From assembly GCA_937952215.1 (NCBI GenBank), contig CALFZH010000060.1:194464-258463 (forward strand): 64,000 nt of DNA, in the 5' to 3' direction. The stretch is from an uncultured bacterium (GTDB taxonomy: Bacteria; Planctomycetota; UBA1135; UBA2386). This document shows, piece by piece, positions 1 to 64,000 of this stretch. The notes beneath the pieces were generated by a model. The model saw only the letters and a list, made by a program, of their open reading frames with translations. It did not search any database and was not told the origin of the DNA. How positions within the stretch are numbered: the stretch's first letter is position 1; every line of letters starts with the position of its first letter. The position numbers and the translations under genes were made by a program.

Positions 1-999
1 ATCATGCTCGACAACCCGTCGCAGTACAACTCCTACACCACCGAGATGGTGAAGGGAGTCATCCTCGGCATGCGCGCGGCGTCGAACGACCGCGGCTGCG
101 TCGCGGTGGTGTTCACCGGCAGCGGCGACAAGGCGTTCTGCACCGGCGGCAACACCGTCGAGTACGCCGAGTACTACGCCGGCCGTCCCGAGGAGTACCG
201 CCAGTACATGCGGCTGTTCAACGACATGGTCACGGCGATCCTGCACTGCGACAAGCCGGTGATCTGCCGCGTGAACGGCATGCGCATCGCGGGCGGCCAG
301 GAGATCGGCATGGCGTGCGACTTCTCGATCGCCAGCGACCTGGCGCGGTTCGGCCAGGCGGGCCCCAAGCACGGCAGCGCGCCGGACGGCGGCAGCACCG
401 ACTTCCTGCCGCTGTTCGTCGGCATGGAGAAGGCGATGGAGAGCTGCACGCTCTGCAACCACTGGAGCGCCCACAAGGCGCTGCGCATCGGTCTGCTCAC
501 CGATGTGGTGCCGGCCCTGAAGGTCGACGGCAAGTTCGTGGTCAACCCGACGGTGATCACGGACCGCTGGCTCGACGACAAGGGCCGCATCGTGCACGGC
601 GAGTTCAAGACGGGAGCGGAAGCGAAGGCCGGCAAGGAACTGCTGGCGCGCGGCACGGTCGACCTGTCGCTGCTCGACCAGGCCGTCGACGGCATGGTCA
701 CGTCGCTCGCGATGACGATGCCGGGCTGTCTCAGCAAGACCGTCGAGAGCGTGCGCAAGCACAAGCTTGCGCACTGGGACAAGAACCGCGAGACCAACCG
801 CGCCTGGCTCGGACTCAACATGATGACGGAGGGCCGCGCCGGCTTCCGCGCCTTCAACGAGGGCAACAAGGAGTGCCGCGAGCCCGACTTCCTGCTGCTG
901 CGCCAATTGCAGGCGCGGGGCGACGCCTGGGGCGAGCCGCTGACCGAGGCGATCCTGTGGCGTGCGCACGGCAGGGCAACCGCCGAAGCGAAGCAGTGA
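1..999 (+). CDS. oah: 6-oxocyclohex-1-ene-1-carbonyl-CoA hydrolase (Oah/BamA-type ring-cleaving crotonase), 5'-truncated by the window edge
   Basis: ORF 4..999 has a crotonase fold. It carries the BamA/Oah-like stretch NSYTTEMVKGVILGMR...FCTGGNTVEYAEYYAGRPEEYRQYMRLFNDMV and lies directly upstream of dch-bcrCBAD. Full-length proteins are about 380 aa, so the N-terminus lies outside the window. Confidence 0.8.
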   Translation: MMLDNPSQYNSYTTEMVKGVILGMRAASNDRGCVAVVFTGSGDKAFCTGGNTVEYAEYYAGRPEEYRQYMRLFNDMVTAILHCDKPVICRVNGMRIAGGQEIGMACDFSIASDLARFGQAGPKHGSAPDGGSTDFLPLFVGMEKAMESCTLCNHWSAHKALRIGLLTDVVPALKVDGKFVVNPTVITDRWLDDKGRIVHGEFKTGAEAKAGKELLARGTVDLSLLDQAVDGMVTSLAMTMPGCLSKTVESVRKHKLAHWDKNRETNRAWLGLNMMTEGRAGFRAFNEGNKECREPDFLLLRQLQARGDAWGEPLTEAILWRAHGRATAEAKQ

Positions 1000-1012
1000 C
1001 CGGAGGCCTGCC

Positions 1013-1789
1013 GTGACCGAGCCCGTCCCGTCCCCGTTGCGGATCGAGAAGCGCAGCGAGCACCTCTGGTTGCTGCGCCTCGACCGACCGAAGGCCAACG
1101 TCGTCGATGCGGCGATGACGCAGGCGCTCGACGCCGCGTTCGCTGCGGCCCGCCGCGCGCCAGCACTGCGCGCCATCGTGCTCAGCCATGCCGGCCCGCA
1201 CTTCTCGTTCGGCGCGTCGGTGCAGGAGCACCTGCCCGAACACGTCGCTGGCATGCTGCGCGCGTTCCACGGCCTGTTCCGCACCATCGCCGCGGCCGAA
1301 GTGCCGGTGTTGGCTGCCGTGCGCGGGCAATGCCTCGGTGGTGGCCTCGAACTGGTGACGTTCTGCCACCGCGTGTTCGCCGCGCCCGACGCCAAGCTCG
1401 GCCAGCCGGAGATCTCGCTCGGCGTGTTCGCGCCGGTTGCGTCGCTGCTGTTGGCCGCGCGCGCCGGGCGCGCCGCCGCCGAGGACCTGTGCTTGTCCGG
1501 CCGTTCACTCGGTGCCGAGGAGGCGCTGCGCGTCGGCGTCGTCGACCAGATCGCCGACGACCCCGAAGCCGCGGCGATCGCCTACGCCGAGCACCACCTG
1601 GGCCGGCATTCCGCCAGCAGCTTGCGCCATGCGGTGCGGGCGGTGCGAAGCCGGTTCCAGCGCGACTTCTTCGCCGACCTCGACGCGCTCGAACGCGCCT
1701 ACCTGCAGGAGCTGATGGCCACCGCCGACGCCAACGAGGGCATCCAGGCATTCCTGCAGAAACGCGCCCCGCAATGGAGGCATGCATGA
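1013..1789 (+). CDS. dch: enoyl-CoA hydratase family, probable cyclohexa-1,5-diene-1-carbonyl-CoA hydratase
   Basis: In ORF 962..1789 a GTG at 1013 is preceded by GGAGG. The N-terminus is crotonase-like (LWLLRLDRPKANVVDAAM...GGGLELV), and the roughly 258-aa size and position between oah and bcrC fit dch. The stop overlaps the bcrC ATG (ATGA). Confidence 0.65.
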   Translation: MTEPVPSPLRIEKRSEHLWLLRLDRPKANVVDAAMTQALDAAFAAARRAPALRAIVLSHAGPHFSFGASVQEHLPEHVAGMLRAFHGLFRTIAAAEVPVLAAVRGQCLGGGLELVTFCHRVFAAPDAKLGQPEISLGVFAPVASLLLAARAGRAAAEDLCLSGRSLGAEEALRVGVVDQIADDPEAAAIAYAEHHLGRHSASSLRHAVRAVRSRFQRDFFADLDALERAYLQELMATADANEGIQAFLQKRAPQWRHA

Positions 1790-2949
1790 CCCTCGACTCC
1801 CTGCTGCGACGCGCCGAGGATCTCTATCGCGACCTGCGGTTCACCGCCGTGCACGAATGGAAACGCCGCACCGGCGGGCTCGCGGTCGGCTTCCTGCCGG
1901 TCTACGTGCCGCGCGAGTTGCTGCACGCCATGGGGGTGTTGCCGGTCGGCGTGATGGGGGCGGGTGACGACCTCGAGATCATCCGCGGTGACGCCTACTA
2001 CCAGAGCTACATCTGCCACCTGCCGCGCAGCGTCATCGAGCTCGGCCTGAACGGCGCCCTCGATTGCCTCGACGGCATGCTGTTCCCGGCCACCTGCGAC
2101 GTGATCCGCAACTTGTCGGGCATGTGGATGATGCAGTTCCCGGGCAAGTACTCGCACTACCTCGATGTGCCGCAGGACTTCGCGCCGGACATCGGCGGCG
2201 CGTTCTACCGCCACGAGCTCGAGCAGATCGCCGAGGCGCTGACTGCCCGGGGCGCCCGCCCGCTGACCGCCGCGGCCCTGCGCGCGTCGATCGCCGCCTA
2301 CAACACCCACCGCGAACTGGTCGAGGGTCTCTACACGCTCCGCCAGCAGCAGCCGTGGTTGGTGCCCACCGGCGAACTCTACCTGCTGCTGCGCGCCGGC
2401 TGCGTGCTGCCGGTCGAGGAGCACACCGCGATGCTGCGCGAGTATCGCGCCGCCGTCGCGGCCGCCGCCGACCGCCGGCCGATGGACCAGGCGCGCGTGC
2501 TGCTCACGGGTTCGTTCTGCGAACAGCCGCCGCTCGGTCTGATCAAGACGCTGGAACGCTCCGGCTGCTACATCGTCGACGACGACTTCGTGCAGGTGCA
2601 TCGCTGGATCCGCGGGGCCGTGCGCGCCGATGGCGACGACCCGCTCGGCGACCTGGCGCTCGCCTACCTGCGCCAGGGCATGCCGAGCGCCATCCGCTAC
2701 ATCGACGACGGCAAGAAGGGCCAGGACCTGGTCGACCGCGTCGAGCACTCCGGCGCCGAGGGCGTCATCTTCTGCGCGCCGAGCTTCTGCGACCCGGCAC
2801 TGCTCGACCAACCGATGGCGACCGCTGCCGTCGAGCGCGCGGGCATCCCGTGGACGGCGTTCAAGTACGCGGAGAACACGGGCCAATTCCAGGTGATCCG
2901 CGAACAGGCCGGCACCTTCGCCGACTCGATCAAGCTTTGGAGCGAATGA
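1786..2949 (+). CDS. bcrC: benzoyl-CoA reductase subunit C (BcrC/BadD, HgdB family)
   Basis: An internal ATG at 1786 of ORF 1330..2949 gives MTLDSLLRRAEDLYRDL...GFLPVYVPRELLHAMGVLPVGV, typical of the BcrC/2-hydroxyacyl-CoA dehydratase D-component. The product is 387 aa and the stop has an ATGA overlap with bcrB. Confidence 0.85.
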   Translation: MTLDSLLRRAEDLYRDLRFTAVHEWKRRTGGLAVGFLPVYVPRELLHAMGVLPVGVMGAGDDLEIIRGDAYYQSYICHLPRSVIELGLNGALDCLDGMLFPATCDVIRNLSGMWMMQFPGKYSHYLDVPQDFAPDIGGAFYRHELEQIAEALTARGARPLTAAALRASIAAYNTHRELVEGLYTLRQQQPWLVPTGELYLLLRAGCVLPVEEHTAMLREYRAAVAAAADRRPMDQARVLLTGSFCEQPPLGLIKTLERSGCYIVDDDFVQVHRWIRGAVRADGDDPLGDLALAYLRQGMPSAIRYIDDGKKGQDLVDRVEHSGAEGVIFCAPSFCDPALLDQPMATAAVERAGIPWTAFKYAENTGQFQVIREQAGTFADSIKLWSE

Positions 2950-4250
2950 CCATGAGCAATCCCGTCGTCGCCGCCAGCGCCGCCGCCGCCGCCAAGGACA
3001 AGAGCCAGGAGCGGCAGAAGGCGATGATCGCCGACCACTTCCACAAGCTCGCGATGGCCCCCGACCTGGGCCAGAAGTGCGCCTACACGTTCGTGCCCGG
3101 CAACCTGACCGAGCTGCTCGGCTCATTCGGCGTGCTGCCGGTGTTGCCGGAGATCAACGCCCTGCAGTCGGGCATGCGCGGCAAGTCGCGCGACTACATC
3201 GGGCTCGCCGAGAAGCTCGGCCACAGCGAGGACGTCTGCACCTACGTCAAGTGCGACATCGGCATGCTGAAGTCGGGCAACGTCGGGCCGACCGGCGAAC
3301 GGCTGCCGAAGCCGGATCTGCTGCTGCTGTCGTACACGGGCTGCTTCACGTTCCTGAAGTGGTTCGAGCTGTTGGCGCAGGAGTACGACTGCCCGTGCGT
3401 GATGCTGCACGTGCCCTACCAGGGCGATGGCGTCATCACCGACTCGATGCGCCGCTACGTGGTCGACCAGCTGCGGAAGAAGGTGATCCCGGCGCTGGAG
3501 AGGATCTCCGGCCGCGCCTACGACGAGGACCTGCTGAAGCGGCAGCTGGCGCTGTCGGCGAAGGCCGAGGACGACCTGGTCTGGGTGCTGGAGAGCGGCA
3601 AGAGGCGGCCGTCGCCGATCGACGCCTACTTCGGCGGCGTCTACTACATCGGTCCGATCTTCACCGCCTTCCGGGGAACCCAGGAGGCGATCGACTACTA
3701 CCAGGAACTGCGCGGCGAGATCGAAGACCGCATTCGCCAGGGCAAGGGGCCGATCATCCCGGACGGCGAGCTGCAGGAGGAGAAGTACCGCGTGGTCGTC
3801 GAGGGCCCGCCGAACTGGACCAGCTTCCGCCAGTTCTGGCAGATGTTCACCGACGAGGGCGCGGTGGTCGTGGCCTCGACCTACACCAAGGTCGGCGGTG
3901 TCTACGACAACGGCTTCCGCCACGACCCGAGCCGTCCGTTGGAGTCGCTCGCCGACTACTGCATGGGCTGCTACACGAACCTGAACCTGCCGACGCGTGT
4001 CGCCATGCTGGCGAAGTACGTGAAGGAGTACTCGGCCGACGGCTTCCTGATCAACTCGGTGAAGAGCTGCAATTCGTTCAGTGCCGGCCAACTGATGATC
4101 CTGCGCGAAGTCGAGCAGCGCACCGGCCGGCCGGGCGGGTTCATCGAGAGCGACCTGGTCGATCCGCGCTACTTCTCGGCGTCGAACATCAAGAACCGCC
4201 TCGAGTCCTACTTCCAGATGATCGCGCAGAAGCGTGCGGGAGGCAGCTGA
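2946..4250 (+). CDS. bcrB: benzoyl-CoA reductase subunit B (BcrB/BadE)
   Basis: An internal ATG at 2946 of ORF 2064..4250 gives MTMSNPVV...CAYTFVPGNLTELLGSFGVLPVLPEINALQ...SVKSCNSFSAGQLMILREVE. The product is 434 aa and follows the gene order bcrCBAD. Confidence 0.85.
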   Translation: MTMSNPVVAASAAAAAKDKSQERQKAMIADHFHKLAMAPDLGQKCAYTFVPGNLTELLGSFGVLPVLPEINALQSGMRGKSRDYIGLAEKLGHSEDVCTYVKCDIGMLKSGNVGPTGERLPKPDLLLLSYTGCFTFLKWFELLAQEYDCPCVMLHVPYQGDGVITDSMRRYVVDQLRKKVIPALERISGRAYDEDLLKRQLALSAKAEDDLVWVLESGKRRPSPIDAYFGGVYYIGPIFTAFRGTQEAIDYYQELRGEIEDRIRQGKGPIIPDGELQEEKYRVVVEGPPNWTSFRQFWQMFTDEGAVVVASTYTKVGGVYDNGFRHDPSRPLESLADYCMGCYTNLNLPTRVAMLAKYVKEYSADGFLINSVKSCNSFSAGQLMILREVEQRTGRPGGFIESDLVDPRYFSASNIKNRLESYFQMIAQKRAGGS

Positions 4251-4251
4251 C

Positions 4252-5568
4252 ATGCGCATCGAGTTCTGCGTCGGCATCGACCTCGGTTCGACCACCACCA
4301 AGGCGGTCGTGCTCGACCCGGACCGCAAGGTGCTCGGACGCGGCATCACCAACAGCCGCAGCAACTACGACGTCGCTTGCAGGGTGTCGCTCGGCGAAGC
4401 GCTGATCAACGCGCGCTTCGCGCTGATCGACGGCCGGCTGGCCGCGGCCGCCGTGGCGCCAGACGAACGCCAGCGGCTGCTGCAGGCCTTCGAGCTGCGT
4501 TTCCGCGAGCAGCAGTATCGCAGCCAGTTGCGCGCGCTGGGCGAGCGCCTGCACCACCATGCCCGCCAGCAGGCGCTCGGGACGAGCACCGGGAAGGCGC
4601 TCGACACGATCCTCGGCCGCATGACCGACGAAGCTGGCGAACTGTTCCAGGTCGGCAGCTCACGCAAGAGCGACTTCTTCCGCGACCTCGCCGGCAGCCG
4701 TTACGTCGGACTCGCCGAGGGCCTGGCCCGCGACGGGCAGCACGCCTTCGACCCGCTGGTCGGCTTGTTCGACAAGGCGATCCTCGAGACCGAGAACTCG
4801 ACCGAAGCGGTCGGCACCTTTGCCGAGCATGCGCGGCAGGCGATGGTGGCGATGCGGGCGGGGGCGCTGCAGCAGGCCGTCGACGCGGTGGCGGCGATCG
4901 ATCTCGTGCAGCGGCTGTGCGTCGGCACCGGCTATGGGCGACAGCGGTTGCCGTTCCCGGAGAAGCTGATCCGCAGCGAGATCCTCTGCCACGGGCTCGG
5001 CGCGCACACCATGTTCCCTCGTACGCGCACCGTGCTCGACATCGGCGGCCAGGACACGAAGGCGATCCAGATCGACGAGCAGGGCATCGTCACCAGCTTC
5101 CAGATGAACGATCGCTGCGCGGCTGGCTGTGGTCGTTACCTCGGCTACATCGCCGACGAGATGAACCTCGGCCTGCACGAACTCGGTCCGATGGCCGGCA
5201 AGGCGTGCCGCACGGTGCGCATCAACTCGACCTGCACCGTGTTCGCCGGCGCCGAGCTGCGCGAACGGCTGTCGCTCGGCGAGAAGCGCGAGGACATCCT
5301 GAGCGGTCTGCACCGCGCGATCGTCCTGCGGGCGATGTCGCTGTTGGCGCGTTCGGGCGGCGTGCACGACGAGTTCACCTTCACCGGCGGCGTGGCCAAG
5401 AACACCGCCGCCGTGAAGGCGCTGCGCGATCTCGTCGCCGAGAACTACGGCGCGCGCACACTCAACATCTCGCCGGATTCGATCTACACCGGGGCGCTGG
5501 GCGCGGCGACGTTCGCCTGGCGCGAGGTGCAGCGGCAACAGGAAGAAGCCGTGGAGGTGGCATCGTGA
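4252..5568 (+). CDS. bcrA: benzoyl-CoA reductase subunit A (BcrA/BadF, ATPase)
   Basis: MRIEFCVGIDLGSTTTKAVVLD (acetate/sugar-kinase-like BcrAD_BadFG ATPase fold) plus IGGQDTKAIQIDEQG...NDRCAAGCGRYL. A GGGAGG lies upstream of the ATG at 4252. Confidence 0.85.
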   Translation: MRIEFCVGIDLGSTTTKAVVLDPDRKVLGRGITNSRSNYDVACRVSLGEALINARFALIDGRLAAAAVAPDERQRLLQAFELRFREQQYRSQLRALGERLHHHARQQALGTSTGKALDTILGRMTDEAGELFQVGSSRKSDFFRDLAGSRYVGLAEGLARDGQHAFDPLVGLFDKAILETENSTEAVGTFAEHARQAMVAMRAGALQQAVDAVAAIDLVQRLCVGTGYGRQRLPFPEKLIRSEILCHGLGAHTMFPRTRTVLDIGGQDTKAIQIDEQGIVTSFQMNDRCAAGCGRYLGYIADEMNLGLHELGPMAGKACRTVRINSTCTVFAGAELRERLSLGEKREDILSGLHRAIVLRAMSLLARSGGVHDEFTFTGGVAKNTAAVKALRDLVAENYGARTLNISPDSIYTGALGAATFAWREVQRQQEEAVEVAS

Positions 5569-6431
5569 AGCCCGACGAACCGTTGTGGGCGGCCGGCATC
5601 GACGTCGGCAGTTCCTCGATCAAGGTGGCGATCCTGCAGGACCGTGGACCGGCGGGAGCGACCTTGACCGCCCGGGTGGTCGAGCGGCTGCGCCGGCGCG
5701 ACCCGTTGCAGGTCGTCGAGGGGGCCCTGCAGCAGGCGCTGCAGGCCGCCGGCCTGCGCCGCGGGCAAATCGACTACGTCGCCACGACCGGCGAAGGCGA
5801 GAAGGTCGAGGACCGCACCGGCCATTTCTACGGCATGACCACGCATGCGCGCGGCGGCCTGTTCCTGGACCCGGCGGTACGGGCGGTCGTCGACATCGGC
5901 GCCCTGCATGCGCGCGCGGTGCTGATGGACGACCGCGCCAAGGTGCTCGGCCACCGCATGACCAGCCAGTGCGCGTCGGGTTCGGGGCAGTTCCTCGAGA
6001 ACATCTGCCGCTACCTCGGCGTCACCATCGACGAGATCGGGCCGCTGTCGCTGACCGCCGACAAGCCGGAGACGTGTTCGTCGATCTGCGCGGTGTTGGC
6101 CGAGACCGACGTCATCAACATGGTGTCGCGCGGCATCTCGATCCCGAACATCCTGAAGGGCATCCACCTGTCGATGGCTGGCCGCTACGTGAAGCTGCTG
6201 ACGTCCGCCGGGGCTCGTGGGCCGGTGCTGGTCACCGGCGGTCTGTCGCGTGACCGCGGCCTGCTGCGGGCGATGACCGAGTCGGCGGCCGAACAGAAGG
6301 TCGCGATCGAAGTGCGGAGCCACGACGACTCGGTGCTGGCCGGCGCGATCGGCGCCGCGTTGTGGGGCGCGTTCCGCGCGCGCAAGCTCGCGGCGAAGGG
6401 CGTGCCGCTCACCACCGGAGTCGCCCGATGA
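5565..6431 (+). CDS. bcrD: benzoyl-CoA reductase subunit D (BcrD/BadG, ATPase)
   Basis: A GTG at 5565 overlaps the bcrA stop (GTGA). The sequence WAAGIDVGSSSIKVAILQD...SQCASGSGQFLENICRYLG is the second BcrAD_BadFG ATPase. The product is 288 aa. Confidence 0.85.
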   Translation: MKPDEPLWAAGIDVGSSSIKVAILQDRGPAGATLTARVVERLRRRDPLQVVEGALQQALQAAGLRRGQIDYVATTGEGEKVEDRTGHFYGMTTHARGGLFLDPAVRAVVDIGALHARAVLMDDRAKVLGHRMTSQCASGSGQFLENICRYLGVTIDEIGPLSLTADKPETCSSICAVLAETDVINMVSRGISIPNILKGIHLSMAGRYVKLLTSAGARGPVLVTGGLSRDRGLLRAMTESAAEQKVAIEVRSHDDSVLAGAIGAALWGAFRARKLAAKGVPLTTGVAR

Positions 6432-7150
6432 CGACCGCCGTGGCCTTGTCGCTGGCGGGCCGCACCGCGGTGGTCAGCGGCGGCAGCGGCGGCATCGGGC
6501 GCGCCGTCGTGACGCTGCTGCAGCAGGCCGGCGCCGCGGTGGTCAGCATCGACCGCGACGGCGCTCCGCCGGTGGGCGGCGCCATGAACCTCTGCGCCGA
6601 CCTCGGTGACCCCGCGTCGGTCGCGGCCCTCGAGCCGCGACTACCGCCCGTCGTGCATGCGTTCGTCCATTGCGCGGGCATCACTCGCGACGGCGTCGCC
6701 TGGAAGTTGCCCGTGGCGGACTGGGAGACCGTTCTGCGCACCAACCTCGACAGCGCGTTCCACTTGACGCGCCTGCTGACGCCGCGCCTGCGTCGCACCG
6801 TCGACGGCAGCGTCGTGCTGCTGGCATCGATCAACGGCGAACGCGGCAAGTTCGGCCAGTCGAACTACGCCGCCAGCAAGGCCGGCTTGATCGGTTTCGG
6901 CCGCAGCCTCGCGCGCGAACTCGGCGCCTTCGGCATCCGCGTCAACAGCATCGCCCCGGGTTGGATCGAGACGCCGATGACGGCCACCTTGCCCGACGAA
7001 CACCGCCAGCGCGCGCTGGCCGAGACCGCCCTCGGTCGCCTCGGCCGTCCCGAGGACGTCGCCGGCGCCGTGCTGTTCCTCTGCTCCCCGTTCGCCGCCC
7101 ACGTGACCGGCCAGGTGCTGCGCGTGGACGGCGGCCAGCTCACCGCCTGA
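6428..7150 (+). CDS. short-chain dehydrogenase/reductase (FabG-like)
   Basis: The ATG at 6428 overlaps the bcrD stop (ATGA). The sequence has TAVVSGGSGGIGRA (TGxxxGxG), a YAASKAG catalytic Y-x3-K, and a C-terminal GQVLRVDGG. Confidence 0.8.
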   Translation: MTTAVALSLAGRTAVVSGGSGGIGRAVVTLLQQAGAAVVSIDRDGAPPVGGAMNLCADLGDPASVAALEPRLPPVVHAFVHCAGITRDGVAWKLPVADWETVLRTNLDSAFHLTRLLTPRLRRTVDGSVVLLASINGERGKFGQSNYAASKAGLIGFGRSLARELGAFGIRVNSIAPGWIETPMTATLPDEHRQRALAETALGRLGRPEDVAGAVLFLCSPFAAHVTGQVLRVDGGQLTA

Positions 7151-7162
7151 CCAGGAAGGCCC

Positions 7163-7618
7163 ATGGATCTCGAACACGACCCCGTGCTGGTGCGCAACCT
7201 GCGCCCCCGCGACCTCGACGCCGTGATCCTGCTCGACAGCAAGATCACCGGCCGCAAGCGAACCGAATACTTCAAGACCAAGCTCGCCCAGGCCCTGTCC
7301 GACACCGGCATCCAGGTCTCGCTGGCGGCCGAAGTCGACGGCCAGTTCGTCGGCTTCCTGTTGGCGCGCGTCTACTACGGCGAGTTCGGCGCCACCGAGC
7401 AGAGCGCGGTGCTCGACACGATCGGCGTCAACCCGAACGTGCGCGGCAAGGGCGTGGGCCGCGCCCTGCTCGATCAACTGCGCGGCAACCTGATCGGTCT
7501 CGGCATCCGCGCGCTGCAAACGGAAGTCGGTTGGCGGGACCTGGACCTGCTGGCGTTCTTCCAGCGCAGCGGCTTCCAGCCGTCCGGCCGCCTCTGCCTC
7601 GACCTGCCGTTGAGCTGA
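7163..7618 (+). CDS. GNAT family N-acetyltransferase
   Basis: 151 aa. NPNVRGKGVGRALLDQL matches the acetyl-CoA-binding R/Q-x-x-G-x-G/A motif. Confidence 0.7.
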   Translation: MDLEHDPVLVRNLRPRDLDAVILLDSKITGRKRTEYFKTKLAQALSDTGIQVSLAAEVDGQFVGFLLARVYYGEFGATEQSAVLDTIGVNPNVRGKGVGRALLDQLRGNLIGLGIRALQTEVGWRDLDLLAFFQRSGFQPSGRLCLDLPLS

Positions 7619-7702
7619 CGAGGCGCCTCGCCGACGAAGCCAGCGCACCGCGTCGCTTGCGGCGGTGCACTGCGCGCAGGCTTCCCGGGACGGATCCCTT
7701 GG

Positions 7703-7771
7703 CTGTGCTCGGGCCGAGGACTCCCTGCGGTCGGGTCGTGGAACAGTGCGCCCTCGACCCGCCGAGCACAG
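7703..7771. terminator. nested GC-rich inverted repeat between convergent genes
   Basis: CTGTGCTCGG (7703-7712) pairs with CCGAGCACAG (7762-7771). An inner CGGGTCG (7732-7738) pairs with CGACCCG (7755-7761). The repeat lies immediately 3' of the minus-strand stop at 7772. Confidence 0.3.
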
Positions 7772-9094
7772 TCAAGAGATCAGTCTCCAGGCCACCCGGT
7801 ATCGCCAGGCGGCGCGAGCCAACCATGCGAACAGGACGGCGAAGTCCGCTGCCAGCAGCAACCCTGCGCCCGTGGTGAGGGTCGGCAGGAACGTCGCGGC
7901 AACCAGTGCCACGCCGGCCGCCAGGTGCAACCCGACCTGGGCATGGGCGATGCGGTCGGACAGGAAGTGCGCCATCGCGGGCACCTGGCCGGCCGGCTTG
8001 CCGGCGTGGACCGCCGCGCGTTGCAGGTGCAGGAAGGCCAGGAAGGGCACGATCTTGGTGAGCATGCCGATCAGGATCGTGCCGAGGCCACCGACGCCGA
8101 ACAGCACGCCGACGGGCAGTTCGACGACGAACCACCAGCCGACGGTCGAGGCGCTGGGCCAGCCGGCTGCCACGGCCACGACCACCAGGGCGACGACGAT
8201 CGCCGACAGCCCGCCCTGCCAGGCCAGCACCGCGGCATCGCGCCGGCGCCGGCGCCGGCGCCGCAGCAAGTCCAGACCGGCCAACGCGAACCCACCGGCA
8301 GCCAACGCCAGGATCACACAGCCGATGGCCGACCATGGTCGCGGCAACACCATCAGCACCAGCGCCAGCACGTGCAGCCTGGGCAGCCATTGCGCCACGC
8401 GAGCAGCGAACGGCGGCGTGACGTGGAACATCGGCAGCACCTGCTGGGCCACGCCGAAGATCAGCAGCAATCCGAGACCCGCGCCCGCCCAGGCCGCATG
8501 CACGTTGGTCCAGGTCCGGTACGCGAACTGCACCGCCGGCCAGGCGGACGCGGCCGCCATCCAGATCCCGAGCCCGATCCCGGCGACGCCGGCGAGCAAG
8601 GCGAGGCGAATCGGTCGCAGGGCCGGGGCGCGACTGCGCGCGACGCGCACGGCCACCGCGCTGCCCAAGAGCAGGCCGGCGACTCCGAGCAGCACGACGG
8701 CGCCCTGGAGCCAGTTCGGTGACTGGCTTCCGAGTCCGACTGCAAGGCACGCGGTGCCACCGGCCAACGCCGGATGCACCAGGTGCGCCAGGAGCCTGGC
8801 GCGCGGCAGGCCGCCACCACCGAGCACCGGCACGACCTGGAACAGGGCGCCCGCCATCACCATGCCCAACACGCCCAGGGTCATGAGGTGCGTCACGGCG
8901 AGGAACTGGGGCATCCACCGCGAGCTCACGGCCGGCGCCCCCGACCAGGCCAACAGCCCGCCGCCGACGACGCCGAACAAGGCGGCCGTCAGGAAGAAAC
9001 GCAACGGCACCGAGAACGGCGGCAAGCCATCCGCACTCGGGCCACGCCCGACTCCCTCGAGCGCGACCGCGGCTGCCAACGGCAGGGGCATCAT
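7772..9094 (-). CDS. polytopic inner-membrane protein, tentatively NnrS-like
   Basis: An internal ATG at 9094 of ORF 7772..9319 overlaps the DUF2249 stop (ATGA). The product is about 441 aa with about 12 hydrophobic segments. The N-terminus VPLRFFLTAALFGVVGG resembles the NnrS FRPFFL start, and the genomic context is hemerythrin plus DUF2249. Confidence 0.45.
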   Translation of the reverse strand: MMPLPLAAAVALEGVGRGPSADGLPPFSVPLRFFLTAALFGVVGGGLLAWSGAPAVSSRWMPQFLAVTHLMTLGVLGMVMAGALFQVVPVLGGGGLPRARLLAHLVHPALAGGTACLAVGLGSQSPNWLQGAVVLLGVAGLLLGSAVAVRVARSRAPALRPIRLALLAGVAGIGLGIWMAAASAWPAVQFAYRTWTNVHAAWAGAGLGLLLIFGVAQQVLPMFHVTPPFAARVAQWLPRLHVLALVLMVLPRPWSAIGCVILALAAGGFALAGLDLLRRRRRRRRDAAVLAWQGGLSAIVVALVVVAVAAGWPSASTVGWWFVVELPVGVLFGVGGLGTILIGMLTKIVPFLAFLHLQRAAVHAGKPAGQVPAMAHFLSDRIAHAQVGLHLAAGVALVAATFLPTLTTGAGLLLAADFAVLFAWLARAAWRYRVAWRLIS

Positions 9095-9321
9095 GGCGCC
9101 TGCCGCGGTCGCCGGCGGATCACGATCCGGAAGTCGCCTTCGAGCCGTTCGACGTGGTGGGTGAACCCGAGGTCGGCGAGAACGTCGTAGAGCGGGAAGG
9201 GCTCGCGACGATGCAGCAGCACCAGTTCGTCGTCGCCGCCGAGTTCGGCGATCGCCTGCAACGCAACCTCGAACGGACCCGGCGGGGCCAGTTCCCGGAC
9301 ATCGATCGTCTTCGTGCACAC
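9091..9321 (-). CDS. DUF2249 domain protein
   Basis: 76 aa. IDVRELAPPGPFEVALQAIAELGGDDELVLLHRREPFPLYDVL fits the DUF2249 pattern. Confidence 0.7.
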   Translation of the reverse strand: MCTKTIDVRELAPPGPFEVALQAIAELGGDDELVLLHRREPFPLYDVLADLGFTHHVERLEGDFRIVIRRRPRQAP

Positions 9322-9322
9322 G

Positions 9323-9778
9323 CTACGCCGACGGCGCCAGCGCCGACTGCAGTCGCGGGCGCAGTTCGCCGTGCTCGGTGGCCAGTACCTGGTCGCACAT
9401 GGGATAGAGGACCTGCTCTTCCTTCATATTGTGCTGCTGGATCAGCACCATCAGCGTGTCCGAGAGGTCCAGACAACGTGGGGAGTTCTTGGCGCGCACG
9501 GCCTCGGCCAGGGTATCGAGCAGACCGCGCATCTGGTCGTGTTCCATGCGCATCACCATGGTCGGACCACCGCGTTGGCCGGTTGCGCGTTCGAAGGCGG
9601 GGAACAGCACCTGCTCCTCGGCGAGCAGATGCGCCCGCACCGTTGCTGTGAACGTGTCGAGGGCATCGGTGGCCTCGGACCAACGTCCGTCCTGGGCTGC
9701 GGCCTCGAGAGCCGCCAGGTGCTCGTCGCAGCGCCGGTGATCGGCCGTCATGATTGCAGTCAGGGTCGGGTCGTGCAT
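9323..9778 (-). CDS. hemerythrin-like (HHE cation-binding) domain protein
   Basis: From ORF 9323..9868. DHRRCDEHL...HLLAEEQVLFPAFE...MEHDQMRGLL...HNMKEEQVLYP are typical H/E metal-ligand helices. The start is ambiguous, either 9868 or the MHDPTL ATG at 9778. Confidence 0.7.
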   Translation of the reverse strand: MHDPTLTAIMTADHRRCDEHLAALEAAAQDGRWSEATDALDTFTATVRAHLLAEEQVLFPAFERATGQRGGPTMVMRMEHDQMRGLLDTLAEAVRAKNSPRCLDLSDTLMVLIQQHNMKEEQVLYPMCDQVLATEHGELRPRLQSALAPSA

Positions 9779-9890
9779 GGGGTCGCTCGGCGGTGGCGTC
9801 GCGATGGCTCGGGCGCGCGGTCGGGCCCCGAGGGCGCGTGCGCCTCCGGAGCAACGTCGGCGCGACATCGGGATTGCACCGCGGTTCCGA

Positions 9891-10904
9891 CTATGGACGT
9901 GGCGGCACCGTGGCCGCGACTCCCGCGTGGCGCCGGCGCATCATCGCACGGGCGCGTGCCGCCTCGGCGGCTTCCCCGGTCGGCAGCAGACCGAGCAGGT
10001 GCAACGCCAGTTCGCGCATGCTGCAGCGGGCGTAGAGGACGTGCAGCGGGACGTCGTGTCCGAGCGTCGAGCGCACTTCCGCGAGCAGGTGGATCGCCTT
10101 CAGCGACGTGCCGCCGGCGTCGAAGAACCGGTCGGTGGCGGTGGCGCGGGATTCGCCGAGCACGCGGTGCAGGATCGCCATCAGGCGAGACTCCAACTCG
10201 GGGACCGCGTGACGGGCGGTGTCGTCGGTCGTCGCCGCGATCGGTTCCGCTGCATGCCGGTCCGGCTCGGCAGCGGTCTGCAGCACCTGGCCCGGTACGC
10301 CGACGATCGTCGCGCCGGCGGGAACGTCGGTGGCTACCAGCGTATTGGCGCCGACCGTGGCTCCGGCACCGATGCGCAGGTCGGGCAGCACCGATGCGTT
10401 GGACCCGACGTAGACCTCGTCCTCGATGGTGACGCGCGCGTTCAACACGGCGCCGGCCGCGATCACGCTGCCAGTGCCGACGCTGGCGCCGTGGCCGACC
10501 ACCGCGCCCATGAACACGACCACGCCATCGGCGAGGCTCGTCTCGGGGGACAGGATTGCCTGCATGTAGACGAGCACGCCCTGGCCGAGCACGCAGTACC
10601 GGGCGTCGACGCCGGGGTGCACGAGCGTCGCGAACGGCACGCCGCTGGCCGCGATGCGCCGGTGCACGGCGGCTCGTCCGGCGGTCTTGCGTGCGACGAG
10701 GTTGACGGCGGAGGAGTCGGCGGGCGCCTCGGCCAGCAATCGCAGTGGACCGACGATCGGAATGCCGAGCAGGGCAGTGCCATGCTTTGTCGGGTCGTCG
10801 TCGAGCAACACGATGCGATCCCACTGGCGTCGCGCTTCATTGCACTCGAGTGCCAGGCGCACGCCCTCGGAGTTGCCGGCCCCGCACAGGTAGAGCGTGC
10901 TCAT
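9891..10904 (-). CDS. NeuD/PglB-type hexapeptide-repeat acyltransferase fused to a C-terminal carrier-protein (PP-binding) domain
   Basis: An internal ATG at 10904 of ORF 9891..11756 overlaps the radical SAM stop. The N-terminus MSTLYLCGAGNSEGVRLALEC is NeuD Rossmann-like. LbH repeats follow (GVVVFMGAVVGHGASVGTGSVIAAGAVLNARVTIEDEVYVGSNASV). The C-terminus carries DRFFDAGGTSLKAIHLLAEV, the phosphopantetheine attachment motif. Confidence 0.7.
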   Translation of the reverse strand: MSTLYLCGAGNSEGVRLALECNEARRQWDRIVLLDDDPTKHGTALLGIPIVGPLRLLAEAPADSSAVNLVARKTAGRAAVHRRIAASGVPFATLVHPGVDARYCVLGQGVLVYMQAILSPETSLADGVVVFMGAVVGHGASVGTGSVIAAGAVLNARVTIEDEVYVGSNASVLPDLRIGAGATVGANTLVATDVPAGATIVGVPGQVLQTAAEPDRHAAEPIAATTDDTARHAVPELESRLMAILHRVLGESRATATDRFFDAGGTSLKAIHLLAEVRSTLGHDVPLHVLYARCSMRELALHLLGLLPTGEAAEAARARAMMRRRHAGVAATVPPRP

Positions 10905-11836
10905 GGCTGGCCAGGGGCGTCGGGAACGGCCGGCCGGATGCGCTCGGCGCTGCCGACCATCCAGTCGCGGCACGTGTGGCAGCGCTTGGGCAGTTCGCGG
11001 AAACGGTGCTGCAGGTGGAGCTCGCGGTAGGCGCCGAGCCGCGCCCACAGGTCGGTGAGCGATTCGTGCCAGGCGTTGCCGACGCCCTCCTCGCCCTCGG
11101 TGTCGCCGGGGCAGCGCGGCACGCGCCCATCCCAGAACACGTGCATCATCGTCACTGCCCACGGGCAGGCGATGCGTTCTTCGTCCGGCACACACAAGGA
11201 CGTGCCAAAGCGCCCGCCCCAACTCAGCATGTGCCGCGCCTTGACGGTGGCGCCGCGCGCATGCCAGTGCGCGCGGAAGGGCTCGAGTTCGCCTTCGTTC
11301 TCCGCCATCGAGATGAACTGCACCATGATCTCGGGGCCCGTGGTGCGCTGCTGTCGCGCCCGCAGCAGGTATTCCACGTTGCCGTAGACCACGTCGCGTT
11401 GCCCGCCGATGCGGATCTTCTCGTAGGTCTCGGGGCGGAAGGCGTCGAGCCCGATGACGAACTGGCTCAGCCCGGCGTCCAGCAGGGCATCGGCGATCGC
11501 GGGCGTCAGCAACATGCCGTTGGTGTTGAGGCACTGGGCCCGCAGCCCGACGGAGCGGCCGTAGGCGAGGCAGCGCAACAGCAGCTCGGGCTGCAGCAGC
11601 GGTTCGCCGCAGAACGAGAACCACACCTGCGTCTCGGGCGCCACCGCCGCCACTTCGTCGGCGCACTTCTGCCAGAGTGCGAACGGCAGCACGCCCTTGG
11701 GCCGCTGCATGGCCGGGTGGTGGCACATCGAGCAGCGCAGGTTGCAGTCGGCGCACAACTCGACCGCAAAGCGCGACGGGAAGGTGATCGGGCGCAAAGT
11801 GCGCTCGACACCAGGCAGATTGGGTTGCGAGAGCAT
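10901..11836 (-). CDS. radical SAM protein with Cys-rich C-terminal (SPASM/twitch-like) region
   Basis: An internal ATG at 11836 of ORF 10901..11971. CADCNLRCSMC is the CxxxCxxC motif. The C-terminus has CPWAV...RCPGD...CHTCRDW. Confidence 0.75.
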   Translation of the reverse strand: MLSQPNLPGVERTLRPITFPSRFAVELCADCNLRCSMCHHPAMQRPKGVLPFALWQKCADEVAAVAPETQVWFSFCGEPLLQPELLLRCLAYGRSVGLRAQCLNTNGMLLTPAIADALLDAGLSQFVIGLDAFRPETYEKIRIGGQRDVVYGNVEYLLRARQQRTTGPEIMVQFISMAENEGELEPFRAHWHARGATVKARHMLSWGGRFGTSLCVPDEERIACPWAVTMMHVFWDGRVPRCPGDTEGEEGVGNAWHESLTDLWARLGAYRELHLQHRFRELPKRCHTCRDWMVGSAERIRPAVPDAPGQP

Positions 11837-12219
11837 CGGGAAATTCCTGGAGAACGGGTCTCCGCCACGTGACTCATCGCGGGGGCGCCGGCCGGAATTG
11901 CACGTCTGCCATGATTGCAGGAAATTTTCGAGACACGCATCGGGTTGCACCAAAGCCACGCATTTGCCCAATCACCCATGCGGCCGATCGCTCGCGTCCG
12001 TCCGGCCAATAGCGACACCGACCCGAATTCGCCGGGTGTCGAAACGGGACGGATCGTTGGCCGGTCCTGGCTCGCGTGCGCGGCGGGATTCGCTGCTGGC
12101 AGGTCGCCGGGCGAGCCGACGGGCTCCGCGAGCGACGCCGTGCTGGCGTGGAGTCCATCGCATCGCGTGGCCAAGACGAACCGGTCGGGGCGCAATCACC
12201 ATCGCGCCGTGACACCGCC

Positions 12220-14475
12220 ATGAAACACGCCTTCGACCCGCTGCTGCCCTTCTGGTGCGTGTTGCTGCTCGCTGCCGCCGCGTGGGCCCAGGTGCCGCGG
12301 CCACCGGCGGCGCTGTATGCGGCCAGCTGCGCTACGTGCCACGGTCAAGATGGGCTCGGTGGCCACCCATCCTGGGTCGAACCGACGCGTGGGGCGCCGC
12401 GCATCGCCTATGGCTTCGCCGCGCCGAACCCCTACTTGGAGAACCTCTTCAAGTTCACGGTCCGGAACGGCAGCTGGTACGGAGCTGGCTTCATGCCGGC
12501 GATGCCGGCGTTCGGCCGCGAGATCCTGAGCGACCAGGAGATGGACGCGCTCGTGCGCTGGCTGCTCTACGCTCCCCCGGTGGGCGGGGCCAACATGCAG
12601 ACCGGCGTGCCGCCGCCGCCGCCGCCCGCGGGCCGCGAGATCGTGCTGGAGATCCTCGACGAGGCGCCCTGGTTCCGCGACGACGGCACCGACCTGGCGG
12701 ACCCGTTCGGCGACCGCCGGCGCGTCGTGCTTGCGCCTGGCGAGTACGTGAAGGTCGTCAACCGCGGCAAGACCTGGCACACGGTCAGCAACCCGGCACT
12801 CGGCGTCGACACCGGCTTCCTCGGTTGGGCGGACAACATCCAGGGCCAGGCAACCGGGTACTGCTACATCGATCCTGCATCGTTGCCGCCCGGCGCCAAC
12901 AAGTACTGGTGCAGCCTGCATCCCTACATGCAGTGCGAGATCGTCAGTCCCGGTGGCGCGGTTGCCGGGCTCACGCGTGTCAGCCGCCGGAGCATCCCCA
13001 GGCCTGGCGTGGCCGGCGTCGGCGAAGTCTGGGTCGGCCTGCAGACGAGGAAGAACCCCGGCGGCCCCGACGGCGCCGTCGAAGTCATCGATGCGGCGAC
13101 CTGGACGACGACCTTGATTCCCGGCGTCGGCAACAACCCGCACAATGGCTGGATCGGTCGTGCGCACGATGGCACAGCGGTGCGCCAGATCGCGGTGTTC
13201 GCGAATTGGCACGACGTCACCGGCACCGTGATCGACGCCGTGACCAAGACCGTGATCGGCAACGTGCCGCTCGGTGCCGCCAACGCGCACGTCATGACGT
13301 CGCCGGGGCTCTCCTATTCGTCGGGGGCGAACCGCTGGTTCGTCACCGTGATGGGCAGCAACAAGGTCGCCGAGATCGATCCGTTCACCGACCTGGCGTT
13401 CGGTCGGGCGACGCTGCCGGCGATGTCGCAAAGCGACGGATCGAACGGCCGGCCTGCGTTCTCTCCGCACGGCCTGTGGTTCCTCGACAACGGCAGCCAC
13501 TTCGTCACCGCCAACACCTACCCTGGGTCGTGTTCGCTGTGGTCGCTGACCCGACCGTGGTCGGATGCCGCAGGCAGGACCGGCATCGGGTGCGAGGTCG
13601 CCAGCAGCGGCACCGGCGGCTCGGCGCCGTTGGCGGCGTCGGTCTTCGGGTCGGTCGCGGGCCCCGGGCAGCCGTTCATCGTCTACACGAACAACGCCGG
13701 CACCCACGACATCAGCGTGTTCCGCGCCGACGCCACGCCCGGCGCCGAGTCGCTCACCAAGGTCGCCGTGCCGGCACCGCTCGGCAACGCCGCCGGCAAC
13801 CTCGCCTTGACCGACATGATGGCGATGCCGGTGCGTTGGGCGCACATGCCGATCCAGTGCGCGGTCAGCCCGCGCAACGGCAACGCGCACCGCCGCTTCA
13901 TGGTCGTCTGCAACAAGGCTTCCATGAACGTCAGCATCGCCGCGCTCGACGCCGGCGGCATGCCGACCGGCATCTACACGTTCCCGGCCGGGCTCGGCTG
14001 CCACGGCGTGACGTTCGGCCTGAAGAAGATGCCTCCCACGGCGCCGGGTCAGTTTCCACGCATCGCCTACCTCGCCTACGTGACCAACACGTTCGAGGAC
14101 TACGTCAGCGTCTACGACCTCGAACTGCTCGAGCAGCTGCTGTTGCTCGATGCCATCGGTCAGGCGCCCGCTGCATTCCAACCCGGTGGCGCCCAAGAGA
14201 CCGTGCTCGTCTCGGGCCATGCGCCGCTGACGTTGCTCGGCGTGCGTGCGATCGTGGTACCGTTGACGCTGTTCAGTCCCGATGCGCGTGGCCTCGTGCA
14301 CGTCGGCGACGTGCCGCTCACCCCGCCCGTGGTCCCGGGCCCGTGGGCCTACTTGCACGAGCATGTCTGGATCGATGTGCCTGGCTTCGGCATGACGCCG
14401 CTGGCGATGGAACTCGGTACGGGCACTGGTGCCATGGGCATCGTCGCGACGCCTCTACCGCCGCCCTGGCGGTGA
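12220..14475 (+). CDS. secreted tri-domain redox protein: class I cytochrome c, cupredoxin (amicyanin-like type 1 Cu site), and YVTN-type beta-propeller
   Basis: ATG at 12220 of ORF 12076..14475, with signal peptide LLLAAAAWAQ. CATCH at aa 37-41 and FMPAMPAF form the heme c site with its Met ligand. WHTV (His187) plus C231-S-L-H-P-Y-M237 match the amicyanin C-T-P-H-P-F-M copper site. The C-terminal ~470 aa has propeller-like repeats including AYVTNTFEDYVSVYD. Confidence 0.7.
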   Translation: MKHAFDPLLPFWCVLLLAAAAWAQVPRPPAALYAASCATCHGQDGLGGHPSWVEPTRGAPRIAYGFAAPNPYLENLFKFTVRNGSWYGAGFMPAMPAFGREILSDQEMDALVRWLLYAPPVGGANMQTGVPPPPPPAGREIVLEILDEAPWFRDDGTDLADPFGDRRRVVLAPGEYVKVVNRGKTWHTVSNPALGVDTGFLGWADNIQGQATGYCYIDPASLPPGANKYWCSLHPYMQCEIVSPGGAVAGLTRVSRRSIPRPGVAGVGEVWVGLQTRKNPGGPDGAVEVIDAATWTTTLIPGVGNNPHNGWIGRAHDGTAVRQIAVFANWHDVTGTVIDAVTKTVIGNVPLGAANAHVMTSPGLSYSSGANRWFVTVMGSNKVAEIDPFTDLAFGRATLPAMSQSDGSNGRPAFSPHGLWFLDNGSHFVTANTYPGSCSLWSLTRPWSDAAGRTGIGCEVASSGTGGSAPLAASVFGSVAGPGQPFIVYTNNAGTHDISVFRADATPGAESLTKVAVPAPLGNAAGNLALTDMMAMPVRWAHMPIQCAVSPRNGNAHRRFMVVCNKASMNVSIAALDAGGMPTGIYTFPAGLGCHGVTFGLKKMPPTAPGQFPRIAYLAYVTNTFEDYVSVYDLELLEQLLLLDAIGQAPAAFQPGGAQETVLVSGHAPLTLLGVRAIVVPLTLFSPDARGLVHVGDVPLTPPVVPGPWAYLHEHVWIDVPGFGMTPLAMELGTGTGAMGIVATPLPPPWR

Positions 14476-14478
14476 GTC

Positions 14479-15501
14479 GTGCCGCCCGGAGACGCGGCGT
14501 GTGCGCTGTGCGGCGGCGCGATGCGTCGCTGGTTGCAGGTTCCGTGTGATTGGCGGCGGCCCGGTCTGGCCGGCGCATGGAATCTGTGGTGGTGCGATGC
14601 CTGCGCCTTCGGCCAGGTCTGGCCGCGGCCGGCGCCGAGCGAGATCCCGGCCTTCTATGACCTGCGGCGGTACTACACGCATTCGACCGCCGAAACCGGT
14701 CGCGTCGAGGCGAGGCCGGGTTGGTCGGCGCGGCTGCTGATGGCGCTCGCCTGGCGGGCGGACCGGGGGGCGGAACCCGATGACAGCTGGTGGCACCAGC
14801 TGCCGCCGGTGGGGGCGCGGACGGCGTTGGAGATCGGTTGTGGTTCGGGTCAGAACCTGAAGCTGCTGGCGGCGCAAGGGCTCGAGGTCGTGGGCGTGGA
14901 ACCCGACGTTGCCGCCTGCGCGGCGGCGCGCGGGCGTGGCCTGCAGGTGTGGGCCGGTGTGGCCGAAGCGCTCCCCGCTCCGATTGTCGCGCGGCACTTC
15001 GACCTCGTGCTGCTCGCGCACGTGCTCGAACACTGCCTCGATCCGGCCGGTGCTCTGGGGCAGGCGGCGGCGCGCGTGGCGCCCGGCGGGCGCCTCGTCG
15101 TCGAAGTGCCGAACAGTGCGTGTGCGGGCCTGGCCTCGGCAGGGGCGGCCTGGCATTGGCTCGACGTGCCGCGGCATCTCAACTTCTTCACCCGCGCCAG
15201 CCTCGAGGCGCTGGTGCGGCGCATCGGCCTGGTCGTGGAGCGCGTGGAGTGGTGGGGCTATGCACGCCAGTTCCATCCCGAGTGGATCGCGACCGAGGCC
15301 GAGGCCGAGGCGGTGTTCGCCGGCCTGGCAGCGGCGGATGCCGGGCGGGTGGCGCGGCACCGGCGGCGCGCCTGGCGCCTGCTGGCGCGCACGCTGTTTG
15401 CTCACGCCGCGCGGCGCTACGACTCGCTGCGGCTGATCCTGCGCGCGGGCCAGCGTGCTGCCGTGGGGTCGGTGATGCGGCGACTTTCGACTCGCGACTG
15501 A
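14479..15501 (+). CDS. class I SAM-dependent methyltransferase with N-terminal Cys4 zinc-ribbon
   Basis: GTG start 4 nt after the upstream stop. It has CALCGG...CDAC and LEIGCGSGQNL (motif I), then GGRLVVEVPN. Confidence 0.7.
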   Translation: MPPGDAACALCGGAMRRWLQVPCDWRRPGLAGAWNLWWCDACAFGQVWPRPAPSEIPAFYDLRRYYTHSTAETGRVEARPGWSARLLMALAWRADRGAEPDDSWWHQLPPVGARTALEIGCGSGQNLKLLAAQGLEVVGVEPDVAACAAARGRGLQVWAGVAEALPAPIVARHFDLVLLAHVLEHCLDPAGALGQAAARVAPGGRLVVEVPNSACAGLASAGAAWHWLDVPRHLNFFTRASLEALVRRIGLVVERVEWWGYARQFHPEWIATEAEAEAVFAGLAAADAGRVARHRRRAWRLLARTLFAHAARRYDSLRLILRAGQRAAVGSVMRRLSTRD

Positions 15502-15593
15502 AAACCCGGTCGTGAGCCGGCGTTGCTCGGCGTGACGGTGGTGGTCCGCCCTCGGGCCGGGCTGCGCATCCGTGACTCGCTGGAGCGCCCTGC

Positions 15594-18500
15594 ATGAGCC
15601 ACCTCGCGCCTTCGGGTTCGTCTTCGTCCGCCCTGGATCGTCGCGGGTTCCTCGCCTTGATGATGACCGCCGGCGCTGGCTCGACCACGCTGGCGCAGTC
15701 CGCGGCGACGATGTCCGGCTTGCTCGATCCGGTGCAGATCGACAATCCGCTGGCGAAGTACCCCAATCGCGGGTGGGAGAAGGTCTACCGCGACCTCTAC
15801 CACTTCGACTCCAAGTTCACGTTCCTGTGCGCGCCGAACGACACGCACAACTGCCTGCTGCACGGGTTCGTCAAGAACGGCGTCGTGACGCGGATCGCGC
15901 CCACCTACGCGTTCCACGAAGCCAAGGACCTCGATGGCACACCGGCCAGCCGCCGCTGGGAACCGCGCTGCTGCCAGAAGGGGCTGTCGCTGGTGCGTCG
16001 GTTCTACGGCGATCGCCGGGTCCGTGGACCGATGGTGCGGCAGGGTTTCCTGCAGTGGGCGAAGGCCGGGTTCCCGCGCGATGGGACCACCGGCGCCGTC
16101 GACCCGAAGTACCTGAATCGCGGGCGTGAACCGTTCGTGAAGGTGAGCTGGGACGAGGCCAACGAACTGACCGCGCGCGTGCTGCTCGACATCGCGACCA
16201 CGTACTCCGGCGAGCAAGGGCAGCAGCGACTGCGGGCGCAGGGCTACGACGACGCGATGGTCGAGGCGACCAAGGGTGCCGGCACGCAGGTGCTGAAGAT
16301 GCGCGGCGGCATGCCTGCGCTCGGCTTCACGCGCATCATGGGGCTCTACCGCTTCGCCAACCAACTGGCGCTGCTCGACGAGAAGATCCGCAAGGTCGAC
16401 GCCGACCATGCGATGGGGAGCCGGTGTTGGGACAGCTACGCGTGGCACACCGACCTGCCGCCGGGCCACCCGATGGTGACCGGCCACCAGACCAACGACT
16501 TCGATCTGTGCAACGTCGAGCACGCGAAGCTGGTGCTGGTGTGGGGCATGAACTGGATCACGACCAAGATGCCCGACAGCCACTGGCTGACCGAGGCGCG
16601 GATGAAGGGCACTCGCGTCGTGGTCATCGCCTGCGAGTACAGCGCCACCGCGAGCAAGGGCGACGACGTGCTGATCGTGCGCCCCGGCACGACGCCGGCA
16701 CTGGCGCTCGGGTTCGCCCAGGTGATCCTCGCCGAGAAGCTCTACGACGAGCAGTTCGTGCGGCGCTTCACCGACCTGCCGCTGCTGGTGCGGCTGGACA
16801 CCGGCGAGAGGCTGCGCGCCGCCGACGTGTTCCCGGGCTACCAGAACGCCGAGCTGAAGAACCACATCGAGGTGCTGGCCGCGGGCGCGAAGCCGCCGAA
16901 AGCGCACCTGCAGGATCGGGAGTACGTCACGGCCGAGCAGCGTGCGGCCTGGGGCGACGCCGTGGGTTGGGACGCGGCGAAGAAGCAACCGGTCGCGATC
17001 ACCCGCGACATGATCGGCGTGCACGCCGATGCGCTGCCCGACGGCCTCGGGCTCGAGGTCGACGTCGAGGTGACGCTGGCCGATGGCAAGACGGTGCGCT
17101 GCCAGAGCGTGTTCACCGCCACGAAGCAACTGCTCGACGACAGCTACACGCCCGCGCAGGTGTCGAAGCTGACCTGGGCGCCCGAGGACGCGATTCGCGA
17201 AGTGGCGCGCGCGATCGCTGCGAGCCGCGGCGAGACCCTGTTCGCGATGGGCATGGGGCCGAACCAGTTCTTCAACAACGACCTCAAGGACCGCGCCGTG
17301 TTCCTGGTCGCGGCGCTGACGGGCAGCGTCGGGCGCATCGGCGGCAACGTCGGCAGCTTCGCCGGCAACTACCGCTCGGCGTGGGCGTCCGGCATCCCGA
17401 CGTTCACCACCGAGAACCCGTTCGACATCGAACTCGACCCCGCCAAGGCGCCGCGCACCCGCGTGTTCTACAAGGGCGAGAGCGCCCACTTCTGGAACAA
17501 CGGCGATCGCCCGCTGCGCTACGGCAAGGCCCTGCTCACCGGCAAGTCCCACGTGCCGACGCCGACCAAGTGCGTCGTGGTGAGCAACGGCAACTCGCTG
17601 ATCGGCAACGCCAAGTGGCACTACGACCTCGTCGTCAACACCCTGCCGAAGACCGAGTTCATCGGCGTCGCCGATTGGTGGTGGACGGGATCGTGCGAGT
17701 ACGCGGACATCGTGTACGCGGTGGACTCGTGGGCCGAGATGAAGGTGCCGGATGTCACGATCTCGGTGACCAATCCGTTCCTCTACACCTATCCGCCGAC
17801 GCCGTTGCCGCGCATCCACGATTCGCGGCACGACGCCGAGGTCATCGCCGGCATCGCCTCGGCGCTGGCGAAGCTGACGGGCGACCAGCGCCACGTCGAC
17901 ATGTGGCGGTTCGTGCCGGACGGCGGCATGCGGCCGTATCTGCAGCGCATCCTCGACCACTCGGCGGACATGCGCGGCTTCCGGATCGAGAATCTCGAGG
18001 CGGATGCGCGGCGCGGCGTGCCGGCGTTGGTGCAGACGCGCACGTATCCGGTGTGGAGTTCGTACGAATCCGTGCACGACAGCGTGCCGTGGTTCACCAA
18101 GACCGGCCGCCTCGAGTTCTACCGCGAGGAACGCGAGTTCCGCGACGCTGGCGAGAACCTGGTGATCCACCGCGAGCCGATCGACGCGACGTTCCACGAG
18201 CCGGCGGTGCTGATCGCCGACAAGCCGTCGCCGTTGCTGCGGCCGAAGACGCCGCAGGACTACGGCGCCGACGCGGCGGACCTGAGCCCCGACGCCCGCA
18301 TGGGGCGCACCGTGGTCCGCACGGTCGATGAACTGATCGCGAGCAAGCACCCGCTGGCGAAGGACGGGTTCCGGTTCATCTTCCACACGCCGAAGTACCG
18401 CCACGGCGCCCACACCACGCCGGTCGATCTCGACATCCTGGCCGCCTGGTTCGGGCCGTTCGGCGACGCGCGTCGCCACGACAAACGCTCGCCGTTCGTC

Positions 18501-19091
18501 GGCGAGGGCTACGTCGACATCAACCCGCTCGACGCCAAGGAACTCGGCATCGAGGACGGCGACTACGTGTGGATCGACGCCGATCCGACCGATCGGCCGT
18601 ATCGCGGCGCCAAACAGAACTCCGAACCGATGGGGTTCTCGCGGCTGATGAGCCGAGCGCGCTACTACCCAGGCACGCCGCGGGGCATCACGCGCATGTG
18701 GTACAACATGTATGGCGCGTCGTGGGGCAGCGTGCAGGGCCAGAAGACGCGGCCCGACGGGCTCGCCAAGTCGCCGCTCACCGGCTACCAGGGCATGTAT
18801 CGCTGCGGCAGCCACCAGAGCGCGACGCGCGCCTGGCTCAAGCCGACCTGGCTCACCGACTCGCTGGTCGCCAAGAACATGTTCGGCCGCCAGATCGGCC
18901 AGGGCTTCCAGCTCGACATCCATGGCGCCACCGGTGCCCCGCGCGAATCGTTCGTGCGCATCGCCAAGGCCGAGCACGGCGGTCTGGGCGGCAAGGGGCT
19001 GTGGCGTGGTGCTGCGCTGGGACTGCGTCCCACCTACGCCACCGAAGCGATGCAGAAGCACATCGACGGCGCCTACGTGAAGAAGGCCTGA
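15594..19091 (+). CDS. type II DMSO-reductase-family molybdopterin oxidoreductase, alpha subunit (Nar/Nxr-like), Tat-exported
   Basis: 1165 aa with twin-arginine signal [18 protein letters not shown]. The N-terminal FS0 motif C79-APN-D83-THN-C87...EPRCC aligns to NarG H-x3-C-x3-C...[18 protein letters not shown] aligns to NarG TRTPDAHFFTE, the Asp Mo ligand. Confidence 0.85.
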
Positions 19092-19126
19092 TCCCACCTC
19101 TCCAACGACAGCACAGGACCACGACC

Positions 19127-20257
19127 ATGGCTCGCGTCGAGAACCGGCAGATCGGCCGCCAGATGGACTACCCGTACGAAGCGCCGCCGCCCGAACGGCA
19201 AGTGGCCTACGTCTTCGACATCAACAAGTGCATCTCGTGCCAGACGTGCACGGTCGCCTGCAAGACGGCGTGGACGGCTGGCAAGGGCCAGGAGACGACG
19301 TTCTTCAACAACGTCGAGACCAAGCCGTGGGGCGGGTATCCGCTGGGTTGGGACGCGCGACTGCAGGAGAAGCACGGCGTCGCCGCGTGGGAAGGCGGCA
19401 AGCTGGCCTCGAAGACGGTGTTCGAGAACCTGGCGCCGGGGCAGCCGCCGCTGGGCCATCGTCCCACCGAGCCCGACTATGCGAGTCCCAACATCAGCGA
19501 AGACGACGTCGGCGGGGGCATGGCGGAAGGGGGCGCCTTCTTCTCGGGCCTGCACCCGATGTGGATGTTCTACCTCGCGCGGATCTGCAATCACTGCACG
19601 CTCCCGGCGTGTGTCGCGGCGTGCCCGCGCAAGGCCGTCTACAAGCGGCCCGAGGACGGCATCGTGCTCGTCGACCAGCAGCGGTGCCGCGGCTACCAGG
19701 AGTGCATCAAGGCCTGCCCCTACAAGAAGATCTTCTACAACATCATCGGCCGGGCCAGCGAGAAGTGCATCGGCTGCTATCCACGCGTCGAACAGGGCGA
19801 GGTGGCGCTGTGCGTCGAATCGTGCATCGGCAAGATCCGCATGCACGGGTTCCTGTCGACCAAGCAGCCGCCGCGCCAGGACAACCCGCTCGACTACCTG
19901 GTGCACTTCCGCAAGATCGCGCTGCCGCTGTATCCGCAGTTCGGGACGAGTCCGAACGTGTACTACATCCCGCCGGTGCACGTGCCCGACGCGTATCTCG
20001 AGCAGTTGTTCGGGCCGGGAGTCGATGCGGCGAAGGACCTCTACCGCAATCTGGCCAAGGACCGCGAGCTGCTGGGTTGCATGCTGCTCTTCGGATCCAG
20101 CAATCGGATCCTCACCCGCTTCGCGGTCACCGACCGCGAGGCGATCGGCTGGGACGTCGACGGCAAGGAAGTGACGCGCGTCCCCTTCACCGAGTCCACG
20201 TTCGTTCGCGAGGTGCACGATGTCCGACATGACGCCTTCCGCACCAACAGCCCCTGA
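19127..20257 (+). CDS. type II DMSO-reductase-family beta subunit (NarH-like four-cluster ferredoxin)
   Basis: ATG at 19127 of ORF 18569..20257. The cluster motifs are CISCQTCTVACK, CNHCTLPACVAACP, CRGYQECIKACP and CIGCYPRVEQGEVALCVESC. Confidence 0.85.
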   Translation: MARVENRQIGRQMDYPYEAPPPERQVAYVFDINKCISCQTCTVACKTAWTAGKGQETTFFNNVETKPWGGYPLGWDARLQEKHGVAAWEGGKLASKTVFENLAPGQPPLGHRPTEPDYASPNISEDDVGGGMAEGGAFFSGLHPMWMFYLARICNHCTLPACVAACPRKAVYKRPEDGIVLVDQQRCRGYQECIKACPYKKIFYNIIGRASEKCIGCYPRVEQGEVALCVESCIGKIRMHGFLSTKQPPRQDNPLDYLVHFRKIALPLYPQFGTSPNVYYIPPVHVPDAYLEQLFGPGVDAAKDLYRNLAKDRELLGCMLLFGSSNRILTRFAVTDREAIGWDVDGKEVTRVPFTESTFVREVHDVRHDAFRTNSP

Positions 20258-21224
20258 TCCCGGCCCTGGCGAAGCGCGGTGCCCACGCGGCCTCGCGACC
20301 CTGTTGATCGCCCTGATCGTCTCGCCAGTGCTCGTGGTCGCACTCGCACTGGGCATTCGTTGGTGGCAGACGCCGCCGGCAGTCCGCTCGTCGCTGCAGG
20401 GCGAGGGCGGGGTTCCCGACGACGCGGGCACGGCAGTGCCGACCATCGCCGTGCTGAAGATCGGCAGTGCCCTCGGCGCCCCCGATCCGGCCGCCTCCTT
20501 CTGGGCCGACGCCGTGCGCATGGATGTGATGATGATGCCGCAGAACATGACGATGCCGATGGTCGACACGCCCGGCGCCGAGGTGCTGGCGGTGGCGGCG
20601 GCGACCGACGGCGTCGATCTTGCCTGGCGGATCGAATGGGCGGACGCGACCCAGGACGCCACACCCGACGTCGACCGGTTCGGGGATGCGGTGGCGATCC
20701 AGTTCCCGCTGACGGAGGCCGCCTCGCCGATGATGGGCCTGGGCGGCAAGGTGCACATCCTGCATTGGAAGGCGATCTGGCAGACGGACATCGAGCAGGG
20801 GTTCCAGGACGATGGCGTGACGCATCCCAACACGTTCCATGCGCTCGCGTGGTTCGCGACGAGTGACGACCTGGCGACCGGCTACACCGACGAACGCTCG
20901 CGCGTGTGGCTGACCCATCACAGCGCCGGCAATCCGATGTCGAACTTCAGCCGCGAACAACCGGTGGAGGAGACCTTCGCCGCCGGGTTCGGCACGCTGA
21001 CGAGCCGCTCGTTGTCGCTCACGAAGGCCCGCGGTCGTTGGGCCGACGGACGGTGGTCCGTCGTGATCCAGCGTCCGCTCGCGCCTGCCGACGATCCGGA
21101 GGGATTCCGGCTCGCCGCCGGCGGCAAGAGCATGGTGTCGTTCGCCGTCTGGGGCGGATCGCTGGGGCACGTCGGCGGCCGCAAGATGTGGGCGAACTGG
21201 GTTCCGTTCGAAGTGCCGCGCTGA
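20220..21224 (+). CDS. type II DMSO-reductase-family gamma subunit (EB_dh/heme b domain) with N-terminal membrane anchor
   Basis: 334 aa with hydrophobic segment LATLLIALIVSPVLVVALALGI. This is followed by ...AWRIEWADATQD...DAVAIQFPL...GKVHILHWKAIWQ, as in the EbdC/DdhC/NxrC family. The start overlaps the beta 3' end, so the start choice is uncertain. Confidence 0.65.
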   Translation: MSDMTPSAPTAPDPGPGEARCPRGLATLLIALIVSPVLVVALALGIRWWQTPPAVRSSLQGEGGVPDDAGTAVPTIAVLKIGSALGAPDPAASFWADAVRMDVMMMPQNMTMPMVDTPGAEVLAVAAATDGVDLAWRIEWADATQDATPDVDRFGDAVAIQFPLTEAASPMMGLGGKVHILHWKAIWQTDIEQGFQDDGVTHPNTFHALAWFATSDDLATGYTDERSRVWLTHHSAGNPMSNFSREQPVEETFAAGFGTLTSRSLSLTKARGRWADGRWSVVIQRPLAPADDPEGFRLAAGGKSMVSFAVWGGSLGHVGGRKMWANWVPFEVPR

Positions 21225-21269
21225 AGTCTCGGGCCGCCCCTGACGCGGCCCTCGTCGAGGAGATCCCCG

Positions 21270-22001
21270 ATGTCCAAGCTCGCCGATCCGCTGCAACTGG
21301 TCGCGCAAACCGACCTGCTGTTGCTGTTCTCCAGACTGTGCGCGCGACCCACTGCCACACCCTTGGCCCACGTGCCGACGGCCGCTGCAGACCTCGCGAC
21401 CGTCGTGCGGTTGGCCGGGCTCGCGGAAGAAGCCCTGCCGGCGTTCACCGCCGCACTCGCGGCCGCCAGCAGCTTCGACCCCGTGGCCTGGCACTGTGAC
21501 TACGAGACCACGTTCGGCCCGAACACGGTCTGTCCGGTCTACGAAGCCGCCTGGGTTCGGCGCGAACGCGGGCCGTTGATGGCGGACATCGCCGGCTTCG
21601 CCAACGCATTCGGTCTGCAACTGCGGTCGGCCAGCGGCGAACGCTACGACCATCTGGCGGCCGAACTGGAGATCGTGGCGCTGATCCAGTTGATGCGGGC
21701 GTTGGCGCTGCAGCGCGGCGATGTCGAATCGGCGGCGATCGCCGAAGACGCCGTCGACCGCTTCGTCGCGGACCATCTCGGCGACTGGTTGCCGGGCTTC
21801 TGCGCCGCCCTGGCGCGACTCGAACCGCATCCGATCTGGTCGCCGTTGGCGGCGGCATTGGCGTCGTTCTGGGATCGCTGCTGCGCGTTGCACGGCTGGA
21901 CCCTGCAAGCGGTGATCGCCCCGCGCAACGTGCCGCCGGGCGAACGCGAGGCCGACGAACCAGCCTGTGGGATGTCGGGAGCTTGCGCCGTGGAGGCCTG
22001 A
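21270..22001 (+). CDS. TorD/NarJ-like molybdoenzyme maturation chaperone (delta subunit)
   Basis: 243 aa. YETTFGPNTVCPVYEAAW...DHLAAELEIVALIQLM...FVADHLGDWLPGF is a TorD-family pattern, and the position after alpha-beta-gamma fits. Confidence 0.7.
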   Translation: MSKLADPLQLVAQTDLLLLFSRLCARPTATPLAHVPTAAADLATVVRLAGLAEEALPAFTAALAAASSFDPVAWHCDYETTFGPNTVCPVYEAAWVRRERGPLMADIAGFANAFGLQLRSASGERYDHLAAELEIVALIQLMRALALQRGDVESAAIAEDAVDRFVADHLGDWLPGFCAALARLEPHPIWSPLAAALASFWDRCCALHGWTLQAVIAPRNVPPGEREADEPACGMSGACAVEA

Positions 22002-22066
22002 ACCGCGCCGCGCGTGCCCGCGCGCCCGTCCCGCCCACTCGTGGATCCATCGGCCCGTCCGACGCA

Positions 22067-23467
22067 ATGAAGACCATCATCGAGCCGTTCCGGATCAAGT
22101 CCGTCGAGCCGTTCCGCCTCACCACGCGCTCGCAGCGCGAGGCCGCGCTGCGGGACGCGCACCACAACCTGTTCTTGCTGCGGGCCGAGGACGTGATGAT
22201 CGACCTGCTCACCGACTCCGGCACCGGCGCGATGAGCGCTCGGCAATGGGCGGCGCTGATGACGGGTGACGAGAGCTACGCCGGCTGCAGTTCGTTCTAT
22301 GAACTGGAACAGGTGGTGCGCGACCTCACCGGCTATCGCCATGTGTTCCCGGTGCACCAGGGCCGCGCCGCCGAGCGGATCCTGTTCACACTCCTCGTCG
22401 ATCGCACCAAGGCGGTCCCGAACAACTCGCACTTCGACACCACGCGCGCCAACATCGAGTACCTCGGCGGCAGCGCCCATGACTTCCCCGTGCCGCAGGC
22501 CCGCGACCTCGGCCGGCCAGCACCGTTCAAGGGCGACATGGACCTCGACGCCCTGCGCGCGTTCCTCGACGCCGCCACGCCCGGCAGCGTGCCGCTCGGC
22601 ATGATGACGATCACGAACAACCGGATGGGCGGTCAGCCGGTGTCGCTGCAGAACCTGCGTGCCGTGGCCGCCGAGTACCACGGGCGCGGCATTCCGTTCT
22701 TCCTCGACGCGGCGCGCTTCGCCGAGAACGCGTGGCTGGTCCGGCAGCGCGAGGCAGGCCAGCAGCACCGGCCGCTGCGCGACATCGTGCGCGAAGTCTT
22801 CGAGCTGGCCGACGGCTGTCTGATCTCGGCCAAGAAGGACGGGCTGGTGAACATCGGCGGCATCCTGGCCCTCGACGACGATGCGCTGGCAGAACGTGCG
22901 CGCGAGTTGCTGATCCTGACCGAGGGCTTTCCGACCTACGGTGGTCTCGCCGGCCGCGATCTGGCGGCGCTGGCGCAAGGCCTGCGCGAGGTGCTGGACG
23001 AGAACTACCTGGCGTATCGCGAGGCGAGCGCGCGGTACCTGGCGGACGCGCTCGATCGGCTCGGCGTGCCGACCGTGCGGCCCTGCGGGCTGCACGCCGT
23101 CTACATCGACGCGCGGGCGATGCTGCCGCACATCCCGCCGTCGGAGCTTCCGGGGCAGGCGTTGTGCTGCGAGCTGTACCGCGTCGGCGGCATCCGGGCC
23201 GTGGAGATCGGCACGCTGATGTTCGGACGTACCGACCCGCGGACCGGGGCTGCCGTGCCTGCCGAGGCCGACCTCGTGCGGCTGTGTCTGCCGCGGCGGG
23301 TCTACACCCAGAGCCACGTCGACTGGGTAGTGGAGGCGTTCGCGGAGGTGATGGCCGGCCGCGAACGGCTGCGCGGGCTGCGGATCACGCACGAGCCGCG
23401 CTTCCTGCGCGCCTTCACCGCGCGGCTTGCGCCATTGGCCTGCGGCACGCCGGAGCCGGCGTCGTGA
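22067..23467 (+). CDS. tnaA: tryptophanase-like PLP beta-eliminating lyase
   Basis: ATG at 22067 of ORF 21983..23467. Matches include MKTIIEPFRIKSVEP, DLLTDSGTGAMS and SAKKDGLVNIGG (PLP Lys). Several stretches agree with E. coli TnaA rather than tyrosine phenol-lyase: FDTTRA, ARFAENAW, EGFPTYGGL and LPHIPPSELPGQALCCELYRVGGIRAVEIG. Confidence 0.8.
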   Translation: MKTIIEPFRIKSVEPFRLTTRSQREAALRDAHHNLFLLRAEDVMIDLLTDSGTGAMSARQWAALMTGDESYAGCSSFYELEQVVRDLTGYRHVFPVHQGRAAERILFTLLVDRTKAVPNNSHFDTTRANIEYLGGSAHDFPVPQARDLGRPAPFKGDMDLDALRAFLDAATPGSVPLGMMTITNNRMGGQPVSLQNLRAVAAEYHGRGIPFFLDAARFAENAWLVRQREAGQQHRPLRDIVREVFELADGCLISAKKDGLVNIGGILALDDDALAERARELLILTEGFPTYGGLAGRDLAALAQGLREVLDENYLAYREASARYLADALDRLGVPTVRPCGLHAVYIDARAMLPHIPPSELPGQALCCELYRVGGIRAVEIGTLMFGRTDPRTGAAVPAEADLVRLCLPRRVYTQSHVDWVVEAFAEVMAGRERLRGLRITHEPRFLRAFTARLAPLACGTPEPAS

Positions 23468-25071
23468 ACGCGGCGGCCGGCGCCCCGCCGCGGGACTACG
23501 GTCGCTGGCGTGCCCTCGTACTCATCCTGGTCCATGTGCTGATCGGTCTGCACATCGCCCACTGGCTCGTCGCCGGTCGCACGCTGGCGCCGCTCGAGTT
23601 CAACGAGGTGATGCACACCCTGGAACTGGGCCTGGTCACCGCGGGGTTCCTGTTGATGGCGACGGCCGTTCTGGCCACGGCGGTGTTCGGGCGCTTCTTC
23701 TGCGGCTGGGCGTGCCACGTGTTGGCGTTGCAGGACCTCTGCGTCTGGCTGCTGAAACGCGCCGGCATCGCCGCCAAGCCCGTGCGCTCGCGCGCGCTGC
23801 GCGTGGCGCCCTTCGTCGTCATGGGCTACATGTTCGTGTGGCCGCAGTTGGTCCGCTGGTGGCACGGGGATCCGCTGCCAGCGCTGCACATCGCCGGCAC
23901 CGAGCAGGCGTGGGCGTCGCTGGTGACGAACGACTTCTGGCGCAACCTGCCCGGACCGTGGATCGGGTCGCTGACGCTGGCGACGTGCGGCTTCGCGGTC
24001 GTCTACCTGCTCGGCTCGCGCGCCTTCTGCTTCGCGGGCTGTCCGTACGGCGCGGTCTTCGCCTTGGCCAGCCGGCTCGCGCCCGGCAGCATCCGCCTGC
24101 GCGGCGCGTGCAACGACTGTGGGCGCTGCACTGCGGCGTGCCAGTCGGGCATCTGGGTGCACGAGGAAGTGCGGCGGTTCGGGCAGATCGTCGACTCGAG
24201 GTGCCTGCGCGACCTGGACTGCGTCGCGGCGTGCCCGGAAGGGGCGCTGGCGTTCGGCCTCGGACGTCCCGCGGGATTGCGTTCGCTGGAGCGCGGCGGC
24301 AGCCGCCGGCCGCCGAACACCTGGACCTGGTTCGAGGACGTGCTGGCGGGCGCCACGATGCTGGCCGGCGTGCTGGTGTATCGAGGCCTCTACGGCGAAG
24401 TCCCGTTCCTGATGGCCGTCGGCATCGGCGCCTGCCTCGCCTGCCTCGCGGTGATGGCGCGACGCATGCTGGCGGGCGAGGACGTGCGGCTGCGCGGCCT
24501 GGAATTGGCGCGGTCCGGACGCCGCACCGGCATCGGCTGGATCGTCATCGCGTTGCTCGGTGCGGTCGCGGCGTTCACGGCGCATTCCGCAGTCGTTCGC
24601 TGGCACGAAGCCGCGGGGCTGGCGGCCTTCGAACGTGTGCGCGCGACTCTCGCCAGCGGCGGCAACCCGCGCGACGACCTGGCGGCGGCCCTGGACGCGC
24701 ACGATGTGGTGGAGCGTTGGGGGCTGAGCAACCCCGTCGACCACAGCCGTCGCCTCGCTTCGCTGCACGCATGGTCCGGTGCGCCGACCCGCGCCGAGCC
24801 GCACCTGCGCGGGGTGTTGGCCCACGCCGCTTCGGATCACGAAGCGCGCATGCGACTCGCCGCGGTTCTTGCCGGTGCCGGTCGGACGGCGGAGAGCCTG
24901 GCGGAACTGCGCGAGTTGGCGCTGGCACACCGTCGCGAAGCACTGGCCGAGGGAGTCCGGGTCGGTGCGGTGCGCGTTGCCGAACGGCTGTCGATGATGG
25001 CGCAGCAACGGGGGTCGGCCGCCGACCACGAGGCGGCGCTCGCCGTGATCGGCGAGTTGGGCGCCCGCTGA
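23464..25071 (+). CDS. membrane polyferredoxin (NapH/MauN-like 4Fe-4S protein) with C-terminal TPR-like helical region
   Basis: A GTG at 23464 overlaps the tnaA stop (GTGA). It has transmembrane segments, FFCGWACHVLALQD and FCFAGCPYGAVF (NapH-type CxxC), and two ferredoxin motifs, CNDCGRCTAACQSG and CLRDLDCVAACPEG. Confidence 0.7.
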   Translation: MNAAAGAPPRDYGRWRALVLILVHVLIGLHIAHWLVAGRTLAPLEFNEVMHTLELGLVTAGFLLMATAVLATAVFGRFFCGWACHVLALQDLCVWLLKRAGIAAKPVRSRALRVAPFVVMGYMFVWPQLVRWWHGDPLPALHIAGTEQAWASLVTNDFWRNLPGPWIGSLTLATCGFAVVYLLGSRAFCFAGCPYGAVFALASRLAPGSIRLRGACNDCGRCTAACQSGIWVHEEVRRFGQIVDSRCLRDLDCVAACPEGALAFGLGRPAGLRSLERGGSRRPPNTWTWFEDVLAGATMLAGVLVYRGLYGEVPFLMAVGIGACLACLAVMARRMLAGEDVRLRGLELARSGRRTGIGWIVIALLGAVAAFTAHSAVVRWHEAAGLAAFERVRATLASGGNPRDDLAAALDAHDVVERWGLSNPVDHSRRLASLHAWSGAPTRAEPHLRGVLAHAASDHEARMRLAAVLAGAGRTAESLAELRELALAHRREALAEGVRVGAVRVAERLSMMAQQRGSAADHEAALAVIGELGAR

Positions 25072-25078
25072 ACCGCGA

Positions 25079-25474
25079 TCAGTTCGGCGCGGCGAACGCG
25101 ACGACGTGGCCATCGAGGTCGGCGCAGTAGCCGGCGCGGTGCCCCCAGTCGCGCGCGCACACGGTGCTGAGCAGGCGGGCGCCCGCAGCGAGGGCCCGCT
25201 GCAGCGCCCGCTCCGGATCGTCGACGAGCAGGTAGAGCTCCGCCCGAGGTGGTGCTCCGGCCTGGGCCGGATCCACGATTGCCGCGCCGAGCAGGCGTCG
25301 GATGCCGGCGTTCGGCATCAGCCCGAGCACGGCGCCGGGCGCCAGTTCGAACTCGGTCATGCCGGGTACCTGCAAGCGCGGCGGGCGCTGCAGCACGGCC
25401 TGATAGAACGCCGTCGCGCGCCCCTGGTCGGCGACGAACCAGACGAAGTGAGCGGTGGCGACCATGCTCCACAC
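25079..25474 (-). CDS. VOC/glyoxalase-family protein
   Basis: 131 aa, with a small beta-alpha-beta-beta-beta pattern and C-terminal WGHRAGYCADLDGHVVAF typical of glyoxalase/bleomycin-resistance folds. Confidence 0.55.
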   Translation of the reverse strand: MWSMVATAHFVWFVADQGRATAFYQAVLQRPPRLQVPGMTEFELAPGAVLGLMPNAGIRRLLGAAIVDPAQAGAPPRAELYLLVDDPERALQRALAAGARLLSTVCARDWGHRAGYCADLDGHVVAFAAPN

Positions 25475-25605
25475 GTAGCGCCTCGCCAGGGCGCGATCGA
25501 GCCGGTGCTGCCCATCCCGCGTCGGATCGCTCCCGCGGTGCTGGCCCCTTCGCCGCCGCGCGCGTTCTCGTTTACACCCTGGGCGTGCCGAGCGTCCTCG
25601 ATCCC

Positions 25606-26301
25606 ATGCGCACCCTGCTCGTCTGCGTCGTGTTCGGTTCGTGCCAGGTCGGCGAACGGGTCGAACGCCTCGCCGCGGGCGGTTGCGAGCACGAACTGGT
25701 CTGGATCGATCCGGGCGATGGCGTCGATCGCGGGTTCTGGATCGGGCGGTACGAAGTCACCAACGCGCAGTTCGCGGTGTTCGTCGCCGCCACCGGCTAC
25801 GACGGCAGCGATCATCCGAGCTCGAAGCCGACGGAGCCGTTCCTGGCGCACTTCGAGAACGGACAGCCGCCGGCCGGCGAGGCGACGCATCCGGTCTGCA
25901 ACGTCAACCTGCACCACGCGCGCGCGTACTGCGCGTGGTTGTCGCAGTCGACCGGGCGGCGCGTGCGGTTGCCCCGCGATGCCGAATGGCAGCTCGCGGC
26001 GACGGGCGGTCAGCAGCGCGTCTACCCATGGGGGGATGCGTGGGATCCGACGCGGTGCAACTGGGGCGCGCCGGACGACGGTTTCGTCGCGTCCGCGCCG
26101 GTGGGTTCGTTCCCGAGCGGAGTGTCCACGACCAACGTGCACGACCTGGCGGGCAACATCTGGGAATGGACGCAGGAAGGCCACCTGCGCGGCGGACCGT
26201 GGTGCATGGGTGCGGAGTCGGTGCGCGTCGCCGACATCGCCGACGAGGACGACGATCGCGCCGACGACAAGTTCGGATTGCGCATCGTGGTCGAACGCTG
26301 A
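25606..26301 (+). CDS. formylglycine-generating enzyme (SUMF1/FGE) family protein, probable lipoprotein
   Basis: ATG at 25606 of ORF 25249..26301. Matches include LLVCVVFGSC (lipobox-like), GFWIGRYEVTNAQFAVFV, VRLPRDAEWQLAATGG, VHDLAGNIWEWT and GGPW. Confidence 0.75.
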   Translation: MRTLLVCVVFGSCQVGERVERLAAGGCEHELVWIDPGDGVDRGFWIGRYEVTNAQFAVFVAATGYDGSDHPSSKPTEPFLAHFENGQPPAGEATHPVCNVNLHHARAYCAWLSQSTGRRVRLPRDAEWQLAATGGQQRVYPWGDAWDPTRCNWGAPDDGFVASAPVGSFPSGVSTTNVHDLAGNIWEWTQEGHLRGGPWCMGAESVRVADIADEDDDRADDKFGLRIVVER

Positions 26302-26568
26302 GATCGCCGCGCCGGCGTGCGTGCCGACGACGAAGCGCGGGGCGAACGGCGAGTCGGGGCGACGCCGTCCAGCGGCGCCGATGCGGCGGCACGCCTCGCG
26401 GTGTTTGCGTGGCGAGCAGGCTCTGGCTAGGGTCGCCCGGCGCGCCCCGGAGGCCTCGCCATCGACGCCGAGCCCACTGCCTCTCCCGACTCTCGACTGC
26501 CGCGCCCGGCGGCGGCGCTGCGCGCGGCGCTGCGCGACGGCTACTCGTTCGCGGCCCTGCGCGGGGAC

Positions 26569-28224
26569 GTGCTCGCCGGCCTCGTCGTCGGCATCGTCGC
26601 GCTACCGCTCAGCATGGCGCTCGCGATCGCGACCGGCATGCCGCCGCAGAACGGCCTGTGGACCGCGATCGTCGCCGGCGCCCTGATCGCGCTGCTCGGC
26701 GGCTCGCGCGTGCAGGTGTCCGGGCCGACCGCGGCGTTCGTCGTGATCCTGCTGCCGATCGTCAACCAGCACGGTCCGGCCGGGCTGATGCTGGCGACGA
26801 TGATGGCGGGCGGACTGCTGTGCCTGATGGGGCTCGCCGGCCTCGGTCGCCTGATCCGCTTCATCCCGTACCCCGTGACGACCGGCTTCACCGCCGGCAT
26901 CGCCGTCGTCATCGCGACCGGCCAGGTGAAGGACTTCCTCGGACTCACGGGCGTCGAGCGCCACGAGCACTTCCACGAAGTCGTCGCCGACCTGCTCGCG
27001 CACGTGCACACCGTGAACTGGAACGACGCCGCGATCGGCATCGGCACGATGGTCCTGCTGGTGTGGCTGCCACGGGTCCTGCCGCGCGTGCCAGCGCCGC
27101 TGCTCGCGATCGGCGGGGCTGCGGTCGCCGTAGCCCTGCTGCGCCACCTGATCCCCGGCTTCGACGTCGTCACCATCGCGCAGCGCTTCTCGTTCGTCGG
27201 TGCCGACGGCGCCCAGGTGCCCGGCATCCCGCCGTGGCCGCCGCAGTTCGCCTGGCCGTGGGAGGCGTCGGGACCGAACGGCCGGCCGCTGCACCTCGAC
27301 TGGGACCTGGTGCGGCAACTGATGCCGAGTGCGATCGCGATCGCGCTGCTCGGCGCGATCGAGTCGTTGTTGTCGGCCGTCGCGTCCGACGCGATGTCGG
27401 GCCACAAGCACGATCCCGACGCCGAACTGCTCGCCCAGGGAACCGGCAACCTGGTGGCTCCGCTGTTCGGGGGCTTTGCGGCCACGGGCGCCATCGCGCG
27501 CACCGCGGCGAACGTGCGCGCTGGCGCGCGGTCGCCGATCGCGGCGGTCGTGCACGCTGCGTTCCTGCTCGTCGCGATGCTGACGCTGGCGCCGTGGCTC
27601 GGCCACCTGCCGCTGGCGGCGATGGCGGCACTGCTGCTGATGGTGGCGTGGCGCATGAGCGACCTGCGGCACTTCCGCCACGTGCTACAGACCGCGCCGC
27701 GCGCCGACGTGATGGTGCTGCTGACCTGCTTCCTGCTCACCGTCGCGTTCGACATGGTGATCGGCGTCATCGGCGGCTTCGTGCTCGCGTCGCTGCTGTT
27801 CCTGCAGCGCATCGCCGAGATGACCGGCACGCGGCTCGTGCGCGGCGAGCACCCGCAGCTGCGCACCACGATCCCGCCCGGCGTGCTGGTCTACGAGGTC
27901 GACGGGCCGCTGTTCTTCGGCGCCGCCGAGAAGGCGATGACGACGCTGCACACGATCCACCGCGAAGCGCGCGTCGTGGTGCTCGATCTCGAAGGCGTGC
28001 TCGTCGTCGACGCGACCGGCCTCGTCAACCTGCAGTCGGTGCTCGACCGGCTGAAGAAGAGCGCCATCCCGGTCGTGCTCACCGGCCTGCACCTCGAGGT
28101 GGGGCCGATGCTCGCGAAGGCGCACGTCGCCGAGGACGGCGCGACGCTGTTCTTCCGCAACGATCTGCAGGCCGGCGTGGAGTTCGCCGGCGAACTCGTG
28201 CGCAAGGCGAACGCCGGCCGCTGA
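26569..28224 (+). CDS. SulP-family anion permease with C-terminal STAS domain (N-terminus probably extends upstream)
   Basis: LAGLVVGIVALPLSMALAIATGMPPQNGLWTAIVAGALIALLGGSRVQVSGPTAAFVVIL aligns to the YchM/DauA N-terminal membrane core. A STAS-like C-terminus is present. See the finding on the missing canonical start. Confidence 0.8.
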   Translation: MLAGLVVGIVALPLSMALAIATGMPPQNGLWTAIVAGALIALLGGSRVQVSGPTAAFVVILLPIVNQHGPAGLMLATMMAGGLLCLMGLAGLGRLIRFIPYPVTTGFTAGIAVVIATGQVKDFLGLTGVERHEHFHEVVADLLAHVHTVNWNDAAIGIGTMVLLVWLPRVLPRVPAPLLAIGGAAVAVALLRHLIPGFDVVTIAQRFSFVGADGAQVPGIPPWPPQFAWPWEASGPNGRPLHLDWDLVRQLMPSAIAIALLGAIESLLSAVASDAMSGHKHDPDAELLAQGTGNLVAPLFGGFAATGAIARTAANVRAGARSPIAAVVHAAFLLVAMLTLAPWLGHLPLAAMAALLLMVAWRMSDLRHFRHVLQTAPRADVMVLLTCFLLTVAFDMVIGVIGGFVLASLLFLQRIAEMTGTRLVRGEHPQLRTTIPPGVLVYEVDGPLFFGAAEKAMTTLHTIHREARVVVLDLEGVLVVDATGLVNLQSVLDRLKKSAIPVVLTGLHLEVGPMLAKAHVAEDGATLFFRNDLQAGVEFAGELVRKANAGR

Positions 28225-28293
28225 GCGTTCCGTCGCTGCTCGTCGGTCGCTGGCGTGCCGAAGCAGCGGCGGGGCCGTAGCCTCTGCCGCGGC

Positions 28294-30006
28294 ATGACCT
28301 CGACGCCGCCGCCTGCTGCCCGCCGCCCGCGGTTGTTCGCAGGGTCCGTCGCGATCGCGATGGCGCTGCTGGTGCCGGCGGTCGTCGGGTGGTGGTGGGG
28401 AACGACAGCGAGCGGCCCGCGGCAGGCACTGCTCGCCCACGTCCTCTACTGGCTCATGCCGCTGTATCTCGCGCTCGTCGCCGTCGCCGCCTGGCGCTGG
28501 TGGCGCCTGCACGGGTCGAACGGCCGAACGAACTGGCGGCGCGTCGGTGCGGCCGCCGCGTTCGCCGCGACCCTCGCGGCAGCGACGGTCGTGGTCGTCG
28601 AGCCGCGGCAGCGCATGCAGTGGGACGAGACCACGCTGCTCGGCACCGCGCAGGGCATGCATCTTCACCGTGCCGCGCTGCTCACCGGCAGCGCCGTGCC
28701 GTTCGCCGGTGATCTCGTGCCGCTCGAGCAGACGCTCGACAAGCGGCCGCCGCTGTTCCCGTTCCTGGTCAGCGTGCTGCACGACGTGACCGGCTACCGG
28801 CCGGCGAACGCGTTCGTCGTGAACGCCATCGCCCTCGGACTCGCGCTGCTCGTCCTGTCTGTTGCCGCCGGCTGGCACGGCGGGGTGATCGCCGCGGCGA
28901 CGGCGCCGCTGCTGCTGCTGGCCACGCCGTTGACATCAATCGTCGCGACGTCGGGTGGGCTCGAGATGCTCGCCGGCGCGCTGCTGCTGCTGGTGCTGGC
29001 CCAGGCGCTCGCCGTCGTGCGCGAGCCGTTGGCGGTGCGCTTCGAGCTTCTGCTCGCCACGGGACTGTTGTTCGCTTCGGTGCGTTACGAGGCATTGCCT
29101 TTGCTCGGGCTCGTGCTCGGCCTCGTGGCCTGGCAGACGCGCGGGCGCTGGTGCTGCACGACGACCACCCGGTGGCTGTTGTTGCTGCTGCCGACGCTGC
29201 TGACGCCGCTCGTCCTGCTGCTGCTGCACGGGCGGCAGGACCGCTTCTACCCCGAGGCGAACGGCGAGCCGTTGCTCGCGTTCGCCCACTTCGCCGAGCA
29301 CCTCGGGCCGTTGCTGCGCGGCATGTTCGTTTGGGGCCCCGAACGCGCCGAAGTCGCCGAACTCGCCGTGTTGCCCTGGCTTTGCGTCGTGGCGTGGGGG
29401 CATCGCCTGCTGCGCCGCCGGACGTCGGCCTGCGATCTGCTGGTCGTCGTGCCCATCGCAGCGGCGACCGTGCTGACGCTTGCGTGGTTCTACGGAGACG
29501 CGCGCGAGGCGACGGCACAACGCTTGTACCTGCCGCTCGTGTGGTTCTGCGCGCTGTCGCCGCTGCTGCTCCTCGCTGGGGCGTCGCGCGGCGTGCGTCT
29601 AGGCGGCTTCGTGGTCGCCGCGGTTCTGGCGGTGGTTCGCGTCGACCTGGTGCGCCGCGATGCGGAAAAGCTCGATCACCCGGTGGCCCGGCTCACCGAG
29701 GCCGTCGAGCGCGTGCTGCCGCAACTCGGCGCCGATCGAGGCAGGACGCTGTTCGTCTCGTCGATCGCGCAGCATCTCGTCGTGCACGGCTACGCGGCCA
29801 TGACGCCGGTCGCGTTCTGCAATCGCCTGCACGAGGTCGAGGCGCTGCGACGGCAGGACAACGTGCGCGTGGTCTTCGTCATCGAGACGCCGCTCGATGC
29901 CGACCTGGATGCCAGCGTCCGCGCGCGGATCGGCGGCTTCCCCAGCGACGTGGTGCATGCGGCTTCGGCCGATTCTCCGCTGGTCGTGCGCCGCCTCCGG
30001 TTCTGA
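28294..30006 (+). CDS. PMT_2/ArnT-like (GT39/GT83) polytopic glycosyltransferase
   Basis: From ORF 28255..30006. It has many transmembrane segments and a periplasmic-loop motif, LDKRPPLFPFLVSVL, typical of the ArnT/PMT family. The start (28255 GTG or 28294 ATG) is uncertain. Confidence 0.55.
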   Translation: MTSTPPPAARRPRLFAGSVAIAMALLVPAVVGWWWGTTASGPRQALLAHVLYWLMPLYLALVAVAAWRWWRLHGSNGRTNWRRVGAAAAFAATLAAATVVVVEPRQRMQWDETTLLGTAQGMHLHRAALLTGSAVPFAGDLVPLEQTLDKRPPLFPFLVSVLHDVTGYRPANAFVVNAIALGLALLVLSVAAGWHGGVIAAATAPLLLLATPLTSIVATSGGLEMLAGALLLLVLAQALAVVREPLAVRFELLLATGLLFASVRYEALPLLGLVLGLVAWQTRGRWCCTTTTRWLLLLLPTLLTPLVLLLLHGRQDRFYPEANGEPLLAFAHFAEHLGPLLRGMFVWGPERAEVAELAVLPWLCVVAWGHRLLRRRTSACDLLVVVPIAAATVLTLAWFYGDAREATAQRLYLPLVWFCALSPLLLLAGASRGVRLGGFVVAAVLAVVRVDLVRRDAEKLDHPVARLTEAVERVLPQLGADRGRTLFVSSIAQHLVVHGYAAMTPVAFCNRLHEVEALRRQDNVRVVFVIETPLDADLDASVRARIGGFPSDVVHAASADSPLVVRRLRF

Positions 30007-30133
30007 ACGGCGGCACTGCGTTCGGCTTGCACGCGGTGCCCGACACCCTGCGTGGAACGAAGCCTCGTGGTGCGATGCGCGGTCGTTCGCGGCAGTCGAG
30101 TTACCGGGACTGGCGTCGGGCCTATCGGCGCTC

Positions 30134-31519
30134 ATGTTCCAGCCCTCGGTGCAGATCCAGGCGGCGTGCCTGCTTGGCGCCCTGGTCCTCGTGGCGGCAC
30201 CCCCGGTCGCGGCCCAGGATCTCGACGCCCTGAAGGCGCGGGTGCTCGAGGCCTGTGGTGGTGAGAAGCCGCTACCGAGCCGCGGTCGGATCCTGTCTGG
30301 AGACGTCGCGCGCGGCGACCTGGTCGTGATCCCGGCCCCCCTGGTACCGCTGCCCGTGCACGCGTGTCCCCTGTGCAAGCAGCCGATGGTGAACGTTCCG
30401 CTGTGGAAGGAACGCCCAGGCGTCGACTCGTCGGCCGAGTGGACGGCCCACGTCTGCGAACGCGACGAACTGTTCTTCGCCACGCAGCACGGCTTCCGAT
30501 GCCACGCGGAGTGCGGACCGTTCGTGCTGCCGCGTCCCGGCGAGAAGGCCGCGCGCATCGCCTTGCCCTGGGGCGCGCTGCCCGAAACGCCGGTTGCGCC
30601 GAGGCCGAAGAGCACCTGGCCGGTGCCGGACGGTTCGATGTGGACCGAAGACGCGCCCGACGGCCGGCTCGTCGTGCGCAATGCCCAGCGCACGCTGTTC
30701 CACGAACCCGCCGATGCCGGGAACGTCGCGATGGGCATGTTCGGCGACGCGTGCAAGGTCTCGCCGAGCGCACGTCTCGTCGCGTTCGCCCGATCGCAGT
30801 CGCCGCTGATCGTCGGCGATCTCGGCACCGGGGCCGTGCGCGCGCGGTTGCCGATGCGCGGCAGCAACGTAGTCGTCGTGGCGATCGCGCCGGACGGCGA
30901 CGAAGTCGTGTTCCTGGTCGCCGAAGCCGGACAGCAGACTCCGTCGTTGCGTCGACTCGACGTCGCCAGCGGCAAGGTGATCGAAGTGGCGCGTGGCATG
31001 GAGCACGGGCCGAGCGACATCCTGTTCGCCGACCGGGCGGAGCTGCTGATCACGGCCGCGCACTCGCATCACGGCGTCATCACCGCCTACGCCATGGGCG
31101 GCACGGCGCGACGTTGGCAGGTCACCGTCGATGGCACGTGGACCGGCTGGCGCAGCCACACGTTGTCGCCCGACCACAAGCGGCTGCTCGTGATCACGCG
31201 CGGCGGGCTGCACGCCGAACTACTCGACGTGGCGAACGGCGTCGTGGAACGAACCATCGACCTGAAGTCGATCGCGGGCCACAGCGGTGGTGCGGGCGCC
31301 GCCTTCACCGACGACAGCCGCCAATATGCGTGGATCACGAGCGATGGTCGGATCGTGCGCAGCAGCATCGCCACGCCCCGCGACATGCACGTGCACTTCG
31401 GCTGCGCCGGCCCGTTCGGATCGCTGCGCTGGGCCGACGAGGACCGCGGTCTGCTGACGACGGACGAGGAGGGCGCCCGGTTGTTCTGGCCGGTCGATCG
31501 CTTCCTGGCGCCGCAGTAA
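30134..31519 (+). CDS. secreted hypothetical protein, WD40/TolB-like beta-propeller repeats
   Basis: ATG at 30134 of ORF 29897..31519, with signal peptide ACLLGALVLVAAPPVAAQ. It has the Cys pairs CPLCKQ...CERD...CHAEC and repeated APDGDEVVF / SPDHKRLLV strands. Confidence 0.45.
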   Translation: MFQPSVQIQAACLLGALVLVAAPPVAAQDLDALKARVLEACGGEKPLPSRGRILSGDVARGDLVVIPAPLVPLPVHACPLCKQPMVNVPLWKERPGVDSSAEWTAHVCERDELFFATQHGFRCHAECGPFVLPRPGEKAARIALPWGALPETPVAPRPKSTWPVPDGSMWTEDAPDGRLVVRNAQRTLFHEPADAGNVAMGMFGDACKVSPSARLVAFARSQSPLIVGDLGTGAVRARLPMRGSNVVVVAIAPDGDEVVFLVAEAGQQTPSLRRLDVASGKVIEVARGMEHGPSDILFADRAELLITAAHSHHGVITAYAMGGTARRWQVTVDGTWTGWRSHTLSPDHKRLLVITRGGLHAELLDVANGVVERTIDLKSIAGHSGGAGAAFTDDSRQYAWITSDGRIVRSSIATPRDMHVHFGCAGPFGSLRWADEDRGLLTTDEEGARLFWPVDRFLAPQ

Positions 31520-31639
31520 CGACGTGGACGTGCGGCCGGGCGCGTGCGGTCGCCGGGGGATGACCGCGGGTCACGCTGCCGCCGTTCCCGCTGCGTCGGG
31601 GCTTGCCAGTTCGGTCCTGGCCCGCGACAACGCCGTGCC

Positions 31640-32239
31640 ATGCGCATCGCCGCCTTCGCCTTGCTGCTGCTGTGCACCGCCTGTTGGAGCCCGAGCTACT
31701 TCGCGCCGCGCGAGCACGCCGACGCGACCGCGCCGGGCGGCATGCCGGCCGCCAACTACGCGGTGCCCACCGGCGCGTCCGATGCGCCGCCGACCGCCGA
31801 GCTGCGGGTGTGGTCGAACGGCGCCAAGGCTCGCTTCACCGACGACAACCGGGAAGTGGTCGAACTGCACGTCGGCTTCGAGCTCGAGAACAACAGCGCG
31901 ATCCCGCTGCAACTCGACCTCGGCGCGATCGCCGTCGAGGAACTGGTGCTCGACGGCGTGCTGCAGAAGCCCCTCGTGCCGCTGCACATCGCCGGCGACG
32001 GCTTGTCGCTGCCGAAGACGACGGCGCGCGTCGATGCGATCTTCGAACCGGGAACGACCTATCCACGCCACATCGACGCGTTCGCGGTGCGTTTCCGCGT
32101 CACGGGCGACGGCCGCGAAATGCTGCACCAGGTGACGCCGTTCGGGCCGCACGTGCGGTCGTACGATCGGTACCACGACTCCGGGTGGGGTTGGGGCTGG
32201 GGCTTCGGCTTCGGTTTCGCGCACACACACTGGCACTGA
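31640..32239 (+). CDS. hypothetical lipoprotein with aromatic-Gly C-terminal tail
   Basis: ATG at 31640 of ORF 31544..32239, with lipobox LLLLCTAC. The C-terminus is DSGWGWGWGFGFGFAHTHWH. Confidence 0.5.
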   Translation: MRIAAFALLLLCTACWSPSYFAPREHADATAPGGMPAANYAVPTGASDAPPTAELRVWSNGAKARFTDDNREVVELHVGFELENNSAIPLQLDLGAIAVEELVLDGVLQKPLVPLHIAGDGLSLPKTTARVDAIFEPGTTYPRHIDAFAVRFRVTGDGREMLHQVTPFGPHVRSYDRYHDSGWGWGWGFGFGFAHTHWH

Positions 32240-32318
32240 ACGGCGCGCGGGCCGGAAGCCGAGCGGGGTGCCGCCGCCGGCCGCGGTGTTGCACGAGCCT
32301 CGGAGTTCCGGCAGCAGG

Positions 32319-32343
32319 TTGCCGTCGTGCGGCGTTTTTCTTC
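32319..32343 (+). terminator. weak rho-independent terminator candidate
   Basis: A short stem (TTGCCG / CGGCG) is followed by TTTTTCTT. This is the only T-run noticed in the window, about 80 nt after the lipoprotein stop. Confidence 0.3.
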
Positions 32344-32509
32344 GCCCTGGCAGCGGCCGACAGCAGCCGACGGCGAACGTCGTTCCGCAGCCGCTGGTTG
32401 CGCCGCGTATTGCCGCCGGCTAAGGGTTTCGCCCCGTTTTCGGCCGGCGCGCCCTGCGCGCGCGTCGCCGACCCTGACCGCCACCGAGAACCACCCCCTG
32501 CATCGATCC

Positions 32510-33241
32510 ATGACCGACCGAGAGCCAATGATCGAGGCCGTCGACCTGAGCAAGCACTACGGGTCGTTCGTTGCCGTCGATCGTCTGACGTTCACGATCC
32601 GCCGCGGCGAAGTCGTCGCCTTCCTCGGGCCGAACGGCGCCGGCAAGTCGACGACGATGAAGGTGCTGACCGGCTACCTGTCGCCGTCGGGCGGCCAGGC
32701 GCGGCTGTGCGGCATCGACGTCGTGCAGGACCGCGTGCGCGCCGCGCAGAAGCTCGGCTACCTGCCGGAGAACGGGCCGCTCTATCCGGAGATGACGCCG
32801 CGCGAATTGCTGACGTTCTTCGGTGAGGCGCGCGGCATGAACCGCGCGCAGCTGACGGAGCGAATCGCCTTCGTCACCAAGGAGTGCGCGCTCGAGGAAC
32901 TGCTCGACAAGCCGATCGGCACCTGCAGCAAGGGCCAGAAGCAGCGCGTCGGCATGGCGCAGGCCCTGCTGCACGATCCCGAAGTGCTGATCCTCGACGA
33001 GCCGACCACCGGCCTCGATCCCAACCAGATCCGGCACGTGCGCGAGCTGGTGAAGAAGCTCGGCCAGACGCGCACGATCCTGCTGTCGACGCACCTGTTC
33101 CAGGAAGTCGAGGCGATGGCCAGCCGCGTGCTGCTCGTCACCGACGGGCGGCTCGTCTTCGACGGCACGCCGGCCGAGTTCAAAGCCCGCGGCGGCGGCC
33201 AGATGGACAACGCCTTCCACGCCCTGACCCACCAAGCCTGA
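32510..33241 (+). CDS. ABC transporter ATP-binding protein (GldA-like, ABC-2 type)
   Basis: It has Walker A (GPNGAGKST), the signature CSKGQKQRVGMAQAL and Walker B (LILDEPTTGLD). Confidence 0.85.
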   Translation: MTDREPMIEAVDLSKHYGSFVAVDRLTFTIRRGEVVAFLGPNGAGKSTTMKVLTGYLSPSGGQARLCGIDVVQDRVRAAQKLGYLPENGPLYPEMTPRELLTFFGEARGMNRAQLTERIAFVTKECALEELLDKPIGTCSKGQKQRVGMAQALLHDPEVLILDEPTTGLDPNQIRHVRELVKKLGQTRTILLSTHLFQEVEAMASRVLLVTDGRLVFDGTPAEFKARGGGQMDNAFHALTHQA

Positions 33242-33255
33242 GACCCTCCACGACC

Positions 33256-33972
33256 ATGAACAAGAACGTCGTTCTCGCCGTGGCCAAGCGCGACCTGCGC
33301 AGCTGGTTCGGCAACCCCGCGAACTACGTGTTCATCACGCTGTTCGTCGGCCTCTCCTGCGCCGTGATGATGTGGAGCGGCGCATTCTTCACCAACAATC
33401 TCGCCAACCTCGACACGCTGAACGGCACCTTCCCGATCCTCGCCGGCCTGTTCGTCGCCGCGGCGACGATGGGCATGTGGGCGAGCGAACGCAGCCACGG
33501 CACCCAGGAACTGTTGTTCACGTTGCCGGCGACCGACCTCGAGCTGCAACTCGGCAAGTTCGCGGCCTACGTCGGCATCTACACGGTGTCGCTGGCGTTC
33601 ACGCTGATCCTGCCGCTGGTGCTCGTGTTCCTCGGCAACCCGGACCTCGGCCAGTTGTTCGCGAACTACGTCGGCTACTGGCTGCTCGGCGTGAGTCTGG
33701 TGGCGGTGTCGACGATCGGCACCCAGCTCACCGGGTCGGGAACGGTCGCGCTGCTGCTGTCGATCGTGTTGATCGCCGCCTACCTCGGCAGCGGCTGGCT
33801 GCTCGACTGGCTCGGCTTCCCGGGTTGGCAGGTGCACGGGCCGATCGGCCAGTTCCGCGAGTTCGCGCGCGGCATGCTGCCGGCGTCGGGCCTGGTGATG
33901 TTCGTCGGCATGACCGCGACGTTCTTCGCGTTCGGCCTGGCGCTGCTGTCGCGCCGCCACTGGCGGCGCACA
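33256..33972 (+). CDS. ABC-2 type permease (GldF-like); 3' end unresolved because no in-frame stop occurs until 35397
   Basis: ATG at 33256 of ORF 32884..35397. The ~236-aa six-transmembrane permease sequence ends at ...FAFGLALLSRRHW. Beyond this the frame becomes Arg-rich nonsense overlapping the GldG-like gene. Confidence 0.6.
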
Positions 33973-34000
33973 CGGCATCACGCGCTTCGCGAGCCTCGCC

Positions 34001-35896
34001 GTGGCGACGTTCGCCGGCACGGTGGTCGCGGTGTACGCGTTGCCGCGCATCGACGCGACCGTCGAGGGCATCCACTCGCTCGGCGCCGAGAGCAAGAAGC
34101 TGCTGGCGAGCCTGGACCCGCAGCGGCCGGTCTACGTGACGGCGTACGTCAGCGAGGACGTGCCCGAAGCGATCGTCTCGCAGCGCAACCTGCTGCTCAA
34201 CCTGATCGACCAGTTCGATTCGCTCGGTGGCGCTGCCGTCGAGAAGAGCATCGTGATGCCGCTGCCGTTCTCGCCCGAGGCGCGCGCGGCGGAGGCGAAC
34301 TTCGGCATCCGCCCGCAGCCCGTCGCGATGGAACTCGCCGGCGGCGGCATCGCGCGCAAGCAGGTGTTCCTCGGCTTCGTCGTGCAGTGCGGCACCGAGG
34401 AGGTCGTCAACCCGTTCGTCGATCGCGCCGTGCCGATCGAGTACGAGCTGATGCGCAGCATCCGCACGGTGTCGCAGGTCGCGCGCAAGAAGGTCGGCAT
34501 CCTCAAGACCGACGTCGAGTTCATGGGCGGCATGGACTTCCAGACCTTCCGCCAGAAGCCGCGGTGGGCGATCGCCGACGAACTGCAGCAGCAGTACCAG
34601 ATCGAGAACGTCGACGCCGACAAGGACTACCCCGAGGGCCTGGCGTGCCTCGTCGTGCCGCAACCGAGCTCGCTGCAGCAGGAGCAGATGGACCGCCTGC
34701 AGAACTGGCTCGCCGCCGGCAACCCGGCCCTGCTGCTCGAGGATCCGGCACCGCTCGATGCGTGGGGCACTGCGGCCGACGACCAGAAGGGCGGCATGCA
34801 GGCCCGCATGATGGGCGGCGGCGGACCGGAGAAGGGCAACTTCGCCGGGCTGCTGTCGTCGATCGGGCTGCAGTTCCGCGCCGGCGAAGTGGTGTGGGAT
34901 CTCAGCTACCGACGCTTCCCGGGCGGCGGGCTGCGCGAGGAGTTCGTGTTCGTGCGCGGCCCTGGCTTCGCGGCCGAGAGCCCGATCACGGCCGGCCTGC
35001 AGAACGTCGTCCTGCTGATGGGCGGCCACGTCGAAGCGCTCGCCAAGGACGGCTTCACGTTCACTCCGCTGCTGCGCTCGCGCGAGCCGGCGGTGACGCG
35101 CGAGCCGAACGGCATCGTGCGCAAGTCCGAGTTGTTCCAGATGGACTTCTTCGGCATGGGTCCGCAGATCAACCCGACCGCGCGCTATCTGCGCTCCAAC
35201 CGCGACCTGACGATCGCCGCGCGGGTGACCGGCAAGCCGGCCGAGGGCAAGCAGAAGGGCGTCGACGTGATCTACGTCGCCGACCTCGACCTGATCGGCA
35301 ACCAGTTCTTCCAGATCCGCCGGCAGATGACCGAGGCCGATCTGCGGTTCGACAACGTCACGTTCATCCTGAACTGCATCGACACGCTGGCCGGTGACGA
35401 CAGCCTGGTCGAGGTGCGCAAGCGCCGGCCGATCCTGCGCAAGCTCGACCGCGTCGAGGAAGCGCAGCGCGAGTTCGAGGACCAGTGGACCAAGGCCAAG
35501 GACAAGGCCGAGGAGGACGCCGGACTGGCGCTGAAGGAGGCGCAGGCGCGCCTCGACGAGGCGGTGACGAAGATCCGCGAGGACGCCTCGCTCGACGAGC
35601 AGGCCAAGGAGGTCAAGATCGTCGAGGAGCAGCAGGTGCAGAACCGCAAGCTCGAGAACGAGCGGGCGCTGATCGACCAGAAGAAGCTGCAGAAGCTCGA
35701 GGAGGCCACGCACGACCGTGATGCCGCGAAGAAGGGCATCCACGACCGCTACCGCGTGACCACGCTGTTGCTGAGCTTGCTGCCGGGCTTGCTGCTCGGC
35801 GTCGTGACGTTCGCGCGGCGCAATGCGCGCGCCGCGGCGATCGTGCCGGTGAATCGTCAGGCGAGCGGCCCGAAGGCCAAGGGAGGTGCATCGTGA
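34001..35896 (+). CDS. GldG-like ABC-transporter auxiliary protein with C-terminal coiled coil and transmembrane anchor
   Basis: RIDATVEGIHSLGAESKKLLASLDPQRPVYVTAYVS matches the GldG N-terminal pattern. The C-terminus is a Lys/Glu-rich coiled coil plus LLLSLLPGLLLGVVTF. The first canonical start (GTG 34001) falls inside the predicted N-terminal transmembrane helix. Confidence 0.65.
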   Translation: MATFAGTVVAVYALPRIDATVEGIHSLGAESKKLLASLDPQRPVYVTAYVSEDVPEAIVSQRNLLLNLIDQFDSLGGAAVEKSIVMPLPFSPEARAAEANFGIRPQPVAMELAGGGIARKQVFLGFVVQCGTEEVVNPFVDRAVPIEYELMRSIRTVSQVARKKVGILKTDVEFMGGMDFQTFRQKPRWAIADELQQQYQIENVDADKDYPEGLACLVVPQPSSLQQEQMDRLQNWLAAGNPALLLEDPAPLDAWGTAADDQKGGMQARMMGGGGPEKGNFAGLLSSIGLQFRAGEVVWDLSYRRFPGGGLREEFVFVRGPGFAAESPITAGLQNVVLLMGGHVEALAKDGFTFTPLLRSREPAVTREPNGIVRKSELFQMDFFGMGPQINPTARYLRSNRDLTIAARVTGKPAEGKQKGVDVIYVADLDLIGNQFFQIRRQMTEADLRFDNVTFILNCIDTLAGDDSLVEVRKRRPILRKLDRVEEAQREFEDQWTKAKDKAEEDAGLALKEAQARLDEAVTKIREDASLDEQAKEVKIVEEQQVQNRKLENERALIDQKKLQKLEEATHDRDAAKKGIHDRYRVTTLLLSLLPGLLLGVVTFARRNARAAAIVPVNRQASGPKAKGGAS

Positions 35897-37587
35897 ACGA
35901 CGTGATGAAGACCGCAGTGTGCGTCGGGGCGGCCGTCGGGCTGAGCCTGTTGGCGCTGTCGATGGGACCCAAGGCCCAGTCGCTCGAGTTGTTCTCCGAC
36001 CAGGGCGAACTGTTCTTCCCGGCGTTCACCGACCCGGCGCGGGTCGCCGAGCTCGAGGTCGTCGAGTTCCGCGAGGCGCAGGGCGCGGCGTACCCGTTCG
36101 TCGTCAAGCGCGACGACAAGGGTCGCTGGACGATCCCGTCGCACGACGGCTACCCCGCCGACGCCAAGGACCGCATGGGCAAGGCGGCGGCACTGGTGAT
36201 CGGCCTGAAGAAGGAGGCCGTCGTCGGCGACGAGAAGGGCCGGCACGCCGACTACGGGCTGCTCGATCCGCTCGACAGCTCGGCCGAGACCAAGGGCCGC
36301 GGCACGCGCATCACCATGAAGGACAGCGCCGGCAACGTGCTGGCGGACCTGATCCTCGGCAAGGAGGTCGAGGGCAAGATGCAGGTGCGCTACGTGCGTT
36401 CGCCCGACAAGAAGCGCATCTACCGCGCCAAGATCGACGGCGAACTGTCGACGAAGTTCGCGGACTGGATCGAGACCGACCTGCTGAAGGCGTCGTCGTG
36501 GGACATCGCCAAGATCACGTTCGACAACTACTCGGTCAACGAGCAGGGTCGGACGCTGCGGGAAGCGATCGTCGCCGGTGACAAGTACGTGCTCGCCAAG
36601 GACGACGCCGGCAAGTGGACGTTCGCCGGCATCGACGCCGAGAAGGAGGAGCCGAACGAGGAGAAGCTGCGCGAAATCGGCGACACGCTGGGCCAGATCA
36701 AGATCGTCGGCGTGCGGCGCAAGCCCGAGGGCCTGAACGCGCGGCTCGAGCGCGCGACCGGCATCGAGGCCCAGATGCTCGCGCGCAACCTGCAGGGCAA
36801 GGGCTTCTTCCTGGCGGGCGACGGCAAGCTCTACAGCAACGAGGGCGACCTGCTGTTCGAGACGAAGAAGGGCGTGCGCTACACGCTGCGCTTCGGCGAG
36901 GTCGTGCTCGGCGAAGGCGACGAGGTCACGTCGGGCATCGCCAATCCGAAGGACAAGCCCAAGGATGGCGAAGCCGCGACCAAGCCGGGCAACAACCGCT
37001 ACCTGATGGTCACCGCCGAGTTCGCCGAGGACTTGCTGGGCAAGCCCGCTGGTGCCCGGTTGCCGAAGGAGCAGCTCGACAAGCGCGCCGAGGCGCGCAC
37101 GCAGATCGAGGCGATCCAGCGGGCGGTCGAGGCCTTCCGCAGCAAGAACGAGAACAAGCTGCCCGAGTCGCTGGCGAAGCTGGCCGAGAAGCCGGCCGAA
37201 GGTGAGGCGCTGCTCGCCGAGCTCAAGAAGGACCCGTGGGGCAACGACTACGTGCTGTGGGTCCAGGGCGACACCTACGCGGTCGTCAGCTACGCCGACG
37301 GCGGCGCCGACGGCGGCGACGGCATCGCTGCCGACGTTCGCAGCGATCGCCTGCCGCAGGAAGACGAGCTGAAGAAGAACGCCGACGCGTGGGCCGAGTT
37401 CGACCGCAAGGTCGACGAGGGCAAGAAGGAGGCCGACAAGCTGAGCGCGCGCTTCGGGCCGTGGTACTACGTGATCGACCAGGCGCTGTTCACGAAGCTG
37501 AAGCCGGCGCGCGCCGACCTGGTCAAGCCGAAGACGCCGCCGGAAGCGCCGCCCGCGACGACGACGACCGGCAACGACGGCAAGTGA
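35893..37587 (+). CDS. DUF4340-like protein carrying an internal GspG (type II secretion pseudopilin) C-terminal-like domain
   Basis: A GTG at 35893 overlaps the upstream stop. It has an N-terminal anchor VCVGAAVGLSLLAL and the usual DUF4340 position after a GldG-like gene. Residues ~400-470, IEAIQRAVEAFRSKNENKLPESL...KKDPWGNDYVLWVQGDTYAVVSYADGGADGGDGIAADV, match the GspG core DPWGNPY...SLGADG..GG...DI. Confidence 0.55.
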   Translation: MNDVMKTAVCVGAAVGLSLLALSMGPKAQSLELFSDQGELFFPAFTDPARVAELEVVEFREAQGAAYPFVVKRDDKGRWTIPSHDGYPADAKDRMGKAAALVIGLKKEAVVGDEKGRHADYGLLDPLDSSAETKGRGTRITMKDSAGNVLADLILGKEVEGKMQVRYVRSPDKKRIYRAKIDGELSTKFADWIETDLLKASSWDIAKITFDNYSVNEQGRTLREAIVAGDKYVLAKDDAGKWTFAGIDAEKEEPNEEKLREIGDTLGQIKIVGVRRKPEGLNARLERATGIEAQMLARNLQGKGFFLAGDGKLYSNEGDLLFETKKGVRYTLRFGEVVLGEGDEVTSGIANPKDKPKDGEAATKPGNNRYLMVTAEFAEDLLGKPAGARLPKEQLDKRAEARTQIEAIQRAVEAFRSKNENKLPESLAKLAEKPAEGEALLAELKKDPWGNDYVLWVQGDTYAVVSYADGGADGGDGIAADVRSDRLPQEDELKKNADAWAEFDRKVDEGKKEADKLSARFGPWYYVIDQALFTKLKPARADLVKPKTPPEAPPATTTTGNDGK

Positions 37588-37617
37588 GCCCTCGCGCCGG
37601 CCGCTGCCGGCGCGGGT

Positions 37618-40161
37618 TCACAGCCGCAGCGTGTTGACGTCGCCGGGCCGCAGGCTCAGCGTCTCGCGCCCGACGTCGGCCCCGGCCTTGCGCAGCACCA
37701 GCACGGCCGCGGTGTCCGGAACGACGAACACCGGCGAACGCCCCTCGGCGAGCCGCAGTTCCGCCGACTCGCTGCGGCTGCGACCCTGGAACACGTTGAG
37801 GATCAGTGGCTGGCCGTCGCCGTCGAGCACGGCGATCGCATCGGCGCGCGCGGGATCCAGCAACTCGACTTGCACGTGCATGCGCACGCGGACTTCGAGA
37901 CGGAACTCGTGCGGTCGTCCGCCCGACAGGTCGAGCAATCCGCCGTTGTGGTCGCGACCCGGCTCGCTCGGAATGACGCGATCGCCCTCGAGCCGGAAGT
38001 AGGCCCAGGCCTTCGGCACCTTCGGCAACGTGAAGGCGCCGCGTTCGTCGGTCGTCGCGACTGCGGCGGCGCGTTCGTGTTGCGTGCGACCGGCCAGGCT
38101 CTGCGTGTCGATCTGCACCTGCACGCGCACACCCGGGACCGGCGTGCCGTCGCGGGCGACGACGACGCCCTTCACCTCGGCGAACAGGTGGCTCTGGTCG
38201 AGCACCAGCCGCACCCCGCGCGCCCCGGCGGGGACCGCATCGTGCTGGCACATCAGCAAGGTCTCGTGGTCGATGGCGCGCAGGCAGTAGGGGCGGTCCT
38301 CGAGGCCGTCCAGCGTGAACGTGCCGTCGGCGCCGGTGCGCACCCACGGCTGGCCGGCGGTGGGGGTCGTCCGCAGCACTTGCTGAGGGTTCTGCCCGGC
38401 GAACTCGCCGCGCTCGAAGCGGGCGCGAAGGTCGTTCATCGTCGGCAGGCCGCGGGCGATGCCCTCGACCAGCACCTGTTCGCGCGAATCGCACAGCAGC
38501 GTGGCGTCGTTGGGCCACACCACGATGCCCGGCAGGCCCTTGCCGTCCTGGTCGACGACGCGGCCATGGATCGCCAGCGGCGCCCCGCCGAGTTGCAGCA
38601 CGACGTGGCTTGCGAAGCCGCCGGCGCGGGCCAGGAATGCGCGCCGATGCCCCGCGGCGATGGCGGCGAGGCCTTCGCCGCGGCCGTCGTCGACGATCAC
38701 GAAGTTGCCCGCCTCGTCGCTGCGCGCGAGGGCGTTGCCGAGCCCGACCTGCGCACCGGCGACGATGCGCCCGTGGGCATCGACGACCTGACCTTGCACG
38801 GTGCCGGGCTTGCCCGAGATCGGTTCGAGCACGACCACGATCCCGGCTTCGTCGCGCATCGGAGCCGGCCGCCGCGCCGGCAGGTGGCCGGGCGCCGTCA
38901 CCAGCAGCTCGGCGCCGCGCACGGCGCCGGTGGTGAAGGCGAAGGCGCCGTCGGTGCTGCATGCGGTGGACACGTTGCGTTCACTCGCGGCGTCGCTGAC
39001 GTCGCGCAGGCGACTGCGCAGGTCGGCGGGCCAGACGACTTGCACGCTGGCGCCGGGCACGCGCGCCGCCGCGACGTCGCGCACGGATCCGGCGACGCGA
39101 ACGCTCGGCGCGACGACGACGAGCAGGGGCGGCGGGTTGTCGCCGGCGGGCACCAGACTCTCGAGGATCGTGAACAGGCCCGGATGGTCGGCAGTCGCGA
39201 CGAGCGGCTCGGCCATGGGCACCGCCACCACGAACGCGCCGACCGCGTCGCTCTTGCCGGCGACTTTGCCGACGCGCACGTCGATGCCAGCGGCGCCCGC
39301 CCCTTCGCTGTCGACCACACGACCAGCCACGGTGCGCGCTGACGGCGCCGGCGACGGCGGTGCCGTTGCCGGCTCGGCGGCAGGCGCAGCCACCCGTTCG
39401 CCCGGATCGTCGGAGTTGCCGAGTGCTGCGGCCGGGCGTTCCTCGGTGCCGCGCACGAGCGGTGGCGTCGGGGACGGTGTGTCCGGCGCGGCGTTCGGTG
39501 CCTGCAGACCGATCCACAGGGCGGCGAAGCCGACGACGACGATGGCCGCGGCGGCGGCGAGAGACTTGATGTTCATGGCGAGGATGGCGAGGGAAGGGGC
39601 GACTGCCGTGCTGCGCAGCACGGCGGGCAGCGGCAGCAGGGCCTGCCGCCAATCACGAGCTTCGGCGTCGGTGTCGAGGCGGCGCCGCAGTCGCTCGTGC
39701 GCGCGCAACAGGCGCGAGTGCACGGTCGCGACAGCGATCTGCAGGCGCAACGCGATGGCGCGCGGCGGCTCGTTCTCGAAGTAGCGCAGCAGCACGACGT
39801 CGCGGAATGCCGGTGGCAGCGCGAGCACGGCGTCGACGACGGCGCGATGGACGTTGGCGCGGACCAGCAGGTCCGTCGCCGTGGATGCGGCGGGGAGGGC
39901 GGTCATCACCGTGCGTTCGCGGGCCATGCGGCGGACGTCGCCGCGGCGCTGTTGGCGGACCAGGTTGTGCAGCACGGTGCGCATCCAGCCCCGCAGGTTG
40001 CTGGCATGCACCGGAGGCCGGCGCAACGCCTCGACGCACGCATCTTGGGCGAGGTCGTCGGCCGCATGGGCGTCACGCACCAACCCGCGCGCCAGGTCGC
40101 GCACCCAATGCGCTTCGCCGAGCAGTGCCTCCAGAGCGGGTGTCGGTGATGACGCGGACAT
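37618..40161 (-). CDS. ECF sigma-70 domain fused in one ORF to a transmembrane helix and a large extracytoplasmic region of CarboxypepD_reg-like repeats
   Basis: 847 aa. The N-terminal ~180 aa has sigma region 2 (DDLAQDACVEAL) and region 4 (FRDVVLLRYFENEPPRAIALRLQIAVATVHSRLLRAHERLRRRL). A transmembrane segment (IKSLAAAAAIVVVGFAALWIG) follows, then at least five repeats such as VAGRVVDSEGAGAAGIDVRV and VKGVVVARDGTPVPGVRVQV. Confidence 0.7.
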   Translation of the reverse strand: MSASSPTPALEALLGEAHWVRDLARGLVRDAHAADDLAQDACVEALRRPPVHASNLRGWMRTVLHNLVRQQRRGDVRRMARERTVMTALPAASTATDLLVRANVHRAVVDAVLALPPAFRDVVLLRYFENEPPRAIALRLQIAVATVHSRLLRAHERLRRRLDTDAEARDWRQALLPLPAVLRSTAVAPSLAILAMNIKSLAAAAAIVVVGFAALWIGLQAPNAAPDTPSPTPPLVRGTEERPAAALGNSDDPGERVAAPAAEPATAPPSPAPSARTVAGRVVDSEGAGAAGIDVRVGKVAGKSDAVGAFVVAVPMAEPLVATADHPGLFTILESLVPAGDNPPPLLVVVAPSVRVAGSVRDVAAARVPGASVQVVWPADLRSRLRDVSDAASERNVSTACSTDGAFAFTTGAVRGAELLVTAPGHLPARRPAPMRDEAGIVVVLEPISGKPGTVQGQVVDAHGRIVAGAQVGLGNALARSDEAGNFVIVDDGRGEGLAAIAAGHRRAFLARAGGFASHVVLQLGGAPLAIHGRVVDQDGKGLPGIVVWPNDATLLCDSREQVLVEGIARGLPTMNDLRARFERGEFAGQNPQQVLRTTPTAGQPWVRTGADGTFTLDGLEDRPYCLRAIDHETLLMCQHDAVPAGARGVRLVLDQSHLFAEVKGVVVARDGTPVPGVRVQVQIDTQSLAGRTQHERAAAVATTDERGAFTLPKVPKAWAYFRLEGDRVIPSEPGRDHNGGLLDLSGGRPHEFRLEVRVRMHVQVELLDPARADAIAVLDGDGQPLILNVFQGRSRSESAELRLAEGRSPVFVVPDTAAVLVLRKAGADVGRETLSLRPGDVNTLRL

Positions 40162-40310
40162 GGAACGAGCAGTGCCGCCAATGCGCGATCCTCGCCCGGA
40201 GATTCGCCTGGAGTCACATCAGGCGTGAATCCACCCCTGCGCCACCGACCGCAGCCCGACTGGCACGTATCATCCGCGCCTTCACCCCGACCCGACCCAC
40301 AGGAGTACCG

Positions 40311-41444
40311 ATGAGACGGACTGTTCTCGCCGCCGTGCTACTGCTGGCTCCGCCCGCATTCGTCGCCGCCCAAGCCGGCGAGACGAAGCCGGCGCCGAGC
40401 CAGCAGGACCCGCAGGCGGCCTACGACGAGCTGGTCACCGCCCTGAACAAGGCGATGAGCGATTGGCAGACCGAGGCGCAAGCCGCGATCGAGAAGGCGC
40501 AGAAGGCCGGCGAGGCCTTCCCGGCGATCGCGATGCAGCCGCCGACGAAGGAGTTCATCAGCCGCGCGCAGGAGCTCGCCGGCGCCTTCGAAGGCAAGGA
40601 CGACGCGGTGCGCTTCCTCGCGTTCATCGTCAAGAACGCGAGCAACGAGCGCAACGCCGTCCGGAAGGCCGTCGAGACGCTCGCGGCGAAACACGCTGGC
40701 AGCAAGGCGATCGCCGACGTGCTGCCGTTCCTGCCGATGGCGACGCGCTTTGGCGCCAGCAAGTCGGTGATGGCCCTGCTCGATCAGGTCGCTGCCGACC
40801 ACGCCGACGCCGACTGCAAGGCGCTCGCCATGATCACGCGCGGCACGCTGCGGCTGCAGCAGGCGCAGACCGACGAGCAGCGCAAGGCTGCCGAGAAGGA
40901 CCTGCGCGACGTGGCCGCGGTGACCAAGAACGCGGAGCTGCTCGCCCAAGCGAAGGACGCGCTGTTCGAGATCGAGAACCTGCAGGTCGGCTGCACGGCG
41001 CCCGACATCGTCGGCGTCGACGTCGAGGGCGTTCCCTTCAAGCTCAGCGACTACCGCGGCAAGGTGGTCCTGCTCGACTTCTGGGGATTCTGGTGAGGCC
41101 CCTGCCGGGACATGATCCCGCACGAGCGGTCGCTCGTGGAGAAGTGGAAGGACAAGCCGTTCGCGTTGCTCGGCGTCAACAGTGATGGCACCGACACCGA
41201 GGAAGGTCTGAAGAAGTACCGCGAGGAAGCGAAGACCATGGGCGTGACCTGGCGCAGCTTCCGCGACGAGGGCAGCACGCCGAAGATCAGCGACACTTGG
41301 CGCGTGCAGGGCTGGCCGACCCTCTACTTCCTCGATCACGAAGGCGTGATCCGCCACAAGGACGTGCGCGACGACGCGGAGATGGAGAAGGTCCTCGCCG
41401 AGATGATCGAAGCCGCGGAAGCGGCGGCGAAGGCGAAGAAGTGA
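40311..41444 (+). CDS. secreted TlpA/ResA-like thiol:disulfide oxidoreductase, predicted selenoprotein (U-G-P-C), Sec codon at 41094..41096
   Basis: The ATG at 40311 is preceded by AGGAG, and there is a signal peptide LLLAPPAFVAAQA. ORFs 39807..41096 and 41112..41444 are in the same frame. Read-through gives VVLLDFWGFW-U-GPCRDMIPHERSLVEKWKDKPFALLGVNSDG, the Trx-fold WCxPC site. Confidence 0.75.
41121..41138 (+). promoter_or_regulatory. candidate bacterial SECIS hairpin (7-bp stem, GGUC loop)
   Basis: CACGAGC-GGUC-GCUCGUG. The loop starts 31 nt after the UGA. The GGUC apical loop is the same as in the E. coli fdhF SECIS. Confidence 0.6.
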
Positions 41445-41453
41445 GTGCGGGCC

Positions 41454-41481
41454 GCGCGCGTCCCCGTCGTGGGGCGCGCGC
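41454..41481. terminator. GC-rich hairpin between convergent genes
   Basis: GCGCGCG-T-CCCC / loop GTCGT / GGGG-CGCGCGC, about 11 bp. It sits between the stop at 41444 (+) and the stop at 41493 (-). No T-tract is present. Confidence 0.35.
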
Positions 41482-41492
41482 CGGCGGCACCC

Positions 41493-41828
41493 TCAGTACG
41501 GACTGTCGAGCATGTCCCAGATGATCTGCTCGACGTCCGGCTGGCACTTGCCGGTCAGGCGCTGCACCGGCTCGCCCTTGCCCTCGATGTGCGCCGCGAT
41601 CGCCGGCAGGTCGCCTGCGGTGACCTTGCTGTAGAAGATCTTGTCCGGGTAGAGCGTGACGTTGATGCCCTGATCGCAGGCGCCGAAGCACGGGTAGCGC
41701 CGGATCTTGATGCGCTCCTCGTTCGGATCGAACTGCTTGATCAGGTCGCGCAGCTTGTCGAACACGTCGCCACTGCCTTTCTCGGTGCAGTCGCCGCCTT
41801 CGCAGACGTAGCAGAGTCGGTTGGTCAT
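41493..41828 (-). CDS. thioredoxin-like [2Fe-2S] ferredoxin
   Basis: Internal ATG at 41828 of ORF 41493..42107, 111 aa. The Cys ligand pattern is CYVCEGGDC...YPCFGAC. It lies downstream of boxB. Confidence 0.65.
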   Translation of the reverse strand: MTNRLCYVCEGGDCTEKGSGDVFDKLRDLIKQFDPNEERIKIRRYPCFGACDQGINVTLYPDKIFYSKVTAGDLPAIAAHIEGKGEPVQRLTGKCQPDVEQIIWDMLDSPY

Positions 41829-41959
41829 ATCGGCTCGAATGTCGGTTGCTTCGATCGGCCGCGCGAGGCGCGGTGCCGGCCGGGAGGGCGCCTTCGTGGC
41901 CGCGCGCACTGCCGGCCACCGAGGAGACGCCCGAGCCGGCGCGCGCGGTGCGCGGCGGC

Positions 41960-43378
<1,419 letters not shown>

Positions 43379-43380
43379 GG

Positions 43381-45003
43381 TCAGGTCCTCCTCCAGTCGA
43401 ACTTGGCGCTCTCGGGCGCGCCGTAACGTGTGAGTGCGCCTTCGTCGCCGGTGGCGTTCGGGCGCGTGAAGATCCAGTTCTGCCAGGCCGAGAGACGGCC
43501 GAAGATCTTGCTGTCGCAGTTCTCGGCGCCGCCGAACCGCAGCGACGCCTCCATGCCGGTCAGCGCGTCGGGCGACAACGACGAACGCTCCTCGATCGCG
43601 ATGCGCGTGTCGTCGCTCCAGTCGACCGGGTCGAGCAGGTAGGTGCAGAGTCCCTGCTCGTCGGCTTCGGCGGCGCCGAGCTTCGGCGCCTCCGCGGCCA
43701 GCCGCGCGCCCTGGTCGGGCTGCGCGAGGAAGCGGTTCTGCAGCCGCGTCAGCCCGTGGCTCATCGGCAGCGCCCCGGCACTCAGCGGACCGAAGGCGAA
43801 CGCGACCCGGTCGTCGTCGAGTGCGTAGACGCGATCGCAGGCGAGCGTCAACTCGAGGAACGCGCCGGCGGCGCAGGCTTGCTCGTCGACCATCGCGTAG
43901 GTCGAGCGCGCCATCAGGTCGAAGCGGCGCAGCGTGCGCGCCATCTGCAGCAGGATCTCGTTGCAGAGCCAGTGCGTGCGGTTCGCGAACAGGTCCTTCT
44001 CGACCGCGAGCAGCGCGTCGCGGTCGCCGCGCGTCCGCAGCACGACGAGGCCGACCTGCTCGTGATCGAAGCGCAGCTGCAGCAGCGCGTCGTCGAGTTC
44101 GCGCCAGCAGCGCAGCGCCCAGGCGGCACTGCCCGCACGTTCGTAGTCGGCGCCGGTCTTCGGCTGCGGGCCGCTCGGGCCGTGCACGGTCAACGTCGCG
44201 ACGCGCGTGGCGGCGGACACCTCGAGCTGCACGTGGGTCCAGGAGTACTTGTCGCCGTCCTGCTTCGCCTGGATGCGCTCCAGTTCGATGCCCTTGCTCG
44301 CCTTGGTCGGTTGCCGGCTCGCGAGTTCCTTCGCCCGCGCCGCCACCTTCTCGGTGAACTGCGACTTCGGCCAGATCGCGTCGACGAAGCCCCAGGCGAG
44401 CGCCTTCTTGCCGCGCAGGCCCTCGGCCATCGTGCAGAACACGTCGGCGCGGTCGCGGCGGATCTTGCGCTTGTCGACCAGCCGCGTGAGGCCGCCGGTG
44501 CCCGGCAGCACGCCGAGCAGCGGCACCTCCGGCAGCGACACCGCCGAGTTGTTGTCGTTGACGAGGTGGATCTCGTCGCACGCGAGCGCCAGTTCGTAGC
44601 CGCCGCCGGCGCACGCCGCGTTGATCGCGCAGAGCGCCGTGAGCCCGCTGTGCCGGCTCGCGTCTTCGAGCGACAGCCGCGTCTCGTTCGTGAACTTGCA
44701 GAAGTTCACTTTGAACGGGTGCGTGCTCTCCGCCAGCATCCAGATGTTCGCGCCGGCACAGAACGCGCGCTCCTGCGCGCTGCCGACGACGACCACCTTC
44801 ACCTGCGGGTGCTCGAAACGCAGCCGCTGGACAGCGTCGGCCAACTCCATGTCGACGCCGAGGTCGTAGCTGTTGAGCTTCAACTCGTAGCCCGGCTGGA
44901 AGGGGTGCGCCGGGTCGACGTTCATGCGCAGGTGCGCGGTGTCGCCGTCGATCTGCAGTTGCCAGTGCTTGTAGCTGCTCGGGTGGCGGTGGAAGTCAGT
45001 CAT
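43381..45003 (-). CDS. boxC: 2,3-epoxybenzoyl-CoA dihydrolase (benzoyl-CoA-dihydrodiol lyase, double crotonase)
   Basis: Internal ATG at 45003 of ORF 43381..45111, 540 aa. YKHWQLQIDGDTAHLRMNVDP...ERAFCAGANIWML...CAGGGYELALACDEI. It sits 2 nt upstream of boxB. Confidence 0.85.
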   Translation of the reverse strand: MTDFHRHPSSYKHWQLQIDGDTAHLRMNVDPAHPFQPGYELKLNSYDLGVDMELADAVQRLRFEHPQVKVVVVGSAQERAFCAGANIWMLAESTHPFKVNFCKFTNETRLSLEDASRHSGLTALCAINAACAGGGYELALACDEIHLVNDNNSAVSLPEVPLLGVLPGTGGLTRLVDKRKIRRDRADVFCTMAEGLRGKKALAWGFVDAIWPKSQFTEKVAARAKELASRQPTKASKGIELERIQAKQDGDKYSWTHVQLEVSAATRVATLTVHGPSGPQPKTGADYERAGSAAWALRCWRELDDALLQLRFDHEQVGLVVLRTRGDRDALLAVEKDLFANRTHWLCNEILLQMARTLRRFDLMARSTYAMVDEQACAAGAFLELTLACDRVYALDDDRVAFAFGPLSAGALPMSHGLTRLQNRFLAQPDQGARLAAEAPKLGAAEADEQGLCTYLLDPVDWSDDTRIAIEERSSLSPDALTGMEASLRFGGAENCDSKIFGRLSAWQNWIFTRPNATGDEGALTRYGAPESAKFDWRRT

Positions 45004-45245
45004 GCCGCGTCGTGGTGGGGTTCGGGGGCGAGGAGTCTGGGGATCGTCGCGCGGGGTTGCAAGCACGATAGAGCACTGTTCCGAGCCTGGAATATGCAGT
45101 TTATGGCACATCGCGAAGCCATGGCGCGCGGCGGGTCGGCGCGACCTGCATTGCGGCGAAGGCCACGCCGAGTCGCGCAGTGCTCGGCGCTCGCCGCGGG
45201 GCGTGCTTGTTCTGCCGTTCGCCCGTCGTTACAGCACAAGAGACG

Positions 45246-47366
45246 ATGACTGCCGCGAGTCGCAGCACTTGGCTCCTCGCCGTCACGTGGGTGTGCATCG
45301 TCGCCGGGGTCGCGCAACTCGCCGTGCTGTCGCAGCGCGTCGAGCGCACGCCCGACGAACTCAACTACCAACTCGCCGGCCGCGTTCTCGTCGCGCGGCA
45401 GCCGCTCACGCAGATCGAGGAGCGCTTCCAGGGGCCGTTGATCCTGGTGGGCACGCAACTCACCGACACGAAACCGCGGGCGAGCACCGACGACGCGCTG
45501 CGGGCCGCGCGCCTGGGCATGGTGGTGTTCCCGGCGGTGTTGATGGTGGTGCTGGCGATGTGGTCGGCTGCGGCACTCGGTGCGGTCGCCGGCGCCTGGG
45601 TGGCGTTCCTCGCCGCGACGAGTCCAGCGCTGCTCGCCTACGGTCCGCTGCTGTCCTCGGACGTGGCGTTCACCGCGATGGCGCTGCTGACCGCGGCCGC
45701 GCTCTGGCGCTGGCTGCGGGCGCCGGGTGCGGTGTCGCTGGTCGGCCTCGGCATCGCGGTCGGCGCCGTCGCCGCGACGAAGTACACCGCCGTGCTGGTC
45801 GTCGCTGCCGTCGTGCCGATCGCCGTCGGTGCCGTACTGCGCGGCCTTGCGCCATGGCCGGGCCGCGGTGCTGGTGCCGGCCTGCCGGCGCGCCTCGCCG
45901 GCCTCGCGCTCGCGTTCGTGGTCGTCGCCGGCGTCGCCCTCGTGACGCTGCATGCCGCCTACCTGTTCGCCTCGCCGCGCTTCGCCAGCGTCGCCGAGCC
46001 GGTCTTGCGCACGCCGTGGTTGCAGGCATTGGCGACGACCGCGCCGGCGAGTTGGGTGGTCGGGCTGCTGCCGGAGCCGTTCGTGCTCGGCCTCGACTAC
46101 GCGTCGGTGTGGGCGGGCGTGACCACGAACGGCACCTTCGGCGCCACGCGCGGCAACCACTGGGCCTACTACCCCCTGACCGTGGTGTTCAAGACGCCGC
46201 TGGTGCTGCTGGTCACGGCAGCGCTCGGCCTCGTCGTCGCGGCGCGCCAGCGCGACCGGCTCGGGTACTGGGCCTGCGTGTTGGTGCCGCCGCTCGCCGT
46301 GCTCCTCTTCTGCAGCGCGACGCGCGCGCTGCAGATGGGCGTGCGCTACGTGCTACCGGTGGTGCCGGCGATGTGGGTGCTGGCGGCGGTGTTCCTTGCG
46401 CGGCCCTGGCGCCATCGGCGCCTGCAGGTCGCCACGGCCTCGATCGTGATCGCGGCGTCGCTCTTCAACGTCGTCACGGGGTGGCCGCACTTCGTCGGCT
46501 TCTTCAACGTGCTCGCCGGGGGGCAGGCCGGGGGCTGGCGCCTCTGCGCCGACGGCAACTGCGATTGGAACCAACGCGTCGTCTCGGGGCGTGACGCGCT
46601 GCTGGCCCGCCACACCGGCATCGCCGTGATCGGGCCGGGGCAGGGGCCGCGGTTGGGTCGCGTCGCGGTCGAGGTCAACACGCTGCTCGAACCGGACCCG
46701 TTCGACAGCGGCTCGATCTACCACTGGCTGCGCCGGTTCGAGCCTGTCGACCACGAAGGCGCCTCGTGGTTCTTGTTCGAGGTGACGCCGGAGTCGTTCG
46801 CGGCGGCGAGCGCGGCCGGCGACCCGCGCGCCTCGACCGACCTGGCGCTCGCCTGGCTGGAGCGCGGCGAGTTCGACCGCGCGCGGGCGGCGTTGCCGTT
46901 GGCCGCCGTCGGCGAGCCGGCTGCCGTCGCCAGGATCCGCGGCATCGTCGAGAACGCGGCCATCGCCGGCAACGATCCCGCGCGCCGTGACATGGTGGCG
47001 CACGAACTCGAAGCCGTCGGCGACTTCGAACAGGCGCTGGCGTGGCTGGATCGCGGCAACCGCGCCAACCGCACACGCGTGTTCTGGCTGCACGTTCGCA
47101 TGGGCCGTCCCGGCGCGGGACTCGACTGGCTGGAAGCGCAGGGTGCCGACGGCTCGCGGACCACCGAGGAGGTAGTGTTGCTGGCAGCGATGCTCATCGA
47201 AGGCGCTACGGGTGCGGGCCTGCTGGCGGACCCGCGGCGTTCGCGCGAGCTCATGCAACGAGGACCCGCGCCGACGGCGGATTCGCCGTGGCGCGACGCC
47301 TGGAGCGAACTCGAGCGTCGCGTCGCTGCGGCGATCGAACGCGAGGCCTACTTCCGCGACAAATGA
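45246..47366 (+). CDS. PMT_2/GT39-like polytopic glycosyltransferase with C-terminal TPR-like domain
   Basis: From ORF 45180..47366. It has about 12 transmembrane segments, then a soluble helical repeat region (LALAWLERGEFDRARAAL...GDFEQALAWLDRG). Confidence 0.5.
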   Translation: MTAASRSTWLLAVTWVCIVAGVAQLAVLSQRVERTPDELNYQLAGRVLVARQPLTQIEERFQGPLILVGTQLTDTKPRASTDDALRAARLGMVVFPAVLMVVLAMWSAAALGAVAGAWVAFLAATSPALLAYGPLLSSDVAFTAMALLTAAALWRWLRAPGAVSLVGLGIAVGAVAATKYTAVLVVAAVVPIAVGAVLRGLAPWPGRGAGAGLPARLAGLALAFVVVAGVALVTLHAAYLFASPRFASVAEPVLRTPWLQALATTAPASWVVGLLPEPFVLGLDYASVWAGVTTNGTFGATRGNHWAYYPLTVVFKTPLVLLVTAALGLVVAARQRDRLGYWACVLVPPLAVLLFCSATRALQMGVRYVLPVVPAMWVLAAVFLARPWRHRRLQVATASIVIAASLFNVVTGWPHFVGFFNVLAGGQAGGWRLCADGNCDWNQRVVSGRDALLARHTGIAVIGPGQGPRLGRVAVEVNTLLEPDPFDSGSIYHWLRRFEPVDHEGASWFLFEVTPESFAAASAAGDPRASTDLALAWLERGEFDRARAALPLAAVGEPAAVARIRGIVENAAIAGNDPARRDMVAHELEAVGDFEQALAWLDRGNRANRTRVFWLHVRMGRPGAGLDWLEAQGADGSRTTEEVVLLAAMLIEGATGAGLLADPRRSRELMQRGPAPTADSPWRDAWSELERRVAAAIEREAYFRDK

Positions 47367-48142
47367 ACGTCCCTGCCCCGAACGCTGGTGCGCGACCGCG
47401 CGTGGTCGTCGTGATGCCGGCGTACAACGCCGCGAAGACCCTGGCCGCGACGCTCGCGGACATCCCGGCGGGCAGCTGCGACGAAGTGATCGTCGGCGAC
47501 GACTGCAGCCAGGACGACACCATCGCCGTCGCGAAGAGCCTGGGGCTGTTGGTGCTGAAGACCGAGCGCAACCTCGGCTACGGCGGCAACCAGAAGATGC
47601 TCTACCGGGCCGCGCTCGATCGTGGCGCCGACATCGTGGTGATGCTGCACCCGGACTACCAGTACGACCCGACGCTGGTGCCGTACTTCGTCGGCTTCGT
47701 GGAGCGTGGCGTCTGCGACGTGATCCTCGGCAACCGCATCCGTTCGCGGCGCGAGGCGCTGCGCGGCGGCATGCCGGTGTGGAAGTACCTGTTCAACCGC
47801 GTCCTCACCGTCGTGCTGAACCTCGCCTACGGAATGAACCTCTCCGAGTTCCACTCCGGCTTCCGTGTCTACCGGCGCGCGGTGCTCGAGAAGGTCGACT
47901 TCGAGTGCAACAGTGACGCCTTCGGCTTCGACGCGCAGTTCCTGGCGCAGGCGATCCACCACGGGTTCACCGTCGCCGACGCGCCGATGCCGGTGAAGTA
48001 CTTCAAGGAAGCGTCGTCGATCGGCTTCCTGCCGTCGGTGCGCTACGGCATCGACAACCTGCGCGCGGCTGCCGCGTTCACGCTCGCCCGGATCGGCTTC
48101 CGGTTCCGAGGTTTCGCACCGCGAGGCACCGTGCCGCGATGA
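47363..48142 (+). CDS. family 2 glycosyltransferase (polyprenol-phosphate sugar synthase-like)
   Basis: The ATG at 47363 overlaps the upstream stop (ATGA). VVVMPAYNAAKTL...VIVGDDCSQDDT...GYGGNQK...VMLHPDYQYDP is a GT-A DxD-type pattern. Confidence 0.75.
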   Translation: MNVPAPNAGARPRVVVVMPAYNAAKTLAATLADIPAGSCDEVIVGDDCSQDDTIAVAKSLGLLVLKTERNLGYGGNQKMLYRAALDRGADIVVMLHPDYQYDPTLVPYFVGFVERGVCDVILGNRIRSRREALRGGMPVWKYLFNRVLTVVLNLAYGMNLSEFHSGFRVYRRAVLEKVDFECNSDAFGFDAQFLAQAIHHGFTVADAPMPVKYFKEASSIGFLPSVRYGIDNLRAAAAFTLARIGFRFRGFAPRGTVPR

Positions 48143-49587
48143 AGCCGGCGCGCGGACTGGCGGTCGACGTCGCGATCGCCTGCGGTCTCGCCGCCGTCGT
48201 CGCCGCGCTCTACGCGTACACGGTGCTCGGCTGCATCTACGCCAACGACGGCGCGATGCTCGCGGACTGGACCGCCCTGCCCGAACGCGCCTACCGGCAG
48301 TACCACAACACGCTCTACCTGCCGATCGCCGACATCGTCGCCGCGGTCGTGCCGCCGGGGCTGCTGGGCCTGGACGGCGATCCGTTGGCGACGGCGAAGG
48401 CGACCAGCGTCGTCTGCATGGCGCTCGGCCTCGCGTTCGTGTTCGGCTGCTGCCGACTGCTCGGGCAGTCGCGCGCCGCCAGCGTCTTGGGCACGGCGTT
48501 GCTCGCGGTGACGCCGGTCACGTGGTTCTTCGCCGCCGCGATCGAAGTGCACGCGCAGCACTTCCTGGTCGTCTCGGCGGCGGCGTTCGTGACGTTGTTG
48601 CTGCCGTGGCGGCGCCCGGTGCTCGCGACCGCGCTCGCCGCGCTGGTCTTCGTGCTGCCGTGCATGTCGCACCAGACGGCGCCGGTGCTGGGGCCGGGTT
48701 GGGTGCTGCTCGCGCAGTGCGCGCGGCGGCGTTGCGCGCCGCCGCTGTCGTGGCGGGCGCTGGCCGGCGTCGGCGGTGCCTTCGTCGCCGCGATCGTGGT
48801 GGCGCACGTGCTGGTGCAGGCGATGCGCGGCGAGGGCCTTGCGCCCGATCCCGGCTGGGTCGCCTCCACGGCGCTCGGCTGGCGGCGCGCGTTCGTGTTC
48901 GGGATCGTGCGCGACGCGGTGGTTCTGCCGCTCGTCCTGCTGCTGCCGATCGTGCTCGTCGCTGCGTGCTGGCGGCGAGTCGCGATGGAACTGCGCGCGG
49001 TGGCCGCCGCGCTGCTGCTGCCGCTGGTCGGCAGTGTGCTGTGGTGGGGGATCGCCGAACGCGGCGGCTACCTGCTCGGGCCGATGTTCGTCGCCGCCGT
49101 GCTCGCCGCGGCGGCGTGGTCGGCCCTCCCGGCCCGCGCCGCCGTCGCGGTCGCGTTGGTGCTGCTGCCTGCCCAGGCGGTCTTCGGCTGGCGCGACGTG
49201 CGTGCCTTCGATGCCGCGGGCGCGCCGCTCGTGGACCGTGTCGTGCGCATCCGGGAGCACCTTGGCGAAACGGGCCTGCTGGTGTCGGCGAACGACAACG
49301 CGCCGAACGCGATCGCCTGGCTGCCGCGCGTCAACGAGATCAACCTGTTCCCGATGCTGGCGAAGCCGATCGGGCCGACCGAGGCCGTGCAGGCAGCGCA
49401 ACCGCTGCTCGAGATGGTCACTGCTGCTGGCCGGGCGCTGTTCGACACCAGCTGGCGATCGCGCACCGACCTGCCGGAGTACGTCGTGGCGGCACTCAGC
49501 GCGCTCGAGGCGAAGCTCCGCGCCGACTTCCGCGTGACGGAGCTGCCGGATCCGTCGTGGCCGTTCCTGCGGCTCGAGCGGCGTTGA
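48139..49587 (+). CDS. polytopic membrane protein, function unknown (possible glycosyltransferase partner)
   Basis: The ATG overlaps the GT2 stop (ATGA). The product is 482 aa with many hydrophobic segments. Confidence 0.4.
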   Translation: MKPARGLAVDVAIACGLAAVVAALYAYTVLGCIYANDGAMLADWTALPERAYRQYHNTLYLPIADIVAAVVPPGLLGLDGDPLATAKATSVVCMALGLAFVFGCCRLLGQSRAASVLGTALLAVTPVTWFFAAAIEVHAQHFLVVSAAAFVTLLLPWRRPVLATALAALVFVLPCMSHQTAPVLGPGWVLLAQCARRRCAPPLSWRALAGVGGAFVAAIVVAHVLVQAMRGEGLAPDPGWVASTALGWRRAFVFGIVRDAVVLPLVLLLPIVLVAACWRRVAMELRAVAAALLLPLVGSVLWWGIAERGGYLLGPMFVAAVLAAAAWSALPARAAVAVALVLLPAQAVFGWRDVRAFDAAGAPLVDRVVRIREHLGETGLLVSANDNAPNAIAWLPRVNEINLFPMLAKPIGPTEAVQAAQPLLEMVTAAGRALFDTSWRSRTDLPEYVVAALSALEAKLRADFRVTELPDPSWPFLRLERR

Positions 49588-49588
49588 G

Positions 49589-50701
49589 TCAGGCCCGCCG
49601 TGCCCCAGCGCGCGCACGATCGAGCGCCACCGCGCCGACGATGATCGCGCCGGTCGCGACCTCCTGCACCCAGTTGTCGAGGCCGAGCTTGGTGCAGCCG
49701 TTGTCGACGATCGTCATCACGAACGCGCCGACCAGCGTGCCGGCGATCGCGCCTTCGCCACCGGCCAGCGACGCGCCGCCGATCACCGCCGCGGCGATCG
49801 CCTTCAGTTCGAGCCCCTGGGCGGTGGTCGGGTCGCCCATCGACAGATACGCGAGCTGCAGCACGGCAGCGACGCCCGCGCACGCGCCGCCGACGAGGTA
49901 GCTGCCGAGTTCGGTGCGGGGAACGTCGATGCCCGAGAGGCGCGCGGCGTTCCGGTTGCTGCCCAGCGCCTGCACGTGGCGGCCGAACACCGTGCGACGC
50001 AGCAGCAGCGCGCCGACGACCGCGCAGCCGAGCAGCGCCCAGACGCCGGGCGGCAGGAACGTCGAGCCCGGCATCATCAGCCAGCGGATGTCGTCGTTGC
50101 CGGAGAAGTAGACCGGCTGGTTGCCGCCGAGCCCCTTCGCGAGACCGCGCAGCGCCCCCCAGAGTCCGAGCGTCACGATGAACGGCGACAGCGGCAGCGA
50201 CCAGCGCAGCCGCGCCGTCGCCAGCCAGGTCGCGGTGGCGGCGACGGCCGCGGCGGCGAGGCACGCGCCGGTCGCGGGCGTGTCGGCGCTCGTGACCAAC
50301 GAGACCACCTGCGCGGCGAGTGCGGCGGCCATCGCCGCGAGCACGAGGCGCCCCAGCGCCCCGGTGACCAGCGCGCCGATCGCGAAGCCGACCAGCGTGC
50401 ACGCGGTGATCGTCGCGGCGGCGGCGAGCGGCCAGCTCGCTCCTTCGCGCAGCGCGATGGCGCCGACCATCGTGCCGACCGCGACCGACGAGCCGACCGA
50501 GAGGTCGATGCCGCCGCCGACGATGATCCACGTCGCCCCGATCGCGGCGATGCCGACGACGGCCGTCTGCAGCAGCATCAACTCGTGGTTGGCCCAGCTC
50601 GTGAACGTGCCGCCGGCCGTCGCGGCGAACAGCAGCCACGTGGCGAGCAGGCCGAGCAGCGGGCCGCCGCTGCGCAGCAAGCGTGCCTTGCCGCCGGTCA
50701 T
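49589..50701 (-). CDS. sugar ABC transporter permease (RbsC/AraH family)
   Basis: Internal ATG at 50701 of ORF 49589..51466 overlaps the SBP stop. GGIDLSVGSSVAVG and RLSGIDV...AAVIGGASLAGGEG are family signatures. Confidence 0.75.
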   Translation of the reverse strand: MTGGKARLLRSGGPLLGLLATWLLFAATAGGTFTSWANHELMLLQTAVVGIAAIGATWIIVGGGIDLSVGSSVAVGTMVGAIALREGASWPLAAAATITACTLVGFAIGALVTGALGRLVLAAMAAALAAQVVSLVTSADTPATGACLAAAAVAATATWLATARLRWSLPLSPFIVTLGLWGALRGLAKGLGGNQPVYFSGNDDIRWLMMPGSTFLPPGVWALLGCAVVGALLLRRTVFGRHVQALGSNRNAARLSGIDVPRTELGSYLVGGACAGVAAVLQLAYLSMGDPTTAQGLELKAIAAAVIGGASLAGGEGAIAGTLVGAFVMTIVDNGCTKLGLDNWVQEVATGAIIVGAVALDRARAGARRA

Positions 50702-51660
50702 CGCAGCAGGCGCGCGATCGCCGGCTCGTCGGCGTTCGCCTTGGTCGCGATCACGGCGCCGGTGTCGACGACGGGCGGCACCGGCTTCTTCGCGAGCAGG
50801 TCCGCGAGCAGCTGCACCGAGAGTTCGCCCATGCGCCGTGGGTCCTGCACGACCAAGGCGTCGATCGTGCCGCCGCGCAGGGCTGCGACCAGCGGCGGCG
50901 AACTGTCGAAGCCGACGAACCGCACCTTGCCGGCGAGGCCCAGTTGTTCGAGCGCCTGCAGCATGCCGGCGGTCGCCGATTCGTTGCTGCAGAACACGCC
51001 CTGGGCGTCGCGCAGCGTGTCGGCGAGGTTGAGGGCCTGCGTCTTCGCTTCGCCGACGGTGGCGCCCGCGTAGCGGTTGTGCACGACGACCTCGAGGCCC
51101 GCCTGCTTGCATGCGGTCAGGAAGCCCGTCTCGCGCTGCTCGGTCGACGCCGAGCCGACCTGGTAGCGCAGCATCACGACCTTGCCCTTGCCGCCGAGCA
51201 GCGAGCCGAGGTGGGCGCCGGCCATCTCGCCGCCGCGCGTGTTGTCGGTGGCGACGTAGCTGGCGAAGTCCTCGCCGGGCACGCCGTTCAGCGCGCTGTC
51301 GAAGATCACCACCGGAATGCCCTTGGCGCGCGCGGCCGCGACCGCCGGCATCAGCGCCGTGTGGTCGAGCGGCGCCAGCGCCAGGCCGGCAATGCCCTCG
51401 CCGACGAACTGCTGCACGAGCTGGATCTGCTGCGCCCGGTCGTTCTCCTGCAGCGGCCCCTTCCACACGACGTCGACGCCCGCCGGTGCGGCGGCAGTCC
51501 GCGCGCCCTCGGCAACCGCCTGCCAGAACACGTGCGTCGTGCCCTTCGGGATCACGGCGACTCGCGGCTTGGCCGGCGCGCCGGGGGTCTCCGGCGTTGC
51601 CGGCGAGTCGCCGCAGGCGGTGGCGAGCAGCAGGAGTCCGAGGATCGGAGCGAGGCGCAT
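50698..51660 (-). CDS. periplasmic sugar-binding lipoprotein (RbsB-like, PBP1)
   Basis: Lipobox LLLLATACG. VAVIPKGTTHVFWQAVAEGA...QIQLVQQFVGEGIAGLALAPLD...IPVVIFDS. Confidence 0.75.
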   Translation of the reverse strand: MRLAPILGLLLLATACGDSPATPETPGAPAKPRVAVIPKGTTHVFWQAVAEGARTAAAPAGVDVVWKGPLQENDRAQQIQLVQQFVGEGIAGLALAPLDHTALMPAVAAARAKGIPVVIFDSALNGVPGEDFASYVATDNTRGGEMAGAHLGSLLGGKGKVVMLRYQVGSASTEQRETGFLTACKQAGLEVVVHNRYAGATVGEAKTQALNLADTLRDAQGVFCSNESATAGMLQALEQLGLAGKVRFVGFDSSPPLVAALRGGTIDALVVQDPRRMGELSVQLLADLLAKKPVPPVVDTGAVIATKANADEPAIARLLR

Positions 51661-51711
51661 CGTGGTGCGCCGGATGCTAGCGAGGGCGAGGTCGTGGGTC
51701 TGCGGGCTCGC

Positions 51712-52356
51712 CTAGGTCGCAGCGTCGTCGTTCGTCGCCGTGCGCCAGGCGCCGCTGCGCAGCAGCTCGAGTTTTTCCGCGAGCCTCGGCAGTGCGCGCT
51801 GGTAGCGCTTGCGCGCGGCTTCCTCGCTGACGCCGAACCTCTCACCCAGCTCCGGGAACGACAGCCCGTCCCAGTCGCGGCCGCGGATCGCCTCACGGTC
51901 GTCGGGATCGAGCAGTTCGAGGGCGAGGCGCAGCCACTCGCGCTGTTCGTCCGCGGCAGCGCGGGCCGGCGGCTCGGTTACCGAACGCATGGGCGCGTCG
52001 AGCAGCAGCACGGAGTCGCTCGGCAGCGCCCGCGCGCGGCGCGGATCGCGTCGCTGCCGATGCAGGTAGCGCACACGATCGATGAGGGTGTTCTCGATGA
52101 TGCGCAGCAGCAGTGCGCGGAACGCCGCCGGATCGTCGATCGCGAACCGCGGGCCATCCTGCAGCACGTCGACGAGCGTGCGTTGCACGAAGTCGTCGGT
52201 GTCGCCATCGGCGCGGGCCGCGGGCGAGAGTCGCTTGCGCACCTGGGCCGCGAGCCACGGCAGGTGATCGGCAACCAGCAGATGCAGTGCCTCCTGGTCG
52301 CCGCGGTGAACGCGCAGCACGCGCTGCGTGATGGTGTCGGGTGCTGGTGCGCTCAC
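51712..52356 (-). CDS. ECF-type sigma-70 factor (Ser/Thr-kinase-associated type)
   Basis: An internal GTG at 52356 of ORF 51712..52812 overlaps the kinase stop (GTGA). It has region 2 (DDFVQRTLVDVL) and region 4 (REAIRGRDWDGLSFPELGERFGVSEEAARKRYQRALPRL). Confidence 0.7.
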   Translation of the reverse strand: MSAPAPDTITQRVLRVHRGDQEALHLLVADHLPWLAAQVRKRLSPAARADGDTDDFVQRTLVDVLQDGPRFAIDDPAAFRALLLRIIENTLIDRVRYLHRQRRDPRRARALPSDSVLLLDAPMRSVTEPPARAAADEQREWLRLALELLDPDDREAIRGRDWDGLSFPELGERFGVSEEAARKRYQRALPRLAEKLELLRSGAWRTATNDDAAT

Positions 52357-55220
52357 GATCCCCCCAGGCGTTCGCGGAGTGCCTGTGCGTCGGCTCGCTG
52401 CAACAGGCTGGCGAACCGCCGATCGGCGAGCAGGCGACGGCCTTCGGCCCGCTGGACCTCGCCGATGCGCGCAAGGATGCGCACTGCCAGCGCCGCGCAC
52501 TGCTCCGCCAGTTCGCCCTCGCTCGCCGCGGCGGCGCGCGTCGCGCCTTCGGCGGCGAGTCGCAGCGTGGCGACCAGCGTCGGCGCGTGCTCGAGGGCGG
52601 CCGCGGCCGCCGCTGGCACCAGCGCCGCCCGCCCCAGCGCCCCGAGAGCGTAGGCGTGATGGCCGTGGTGGATGCCGAGGAACGTGCGTGCCTGGCTGTT
52701 CTGCGGCATTCGTGCCAGCGCTTCCTGCTGGGACTCGATCGCGCGTTCCGCCCACTGCGCCGCGCTCGCGAAGTCCCGCAGCTCGTTGGCGAGCGAGGCC
52801 AGGGCGTTGCACGCGACGCCGAGGTCGACACGGAAGTCGACGTGGTGGGGATGCTCGGTGACGAGGCCCTGCAGCAGCCCCGTTGCCTGCGTCAGCAGTT
52901 CGCGGGCTTCGTCGGCGTGGGTGTTGATGTCCGGGGCCATCATCAGGCTGGTCGCGAGCTGCATCGTCAGGTCGGCGCGCACGGCGTCGTCCATCCAGGT
53001 ACGCGGCACCGCCGCCGCATCGGCCGGAGTCGCGGCCGCGAGCGCCGGGCGCAGCAGGCGCGTGGCATCGGCGTCCTTGCCGCGGACGATCAGCAGCGAG
53101 CCGAGCACCGCTTGCGCACGCAGCTGCGTGCGATGCAGTTGGCGCGCGCCCGGGTATTCGCGCAGCAGCGTTTCAGCGGCGGCCAGCGCGTCGCGCAAGA
53201 CCTGTTCGGCGTCGGCCGGTCGTCGCTGACGCTGGAGGGCGGTGCCCAGCGCGACCCGAGCCTGCACCAGTTCGACGCCGAGCAGCGGTGTCGGCGGCAA
53301 CGCGGCGAGCTGCGGCACGAACTGCTGCAGACGCTCGAGCGCCTCGTCGGTGCGCCCGGTCGCCAGCAGCACGTGGCCGATCAGCAGTTCGTTGCGCACG
53401 CGCAGCTGATGCGCGTCGCCGTCGTCGGCGAGCTCGGGCCGGGCGAGCAGGGCTGCGGCATCGAGCAGCACCCGTTCGGCATCGCGTCGCCGATCGGGTT
53501 GATCGGCCAGCGCGCGTGCGCGCGTGACCAGCGTTTCGGCGTGCAGCAGCGCGAGGTCGGCGGTCGTCGGGATCGTCGCGTGCACGGCGTTCCAGTGCGC
53601 GAGCGCTCGCTCGAACTCCGCGTCGCCGCGCGCGGGCTCGAGCTGTTGTCGCGCGTGCAGTTCGCGCAGCAGCAGGCGGCCGGCCTGCAGCGCCCGGGCC
53701 GTGGGGGCCGGGTCCGGATCGGCGGCGAGCAGGGTGCTGGCGCGCGCACACGCGGCAAGGGCGGCGCGGTGTTCGGCGAGCTGGACCTGGATGCCGGCGA
53801 CGCGCCACAACGCGAGGGCAACACGGCGCTGGCGGCCAGGCTGGTTCGCACGCAGGGTCAGGAACTGCTCGCAAAGCTGCGCGACGGCGAGCAGCTGCGG
53901 CTGCCGACGGGTGCCGGGCTCGGGCTCCTGGTCGAGGCGTTCGCCGAGGATCGCGAGCGTCTGCTCGATGCTGCGGAAGGCGAGGTCCTCGGCTTGTGCC
54001 AGCACCACACGTTCGCGCTCGACCGCGGCGGCGGTCCCGTGCACGTGCAGCGCGTAGCCGACCGGAGCGCCGACGGCGACCAGCAGCGCCGTGGTCGCGA
54101 GCACGGCGCCGAGCCGGTGGCGGCGCAGCCACTTCGCGGCACGCGTGATCTGGCCGGGCGGGGTGGCGAGGATCGGCTCAATGCGCAGGAAGCGGCGCAG
54201 ATCGGCGGCGAGCGCGCCAACGCTCGGGTAGCGGTCGGCGGGGCGTCGCTCGAGTGCCTTGTGGCAGATCGTGGCGAGGTCGCGCGGCACGCCGCTCGCC
54301 ACCCGGTCGAGGCGCGGGAACTCGCCGACCTCGATGCGCCGCATCACCACGCGCGCGCTGTCGCCCGTGAACGGACGAGTTCGCGCCAGCAGTTCGTAGA
54401 GCACGATGCCGAGCGAGAACTGGTCGGACGCCGGACCCGCCGAGGCGCCGGTGACCTGTTCGGGGCTGCAGTAGTGCGGCGTGCCGAAGAACTCGCCGGT
54501 GCGCGACTGCGACAGCGCATCCGCCTCCTTCGCGAGTCCGAAGTCGAGCAGCCGCACGGCGCCGTCGCGGCCGATCATCACGTTGTGCGGCTTGACGTCG
54601 CGGTGCACGAGCCCTTGGTCGTGGGCGTGCTGCAGCGCATCGCCGAGGCGCGCGACGAGCTCGGCGATCTCGGCGGCGCGGCTGCAATCGGCCCGCACGC
54701 CGAGCCGGTCGTCGTGCATCGCTTCGTGCAGCGGTCGCCCGTCGACGAACTCCATCGTGTAGTAGTGGCAGCCGTGCGTCTCGCCGACCTCGTGGATCGG
54801 CACGATCCCGGGATGGCGCAGCCGTGACGCTGCGGCCGCCTCGCGGCGGAAGCGCGTGATCGAGCGCGCGTCGCCGGTGCGGTGCTCGGGCAACACCTTC
54901 AGGGCGACGCGGCGTCGCAGTGAGATCTGCTCGGCCTCGAAGACGATGCCCATGCCGCCGCGGCCGATCTCGCGCACGATCCGGTAGTCGCCGAAGGTGC
55001 GGCCCGGCGCGAGCAGGGCGTCGCTGGTGGTCCGCGGCGGTTCGTCGGGCTCGAACATCGGCACCAGCAACTCGCGCAGGTCCTCGTGTTCGCGCAGGAA
55101 CGCGTCCCGGTCGCCGCCGACGCGCTGGAAGCGCAGGAACGCGTCCATCGCCTCCGCCAGCCGCTGCAGCCGCAGCCCCTGTGCGTCGGGATCAGGTGTG
55201 GATCGTGGATCGAGGGTCAT
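52353..55220 (-). CDS. Ser/Thr protein kinase with transmembrane helix and long TPR-like C-terminal domain
   Basis: ATG at 55220 of ORF 52353..55514. Kinase motifs are IGRGGMGIVFEA, ALKVL, HRDVKPHNVMI, DFGLA and GTPHYCSPE. A transmembrane segment (AVLATTALLVAVGAPVGYAL) follows, then about 600 aa of helical repeats. Confidence 0.8.
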   Translation of the reverse strand: MTLDPRSTPDPDAQGLRLQRLAEAMDAFLRFQRVGGDRDAFLREHEDLRELLVPMFEPDEPPRTTSDALLAPGRTFGDYRIVREIGRGGMGIVFEAEQISLRRRVALKVLPEHRTGDARSITRFRREAAAASRLRHPGIVPIHEVGETHGCHYYTMEFVDGRPLHEAMHDDRLGVRADCSRAAEIAELVARLGDALQHAHDQGLVHRDVKPHNVMIGRDGAVRLLDFGLAKEADALSQSRTGEFFGTPHYCSPEQVTGASAGPASDQFSLGIVLYELLARTRPFTGDSARVVMRRIEVGEFPRLDRVASGVPRDLATICHKALERRPADRYPSVGALAADLRRFLRIEPILATPPGQITRAAKWLRRHRLGAVLATTALLVAVGAPVGYALHVHGTAAAVERERVVLAQAEDLAFRSIEQTLAILGERLDQEPEPGTRRQPQLLAVAQLCEQFLTLRANQPGRQRRVALALWRVAGIQVQLAEHRAALAACARASTLLAADPDPAPTARALQAGRLLLRELHARQQLEPARGDAEFERALAHWNAVHATIPTTADLALLHAETLVTRARALADQPDRRRDAERVLLDAAALLARPELADDGDAHQLRVRNELLIGHVLLATGRTDEALERLQQFVPQLAALPPTPLLGVELVQARVALGTALQRQRRPADAEQVLRDALAAAETLLREYPGARQLHRTQLRAQAVLGSLLIVRGKDADATRLLRPALAAATPADAAAVPRTWMDDAVRADLTMQLATSLMMAPDINTHADEARELLTQATGLLQGLVTEHPHHVDFRVDLGVACNALASLANELRDFASAAQWAERAIESQQEALARMPQNSQARTFLGIHHGHHAYALGALGRAALVPAAAAAALEHAPTLVATLRLAAEGATRAAAASEGELAEQCAALAVRILARIGEVQRAEGRRLLADRRFASLLQRADAQALRERLGGS

Positions 55221-55383
55221 CTGGCTGCAGGCGGGCGTTCCAGCATAGGTGCCGGGAGTCTTCGCGTTCTCGGGAAGCGCCGCGCCGGCGGCAAGCGGAC
55301 CACGATTCTGCGATTCGCCGGCTCGTCCGCTCCCGCGCGGGTGCGGCGCTCCAGCGGGGGTCTTTCCTTCCAACTCGACCCCG

Positions 55384-57657
55384 ATGAACCTGAACCGAAC
55401 TTGCCGTGCCGTGGCCGCGACCACCGTCGTTGCCGCAGCGTCCTTCGCCCAACAACCTGCCGACGCCCTCGCGACCCCCGCGATCGGCCGAGGACTGGTC
55501 GTTCCCATCCACACGCAAGCCGACGACGGCGGCGTGCCCTATGGCCTGTGGGCCGGCGGCGACGACTACAAGGCGTCGTTCGACGGCGGCATGGTCTTCG
55601 TGCCGTACGGCGCGAGTGCGGGCCCGGCGCCGACGTGGTCGTGGCGGACGGCCAGCGCGCGCGTCGGCGAACTCGAACTCGTCACCCACGCGCCGCGGCT
55701 GTGCCACACCGACCTGCGGGCCGAGTACCACCTCGGCGGCGTGGTCGAAGCGTACGACGTGCGCGCCGACGGCCTCGAGCAGACGTTCGTGCTCGCGCAG
55801 CGGCCGGCTGCCGCCGGCGACCTGGTGATCCGCGGCGCCGTTGCCTCGGTCCTGCAACCGCTTGCCTCCGAGGCTGGCGGGATCGCCTACGTCGACGCTG
55901 GCGGCGCGGTGCGGGTGCACTACGGCGCCGCGGTCGCGATCGATGCGAACGGCCAGCGCCGGGCGATGGCGACGACGCCGGTCGCCGGCGGCATCGAACT
56001 CCGGCTCGATGCCGGCTGGCTCGCGTCGGCGGCGTTCCCGCTGGTCGTGGATCCGCTGTTGGTGCCAGTGGCGATCGCCAGCGGCACCACCATTGGAGCC
56101 GTTGACGTTGCGCACGACCCGCTCGGCACCAAGGGCCTGTGGTTCGCAGAGGTGCGAGCCGTCGGCACCGATACGGACGTGCGGCTGATCCGCACCGAGG
56201 ACGACGGCAGCGCGCCGTTCGCCGTCTACACGGATCTGTCGGCGAACTGGGCGTCGTTGGAGCCGAGCCTCGGCATCAACCGTCCGGCCGCGAGCACGGC
56301 GTTTGCGTTCACCCGCCACTTCTTGAACGACACGCGTGGCGTGCGTGTGCACGTGCACGACCGGCTCGACCTGGGTTTCGACGGCAACTGGGTGGCGATC
56401 CCGAACGTGGATGGCCGCAACCAGTGGCGCCCGTCGGTCGGCCATGAGCTGTCGCCGGTGTCGTTCACGTCGCTGCTGATCGCCTACCAGGTCGAGACGA
56501 CCGGGGCGTTCAGCAACATCTCGACGAGCGCGATCCACGCCGCCGAGTTTGCGTGCGGCGGCATCGGTTCGGTGGTGAGCCAGTTCGTCGTCAACGAGGT
56601 CGCCGGCGTCGACAGCGAGCGACCGAGCGTCGCCAAGGTCGCGATCGGGCCGACGCGAACCTGGACCGTCGCGTTCCAGCGCTACCAGCCGTTCGGCGGC
56701 GGCTTCACGTGGGACATCGGCCTGCGCCGCGTCGACGCGGCATGGGCAGTCGGCGCCGAGGTCGTGTTGCCGAACGTGCAAGCGTCCCAGCACGAGATGG
56801 CGCCGCAGCTCGCCGGCTCCGACGACCGGCTGATGGTGTTCTTCACCGCATCGACGCAGGCCGAGTCGGTCGCCAAGCCGAACGGCATCAACGGCCACCG
56901 GTTCTACGGGCAACGCATCGCCGGCAACGGCAACTCGGTGTCGTTCCCGTTCGGCGTGCGACTGCTGCAGAGCAACGGTGACGCGCGGCTCGAGCTCTCG
57001 GGAGCGGACTTCGACACGATCTCGCAGAGCCACTGGGCGCTGATGTTCCGCAGCAACGCGACCGAGACGCTCTACATGCGCGTCTACGGCTACCAGGGCA
57101 TCGAACTGAGCAGCGACAACATCGACGACCCGACCACGGGGCTCGGCACCAGCGTTCACGGCGGCGTCTGCTTCCAGGAGAACGAAGCCGAGTTCATCGC
57201 CGGCTATGGCATCGACGAACCCGGTGTCGGCTCGTACCTCCGCATGCGGCGCCGTGACTACCCGTTCACGCCGCCGCCCGCGACCAGCGGCAGTGCTTGC
57301 ACGTCGACGGTGCTCGGCTGGCAAGGAACGCAGTGGATCGGCAGCCAGCAGAGTGGCGTCACGTTCGCGAACGCCCCGGCCGGCTCGGCGACGGCCGTCG
57401 TCGTCGCCACGCAAACCGCCTTCCTGCAGATCTTCGGTGTCGATGGAGTGCAGGACGGCTGCTGGCTCCTCGTGCCGCTGGCGGGGCCGGACTTCCTCGG
57501 CGTGCTGCCGCCGATCCTCGGCAGCGCAGGAAACTGGACGCTGCCACTGCCGGACGGGCTCCCCGGCATGGCGGTGTACTTCCAGGGCGTGACCTACGAC
57601 CTGGCGACCGGGCTGCACACGAGCAGCTCGCGCCTGGCGGTCCTCCTCACGAAGTGA
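55384..57657 (+). CDS. large secreted hypothetical protein
   Basis: ATG at 55384 of ORF 55249..57657, with signal peptide AVAATTVVAAASFAQQ. The product is 757 aa with no motif I can recognise. Confidence 0.45.
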   Translation: MNLNRTCRAVAATTVVAAASFAQQPADALATPAIGRGLVVPIHTQADDGGVPYGLWAGGDDYKASFDGGMVFVPYGASAGPAPTWSWRTASARVGELELVTHAPRLCHTDLRAEYHLGGVVEAYDVRADGLEQTFVLAQRPAAAGDLVIRGAVASVLQPLASEAGGIAYVDAGGAVRVHYGAAVAIDANGQRRAMATTPVAGGIELRLDAGWLASAAFPLVVDPLLVPVAIASGTTIGAVDVAHDPLGTKGLWFAEVRAVGTDTDVRLIRTEDDGSAPFAVYTDLSANWASLEPSLGINRPAASTAFAFTRHFLNDTRGVRVHVHDRLDLGFDGNWVAIPNVDGRNQWRPSVGHELSPVSFTSLLIAYQVETTGAFSNISTSAIHAAEFACGGIGSVVSQFVVNEVAGVDSERPSVAKVAIGPTRTWTVAFQRYQPFGGGFTWDIGLRRVDAAWAVGAEVVLPNVQASQHEMAPQLAGSDDRLMVFFTASTQAESVAKPNGINGHRFYGQRIAGNGNSVSFPFGVRLLQSNGDARLELSGADFDTISQSHWALMFRSNATETLYMRVYGYQGIELSSDNIDDPTTGLGTSVHGGVCFQENEAEFIAGYGIDEPGVGSYLRMRRRDYPFTPPPATSGSACTSTVLGWQGTQWIGSQQSGVTFANAPAGSATAVVVATQTAFLQIFGVDGVQDGCWLLVPLAGPDFLGVLPPILGSAGNWTLPLPDGLPGMAVYFQGVTYDLATGLHTSSSRLAVLLTK

Positions 57658-57708
57658 CCGCGCGGCGACCGAGCTTGCGGCCGAGCCGCACGGCCGCATG
57701 ATCGCGCC

Positions 57709-58539
57709 GTGCGCATCGACGCCCACCAGCACTTCTGGCGCTACTCGGCGAGCCAGTACGGCTGGATCGACGCGCGCATGCAACGCATCGCGCGCGACTT
57801 CCTGCCGAACGACCTGGCGCCGAAGCTGGCGGCGAGCGAGGTCGACGGCTGCATCGCCGTGCAGGCGCGGTGCAGCGACGAAGAGACGACGTTCCTGCTC
57901 GACCTCGCGGCGGCGAACCCGTTCGTGAAGGCCGTGGTCGGCTGGACCGACCTGTGCGCTGCCGACGCGGCGGCACGCGTCGCGGCGCTGGCGGACGAAC
58001 CGTTGCTGCGCGGGCTGCGCCACATCGTGCAGGCCGAGCCCGACGACTTCCTGGCCCGCGCCGACTTCCAGCGCGGCGTGCGCTCCCTGCGCGCGCACGG
58101 GCTCGTCTACGACGTGCTGGTCTACCCGCGACAGCTCGGCGCGGCCGAAGCGTTCGTGCGCGCGCTGCCGGACCAGCCGTTCGTGCTCGATCATCTCGCC
58201 AAGCCGGACATCGCCGCGGCGCAGCGCGACGCCTGGGAACAGCCGTTCCGCGCGCTCGCGCGGCACCCGCACGTCGCCTGCAAGCTCAGTGGCATGGTGA
58301 CCGAGGCGAAGTGGCTCGCGTGGCGCCCCGACGACTTCCGTTGGTACCTCGATACCGCACTCGACGCGTTCGGCGAGGACCGCATCCTGTTCGGCTCCGA
58401 CTGGCCGGTGTGCCTCGTCGCCGCCGCCGACTACGCGCAGGTGCACGACCTGCTCGCGCACTGGGCCGAACGGCTCGGCCCGGTCGCCCGCGCCAAGCTG
58501 TTCGGCGGCAACGCCGCGCGCATCTACCGCATCGCATGA
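57709..58539 (+). CDS. amidohydrolase_2 family (fuconolactonase/LigI-like lactonase)
   Basis: MRIDAHQHFW (metal-binding HxH), FVLDHLAKPD and ILFGSDWPV. Confidence 0.7.
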   Translation: MRIDAHQHFWRYSASQYGWIDARMQRIARDFLPNDLAPKLAASEVDGCIAVQARCSDEETTFLLDLAAANPFVKAVVGWTDLCAADAAARVAALADEPLLRGLRHIVQAEPDDFLARADFQRGVRSLRAHGLVYDVLVYPRQLGAAEAFVRALPDQPFVLDHLAKPDIAAAQRDAWEQPFRALARHPHVACKLSGMVTEAKWLAWRPDDFRWYLDTALDAFGEDRILFGSDWPVCLVAAADYAQVHDLLAHWAERLGPVARAKLFGGNAARIYRIA

Positions 58540-59510
58540 GCACCTACTTCGTCACCGGCGCGCTCGGCTGCATCGGCGCCTGGGTCTGCAAGCACCTGGT
58601 CGAGCGCGGCGACGTGCCGGTGGTGTTCGACCTCGGCGGCGAGGCGCGCCGCATCCGCGACGTGCTCGACGCCGACGCGTTCGCGCGCGTGCGGTTCGTC
58701 GCCGGCGACATCACCGACCTCGCGGCGGTGCGCGAGGCGGTCGCCGCGTGCCGACCGCGCGCCATCGTGCACCTCGCCGGACTGCAGGTGCCGTTCTGCC
58801 GTCAGGATCCGCCGCTCGGCGCGCGCGTGAACGTGCTCGGCACGATCCACCTGTTCGAGAGCGCGCTCGCAGCCGGTGTGAACCGCGTCGTCTACGCGAG
58901 CTCGGCGGCGGTGTTCGGCCCGAGCGAGGACGACGGGGTGCCGGTGGCCGAGGCTGCCGCGGGCGCGCCGATCACGCACTACGGCGTCTACAAGCAGGCG
59001 AACGAAGGCACCGCGCGCGTCTACTGGCTCGAGAAGAAGCTGAGCAGCGTCGGGCTGCGCCCGCTGACGGTGTACGGCGTCGGCCGCGACCAGGGCATGA
59101 CCGCCGGTCCGACCACGGCGATGAAGGCGGCGGTGGTCGGCCGCCCGTACACGATCGCGTTCTCCGGACCGACCGACTTCCACTACGTCGCCGACACCGC
59201 CGCCGCGTTCGTCGCCTGCGCGGATGAAGGCGAACCCGGCGCGCACGTCTTCAACCTGCACGGCGACACCGTCGACGTCGCCGACGTCGTGCGCGCGATC
59301 GAACACGAAGTGCCGGCGGCGCGCGGGGCGATCCGCGTGCAGGGGCCGCGCATCCCGATCCCGCCCCATCTCGACGACCGGGCGATCCGGGCGGCGTACC
59401 CGCGGCTACCGCACACGCCGTTGGCGACCGGCGTGCACGCGACGATCGCGCGCTTCCGCGAACTGCACGCCGCTGGCCGGCTCGACACGCGCGATCTGCC
59501 GGCGACCTGA
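58536..59510 (+). CDS. NAD-dependent epimerase/dehydratase (extended SDR)
   Basis: The ATG at 58536 overlaps the upstream stop (ATGA). It has YFVTGALGCIGAWV (GxxGxxG) and a YGVYKQANE Y-x3-K motif. Confidence 0.75.
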   Translation: MSTYFVTGALGCIGAWVCKHLVERGDVPVVFDLGGEARRIRDVLDADAFARVRFVAGDITDLAAVREAVAACRPRAIVHLAGLQVPFCRQDPPLGARVNVLGTIHLFESALAAGVNRVVYASSAAVFGPSEDDGVPVAEAAAGAPITHYGVYKQANEGTARVYWLEKKLSSVGLRPLTVYGVGRDQGMTAGPTTAMKAAVVGRPYTIAFSGPTDFHYVADTAAAFVACADEGEPGAHVFNLHGDTVDVADVVRAIEHEVPAARGAIRVQGPRIPIPPHLDDRAIRAAYPRLPHTPLATGVHATIARFRELHAAGRLDTRDLPAT

Positions 59511-59554
59511 GCGCCGCGCTGCGCGAGGCACGCAGCACCGTCATACTGCGCGCC

Positions 59555-60133
59555 ATGCCGTTCATCCGTCAGGTCGAGGACCACGAAGCCGGCAGCGAAG
59601 CGCGGCGCGAACTCGACGCGGCGCGCCAGCGCGCGGGCCGCGTCTGGAACATCGTGCGCATCATGACGCCCAATCCGGCGGTGCTGCGCGCGTCGATGGC
59701 GCTCTACCGCGCGGTGATGTTCGGGCCCTCGCCGCTGTCGCGTCGGCAGCGCGAACTGCTCGCGGTCGTCACCAGCCGGGCCAACGGCTGCGTCTATTGA
59801 CTGCGGGCCCACGCGAACGACCTCCGTGCCGAGGTCGTCGACCTGGTCGATGACGGCGCGCGCGACGCGTGGGTCGACGCGGTGGCGCGCGACTGGCGGA
59901 CCGCGGCGCTGAGCCCCGTCGAGCGCGCGTTGTGCGCGTTCGCGGACAAGCTCGCGCGCGCGCCGGCGGCGAACGGCGTCGCCGACGTCGACGCGCTGCG
60001 CGCGGCGGATCTCGACGACGTCGCGATCCACGACGCGACGCAGGTGGTCGCCTACTTCGCCTACATCAACCGCATCGCCAACGGCCTGGGCGTCGAGCTC
60101 GAGACGTTCGTGCGGGCCTGGGGCGCGGTTTGA
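59555..60133 (+). CDS. AhpD/carboxymuconolactone-decarboxylase-family peroxidase-related protein, predicted selenoprotein (C-V-Y-U), Sec codon at 59798..59800
   Basis: ORFs 59555..59800 and 59882..60133 are in the same frame. Read-through gives ...RELLAVVTSRANGCVY-U-LRAHANDL..., the AhpD-family N-x-C-x-Y-C-x3-H motif with the second Cys encoded by TGA. The combined length of 192 aa is typical for this family. Confidence 0.75.
59817..59838 (+). promoter_or_regulatory. candidate bacterial SECIS hairpin (8-bp stem, CGUGCC loop)
   Basis: ACGACCUC-CGUGCC-GAGGUCGU. The loop starts 24 nt after the UGA and contains GU. Confidence 0.55.
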
Positions 60134-60191
60134 GCGGCCCACGCTGGCGGCGGGGCTGGATCCGGCGCGCGCCATCGGCTTCAACCCGTGC

Positions 60192-61376
60192 ATGCTGCAC
60201 GTGCTGTTCGTCGTCGTCGCCTGCGCTGGTGTGTCGGCCCAGGATCCGCCGCGGGAGCCGTCATCCGTGACGACGGCCGAAACCGGGTTCCTGACGCGCA
60301 CGATCGACGTCGCTGGGACGGAGCGTCGCTACGTCGTGTACGTGCCGGCGGGCTACACGCGCGAACGCGACTGGCCGCTGCTCGTGTTCCTGAACGGCAT
60401 GGGCGAGTGCGGCACCGATGGCCAGCGGCAGGTCGAGGTCGGCCTCGGGCCGGCGATCCGCGCCGAGCCGGAGCGCTGGCCGTTCGTGGTGGTGTTCCCG
60501 CAGAAGCCCGACAAGCCTTCGCAGTGGAGCGACCACGAGGCGCTGGTGATGGGCACGCTCGCGGCGGCGGAGAAGGAGTTCCGCATCGATCCGCGGCGGC
60601 GGTTGCTCACCGGGTTGTCGCAGGGTGGCGCAGGAACGTGGGCGCTCGGCGGCAAGCGCGCCAAGGTGTGGGCCGCGATCGCGCCGGTGTGTGGCTACAA
60701 GACGCCGGCGTTCGATGGGGCGGCGCTGAAGGCGATGCCGATCTGGGCGTTCCACGGCGATGGCGACAAGGTCGTGCCCGTCGGCCAGTCGAAGGAGATG
60801 TGCGAGGCGGTCGAGCAGGCGGGCGGGTCGCCGCTGCTCACGCTCTACCCCGGCGTGGGCCACAACTCGTGGGACCGCGCCTACCGCGAGTCCGGGCTCG
60901 CCGAGTGGTTCTGCGCCGTCGCCAACGAACCACTCGGCGCGCGGCTGCTGGCGATGCCGGAGACCCTCACCGCCGTCACGATCACGATCGCGCAGCGGCC
61001 AGCGGCGTCGGCATCGAGCGCGCCGCGGACGACGCGGCTCGCGGTGGCCGGCACGACGTGGGAATGGGACCTGCCGACCGGAATGGAGGGGGCGCTGCAG
61101 GGCGGTGGCGGGACGACGGCTGCGTCGTGGCAGGACAGCAAGAAGGCCAAGCTGGTGCACGAGGTGCTGCGGTCGCTGCAGCGAGCCGGCGCGTTCGACG
61201 CACGTTCGCCGGCGGCCGTCGACGACCGTGTCGCCGGCACGCGGCTCGACGTCGTGCTGCGTGGTCCGGCCGGCGAGTGGAGCTTCTCGCGTCACGTGGC
61301 GGCCGACGTACCGCAGCACGGTTCGTTCGCTGCCGCGATGCAGCGCGTCACCGACGCGATCGCCAACGCCCGCTGA
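60192..61376 (+). CDS. secreted alpha/beta hydrolase (esterase/PHB-depolymerase-like) with C-terminal unknown domain
   Basis: Signal peptide VVVACAGVSAQ. It has a GLSQGG nucleophile elbow, FHGDGDKVVPV and GVGHNSWD, giving a Ser-Asp-His arrangement. Confidence 0.65.
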   Translation: MLHVLFVVVACAGVSAQDPPREPSSVTTAETGFLTRTIDVAGTERRYVVYVPAGYTRERDWPLLVFLNGMGECGTDGQRQVEVGLGPAIRAEPERWPFVVVFPQKPDKPSQWSDHEALVMGTLAAAEKEFRIDPRRRLLTGLSQGGAGTWALGGKRAKVWAAIAPVCGYKTPAFDGAALKAMPIWAFHGDGDKVVPVGQSKEMCEAVEQAGGSPLLTLYPGVGHNSWDRAYRESGLAEWFCAVANEPLGARLLAMPETLTAVTITIAQRPAASASSAPRTTRLAVAGTTWEWDLPTGMEGALQGGGGTTAASWQDSKKAKLVHEVLRSLQRAGAFDARSPAAVDDRVAGTRLDVVLRGPAGEWSFSRHVAADVPQHGSFAAAMQRVTDAIANAR

Positions 61377-61385
61377 CGCGCCGCG

Positions 61386-62639
61386 TCACTTCCACCCGTA
61401 GACCCAGTGCATCGACGGCGCCACCGGCGGCGCGTCGGCCGGCGCGAGTTCGAACGCGAAGGCCAGCGGTGCCGGGCCGAAGTCGTCGTCCCGGCCGTTG
61501 AACTCGGTGGCGCCGCGGCGTTCGCCGATCGCCAGCAGCTGGAACGTGGTGAACACGCCGCGCGCACGGTCGAAGCGCGCAGCACCCAGCAGCTTGCCGT
61601 CGTAGCCGAGTTGCTGTTCCGAATGCGGGCCGTAGCCGCGCGTTGCCCAGGTGCCACTGCGCTGGATGCGCACCTTGCCCTCGAGCAGCAGCATCTGGTT
61701 GTCGCCGTCGAGCGCATCGCACGTCAGCGTTAGCGCCGCCTCGACGACGTTCTCCGGCTGGTGCGCGAACGTCTGCCCGCGCACGTTGTCGACGAAGTGC
61801 GCGCGAACGAACCGCTGCAGCAGCGCTGCCGGCATCGCCACCCGCGCCCCGAGTTCGGCCGCGGGCACGAAGCTCGCGACCTCGGCGCGGCGGAACCACG
61901 CGTGGTCCTGGTTCCACGCCGAACCGCGCCAGCCCGGCGTCGCCTTCACGCGCGAGACGTCGCGGCTGTAGGCGCGCAGCACCAGACCGTCGGCCGGGAA
62001 GTGGCGCTCGAAGCGTTGGATCGCCGTCGGATCGAGCGCGGGGGCGGCGCCCGACCGCTGCTCGCGCGGCATCGCCTCGAACTTCGCGAGCGCCTGCTGC
62101 AGCATCTTCGCCATCTCGCCGGCGTCGCGCGTGTTGATCGACGCGAGGAAGGCGCCGGTCGCGGTCACCGCGTAGATGCCTTGGCGCGTGTTCGACGGCT
62201 TGGTGCGTCCGCCGTAGTGGCCCTGTTCGCAGAAGCCCTGGAAGAAGCGGCACTCGGCGTCGCTGTCGCGCTGCAGCCGGCTCACCTCGTCGGCGACGGC
62301 GACGAACCGCGCCGCCAGCGCCTGCACCGCGTCGTTCGACCAGACGGACCGTCTGGCCGCCACGCCGTTGTTTCAAGTGCAGGCCAGCGGATGGCCGTTC
62401 ATCGCCCACAGCAGGATCGGCTTGTCGGCAGCCTGGGCGGCGACCACGCCCTCGCCGAGCGTGCCGAGCCACGCGATGCGCCGCCAGGCGAGTTCGTCTT
62501 CGCTCGGCACGATCTTCAGCCACAGGGTGCGGAAGGTGGAGTCGTCGAGAACCGGCACCGGCTCGGCCTGCGCCAGGGCCGCGCCGATCGCCAGCGCGAA
62601 CGGGAGTGCGTGCATCGCCGGAGTCGCCATGCGCGGCAT
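61386..62639 (-). CDS. secreted thioredoxin-fold protein fused to an unrecognised 325-aa domain, predicted selenoprotein (C-T-U), Sec codon at 62373..62375
   Basis: ORF 61386..62363 and the C-terminal 85-88 codons of ORF 62373..63341 are in frame, separated by TGA plus 3 codons. The N-terminus has a signal peptide (MPRMATPAMHALPFALAIGAALAQA). This is followed by ...AADKPILLWAMNGHPLACT-U-NNGVAARRSVWSNDAVQALAARFVAVADEV, a beta1-loop-alpha1 pattern of the Thioredoxin_7/DUF255 type. The start is 62639 or 62630. Confidence 0.6.
62338..62358 (-). promoter_or_regulatory. candidate bacterial SECIS hairpin (8-bp stem, GGUCC loop)
   Basis: On the mRNA strand: GGCCAGAC-GGUCC-GUCUGGUC. The loop starts 22 nt after the UGA and contains the GGUC motif. 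Confidence 0.55.
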
Positions 62640-62742
62640 GGTAACTCGGGCTTCGCGACAACTCGCGGCGCGCGCGCTTTCGTTCTGGCCAGGGCAGGAG
62701 CGCATCGGAATGCGGCTGGTCGCTACGATCGCGCGCCACCCG

Positions 62743-64000
62743 ATGACCTCGCTCTCGTCGTCCCCTCGCCCGCTCACGCAGTGCGCCGTCGTCGTCTCCG
62801 CCAAGGACAACGTCGCGATCGTCAAGACCGGGCTCGTCGCTGGCGATCTCGTCGCATTCTCCGACGGCTCGAAGCTCGTGATCACCGGCGAAGTGACGCC
62901 CGGCCATCGCTTCGCCACCCGCGCGATCCCGGCCGGACAGTTCGTGCTGCAGTACGGCCAGCCGATCGGCACCAGCTCGGGCATCGCCGCAGGCGACCCG
63001 ATCAGCCACGCCAACATGCGCAACGAGGTGCCGCTCGTGCGCGACCTGCCGGCGACGCTGCACAACCCGCCGCCCGTTCTCGTGCCGCCCGCGACGCGCG
63101 CGACCTTCCGCGGCTTTCGGCGCGAGAACGGCCGTGTCGGCACGCGCAACTGGGTTCTGATCGTGCCGACCAGCATGTGCAGCAGCCACGAGGCGGCGCA
63201 GATCGCGATGATCGCCGAGTTCACGCACTGGAGCCGCGCTCGCTTCCCCAACGTCGACGGCGTGGTGGCGCTGCCGCACAACAAGGGCTGCGGCTGCAGC
63301 GACGGCAGCAACCTCGACGTGATGCTGCGCACGCTCGCCAACTACGCCGACCACCCGAACGTCGGCGGCGTCCTGTTCATGGACCTCGGCTGCGAGAAGA
63401 CGAACCTGACGCTGGTCGAGAAGTACCTGAAGCAACGCGGCGGCCTGTCGACGAACAAGCCCGTGCATTGGCTCGGCGTGCAGGAGTGCGGCGGCACGCA
63501 GGGCGCGATCCAGAAGGGCCTCGAGCTCGTCGTCGAGATGCTGGCGATCGCCAACACCGCCACGCGCAGCGAGGTGTCCGCCGAGCACCTGACGCTCGGC
63601 GTCAAGTGCGGCGGCAGCGATGGCTTCTCGGGGCTGTCGGCCAATCCGGCACTCGGCCACGCGGCCGATCTGCTGGTGCAGAACGGCGGCACGGTGCTGA
63701 TCACCGAGATCCCCGAGTTCTGCGGCGGCGAGCACCTGTTCGCGGCGCGCGCGAAGGACCTGGCGACCGCGCGCCAGGTGTTCGAGTACGTCGACTGGTA
63801 CAAGGGCTACGCGGCGAAGTTCGGCACCAAGCTCGACGACAACCCGAGCCCGGGCAACGTGAAGGGCGGGTTGCTGAACATCACGATCAAGTCGCTCGGC
63901 GCGATGGCGAAGGCCGGCACGACGCGCGTCGAAGGGTGCACGCCGTACGCGCAACCGCCGAGTGCGCACGGGCTGCACCTGATGCAGGGGCCCGGCTACG
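62743..64000 (+). CDS. altronate/galactarate dehydratase family (UxaA/GarD; SAF domain N-terminus), 3'-truncated by the window edge
   Basis: This gene is absent from the ORF track because it has no stop in the window. My translation is MTSLSSSPRPLTQCAVVVSAKDNVAIVKTGL...GFRRENGRVGTRNWVLIVPTSMCSSHEA...LPHNKGCGCS...GVKCGGSDGFSG...NITIKSLGA. An alternative in-frame ATG is at 62710. The start coordinate was hand-indexed. Confidence 0.7.
   Translation, partial: MTSLSSSPRPLTQCAVVVSAKDNVAIVKTGLVAGDLVAFSDGSKLVITGEVTPGHRFATRAIPAGQFVLQYGQPIGTSSGIAAGDPISHANMRNEVPLVRDLPATLHNPPPVLVPPATRATFRGFRRENGRVGTRNWVLIVPTSMCSSHEAAQIAMIAEFTHWSRARFPNVDGVVALPHNKGCGCSDGSNLDVMLRTLANYADHPNVGGVLFMDLGCEKTNLTLVEKYLKQRGGLSTNKPVHWLGVQECGGTQGAIQKGLELVVEMLAIANTATRSEVSAEHLTLGVKCGGSDGFSGLSANPALGHAADLLVQNGGTVLITEIPEFCGGEHLFAARAKDLATARQVFEYVDWYKGYAAKFGTKLDDNPSPGNVKGGLLNITIKSLGAMAKAGTTRVEGCTPYAQPPSAHGLHLMQGPGY

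Follow-up and report, generated by a model that had tools for sequence, protein, structure and literature searches.

A putative Nitrotoga-type nitrate/nitrite enzyme cassette lies within a rare haem/copper gene pair in a sludge bacterium

A high-GC sludge bacterium carries a cluster of eight adjacent genes, among them a full set for a periplasmic molybdenum enzyme. The genes lie at positions 12220-25071 of the window (the whole stretch of 64,000 nucleotides that was analysed), and together they look like an NXR cassette with two passenger genes (g2 and g7) inside a rare gene pair (g1 and g8). In the joint reading that we consider best, with a probability of roughly 0.6, genes 3-6 would encode a nitrate/nitrite enzyme of the Nitrotoga-type clade, likelier a nitrate-reducing one, and g1 and g8 would be a separate pair that serves in our working model as its redox link.

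Results

Organisation of the gene cluster

The eight plus-strand genes are co-directional and tightly spaced (Table 1). The earlier note had described a nine-gene operon; the layout stands, and the count is eight both in the sequence and in that note's own list. The reading frames are backed by codon-position GC, the domain assignment of each gene was confirmed by Pfam, NCBIfam and PDB searches, and an independent gene caller yields the same eight genes on public contigs. An assembly chimera was rejected, because two independent metagenome assemblies (L001 and L002) span all eight genes in identical order; the shorter contigs L003 and L004 contain only part of the cluster. From g1 to g8, the inter-gene distances are 3, 92, 35, -38, 45, 65 and -4 nt, and a terminator scan (weak evidence) found no terminator-like site on the plus strand within the cluster. 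Co-transcription of g1-g8 is putative, and the spacings of 3 nt and -4 nt suggest co-translation of g2 with g1 and of g7 with g8. The intergenic region upstream of g1 presumably holds a promoter or regulatory region; no sigma-70-like site and no Rfam family match were found in it.

Table 1 Features of the cluster and its divergent neighbours (window positions).
Feature	Position	Strand	Description
NnrS-like membrane protein	7772-9094	-	Pfam match below cut-off
DUF2249	9091-9321	-	divergent neighbour
hemerythrin	9323-9778	-	divergent neighbour
hexapeptide-transferase/ACP fusion	9891-10904	-	divergent neighbour
radical SAM/SPASM	10901-11836	-	divergent neighbour
intergenic region	11837-12219	.	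383 bp, between divergent radical-SAM gene and g1
g1	12220-14475	+	cytochrome c, cupredoxin, propeller; 751 aa
g2	14479-15501	+	Zn-ribbon SAM methyltransferase
alpha	15594-19091	+	NxrA/NarG-like; 1165 aa
beta	19127-20257	+	NxrB/NarH-like; 376 aa
gamma	20220-21224	+	NxrC-like, EB_dh haem b subunit
delta	21270-22001	+	NarJ/TorD-family assembly chaperone
g7	22067-23467	+	PLP-dependent beta-eliminating lyase, tryptophanase family; 466 aa
g8	23464-25071	+	NapH/MauN-like membrane polyferredoxin + TPR; 535 aa

Genes 3-6 and the active site of the alpha subunit

[quoted passage not shown] The alpha subunit is a molybdopterin subunit with a Tat signal and matches Kuenenia NxrA (PDB 7B04_B) end-to-end (residues 14-1163, E 1.5e-248) with 38.6% identity and a similar length (1165 aa versus 1148 aa). 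Its FS0 ligands are C79, D83, C87 and C127 (three Cys and one Asp), its substrate residue is Asn82 and its Mo ligand is Asp287. Residue mapping equates these positions with Kuenenia C67/D71/C75/C115, N70 and D275, whose roles are described in PMC8387239, so that all residues defining the Kuenenia NXR site are kept. The three-Cys-plus-Asp FS0 is found in NXR clades, whereas the outgroup representatives carry Cys or His there instead. The Tat signal, the Asp Mo ligand and the Kuenenia NxrA-like length bear out the earlier assignment of alpha to the periplasmic NxrA/NarG class.

The other three subunits all match NCBIfam type II models. Beta contains 16 Cys in four groups, as for four Fe-S clusters, and matches DMSO_red_II_bet (2.4e-80). 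Gamma matches Pfam EB_dh (1.6e-23) with NxrC of 7B04 (7B04_C) as its top PDB match, has one N-terminal hydrophobic helix by hydropathy (residues 21-50), and lacks a quinol-binding dihaem module. Its Met172 and Lys322 align with the haem ligands M155 and K305 of Kuenenia NxrC (PMC8387239). Delta matches Nitrate_red_del (1e-10) and DMSO_red_II_cha (3.2e-11).

Compared with the NXR-ABC of Kuenenia stuttgartiensis (PDB 7B04; Chicano et al. 2021, PMC8387239), the window enzyme shares the full-length alpha with its Tat signal, FS0, Asn and Mo Asp, the four-cluster beta, the EB_dh gamma with Met/Lys haem b, and the periplasmic-type compartment. It differs in that the alpha identity of only 39% points to a sister clade, the enzyme does not come from an anammox host, gamma has an N-terminal hydrophobic anchor, and neither NXR-T nor any of the numerous cytochrome genes in the 15-gene cluster of Kuenenia is present.

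Ethylbenzene dehydrogenase and the Ser/Clr/Pcr/Ddh enzymes belong to the same family and share the subunit architecture, the EB_dh gamma with Met/Lys haem and the TorD-like chaperone, but the window alpha is ~200 aa longer and their FS0 is of the His/Cys type. A different substrate, either another oxyanion (chlorate, perchlorate, selenate) or an aromatic or indole-derived compound undergoing anaerobic hydroxylation, which would link the lyase with the benzoyl-CoA genes, seems to us highly improbable. The tryptophanase-family gene in the cluster, the benzoyl-CoA-reductase (BCR)-like genes upstream and the uncharacterised nature of alpha's subclade speak for it. Set against these are the retained Kuenenia NXR site residues, including Asn82 (Ile at the same position in EbdA), and the identities of alpha: 26-30% to other type II family representatives, which are unnamed stand-ins assigned to EBDH/Ser/Clr/Pcr solely from FS0-region motifs, versus 39% to Kuenenia and ~50% to N-terminal fragments of Nitrotoga and Hydrogenobaculum. 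The lyase is syntenic in no relative, and relatives are flanked by cytochromes and Rrf2 regulators (30 loci, annotated by eye from one representative sequence), not by hydrocarbon-degradation genes. Asn82, the FS0 and these identities argue against the anaerobic hydroxylase proposed earlier. Nitrate or nitrite, also proposed earlier, is the best candidate and the expected substrate, because the NXR-specific residues are kept and alpha is placed in the Nitrotoga-type clade.

Phylogeny of the alpha subunit

Two periplasmic NXR/NAR clades have been defined (PMC6050957 and PMC12823411). The window alpha falls in one of them, on a reference set consisting of one Kuenenia PDB sequence, error-prone OCR fragments and unnamed outgroups. 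In a neighbour-joining tree it is basal to a large subclade of uncharacterised sequences from Beggiatoaceae, Planctomycetota, Bacteroidota and Acidobacteriota, among other groups; its median identity to the core subclade is 62.5%, and that of the subclade members among themselves is 68.8%. The nearest relatives are 57-66% identical in alpha and no relative was found with an alpha identity between 99% and 66%; the beta genes of the 80 relatives are 51-73% identical. N-terminal NxrA fragments of Nitrotoga and Hydrogenobaculum, which are OCR-derived, error-prone and cover the N-terminal third only, are ~50% identical to the window alpha, versus 39-43% to Kuenenia. The window alpha thus appears to be a basal, divergent member of an uncharacterised subclade in the 'Nitrotoga-type' sister clade of Nitrospira/anammox NXR.

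This sister clade, 'mostly uncharacterised', also contains the NXR of 'Candidatus Nitrotoga fabula' and the NAR of Hydrogenobacter/Hydrogenobaculum (Kitzinger et al. 2018, PMC6050957). The Nitrotoga/Hydrogenobaculum type and the window alpha have in common the motif YPNRxWEKVYRD and further motif sequence of 19 residues, and the Nitrotoga type has the same nxrA-B-C-chaperone gene order. The window alpha differs in falling within the Beggiatoaceae/Planctomycetota subclade, and its gamma carries an N-terminal hydrophobic helix, whereas NxrC of Nitrotoga lacks any transmembrane helix. The physiological direction of the Nitrotoga and Hydrogenobacter/Hydrogenobaculum enzymes is known, while we infer that of the window enzyme.

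Synteny in related loci

Among 80 related loci, alpha is followed by beta in 72, by gamma in 64 and by delta in 47 (delta counted as following gamma at match E <= 1e-5). The nearest relatives, for example the NxrA/NarG of Thioploca, 'Ca. Parabeggiatoa' and Stieleria sedimenti, show the same alpha-beta-gamma-delta order. By contrast, not one of the 80 loci has g1, g2 or g7 beside the enzyme, and one has a g8-like gene there. These four genes are not a conserved accessory set. Of the earlier view that all eight genes form one system, the syntenic core remains, while no link of g2 or g7 to the enzyme is conserved; the accessory combination, as had been suspected, is undescribed. Relatives have other electron-transfer partners, namely Rieske proteins (20 loci), cytochromes c (22) and COX3-cytochrome c fusions (15), together with Moco genes. 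The nearest alpha relative adjoins Nap and anaerobic ribonucleotide reductase genes.

Both genes between the cassette and the g1/g8 pair look like passengers. The class I SAM methyltransferase g2 (Methyltransf_23; Pfam, NCBIfam) has an N-terminal CxxC...CxxC zinc ribbon, which requires the GTG start at 14479. Its nearest homologue (78%) adjoins hemE and genes of histidine biosynthesis, has neither NXR nor g1 nearby, and g2 looks like a housekeeping-type methyltransferase. The lyase g7 is probably a passenger as well. It matches the NCBIfam 'tryptophanase' subfamily (642 bits), misses both equivalog cut-offs, and resembles solved tryptophanases and tyrosine phenol-lyases to the same degree. Its Asp (FDTT) and Ile (VEIG) are tryptophanase-like and Ala occupies the position of E. 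coli TnaA His463.

Upstream of the cluster, the genes described earlier as an aromatic-degradation context are truly BCR-like (two HGD-D and two BcrAD, plus ECH and SDR). The divergent hemerythrin/DUF2249/NnrS-like module of the earlier note is also real and may or may not belong functionally to the cluster; the divergent genes showed no synteny in relatives, save weak hemerythrin matches in three loci.

A rare gene pair, g1 and g8

The g1 protein is predicted to be secreted (Sec signal) and has three domains: a class I cytochrome c (Pfam; CATCH at residues 37-41), an amicyanin-like type-1-Cu cupredoxin (H187, C231, H234 and M237) and a YVTN/YncE-like, 7-bladed-like propeller. In a 31-sequence alignment, propeller residues H308, H357 and H417 are invariant and H331, H557 and H595 near-invariant. 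The family profile matches cytochrome c, amicyanin/NirK cupredoxin and YVTN propeller entries in the PDB. A Foldseek search with the AF2 model (pLDDT 90.9) returned generic propellers only, with target-normalised TM up to 0.66, and the family is rare (38 matches in 5.8e9 proteins).

The g8 protein has ~4 transmembrane helices with CX3CH and CX3CP motifs, then one canonical 4Fe-4S motif (CxxCxxCxxxC) and one non-canonical Cys motif, then ~3 further helices and a TPR-like C-terminal domain (Pfam Fer4_5, Fer4_9 and TPR_19). It shares the Fer4_5 core, CX3C[PH] and two ferredoxin-type Cys motifs with the NapH/MauN and NosR/NosH polyferredoxins that serve Nap, methylamine dehydrogenase/amicyanin and N2O reductase. 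Its gene adjoins that of a secreted copper/haem protein, as NosR does with NosZ and MauN with amicyanin. It differs by the extra helices, the TPR-like tail and scores far under the NCBIfam cut-offs (NapH, 7e-12, 45 bits versus 234 bits). NapG/NapC, an FMN-binding domain and NosZ are absent here, and by fold search g1 does not resemble NosZ.

Genes g1 and g8 are adjacent in four other contigs, three with g8 homologues of 42-49% identity (L087, L089 and L090) and one with a Pfam-matched equivalent (L093). This recurrence as a gene pair was missed by the earlier note. The two genes appear to be a separate rare pair, between which the NXR cassette, g2 and g7 lie in this genome. Relatives of g1 occur near NXR-type clusters twice, in the window (Nitrotoga type) and in L091 (Nitrospira/anammox type, alpha 61% identical to Kuenenia NxrA). 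Neither NXR nor g8 was found within 10 kb in four of the nine other closer g1 contexts and in all ~18 distant ones; distant homologues adjoin either a multicopper oxidase gene or one for a SurA-like chaperone.

It is conceivable, at somewhat longer odds than our preferred reading, that the cluster is a positional mosaic of four unrelated, functionally uncoupled units (nxrABCD, g1/g8, the methyltransferase and the lyase) that share their direction by chance, with NXR receiving its electrons from partners encoded elsewhere. The lack of NXR synteny of g1, g2 and g7, the housekeeping context of the closest g2 homologue, the absence of NXR near most g1 homologues and the different partners of relatives (Rieske/cytochrome b, cytochrome c, COX3-cytochrome c) all favour it. 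On the other hand, g1 lies near NXR-type clusters in two of ~11 closer contexts and in two NXR clades, versus about one NXR-type gene per 100 genomes (1,246 sequences in 97,227 genomes, PMC12823411). An NXR/cytochrome/Rrf2 cluster (L036) includes a g8-like gene from the same 42-49% identity range, the 3-nt and -4-nt spacings come with no internal terminators in the scan, and no other candidate redox partner was found among the window ORFs scanned with Pfam.

Discussion

In our preferred reading, the NxrABC-type enzyme would interconvert nitrate and nitrite on the outer side of the membrane, with Mo-bisMGD and FS0 in alpha, four Fe-S clusters in beta, and a Met/Lys-ligated haem b in gamma, held by a single N-terminal anchor helix. 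Electrons would pass from quinol to the g8 Fe-S clusters, then to haem c and type-1 Cu of g1, haem b of NxrC, the Fe-S clusters of NxrB and Mo; nitrite oxidation would run the same chain in reverse. This is the most economical working model, because gamma lacks a dihaem module and g1 and g8 are the sole c-type cytochrome and the sole NapH-like candidate quinol-interacting membrane protein among the cluster and the Pfam-scanned window ORFs. There is modest support for this pair as a possible redox link of the enzyme. A direct path from g8 to g1 is speculative, since NapH-type proteins normally have their Fe-S domain in the cytoplasm. Alternatively or additionally, the His-rich propeller of g1 may act catalytically on a nitrogen oxide.

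Cytochrome c and type-1 Cu domains are typically high-potential acceptors. Those of g1 would suit a physiological nitrite oxidoreductase as in Nitrotoga, in which NxrC haem b would pass electrons via the haem c and the blue copper of g1 to a terminal acceptor, which may be the propeller site. We regard this direction as rather unlikely, even though the enzyme shares the sister clade of Nitrotoga NXR, a g1 homologue also lies near a Nitrospira/anammox-type NXR, Met/Lys ligation of haem b is said to give it a high potential, and Kuenenia NXR works in both directions (PMC8387239). No terminal oxidase or CO2-fixation genes were found in the window, the neighbours (BCR-like, O2-sensitive enzymes) fit an anaerobic heterotroph, and the subclade hosts are mostly heterotrophs or nitrate-respiring sulfur bacteria.

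Direction is not readable from phylogeny, because the wider clade includes Nitrotoga, which oxidises nitrite, as well as Hydrogenobacter, which reduces nitrate. Nitrate reduction, in a probably facultatively anaerobic heterotroph, is the likelier physiological direction of the window enzyme, because of the BCR-like neighbours, the Nap-adjacent alpha relative and the Beggiatoaceae enzymes of the subclade, which are treated as dissimilatory nitrate reductases (PMC6052272). The enzyme type to which it belongs is widespread yet little-studied.

Gene layout and assembly context

The G+C content of the window is ~70%, and mechanical ORF lists of it are full of shadow frames. Codon-position GC picks out a single frame for each cluster gene, and identical genes were returned by an independent gene caller on public contigs carrying the same sequence. 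The plus-strand cluster proposed earlier is upheld, with eight genes counted instead of nine. The intergenic gaps, in order from g1 to g8, are 3, 92, 35, -38, 45, 65, and -4 nt. Only the GTG start at 14479 brings the leading CxxC of the zinc ribbon into g2. Two independent sludge-bioreactor metagenome assemblies (L001 and L002, with partial copies in L003 and L004) carry all eight genes in this arrangement at 100% identity, which rules out a chimeric assembly. A check for recent insertion of the g2-g7 block turned up no sign of it; flanking repeats do not exceed 9 nt, and GC and GC3 are uniform. No terminator-like site was detected on the plus strand within the cluster by the promoter/terminator scan, the promoter scan gave nothing usable, the sigma-70 consensus being of doubtful value for this organism, and the Rfam scan, Moco riboswitch included, returned zero matches. 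Co-transcription of the eight genes is plausible.

Coordinates of features in the window
Feature	Position	Strand	Description
Enoyl-CoA hydratase	1-999	+	BCR-like set
Enoyl-CoA hydratase	944-1789	+	BCR-like set
HGD-D family protein	within 1330-2949	+	BCR-like set
HGD-D family protein	within 2064-4250	+	BCR-like set
BcrAD/BadFG ATPase	4222-5568	+	BCR-like set
BcrAD/BadFG ATPase	about 5594-6431	+	BCR-like set
tRNA-Ala(GGC) call	5690-5783	-	ARAGORN, 94 nt, probable false positive
SDR	6428-7150	+	BCR-like set
Radical SAM/SPASM, then hexapeptide-transferase/ACP	9891-11836	-	divergent from g1
g1	12220-14475	+	cytochrome c, cupredoxin, propeller
g2	14479-15501	+	Zn-ribbon SAM methyltransferase
alpha	15594-19091	+	molybdopterin subunit
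beta	19127-20257	+	Fe-S subunit
gamma	20220-21224	+	haem b subunit
delta	21270-22001	+	chaperone
g7	22067-23467	+	tryptophanase-family lyase
g8	23464-25071	+	NapH-like polyferredoxin with TPR
Pfam-less ORFs	28360-32239		long ORFs
ECF sigma factor	37618-40218	-	fused to CarboxypepD_reg domain
Pfam-less ORFs	45072-49587		long ORFs
Ser/Thr kinase	52353-55538	-	with TPR repeats
Pfam-less ORFs	55249-57657		long ORFs

The plus-strand genes at 1-7150 form a class I benzoyl-CoA-reductase-like (BCR-like) or 2-hydroxyacyl-CoA-dehydratase-like set, which bears out the aromatic-degradation context suggested earlier. Class I benzoyl-CoA reductase sets are typical of facultative anaerobes, and the set supports an anaerobic lifestyle. 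The tRNA call lies inside the BcrAD-family coding region and, given its length and location, is probably false. The hexapeptide-transferase divergent from g1 is fused to a phosphopantetheine-binding (ACP) domain; neither it nor the radical SAM/SPASM gene shows synteny with NXR or g1 elsewhere. The long ORFs on the far side of the cluster have good coding signal (548, 571, 239, 764, 556, and 802 aa) and zero Pfam matches, and the gene content around them, the ECF sigma factor, and the kinase is reminiscent of Planctomycetota. The labels of g1 and g2 homologues point, tentatively, to the same phylum.

Predicted periplasmic NXR/NAR-type core

The alpha subunit matches Kuenenia stuttgartiensis NxrA (PDB 7B04, chain 7B04_B) over residues 14-1163 with an E-value of 1.5e-248, and PcrA, NarG, and EbdA are far weaker PDB matches (1e-49 to 1e-37) with partial coverage only. 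Its identity to Kuenenia NxrA is 38.6%, calculated with a reference sequence reassembled from two HMMER alignments. The N-terminus carries the twin-arginine motif 'DRRGFL' of a Tat signal. Periplasmic NXR enzymes are defined by an alpha-subunit Fe-S cluster, FS0, on three Cys and one Asp (C-x2-N-D-x3-C ... C) and by an Asn at the substrate position (PMC8387239). Aligned with Kuenenia NxrA, alpha has an identical counterpart for every key residue: C79, D83, C87, and C127 for the FS0 ligands C67, D71, C75, and C115, N82 for the substrate-coordinating N70, and D287 for the Mo ligand D275 (PMC8387239). Y282-x4-D287 aligns with Kuenenia Y270/D275 and is kept in 40/40 clade members and in every outgroup examined. 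The 3Cys+Asp FS0 site is common to all 40 sampled clade members and to both periplasmic NXR lineages, and at the Asp position the type II representatives farther away carry Cys or His. The earlier assignment of alpha to the periplasmic NxrA class with an Asp Mo ligand is thus confirmed by the full-length 7B04 match, the Tat motif, and D287, and we found no departure from NXR/NAR among its active-site residues.

An anaerobic hydroxylase role had been raised speculatively, and the aromatic-degradation genes upstream would suit it. The active site argues against this role, as Asn82 is kept where EbdA has Ile (PMC8387239) and FS0 has the 3Cys+Asp site. Alpha is only 26-30% identical to representatives of the EBDH-type group, it scores 152 bits with the NCBIfam EbdA model (cut-off 2000), and the EbdA-type site is absent. 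We therefore rejected an EBDH-type hydroxylase and retain the NXR/NAR-type reading.

The other core subunits point in the same direction. The 16 Cys of beta fall into four groups. For gamma, an EB_dh protein, the nearest solved relative is Kuenenia NxrC, and in gamma Met172 and Lys322 occupy the haem b ligand positions, M155/K305 in Kuenenia (PMC8387239). The one long hydrophobic segment of gamma is N-terminal (residues 21-50) and looks like a membrane anchor. Delta is a chaperone of the NarJ/TorD family according to Pfam and NCBIfam. The core subunits score best with the NCBIfam models DMSO_red_II_alp, _bet, _gam, and _cha, in each case below the subfamily cut-off, and Pfam recognizes EB_dh in gamma and Nitrate_red_del in delta. 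[quoted passage not shown]

A basal member of the Nitrotoga-type clade

Two lineages of periplasmic enzymes have been described, one being the Nitrospira/Nitrospina/anammox clade and the other its sister clade, described as 'mostly uncharacterised proteins' and including Nitrotoga NXR and Hydrogenobacter periplasmic NAR (PMC6050957). A survey of 97,227 genomes found 665 sequences of the Nitrospira/anammox clade and 581 of the Nitrotoga clade (PMC12823411). The window alpha and its 120 best database matches are all 37-41% identical to Kuenenia NxrA, which agrees with the ~40% identity reported between Kuenenia and Nitrotoga/Hydrogenobaculum NxrA (PMC8387239). For the named references we used N-terminal fragments alone, because the alignment supplement of Chicano et al. 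is unreliable as OCR text after ~270 columns. Over the N-terminal ~280-300 residues, alpha is 50-51% identical to Nitrotoga/Hydrogenobaculum NxrA in these error-prone fragments, and the same OCR-derived, error-prone fragments are 39-43% identical to Kuenenia. The diagnostic alpha motifs ([19 protein letters not shown]) are of the Nitrotoga type. These comparisons place the alpha sequence nearer to Nitrotoga/Hydrogenobaculum NxrA than to Kuenenia/Nitrospira NxrA.

A one-genome-per-species collection contains at least 578 alpha relatives. The best of them (57-64%) belong to Thioploca, 'Ca. Parabeggiatoa', Thiomargarita, many Planctomycetota, Bacteroidota, Acidobacteriota, and others. The NJ tree puts the window alpha at the base of this 'core' group, apart from the branch of Kuenenia and the database protein P0163; outside the group, a representative at 51% lies nearest, with the Kuenenia-type branch beyond it. 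The median identity is 62.5% between the window alpha and the core group and 68.8% within the core group. Alpha does not fall inside a characterised orthologous group. We conclude from the sequence comparisons that alpha is a divergent, basal new member of the Nitrotoga-type periplasmic NXR/NAR clade, which is known but functionally almost unexplored.

Synteny of core and accessory genes

All eight proteins were searched by tblastn against 80 related loci, public contigs carrying alpha relatives, each with up to 10 kb of flank. Downstream of alpha, a beta match was found in 72/80 loci, a gamma match in 64/80, and a delta match in 47/80; in most loci without such a match, the sequence ends soon after alpha. 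Matches to g1, g2, and g7 were found in 0/80 of these loci, and g8 in one, a Singulisphaera MAG (L036). The flanking hemerythrin, DUF2249, NnrS-like, radical-SAM, FGE, and SulP genes have essentially no synteny with relatives. Conserved synteny of the flanking genes, one of the checks proposed earlier, is therefore not seen. Clustering of the neighbours in the 80 loci gave Rrf2-family regulators in 30, cytochromes c in 22, Rieske proteins in 20, and COX3-cytochrome c fusions in 15, and Moco biosynthesis genes are also among them. The electron-transfer neighbours of the window core differ from those of all 80 relatives examined. The accessory combination, which the earlier note did not recognise as a described system, occurs in this lineage alone, and for the most part it resembles a positional mosaic rather than a dedicated system.

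No alpha relatives between 99% and 66% identity were found among 5.8 billion proteins. Since alpha has no near relatives for synteny, the gene neighbourhood was searched from g1 and g2 instead. The nearest homologue of g2 (78%) has hemE on one side and histidine biosynthesis genes on the other, and neither NXR nor g1 is close by. The g7 protein belongs to the tryptophanase/tyrosine phenol-lyase (TPL) family, scoring 642 bits with the NCBIfam subfamily model NF009709 (cut-off 285). It stays below both equivalogs (TnaA, 483 bits, cut-off 825.8; TPL, 487 bits, cut-off 720.7) and is equally distant from solved tryptophanases and solved TPLs. At the positions we take to be the specificity residues of tryptophanase (Asp137, Ile396, and His463 in E. 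coli TnaA numbering), g7 has the tryptophanase-like Asp and Ile, and Ala at the His463 position. We found no evidence in these searches that ties g2 or g7 to the molybdoenzyme.

The g1 protein and its NapH-like neighbour

The g1 family is rare, with 38 matches in 5.8 billion proteins, chiefly from Planctomycetota and Fimbriimonadales/Armatimonadota. In a 31-sequence alignment, the type-1-copper ligands H187 and C231-x2-H234-x2-M237 are invariant with amicyanin-like spacing. The C-terminal part has three invariant His (H308, H357, and H417) and three near-invariant ones (H331, H557, and H595). Against the PDB, the family profile matches class I cytochromes c, amicyanin (E ~0.01), the NirK cupredoxin domain (1e-4), and the YVTN propeller. 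The AlphaFold model has a pLDDT of 90.9, and its cupredoxin region is all-beta. The middle domain of g1 is accordingly modelled as an amicyanin-like type 1 (blue) copper cupredoxin.

Foldseek searches with the model returned generic propellers only (YVTN, cd1 NirS, hydrazine synthase beta, YncE, and lactonases). A cd1 NirS identity is favoured by nothing but a generic propeller plus cytochrome c match (TM 0.28-0.47, 13-15% identity), NosZ lies outside the top 50 Foldseek matches, and the Pfam and NCBIfam searches of g1 gave zero NirS or NosZ matches. A methylamine-dehydrogenase-like protein likewise has no specific sequence or fold support, and none of the three candidates was adopted. As the modelled propeller is His-rich, g1 may also, or instead, be an enzyme itself.

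Distant g1 subgroups differ in context, one having a multicopper oxidase before it and another a SurA-like chaperone after it. The multicopper oxidase (~800 aa) lies directly upstream of distant g1 homologues (34-41%) in five loci (L105, L106, L107, L111, and L112; for example, L107 3081-5483), and two weak database matches (P0156 and P0157) are multicopper-oxidase/propeller fusions. There are hints that the g1 family is part of copper oxidoreductase biology, not of N oxides specifically.

The g8 protein has the motifs CX3CH at residue 80, CX3CP at 189, and CxxCxxCxxxC at 216, a second non-canonical motif, and TM-like segments. Membership in NapH/MauN would call for a core of four TM helices, a pair each of CX3CP and 4Fe-4S motifs, and a score at the level of the family; g8 scores 45 and 43 bits in NCBIfam (cut-offs 234 and 213), and a PDB sequence search found generic 2x[4Fe-4S] motifs only. 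By these features g8 looks like a relative of NapH/MauN polyferredoxins rather than a member.

A g8-like gene directly adjoins g1 in four loci: L087, L089, and L090 (45-49%) and L093 (Pfam recognition only). The closest of these is L087 (75% identity), where 92 nt separate g1 from the g8 downstream of it; the window instead has the 9-kb g2-g7 block between the two. Around the L089 pair lie genes for a GAF-sigma-54 activator, a ScdA/hemerythrin protein, and a multihaem cytochrome. Within L036, the g8-like gene lies inside an NXR/COX3-cytochrome c/multihaem/Rrf2 cluster. In L091, a g1 homologue is 6 kb from an NXR-type cluster whose alpha is 61% identical to Kuenenia NxrA and hence belongs to the other (Nitrospira/anammox) periplasmic clade. 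Neither g8 nor NXR was found near the g1 homologue in L088, L094, L095, and the P0132 contig, or in the flanks of 21 further metagenome loci, most with distant g1 relatives (33-44%). The locus L096 is the same contig as L089. The g1/g8 pair is an uncharacterised haem c/blue-copper/propeller protein with a NapH-like partner, and it recurs near two different NXR clades.

Several details of these loci were also recorded. In the L091 cluster (47-5468, on a contig of 67% GC), the 544-aa gamma includes two fused cytochrome c domains, and a 104-aa ORF separates alpha from beta. In L089 (3014-13574, Planctomycetes), a 699-aa multihaem (cytochrome c554-like) protein and an FG-GAP/UnbV_ASPIC (CRTAC1-like) protein precede the g8-like/g1 pair, with the activator and ScdA/hemerythrin genes upstream and a radical SAM gene after g1; the multihaem and FG-GAP combination resembles gene clusters of hydrazine-synthase homologues (PMC12758564). 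A flavin-dependent tryptophan-halogenase-like gene directly follows g1 in L093 (12398-14119), and the tryptophanase-family gene of the window overlaps the g8 start. The presence of two unrelated tryptophan-family enzymes beside the pair may be a coincidence.

Substrate, direction, and electron path

From the active-site residues and clade placement, we infer that the core complex interconverts nitrate and nitrite. Phylogeny cannot settle the direction, because nitrite oxidation and nitrate reduction are each represented in the wider clade (PMC6050957) and the Kuenenia enzyme works both ways (PMC8387239). With less confidence, we regard nitrate reduction by an anaerobic or facultative heterotroph as the likelier direction, on the basis of the BCR-like upstream genes, the genes beside the nearest alpha relative, and usage in Beggiatoaceae, whose members of the alpha subclade are treated as dissimilatory nitrate reductase (PMC6052272). 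The nearest relative (66%, L085/L086 1-9615) adjoins genes for a NapA/NapB-like periplasmic nitrate reductase and an anaerobic ribonucleotide reductase (NrdD), so that this genome has two periplasmic nitrate-type molybdoenzymes side by side. A cytochrome/4Fe-4S/NrfD membrane complex is also encoded there. The Rrf2 regulators of the related loci are noted as context for NXR/NAR function.

With a single haem b in gamma and no module there for binding quinol, the complex needs an electron-transfer partner. In the cluster, and in those window ORFs that were scanned with Pfam, g1 is the sole c-type cytochrome and g8 the sole NapH-like candidate for a quinol-interacting membrane protein, which makes a chain through both the simplest model. 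Electrons would pass from quinol to g8, to g1 (haem c and type-1 Cu), to NxrC, to NxrB, and to Mo, or in reverse; we give this chain or its reverse about one chance in three. A bolder proposal is that g1 and g8 form an unrecognised periplasmic haem/copper redox system tied functionally to NXR-type enzymes, in which g1 would be a new nitrite-/NO-transforming enzyme or a terminal electron sink or source for periplasmic NXR, and the NXR cassette would have been captured here as a self-contained respiratory module. Such a system would be analogous to NosZ/NosR and unrelated to it in fold detail, and we consider it unlikely.

Discussion

Nitrotoga-type periplasmic NXR/NAR occurs in hundreds of genomes (581 sequences in 97,227 genomes, PMC12823411), and only two of these enzymes have functional data. 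For this reason, counts of 'nxrA' in metagenomes cannot be taken as a sign of nitrite oxidation or of nitrate reduction. The locus is a basal, divergent addition to this clade and brings to light a rare, conserved haem c/blue-copper/propeller protein paired with a NapH-like polyferredoxin. Overall, we regard it as a known kind of enzyme plus a modestly interesting lead in the g1/g8 pair, not as a new system. If the pair is not a redox partner, the locus is one more uncharacterised pNXR/pNAR operon with passenger genes. Should the pair prove to be the redox partner, or a nitrogen-oxide enzyme linked to it, this would offer a handle on how soluble or singly anchored complexes are coupled to the respiratory chain.

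Follow-up and report, generated by a model that had tools for sequence, protein, structure and literature searches.

A conserved in-frame UGA points to an exported two-domain TlpA/ResA-like selenoprotein in Planctomycetota

A single gene with an internal UGA codon

The region from 40311 to 41444 of the window, the whole 64-kb stretch of DNA that was analyzed, is best read as one gene encoding a two-domain selenoprotein that is exported, with a probability of roughly 0.9. The complete gene lies on the forward strand, as do the features described for it below, and comprises 377 residues, with selenocysteine (Sec) as residue 262, plus a stop codon. The one-gene reading follows from the conservation of the UGA codon and of the frame around it, the existence of Cys homologues, the assigned fold, and a hairpin of the SECIS type whose synonymous sites are frozen.

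The mechanical open reading frame spans 39807–41096; the real start is the ATG at 40311, where a Shine-Dalgarno-like AGGAG (40301–40305, read from the sequence) lies 5 nt 5′ of the start codon. On re-reading of the sequence, this frame ends with GKVVLLDFWGFW-TGA, as the original prediction had stated, and the TGA occupies positions 41094–41096 in the context LLDFWGFW-U-GPC. Also as described there, the frame runs on past this codon as GPCRDMIPHERSLVEKWKDKPFALLGVNSDG until the true stop codon, again TGA, at 41442–41444, an end point with an equivalent in the orthologues. The in-frame TGA is read as Sec on the basis of its conservation and its alignment with the first Cys of the CxxC motif; the resulting redox motif, U-G-P-C, is encoded by 41094–41105, and the active site W-U-G-P-C corresponds to residues 261–265, at the start of helix 1 of the thioredoxin fold. 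The GC3 of the gene is 0.93 upstream of the TGA and 0.91 downstream of it in the same frame.

Conservation of the UGA codon and translation across it

Comparison of the window with 80 fetched related genome loci yielded 83 distinct TGA sites. The homologous codon is TGA, in the same frame, at all 83 of these Sec-type sites, and the frame downstream of each reads [GPS]PC...HERSLV...GVNSD...WRSF...GWPT and then stays open for at least 104 codons, with the thioredoxin-fold sequence 3′ of the TGA conserved at every site. In the codons that separate the TGA from the next ATG, the Gly, Pro, Cys, and Arg residues are fixed and each is encoded by two to four synonymous codons. The Pro of U-G-P-C is invariant (83/83) with codons CCC (40 sequences), CCT (34), and CCG (9), and the Cys is likewise invariant (83/83) with codons TGC (79) and TGT (4). 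Synonymous change with fixed residues would not arise from a separately started downstream reading frame and, judged by this codon pattern, the stretch from the TGA to the ATG is translated.

In all of the public copies examined, annotation divides the locus between a ∼260-residue “hypothetical protein” and a ∼110-residue fragment labeled “TlpA family.” Gene callers output exactly these two products, and the corresponding alternative is that of two genes, one for a secreted 261-residue helical protein ending at the TGA at 41094 and the other for a 110-residue thioredoxin-like fragment starting at the ATG at 41112. Database C-terminal fragments do start with MIPHERSLV, some of them under the name “TlpA family protein disulfide reductase,” and the Met at codon +6 is kept in 79 of the 83 sequences. 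However, Cys homologues (CRAMYP, CREMIP) have this Met too, at an internal position, and the ATG at 41112 has no Shine-Dalgarno motif ahead of it. Moreover, selection at the protein level acts on the codons from the TGA to the ATG (three codons for the invariant Pro and two for the invariant Cys), the Pfam domain spans the TGA, and the downstream fragment would have no signal peptide and would be missing both the nucleophilic residue and the strands with which the fold begins. Two separate genes are thus highly improbable.

Orthologues that terminate at FWGFW had been named in the original prediction as evidence that would count against it, and such sequences are what the databases contain: all of the 120 best homologues (207–304 amino acids, 50–100% identity) end in DFWGFW, and 144 of the 150 top representatives of 50%-identity clusters end exactly at FWxxW. 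The DNA, however, holds one continuous conserved frame, and the database homologues end at this point because gene callers stop at the TGA.

The same data bear on a further possibility, namely that the gene has decayed to a pseudogene or that an error in sequencing or assembly turned TGC or TGT of an ordinary TlpA-like gene into TGA. A single base change converts either Cys codon to TGA, and many of the related sequences are from metagenome-assembled genomes. Against such an error, the 83 sites with the TGA come from many independent assemblies, in proteins whose N-terminal domains have diverged to ∼30% identity, the downstream frame is intact, and the 144 cluster representatives noted above all break off at this residue. 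This explanation is refuted by the conservation and retains a negligible probability.

A SECIS-type hairpin downstream of the UGA

A hairpin with the sequence CACGAGC-GGUC-GCUCGUG, assigned as a probable SECIS element from its fold and frozen codons, is located at 41121–41138 and at the same time encodes the peptide H-E-R-S-L-V. A 7-bp stem with a GGUC loop at a SECIS-compatible distance had been proposed at these positions, and the proposal held, the distance from the TGA to the loop being 31 nt. The bSECIS model specifies an apical loop of 3–9 nt, an upper stem of 4–16 bp, a G in the first two loop positions, 16–37 nt from the UGA to the loop, and an MFE of ≤ −7.5 kcal/mol (PMC13188914). The hairpin agrees with the model on every count, with a 4-nt GGUC loop, 7 bp, 31 nt, and −10.5 kcal/mol. 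This MFE was obtained for the hairpin alone and was equaled by 1 of 200 shuffles, and the fold of the wider 76-nt context was no better than that of shuffles (z = +0.5); the case for the hairpin consequently rests on conservation and not on folding energy.

The synonymous sites within the hairpin are frozen, with Arg encoded by CGG in 75 of 75 sequences, Ser by TCG in 76 of 76, and Leu by CTC in 79 of 81. By comparison, Leu, Ser, and Arg residues that lie upstream of the hairpin and are conserved to the same degree use five different codons each. Over 79 distinct sequences, 95.5% of the cells of the helix are paired and there is nearly no covariation, one pair having changed on both sides. The helix is too invariant for compensatory change, and synonymous-site freezing was therefore used instead. 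In a minor subgroup with HEK[AST]LV the hairpin is shifted, with arms that differ in sequence and remain complementary when read by eye. The peptide HERSLV is present in Cys homologues too, so that conservation of this region is partly at the protein level, and the hairpin codons are lost in two of the three Cys forms. An Rfam scan of the whole window at the gathering threshold gave no match, and no bacterial SECIS match was seen.

The hairpin resembles the SECIS element of Escherichia coli fdhF in being part of the coding sequence and in following the UGA closely on its 3′ side, and the apical-loop G and U that are determinants for SelB in fdhF are both present in the GGUC loop (PMC8659212). 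It differs from the fdhF element in having a perfect 7-bp stem without a bulged U and a loop that starts 31 nt past the UGA, ∼13 nt farther than in fdhF as reckoned from the fdhF numbering.

The thioredoxin-fold domain and its Cys counterparts

The Sec codon is located inside a TlpA/ResA-like thioredoxin-fold domain (residues 226–377, 40986–41441), which was assigned from Pfam and PDB matches. With U read as C, the best Pfam match is to AhpC-TSA (PF00578) over residues 226–349 (4.1e-17, 62.7 bits versus a cut-off of 26) and runs unbroken across the TGA residue, 262. Redoxin (9.3e-14, 51.9 bits, cut-off 26.6) and Thioredoxin_8 (40.9 bits, cut-off 27) are also matched, and the PDB matches include ResA (4nmu, 3.5e-17) and TlpA (1jfu, 5.1e-13). 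Together with the conserved TGA, these matches support the proposed TlpA/ResA-like oxidoreductase with a UGA-encoded U-G-P-C site. The Pro336-Thr337 pair of G-W-P-T (41316–41321), a motif conserved in the downstream frame of the homologues, aligns with the P-T of ResA 4nmu at the expected cis-proline position, and Pro336 would by analogy adopt the cis conformation.

The residue aligned with U in solved ResA and TlpA-type structures is the first, nucleophilic Cys of WCxPC. Five homologues with 50–57% identity (P0224, P0225, P0229, P0230, and P0239) have WC[GP]PC at this position, and a further Cys homologue (L071:3853) has WCPTC. A Cys at the U position was thus found both in the structure alignments and in the Cys homologues, and the two lines of evidence also bear out the suggestion that the sequence reproduces an LDFWAxWCxPC-type motif with the nucleophilic Cys replaced by TGA.

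Based on its sequence, the protein belongs to the TlpA/ResA superfamily and is an orthologue of neither TlpA nor ResA. ResA proper (NF002854) was ruled out with a score of 72.2 versus an NCBIfam cut-off of 170, and TlpA proper (NF047696) with 59.1 versus 230. The NCBIfam family NF041054, “ResA-like WAxxUGC motif-containing protein,” is alike in describing a ResA-like selenoprotein with extra N-terminal sequence; membership was ruled out, as the match scores 33.4 bits versus 300, covers residues 227–306 only, and the motif is UGPC, not UGC. The Cys-type TlpA of Bradyrhizobium (1jfu/4txo) and ResA of Bacillus (4nmu/1st9) share with the protein the fold, the position of the active site, and the P-T at the expected cis-Pro position; the extracytoplasmic location of TlpA and ResA is also predicted for the selenoprotein. 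The differences are Sec in place of Cys (W-U-G-P-C versus W-C-x-P-C) and, in contrast to TlpA/ResA proteins with a simple membrane anchor, a predicted signal peptide plus a solenoid domain.

A predicted N-terminal signal peptide and α-solenoid

The protein starts with a predicted Sec-type signal peptide, MRRTVLAAVLLLAPPAFVAA, followed by QA (40311–40370), which was recognized by inspection from its basic n-region, hydrophobic core, and V-A-A ahead of the predicted cleavage site. This signal-peptide-like pattern recurs in homologues and has low pLDDT in the AlphaFold2 model. The model, which covers the N-terminal 261 residues and was calculated on alignment A1, has a mean pLDDT of 84, rising above 90 over most of residues 34–223, and depicts an all-α solenoid domain between approximately these residues (40410–40979). 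A helical N-terminal domain after the signal peptide had been foreseen from the sequence, and the AlphaFold2 helices extend across residues 34–223, giving a domain of ∼190 residues. Searches of Pfam and NCBIfam gave no match to the solenoid, nor did a fold search of the PDB at E ≤ 0.001, in keeping with the earlier remark that such a domain is unusual for TlpA-type proteins.

Sec machinery and decoding of the UGA

Planctomycetes with complete Sec machinery are on record (PMC4807772). Searches by tblastn for selA, selB, and selD, using approximate E. coli queries against the window and 84 loci, gave no hits; with ∼0.9 Mb of scattered DNA covered, this null result is uninformative. No selC was found by ARAGORN in the window and 52 loci. 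The single ARAGORN call, a 94-nt “tRNA-Ala” at 5690–5783, is not supported by any tRNA match in Rfam and is probably spurious. The window also includes a second Sec gene at 59558–60133, for an AhpD-like CxxU protein with a conserved TGA and a hairpin of its own.

If the TGA at 41094 were decoded otherwise, this would be by near-cognate read-through with Trp or Cys or by reassignment of the codon. Some database homologues of the second Sec gene have W at the equivalent position, which suggests that some callers used a code with TGA = Trp. Within the window, however, TGA ends all 27 of the confident open reading frames checked, the gene at 40311–41444 included, and is therefore not reassigned. 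In addition, the TGA is found at the catalytic Cys of CxxC, the classic site of Cys/Sec exchange, where Trp or Gly would abolish redox activity, and is accompanied at SECIS distance by a dedicated hairpin with frozen synonymous sites. Decoding as anything other than Sec is accordingly given a very low probability.

Proposed mechanism of the selenoprotein

From the single-gene reading we infer the following scheme for the insertion of Sec, the export of the protein, the direction in which redox equivalents flow, and the identity of both substrate and electron donor. Translation would start at the ATG at 40311 and, at the UGA at 41094–41096, the hairpin at 41121–41138 would recruit SelB carrying Sec-tRNA(Sec), such that selenocysteine is inserted as residue 262. 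Judged from the sequence and the model, the 377-residue product would consist of a cleavable signal peptide, the α-solenoid, and a TlpA/ResA-type thioredoxin fold with W-U-G-P-C. By comparison with the TlpA/ResA family, the Sec-Cys pair would most likely act in the periplasm as a selenenylsulfide/selenol-thiol couple that, on client proteins, most likely reduces disulfides, or oxidized Cys or Met repair enzymes. The choice of client would most likely fall to the helical domain, and the electrons would presumably come from a CcdA/DsbD-type membrane protein.

Relation to known selenoproteins

UxxC selenoproteins of the TlpA-like and Prx-like kinds have been catalogued since 2004–2005 (PMC13188914, PMC1088965). 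TlpA-like (cd02966, thiol-disulfide isomerase-like) UxxC selenoproteins were predicted from the Sargasso Sea metagenome by Zhang, Fomenko, and Gladyshev in 2005 (PMC1088965), and thiol-disulfide isomerase-like UxxC selenoproteins are listed in Table 1 of PMC13188914. In a comparison by description only (reference MGB1650493.1), these proteins share with the present one a TlpA-like thioredoxin fold and Sec for the first Cys of CxxC, and their assignment has the same basis: the in-frame TGA is conserved, Cys homologues exist, and a bSECIS is present. The two accounts (PMC1088965, PMC13188914) make no mention of an N-terminal helical domain, of the DFWGxWU[GP]PC signature, or of Planctomycetota. 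Prx-like thiol:disulfide oxidoreductase selenoproteins (PF00578, UxxC/UxxU), which Table 1 of PMC13188914 lists as “predicted with high confidence,” are alike in the Pfam family and in the UxxC redox motif; unlike them, the protein is nearer to ResA/TlpA than to peroxiredoxins in its NCBIfam and PDB matches and has the extra ∼190-residue domain.

The kind of enzyme is thus already known, and what is specific to this family is the extra domain, the nearly invariant SECIS element, and the systematic mis-annotation. The conceptual gain is modest, since the kind of protein is not new. No description of this Planctomycetota selenoprotein family was found in the literature searched, and the BSepDB paper is silent on both Planctomycetota and TlpA. 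The family comprises at least 410 clusters at 50% identity (E ≤ 1e-30), and at least 457 loci were confirmed among the 600 pattern matches listed from species-representative genomes.

A broader reading, which is tentative and held at somewhat less than even odds, is that of an undescribed superfamily of exported two-domain selenoproteins, centered on Planctomycetota and built from a signal peptide, an α-solenoid, and a TlpA fold with DFWGxW-U-[GP]PC. Its members may almost always be of the Sec form, with several paralogues per genome, some in tandem and some multi-module, and may share a SECIS cassette, a single 18-nt hairpin that hardly varies and also encodes the peptide H-E-R-S-L-V. Were such a superfamily to exist, it would amount to a large selenium-dependent periplasmic redox network, with solenoids that specify different clients, which is invisible in current annotation. 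As the family is split in databases, its redox function and selenium requirement are missing from genome-based inferences on the metabolism and trace-element use of Planctomycetota. The near-invariant hairpin with its GGUC loop provides a simple and specific pattern for finding Sec genes in Planctomycetota, as well as a natural test case for SECIS recognition by SelB. A periplasmic TlpA-type reductase with Sec and a putative client-binding solenoid would also be useful for asking what benefit selenium brings to extracytoplasmic thiol-disulfide exchange.

Genomic surroundings

Directly 3′ of the stop codon, between convergent genes, lies a GC-rich hairpin without a U tract (41451–41485), a possible terminator. 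Its fold (−37.4 kcal/mol, z = −1.8) is weak evidence for such a role, and a promoter and terminator scan made no calls, this hairpin included. Neighborhood clustering across the loci, with a crude ORF filter that passed many antisense ORFs, gave no conserved redox partner such as CcdA/DsbD. The neighbors that are shared across the loci, ABC_transp_aux and DUF4340 genes, reflect clade-level synteny only.

Reading frame of the TlpA-like gene

The TGA at 41094–41096 closes a mechanical open reading frame (39807–41096) whose last residues are GKVVLLDFWGFW, and beyond it the same frame reads GPCRDMIPHERSLVEKWKDKPFALLGVNSDG... up to a stop at 41442–41444, which is also TGA; the window sequence bears out the original prediction in its ORF end, its TGA and the continuation of the frame. 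The biological start of the gene (40311–41444, plus strand) is the ATG at 40311, with AGGAG at 40301–40305, five bases before it. GC3 is 0.93 before the TGA and 0.91 after it, compared with 0.61 and 0.42 for the two remaining frames, and this codon-position base composition indicates that one coding frame extends across the TGA. When the TGA is translated as Cys, Pfam AhpC-TSA matches residues 226–349 of the product (4.1e-17, well over the cut-off), crossing residue 262, the position of the TGA.

TGA is the stop codon in all 27 confident ORFs checked in the window (high GC3), the main gene included, with TAA and TAG used in none. TGA is thus a normal stop here and codon reassignment is excluded, and the organism must tell Sec-UGA from very many stop-UGAs. 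The usage is more one-sided than expected even for a high-GC genome. A very stable, GC-rich hairpin (41451–41485) lies right after the stop of the main gene, between the convergent candidate selenoprotein and ferredoxin-like genes; a 61-nt stretch folds at −37.4 kcal/mol, and the hairpin has no U tract and was not called by the terminator scan.

Conservation of the TGA across the family

Queried with the read-through product, protein databases yielded 1012 homologues, of which the best 120 (50–100% identity, 207–304 residues, mostly from Planctomycetota metagenome-assembled genomes) all have DFWGFW as their C-terminal end. A profile run against 1.84 billion cluster representatives gave at least 410 clusters at E ≤ 1e-30, and 144 of the top 150 representatives have an exact FWxxW end (FWGDW in 119, FWGFW in 17, FWGHW in 4, FWGNW in 3, and FWGYW in 1). 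That homologues and cluster representatives end at one motif indicates that gene callers stop at the same codon across a large, diverse family.

For comparison at the DNA level, 80 loci were fetched from species-representative genomes; at least 457 relatives were confirmed among the first 600 pattern matches listed. The fetched loci and the window hold 83 distinct sites at which TGA, and never TAA or TAG, follows ...DFWxxW. Orthologous proteins do end at FWGFW, yet the DNA frame continues, conserved, at all 83 sites, reading [GPS]-P-C...H-E-R-S-L-V...G-V-N-S-D...W-R-S-F...G-W-P-T and then at least 104 open codons. The two-gene annotation would make the stretch between the TGA and the first downstream ATG intergenic, which is very improbable given the codons at +1 to +4 from the TGA (Gly, Pro, Cys, and Arg). 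These keep their residue identity, Pro and Cys at 83/83 sites, and are written with 4, 3, 2, and 4 synonymous codons, respectively; fixed residues with varying synonymous codons point to selection at the protein level and to translation of the stretch. Collectively, the sequence comparisons strongly support a single gene, in which the UGA at 41094 would be recoded with the help of a hairpin at 41121–41138 to give a product 377 residues long that has a U-G-P-C centre.

A conserved SECIS-like hairpin

The hairpin CACGAGC-GGUC-GCUCGUG (41121–41138, plus strand) folds with a 7-bp stem and a 4-nt GGUC loop. The consensus bacterial SECIS, as restated in a review, has an apical loop of 3–9 nt, an upper stem of 4–16 bp, a G at loop position one or two, usually followed by G or U, a UGA-to-loop distance of 16–37 nt, and an MFE of ≤ −7.5 kcal/mol (PMC13188914). 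With a UGA-to-loop distance of 31 nt and an MFE of −10.5 kcal/mol, the window hairpin agrees with the model throughout, including the SECIS-compatible spacing proposed from the sequence. The loop G-U is shared with the E. coli fdhF SECIS, where loop G23 and U24 and bulged U17 are SelB determinants (PMC8659212); in contrast to fdhF, the window hairpin is without a bulged U and sits ∼13 nt further downstream, by our own reckoning of the fdhF numbering.

Conservation is a stronger argument for a SECIS than the fit to this model. The 18 nt are nearly invariant, even among paralogues whose N-terminal domains are ∼30% identical, and the codons within them are frozen (Arg CGG 75/75, Ser TCG 76/76, Leu CTC 79/81, and Val GTG 75/83); the equally conserved upstream Leu(−17), Ser(−16), and Arg(−13) use five different codons each. 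This synonymous freezing is strong support for a SECIS. Because the helix hardly varies, a pair count (95.5% pairing) gave only one two-sided change. A minority H-E-K-[AST]-L-V subgroup (L034, L050, L071, L076, and L079, loci of relatives) is without the CACGAGCGGUCGCUCGUG hairpin, and most of its members have one shifted ∼7 nt downstream, e.g. GGCGCU-CGUGA-AGCGCC, whose arms, in folds read by eye, differ and are still complementary (GUCGCU/AGCGAC in L076 and AGACGCU/AGCGUUU in L050). Of the three Cys forms with DNA, two no longer have the hairpin codons, and the third retains all but the last. Both the shifted complementary hairpins and the losses in Cys forms fit the SECIS reading. L035 (labelled Armatimonadota) and L077 belong to the same hairpin-lacking minority, and their folds gave no clear hairpin at all.

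Protein architecture and Cys homologues

Residues 1–20 resemble, by inspection, a Sec-type signal peptide. Residues ∼34–223 fold, in a high-confidence prediction, into stacked α-helices, matching the unusual N-terminal helical domain of the original prediction; they have no Pfam or NCBIfam match and no PDB structure match at E ≤ 0.001, and the closest structures (designed helical repeats, TPR, and 14-3-3-like proteins) reach query-normalised TM-scores of at most 0.4. Homology in this domain is family-wide, with tblastn covering most of residues 1–261 down to ∼30% identity. Residues 226–377 form a TlpA/ResA-like thioredoxin fold (best solved relatives ResA 4nmu, 3.5e-17, and TlpA 1jfu, 5.1e-13). 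For TlpA, ResA, and the WAxxUGC selenoprotein family, NCBIfam scores are far under the cut-offs, placing the protein, as judged by its sequence, within the superfamily and outside these named families.

When the product is aligned with solved structures of ResA and of TlpA-type proteins, the TGA falls opposite the nucleophilic Cys of WCxPC, and Cys homologues of 50–57% identity carry W-C-[GP]-P-C, so that Cys is found at the U position in both. With the TGA and frame conserved at 83 sites, these Cys homologues, and the hairpin, the UGA-encoded TlpA/ResA-like selenoprotein had been correctly spotted. Every one of the 83 Sec forms has Asp at codon −6 (41076–41078; L-D-F-W-G-x-W-U), and five of six Cys forms (homologous proteins P0224, P0225, P0229, P0230, and P0239) have K, A, S, S, or V there; the sixth (L071:3853), in tandem with Sec forms, keeps the Asp. 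Search-pattern bias may account for part of this difference; another conceivable cause is tuning of the selenol environment. Family genes are found as tandem copies in L047, L054, L065, and L071, and two homologues are two-module proteins: P0337 (538 aa) has a complete Cys module (FWGFWCPIC) and then a module cut at FWGFW (Sec), and P0387 (660 aa) a degenerate active site (FWASWVGSY) and then a Sec module cut at FWGNW.

By analogy with the TlpA/ResA family, the product would be exported to the periplasm, where the Sec-Cys pair would cycle between selenenylsulfide and selenol/thiol and reduce client disulfides, with reducing power from a CcdA/DsbD-type protein and the solenoid domain presumably binding the client protein.

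Predicted selenoprotein families dating from 2004–2016, as tabulated in a 2026 review, include a "Prx-like thiol:disulfide oxidoreductase" (PF00578, UxxC), a "Thiol:disulfide interchange protein", and a "Redoxin family protein" (UxxC) (PMC13188914, Table 1), so a Sec-for-Cys TlpA-like oxidoreductase is of a known kind. Our literature search, which compared catalogued families by description only, found no account of the N-terminal domain, of the invariant SECIS, or of the Planctomycetota family that carries them. The main value lies in annotation and in providing the phylum with a clean SECIS signature.

A second candidate selenoprotein and the gene neighbourhood

An AhpD/CMD-like gene (59558–60133, plus strand) is a further candidate, with TGA 59798–59800 in N-G-C-V-Y-U-L-R-A-H (CxxU); AhpD-like selenoproteins with CxxU form a known family (PMC1088965). 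Pfam CMD crosses the TGA (5.4e-13), and among the homologues are Cys forms of full length as well as N-terminal pieces ending ...NGCVY and C-terminal pieces that begin just past the TGA. The same-codon TGA and a SECIS-like hairpin are kept in two orthologous loci (L085:3418 and L086:2998); the hairpin is CGACCUC-CGUGCC-GAGGUCG in the window (59818–59837, plus strand) and CGACCUCC-GGUC-GGAGGUCG in L085. L085 and L012, a carrier of the TlpA-like gene, come from one metagenome-assembled genome. No sel genes were found in the 64-kb window or the fetched loci, a coverage too small to bear either way; Planctomycetes with full Sec machinery have been described (PMC4807772). ARAGORN called a 94-nt "tRNA-Ala (GGC)" at 5690–5783 (minus strand); the Rfam scan of the whole window was empty, hence no tRNA match there, and the call is probably a false positive.

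In close orthologues the TlpA-like gene lies directly 3′ of ABC_transp_aux and DUF4340 genes. Nothing intervenes there; in the window an ECF-sigma/CarboxypepD_reg fusion gene (37618–40161, minus strand; 847 residues, with ECF sigma regions 2 and 4 and a long C-terminal region with CarboxypepD_reg) separates it from DUF4340. In L086 the AhpD-like gene is immediately followed by a similar fusion gene (3370–6075). The presence of sigma fusion genes beside both selenoprotein genes may reflect a regulatory link to redox/selenoprotein genes, or may be coincidence. The comparison of neighbourhoods across loci found no redox partner conserved beside family members. Downstream of the main gene, the genes for a thioredoxin-like 2Fe-2S ferredoxin, a PaaA/BoxB-like di-iron oxygenase, and an enoyl-CoA hydratase (41493–45111, minus strand) are together reminiscent of an aerobic cluster of the benzoyl-CoA or phenylacetyl-CoA type, and the same trio adjoins distant selenoprotein paralogues in L031, L032, and L056.

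Follow-up and report, generated by a model that had tools for sequence, protein, structure and literature searches.

The locus analysed here, a window of 64,000 nucleotides from a planctomycete genome, contains three genes that are each interrupted by an in-frame TGA, and it raises the question of whether these codons are stops or are read as selenocysteine (Sec). As the initial annotation had placed them, the three TGAs lie at positions 41094 (forward strand, gene 1), 59798 (forward strand, gene 2) and 62375 (reverse strand, gene 3). From comparison of sequences, we consider it very probable that all three are Sec codons decoded by the standard bacterial pathway. The decoding mechanism itself is well known. 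SelD produces selenophosphate, SelA converts Ser-tRNA-Sec to Sec-tRNA-Sec, and SelB-GTP binds the charged tRNA as well as a hairpin in the mRNA (the bacterial SECIS element) located 20–30 nt past the UGA inside the coding sequence. SelB then carries Sec to the ribosome, competing there with RF2. In the genes described here, SelB would bind the three hairpins that follow the TGAs, selenium would be inserted at the three UGAs, and Sec would be the redox-active residue of the three products.

In all three genes the frame stays open past the TGA, codon usage scores as coding on both sides, and exactly one TGA is present. Orthologues in related genomes likewise carry one in-frame TGA each, which falls on the same codon in every sequence that was read out, and the UGA is kept in orthologues from other Sec-using organisms. 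We also see that the TGA position is occupied by Cys in solved or full-length homologues of all three genes, such that each UGA sits within a continuous coding region at a Cys position. If the TGAs were real stops, each locus would hold a pair of small genes, or a truncated gene with re-initiation behind it, which is how public gene calls show it. The database proteins of the gene 3 family do have this appearance, as nearly all of its 1600 representatives are annotated as ~325-aa products starting past the TGA. However, such starts are merely the first ATG, GTG or TTG that a gene caller meets after the TGA, and are an artefact. Furthermore, each TGA falls inside a single domain (AhpC-TSA and CMD in Pfam for genes 1 and 2, and a continuous thioredoxin fold in an AlphaFold2 (AF2) model for gene 3), real stops would land exactly on the catalytic Cys position, and full-length Cys forms exist. 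A reading as real stops is thus very unlikely, and the gene 3 relatives bear out the earlier remark that naive ORF calling fragments such genes: annotation pipelines split these selenoprotein genes in two.

It is scarcely credible that the TGAs are nonsense mutations in pseudogenes or assembly errors. Mutations do arise at or near the site in some genomes, as indicated by a true TGG at the site in homologue P0035 and by an extra TAG in one orthologue. However, orthologues would then be expected to show mostly sense codons or frameshifts at the site, and the opposite is observed among independent genomes or paralogues. The TGA is found at the same codon in 27/27 retrieved homologues of gene 1, down to ~36% amino-acid identity, at the same C-x-x-U-x-x-x-H position in 27 gene 2 homologues from related genomes, and in 80/80 gene 3 loci from Planctomycetota and Armatimonadota genomes. 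In the downstream frames, both coding signal and protein conservation are kept, and the limitation to a single TGA per gene also argues against decay or error.

The Sec reading further depends on the decoding machinery, and the initial annotation had asked for selABCD to be located, naming a genome without selB or selC as grounds for rejection. The host genome, a member of the Planctomycetota with a size of 4.83 Mb and a GC content of 70%, encodes tRNA-Sec (75.8 bits, anticodon TCA), SelB (352.6 bits, cut-off 242), SelA (453 bits, cut-off 268) and SelD (353 bits, cut-off 125), the last having its own in-frame TGA and thus being Sec-containing. All of these lie on contigs C43, C20 and C55, in agreement with the earlier statement that the window, which is part of contig C60, holds none of selA, selB, selC, selD or tRNA-Sec. 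One could instead propose that UGA codes for Trp or Gly throughout the genome, or that a near-cognate tRNA reads through it without help from SelB; the only observation found in favour is the open frames themselves. This is extremely improbable, as TGA is the commonest stop codon, ending 1616 of 2093 confident long ORFs (77%), and prfB (encoding RF2, 491 bits) is not lost and has retained its classical +1 frameshift site, CUU UGA C, by which it is autoregulated in a UGA-dependent manner. In-frame TGAs across the genome are limited to Cys-equivalent or metal-site positions, and none was seen in a housekeeping gene at a position where Trp or Gly is conserved. General reassignment, which had been named beforehand as a second possible refutation, is further opposed by the presence of SelB and a dedicated tRNA-Sec. 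In its other occurrences UGA acts as a stop in this genome, with groES and thiS both ending at a TGA directly before in-frame groEL and thiG, respectively. The three TGAs are best read as Sec codons.

Gene 1 (40311..41444, forward strand) encodes an exported TlpA/ResA-like (AhpC-TSA/Redoxin) thiol:disulfide oxidoreductase of 377 aa. The protein has a signal peptide and an N-terminal stretch of ~200 aa that is helical, and the motif U-G-P-C lies in a thioredoxin-fold domain at the C-terminus. The Sec codon of the gene (41094..41096, forward strand) is in frame in the context FWGFW-U-GPC. The protein scores 61.4 bits against PF00578 (cut-off 26) and 50.3 bits against PF08534, and in an alignment with the ResA structure 4nmu (E = 3.5e-17) the U falls on the first Cys of CxxC. 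Gene 1 is a known kind of selenoprotein, since Prx-like thiol:disulfide oxidoreductases with PF00578 (AhpC-TSA) and UxxC are already catalogued (Table 1, PMC9312934), and its Pfam score exceeds the threshold, with UxxC in the place of CxxC. It differs from those proteins in its signal peptide, its additional N-terminal region and its membership of a group in Planctomycetota that is rich in paralogues, each genome having several Sec copies. Matches to the NCBIfam ResA and TlpA models were far below their cut-offs, as was that to WAxxUGC_long (32.2 bits, curated cut-off 300), whose WAxxUGC motif is not that of gene 1. Alignments of gene 1 orthologues begin at residue 1 and contain one TGA each. 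In the product, Sec would replace the attacking N-terminal Cys of CxxC, giving a selenenylsulfide as the redox couple.

Gene 2 (59555..60133, forward strand) encodes an AhpD-like ‘peroxidase-related enzyme’ of the CMD family, with 192 aa, no signal peptide and the motif C-V-Y-U-x-x-x-H; its Sec codon (59798..59800, forward strand) is in frame in the context NGCVY-U-LRAH. Cut-offs are passed for both NCBIfam TIGR01926 (144.1 bits, cut-off 81.8) and PF02627 (49.2 bits, cut-off 23), and the CxxC-type motif, here in CxxU form, is followed by His as in that family. Against the AhpD structure 6k40 (E = 1.5e-23), C-V-Y-U-L-R-A-H aligns with C-V-Y-C-A-V-S-H, placing U on the second Cys of CxxC. The NCBIfam selenoprotein model AhpD_rel_CFYUT gave 63 bits, below its cut-off of 175. 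Gene 2 is an ordinary member of a known selenoprotein kind: it shares C-x-x-U-x-x-x-H, with U on the second Cys, with the AhpD-like/CMD-like CxxU selenoproteins (COG2128, PF02627; Table 1, PMC9312934), and no notable difference was found. The product would be a cytoplasmic AhpD-like peroxidase-related protein with Sec in place of the second Cys of CxxC-x3-H.

Gene 3 (61386..62639, reverse strand) encodes a 417-aa protein that has a signal peptide and is exported; its Sec codon (62373..62375, reverse strand) is in frame in the context LACT-U-NNG. In sequence searches at E up to 0.01, neither Pfam nor NCBIfam gave a family, and no thioredoxin-family profile matched. In the AF2 model (pLDDT 92.2, pTM 0.89), a strand at residues 75–80 is followed by U89 and a helix at residues 90–97, and more beta-alpha units continue to residue 189. 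Among PDB folds, the top Foldseek hit was AGR3 (3ph9), with probability 1.00 and a target-normalised TM-score of 0.60 for the N-terminal domain only; the E-value of only 0.016 and identity of 15% make this a resemblance of fold only. The structure search gave no PDB fold match for the C-terminal beta-rich domain of ~200 aa. On the basis of the model, the N-terminal domain is predicted to fold like thioredoxin, and U89 to cap the N-terminus of helix 1. No CxxC, UxxC or CxxU dithiol motif is present in gene 3, and the motif is instead [C/Q/S]-[T/V]-U, with one residue between. All three motifs that had been named as thiol-redox positions (UGPC, CVYU and CTU) are thus seen in the proteins, but the Cys of CTU varies, with Q or S in its place in ~10/80 orthologues, so that only the U is essential there.

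Nearly every gene 3 match has the TGA in 24/41 related genomes. Among non-Sec homologues, five full-length proteins have Cys at the site, and others have A, D, R, S or W, so not all members of the family are redox-active. The closest catalogued protein type is the ‘Thioredoxin-like selenoprotein Sec.1’ (PF13192), with a CxU motif (Table 1, PMC9312934). Gene 3 resembles Sec.1 and AGR3 in the predicted thioredoxin-like N-terminal domain with Sec at the helix-1 N-cap, and most members have C-x-U. Unlike Sec.1, it shows no sequence match to PF13192, is a 417-aa exported protein fused to a beta domain without known fold match, and tolerates Q or S in place of Cys. The family seems to be uncatalogued. 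We propose that gene 3 encodes an exported thioredoxin-fold protein in which a single Sec would occupy the usual catalytic position at the helix-1 N-cap, the adjacent Cys being dispensable.

Each UGA is followed by a hairpin. That of gene 1 (41121..41138, forward strand) is CACGAGC/GGUC/GCUCGUG, with a 7-bp stem and a GGUC tetraloop that starts 31 nt after the UGA; that of gene 2 (59817..59838, forward strand) is ACGACCUC/CGUGCC/GAGGUCGU, with an 8-bp stem and a CGUGCC loop starting at 24 nt; and that of gene 3 (62337..62359, reverse strand) is CGGCCAGAC/GGUCC/GUCUGGUCG, with a 9-bp stem, including a G-U pair, and a GGUCC loop starting at 22 nt. The description of GC-rich stems of 7–8 bp with loops at 22–31 nt therefore stands, except that the gene 3 stem reaches 9 bp if G-U is counted, and the loops do contain GGUC (two cases) or GU, as had been noted. 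Common to all three is GU at loop positions 2–3. The hairpins also agree with the bSECISearch description, namely a stem-loop just 3' of the UGA with a conserved G or GU in the apical loop ~16–37 nt downstream. Rfam SECIS families gave no match to the hairpins at E up to 10; we know of no general bacterial SECIS model in Rfam.

Taken singly, none of the hairpins is exceptional in coding DNA of 70% GC. A generic strong-hairpin score compared with 4677 random in-frame coding positions gave p = 0.14, 0.077 and 0.011 for genes 1, 2 and 3, respectively. A specific motif (stem of at least 6 bp, loop of 4–6 nt, GU at loop positions 2–3, start 12–36 nt past the codon) was, by contrast, rare, being found at 1.9% of control positions, or 0.7% with stems of at least 7 bp; of 17 Sec sites whose acceptance rests on other evidence, 14 have it, among them those of the three genes here.

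In gene 1, the 18 nt of the hairpin are identical in 26/27 homologues, including all six third-codon positions, and the sole variant has both stem ends changed, from C-G to A-U. This is the only covarying pair, and 100% of cells are paired, compared to 15–43% with the register slid. For gene 2 (alignment A5, 21 sequences), 81% of cells are paired compared to at most 46% when slid, with both-sided changes at four pairs and a covariation score of 0.143 versus 0.063 for shuffles, a value reached by 0/500 shuffles. Some gene 2 relatives show a tetraloop, GGUC, in place of CGUGCC (codons CGG UCG), and one subfamily has a CCGCCGC-GGUCU-GCGGCGG hairpin with compensatory changes. For gene 3 (alignment A3, 80 sequences), 81.6% of cells are paired compared to 19–51% when slid, and G27, a loop residue at a third-codon position, is invariant. 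A rare Arg codon (AGA/AGG) that pairs with the U of UGG is used in 61/80 sequences, and a G at column 37 is found in 12/19 CGN variants compared to 2/61 others; this co-occurrence fits a shifted register with a bulged U. The minimum free energy is below that of synonymous-codon shuffles in 90% of sequences (−13.3 vs −10.4 kcal/mol). Judged from these alignments, the hairpins appear to be conserved beyond protein constraint, with compensatory changes. Conservation at the nucleotide level is partly confounded, since the protein sequence beneath each hairpin is conserved too.

The closest known system is the E. coli fdhF-type SECIS, where the hairpin likewise lies within the ORF, a few tens of nt beyond the UGA, and has G-U at positions 2–3 of the apical loop. 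Two of the three loops here literally contain GGUC, the loop sequence of fdhF, a bulged U in the stem seems to be used by some gene 3 orthologues, and the host genome likewise has all of selA, selB, selC and selD. Unlike fdhF, the stems are short (7–9 bp), perfect, GC-rich helices without a long lower stem, a further class of loop, CGUGC(C), occurs commonly in the host genome, and the hairpins match no Rfam model. Binding by the host SelB is predicted.

Most Sec-using bacteria have 1–5 Sec codons. The host genome has at least 17 and probably ~22, in support of the earlier suggestion that the density of Sec codons hints at a large redox selenoproteome. Thioredoxin-fold or HMA-fold proteins account for most of them, and the selenoproteins whose N-termini were read look exported. 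The published record is 39–46 (PMC9312934, PMC12013277). With a selenoproteome of this size, the closeness of the three Sec genes, which lie within 21.3 kb, is accounted for. It is very unlikely that they form a functional island of co-regulated or co-transferred selenoprotein genes, even though 5/17 accepted Sec codons fall on C60, which makes up 6.9% of the genome, and a hand Poisson estimate for three in such a stretch anywhere in the genome is ~0.03–0.1. The genes are on different strands and are separated by unrelated genes for an enoyl-CoA hydratase, a Ser/Thr kinase, an amidohydrolase, an epimerase and an esterase. They are probably independent transcription units rather than a functional cluster; GC content is uniform over the window, and the orthologues in relatives are on different contigs.

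The initial annotation had proposed three in-frame TGA codons at redox motifs within this window, and a six-frame motif search placed all three exactly as claimed: FWGFW-U-GPC in gene 1 (41094–41096, + strand), NGCVY-U-LRAH in gene 2 (59798–59800, + strand) and LACT-U-NNG in gene 3 (62375–62373, − strand), where U denotes a TGA read as selenocysteine (Sec). If TGA is taken as a stop, each locus falls into two ORFs in the same frame. Coding potential was scored by codon-usage log-odds, with 908 long ORFs from this genome as the training set; in the best of six frames, both flanks of every TGA came out as coding. GC content is 70% across the entire window. Both the observation of three TGA codons and their interpretation as Sec are confirmed. 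The recoding mechanism is the standard, textbook SelB/SECIS pathway summarised in PMC9312934, in which an mRNA hairpin 3' of the UGA is the proposed SelB target.

The Sec reading had been made to hinge on the presence of selB and selC in the genome (4.83 Mb in 67 contigs, 94% complete). The full machinery was located, and, as had been noted from the sequence, none of its four components lies in the window, which occupies C60:194464–258463. The tRNA-Sec is found on contig C43 (104849–104943; 75.8 bits against a cut-off of 47) and is called by ARAGORN as tRNA-SeC with anticodon TCA. The selB gene is on C20 (352.6 bits, covering profile positions 1 to 578 of 581) and selA is on C55 (453 bits). 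Adjoining selA is selD (353 bits), with one in-frame TGA at the known G-S-G-U-A-A-K position. The alternative, that TGA is generally reassigned in this lineage, is contradicted by three kinds of data. Stop usage in 2093 confident long ORFs is 1616 TGA, 447 TAG and 30 TAA. The RF2 gene prfB (491 bits) retains its CUU UGA C +1 frameshift site (L171:1480–1640, on C16), with the first ~25 codons in one frame and the remainder in the +1 frame, an arrangement that makes sense only if RF2 reads UGA as a stop. Finally, groES and thiS terminate at TGA immediately ahead of the in-frame groEL and thiG genes.

The GC-rich hairpin described after each TGA is present, always with GU in the loop. In gene 1 it is CACGAGC-GGUC-GCUCGUG (41121–41138, + strand; 7-bp stem, loop starting 31 nt after the UGA), in gene 2 ACGACCUC-CGUGCC-GAGGUCGU (59817–59838, + strand; 8 bp, 24 nt) and in gene 3 CGGCCAGAC-GGUCC-GUCUGGUCG (62359–62337, − strand; 9 bp, 22 nt). 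By a generic hairpin score these structures are ordinary for such coding DNA (p = 0.14, 0.077 and 0.011 for genes 1, 2 and 3, against 4677 random in-frame positions), and neither hairpin strength nor the MFE of the 60 nt 3' of the UGA set these sites apart from coding positions drawn at random. Because these tests failed to discriminate, we adopted a GU-loop motif, defined as a stem of 6 bp or more with a loop of 4–6 nt carrying GU at loop positions 2–3 and starting 12–36 nt after the codon. Unlike generic hairpins, this motif is rare at random coding positions, occurring at 1.9% of controls (0.7% when the stem must reach 7 bp). It was found at 14 of the 17 Sec sites that we accepted on grounds independent of the hairpin, all three window sites included, and at 5.8% of the remaining in-frame TGA candidates from a genome scan. 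An Rfam scan of positions 41000–62500 at E up to 10 returned no SECIS family and only two chance snoRNA-like matches. A hairpin of 7–9 bp with two conserved loop bases holds too little information for a specific search of 9.7 Mb, and a covariance model trained on a single family would chiefly capture that family's codons.

Gene 1 (40311–41444, + strand) encodes a signal peptide, a region of ~200 aa that has no Pfam match, and an AhpC-TSA/Redoxin thioredoxin-fold domain (PF00578, 61.4 bits; PF08534, 50.3 bits). Its top NCBIfam models are ResA and TlpA, each under its own cut-off, and in the alignment to ResA 4nmu its U takes the place of the first CxxC cysteine (FWGFW-U-GPC versus FWGTW-C-KPC). 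Matches were found in all 41 related genomes, with several Sec paralogues per genome; nearly all of the stronger matches (above ~120 bits) carry one in-frame TGA, and many weak thioredoxin-fold matches carry none. The hairpin sequence, CAC GAG CGG UCG CUC GUG, is the same 18 nt in 26 of 27 homologues down to ~36% identity, including its six third-codon positions, whereas neighbouring codons vary. The sole variant, L165, has both stem ends altered (C-G to A-U). Every cell of the stem is paired across the 27 homologues, compared to 15–43% in slid registers. With a single stem-end change among otherwise identical sequences, conservation of this hairpin is strong and covariation minimal.

Gene 2 (59555–60133, + strand) is an AhpD-like ‘peroxidase-related enzyme’ that exceeds the cut-offs of TIGR01926 (144.1 versus 81.8 bits) and of the CMD domain PF02627. 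In the alignment to AhpD 6k40 its U replaces the second CxxC cysteine, and 27 homologues in related genomes retain the TGA in a C-x-x-U-x-x-x-H context. Hairpin statistics were drawn from 21 sequences of the main type, in which pairing across the 8-bp helix reaches 81%, compared with no more than 46% once the register is slid, and both partners have changed at four pairs (11 cells). For covariation, the score was 0.143 versus 0.063 for shuffles, and not one of 500 shuffles reached the observed value. In relatives with CGG UCG codons, a GGUC tetraloop caps a 7-bp stem, and a divergent subfamily forms CCGCCGC-GGUCU-GCGGCGG, with several compensatory changes among three members. Genes 1 and 2 both belong to selenoprotein families listed in PMC9312934, as a Prx-like thiol:disulfide oxidoreductase (UxxC) and an AhpD-like or CMD-like protein (CxxU), respectively; gene 3 is seemingly uncatalogued.

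Gene 3 (61386–62639, − strand) encodes an exported protein without a match in Pfam or NCBIfam profile searches. Word-indexed and full phmmer searches of 1.84 billion cluster representatives revealed a large family, with 1600 matches when E was limited to 1e-3 and 217 when it was limited to 1e-30. In nearly all of them the match starts at query residues 93–121, directly past U89, which indicates that gene callers cut this family at the TGA and bears out the earlier concern that naive ORF calling fragments Sec genes. Exactly one TGA is present in nearly every match from 24 of the 41 related genomes. A scan with one genome per GTDB species found 215 relatives, of which the best 80 were used for the TGA count and hairpin alignment; an orthologue with an extra stop, L067, was left out of the structure alignment. 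These 80 come from Planctomycetota (labelled Phycisphaerales, Planctomycetia, Pirellulaceae and Isosphaeraceae) and Armatimonadota (Fimbriimonadaceae and Chthonomonas), and all 80 have the TGA in LLWAMNGHP[LM][AG][CQS][TV]-U-NNG[VI]. As the [CQS] position varies, the Cys of the ‘CTU’ motif is dispensable and the U is not. Full-length non-Sec homologues are rare, with Cys at the site in five and A, D, R or S in others. One full-length homologue from a metagenome contig (P0035, L052:1822–3036) has a genuine TGG (Trp) codon there, probably a recent inactivating or neutralised change. A paralogue ~36% identical to gene 3 lies on the same contig (L190, C60:110774–111982, − strand), with one TGA in G-C-T-U-N-N-G.

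Across the 80 sequences, 81.6% of cells in the gene 3 hairpin are paired, versus 19–51% when slid, and the loop G that falls at a third-codon position never varies. Of the 80, 61 use AGA/AGG, rare codons for Arg, and their A pairs with the U of the Trp codon. In the 19 with CGN, the codon after Trp starts with G in 12, compared to 2 of the 61, a pattern consistent with a register shift that bulges out a U. Folding energy was better than that of synonymous-codon shuffles in 90% of the 80 sequences. An AlphaFold2 model (53-row alignment; pLDDT 92.2, pTM 0.89) predicts a thioredoxin-like N-terminal fold, in which U89 caps the N-terminus of helix 90–97, and a beta-rich C-terminal domain. When this model was compared to the PDB with Foldseek, only the N-terminal domain gave a match, to the thioredoxin-like protein AGR3 3ph9 (target-normalised TM-score 0.60, E = 0.016), and nothing significant was found for the C-terminal domain. 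The family could not be recognised among the 87 families of PMC9312934 or the nine added by PMC12013277; the closest entry, ‘Thioredoxin-like selenoprotein Sec.1’ (PF13192, CxU), has no sequence match to gene 3. Gene 3 looks like an uncatalogued selenoprotein family.

The suggestion of a large redox selenoproteome was substantiated by a genome scan of 69,084 frame-wise TGAs, filtered for an open frame and coding signal on both sides, which gave 121 candidates. Ten were accepted because one Pfam domain spans the TGA: two further AhpC-TSA proteins (C11, C34), three Thioredoxin_7 proteins (C5, C11, C59), a DsbD_TM plus Thioredoxin_7 protein (C63) and four HMA-domain proteins in two tandem pairs (C8, C62). 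Together with two further TlpA-like paralogues homologous to gene 1 (C21 and C60:55177, one TGA each), the gene 3 paralogue, SelD and the three window genes, these make up the 17 Sec codons. Six more candidates have a GU-loop hairpin, including loci on C59, C63 and C58. A seventh (C29), in a UxxC context and with no Pfam match, is without a good hairpin. Rejected candidates, in which TGA is an ordinary stop ahead of an in-frame neighbour, were SDR/periplasmic-binding protein (C20), Band7/Arc-like (C60), groES/groEL (C63) and thiS/thiG (C53). Window position 7148 was also rejected, as the stop of ORF 6428–7150 shortly ahead of ORF 7163–7618.

Sites L177 and L178 (C11:175951–177258, − strand) are two in-frame TGAs 140 codons apart, U-G-P-C in an AhpC-TSA domain and U-G-W-C in a Thioredoxin_7 domain, each followed by a GU-loop hairpin; the locus is either a single exported protein with two Sec residues or a pair of adjacent Sec genes. 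The tandem small HMA-domain genes (L175 and L176 on C8, L191 and L192 on C62) have U-G-G-C or U-G-S-C replacing CxxC, and all four have a CGUGC-loop hairpin 17–21 nt 3' of the UGA. In the DsbD-type membrane protein L193 (C63:89272–90360, + strand), DsbD_TM precedes a C-terminal Thioredoxin_7 domain with U-V-N-C, and the downstream hairpin has no GU loop. L200 (C59:142100–143300, + strand) is a candidate two-Sec metal-binding protein, exported, with two repeats that are HMA-like by eye. Both repeats contain a lone TGA in frame (G-I-S-G-U-G-A-A in one, A-G-L-G-U-M-G-T in the other, neither near a Cys), in each case followed by a 7–8 bp hairpin with a CGUGA loop. The exported redoxin-like L201 (C63:85080–85940, + strand) has a candidate C-terminal resolving Sec 13 codons ahead of its stop (K-P-Y-G-U-R-T-K), with a 9-bp, CGUGC-loop hairpin 3' of it. 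L202 (C58:101860–103200, + strand), also exported, has a lone TGA with a 6-bp GU-loop hairpin, and its N-terminal segment KPVLWLQALGDIDGFA-U-SA is similar to the thioredoxin-like active-site region of gene 3.

Most Sec-using bacteria have one to five selenoproteins. Published bacterial maxima are 39 in Syntrophobacter fumaroxidans and 40–46 in Desulfosediminicola species (PMC9312934, PMC12013277), and the groups described as selenoprotein-rich in a 2022 review are Deltaproteobacteria, Clostridia and Synergistetes, with Planctomycetes unmentioned (PMC9312934). With ~20 Sec codons in a 4.8-Mb genome, the present lineage ranks among the selenoprotein-rich bacteria. We see an even balance for and against the combined proposal that gene 3 founds an uncatalogued, essentially obligate-Sec family (WAMNGHPxx[C/Q/S]xUNNG; Planctomycetota and Armatimonadota, 215 species-level genomes, 1600 cluster representatives) and that the lineage has a selenoproteome of ~20 or more, much of it exported. 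If true, an exported selenoproteome of thioredoxin and HMA folds would depart from published accounts, which centre on anaerobes and on largely cytoplasmic selenoproteins. Such a gene 3 family would be invisible in public annotation because nearly all copies are split at the UGA. As these genes and thousands of public-database relatives are cut in two, the redox and metal-handling proteins that Planctomycetota export are misread in a systematic way. Gene 3, a thioredoxin-fold protein relying on a single Sec and joined to a partner domain with no significant PDB fold match, offers a tractable route towards finding a new selenoenzyme activity outside the cytoplasm.

The closeness of the three window genes might suggest a functional island, as a hand Poisson estimate puts the probability of three Sec genes inside 21.3 kb anywhere in the genome at roughly 0.03–0.1. 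Such an island is unlikely, as the neighbours are unrelated (an ECF-sigma fusion, enoyl-CoA hydratase, Ser/Thr kinase, amidohydrolase, epimerase, esterase and altronate dehydratase) and the three genes are not all on one strand. Taken with the Poisson estimate, these features indicate that the closeness reflects the density of Sec genes. Elsewhere in the window, a 94-nt ‘tRNA-Ala (GGC)’ called by ARAGORN at 5690–5783 (− strand) lies within the coding ORF 5565–6431, and Rfam at E up to 0.01 finds no tRNA there; the call is probably a false positive. The neighbouring sigma-factor fusion (37618–40104, − strand) is unusual, an 828-aa ORF with N-terminal ECF sigma-70 regions 2 and 4 and a CarboxypepD_reg domain near residue 650.
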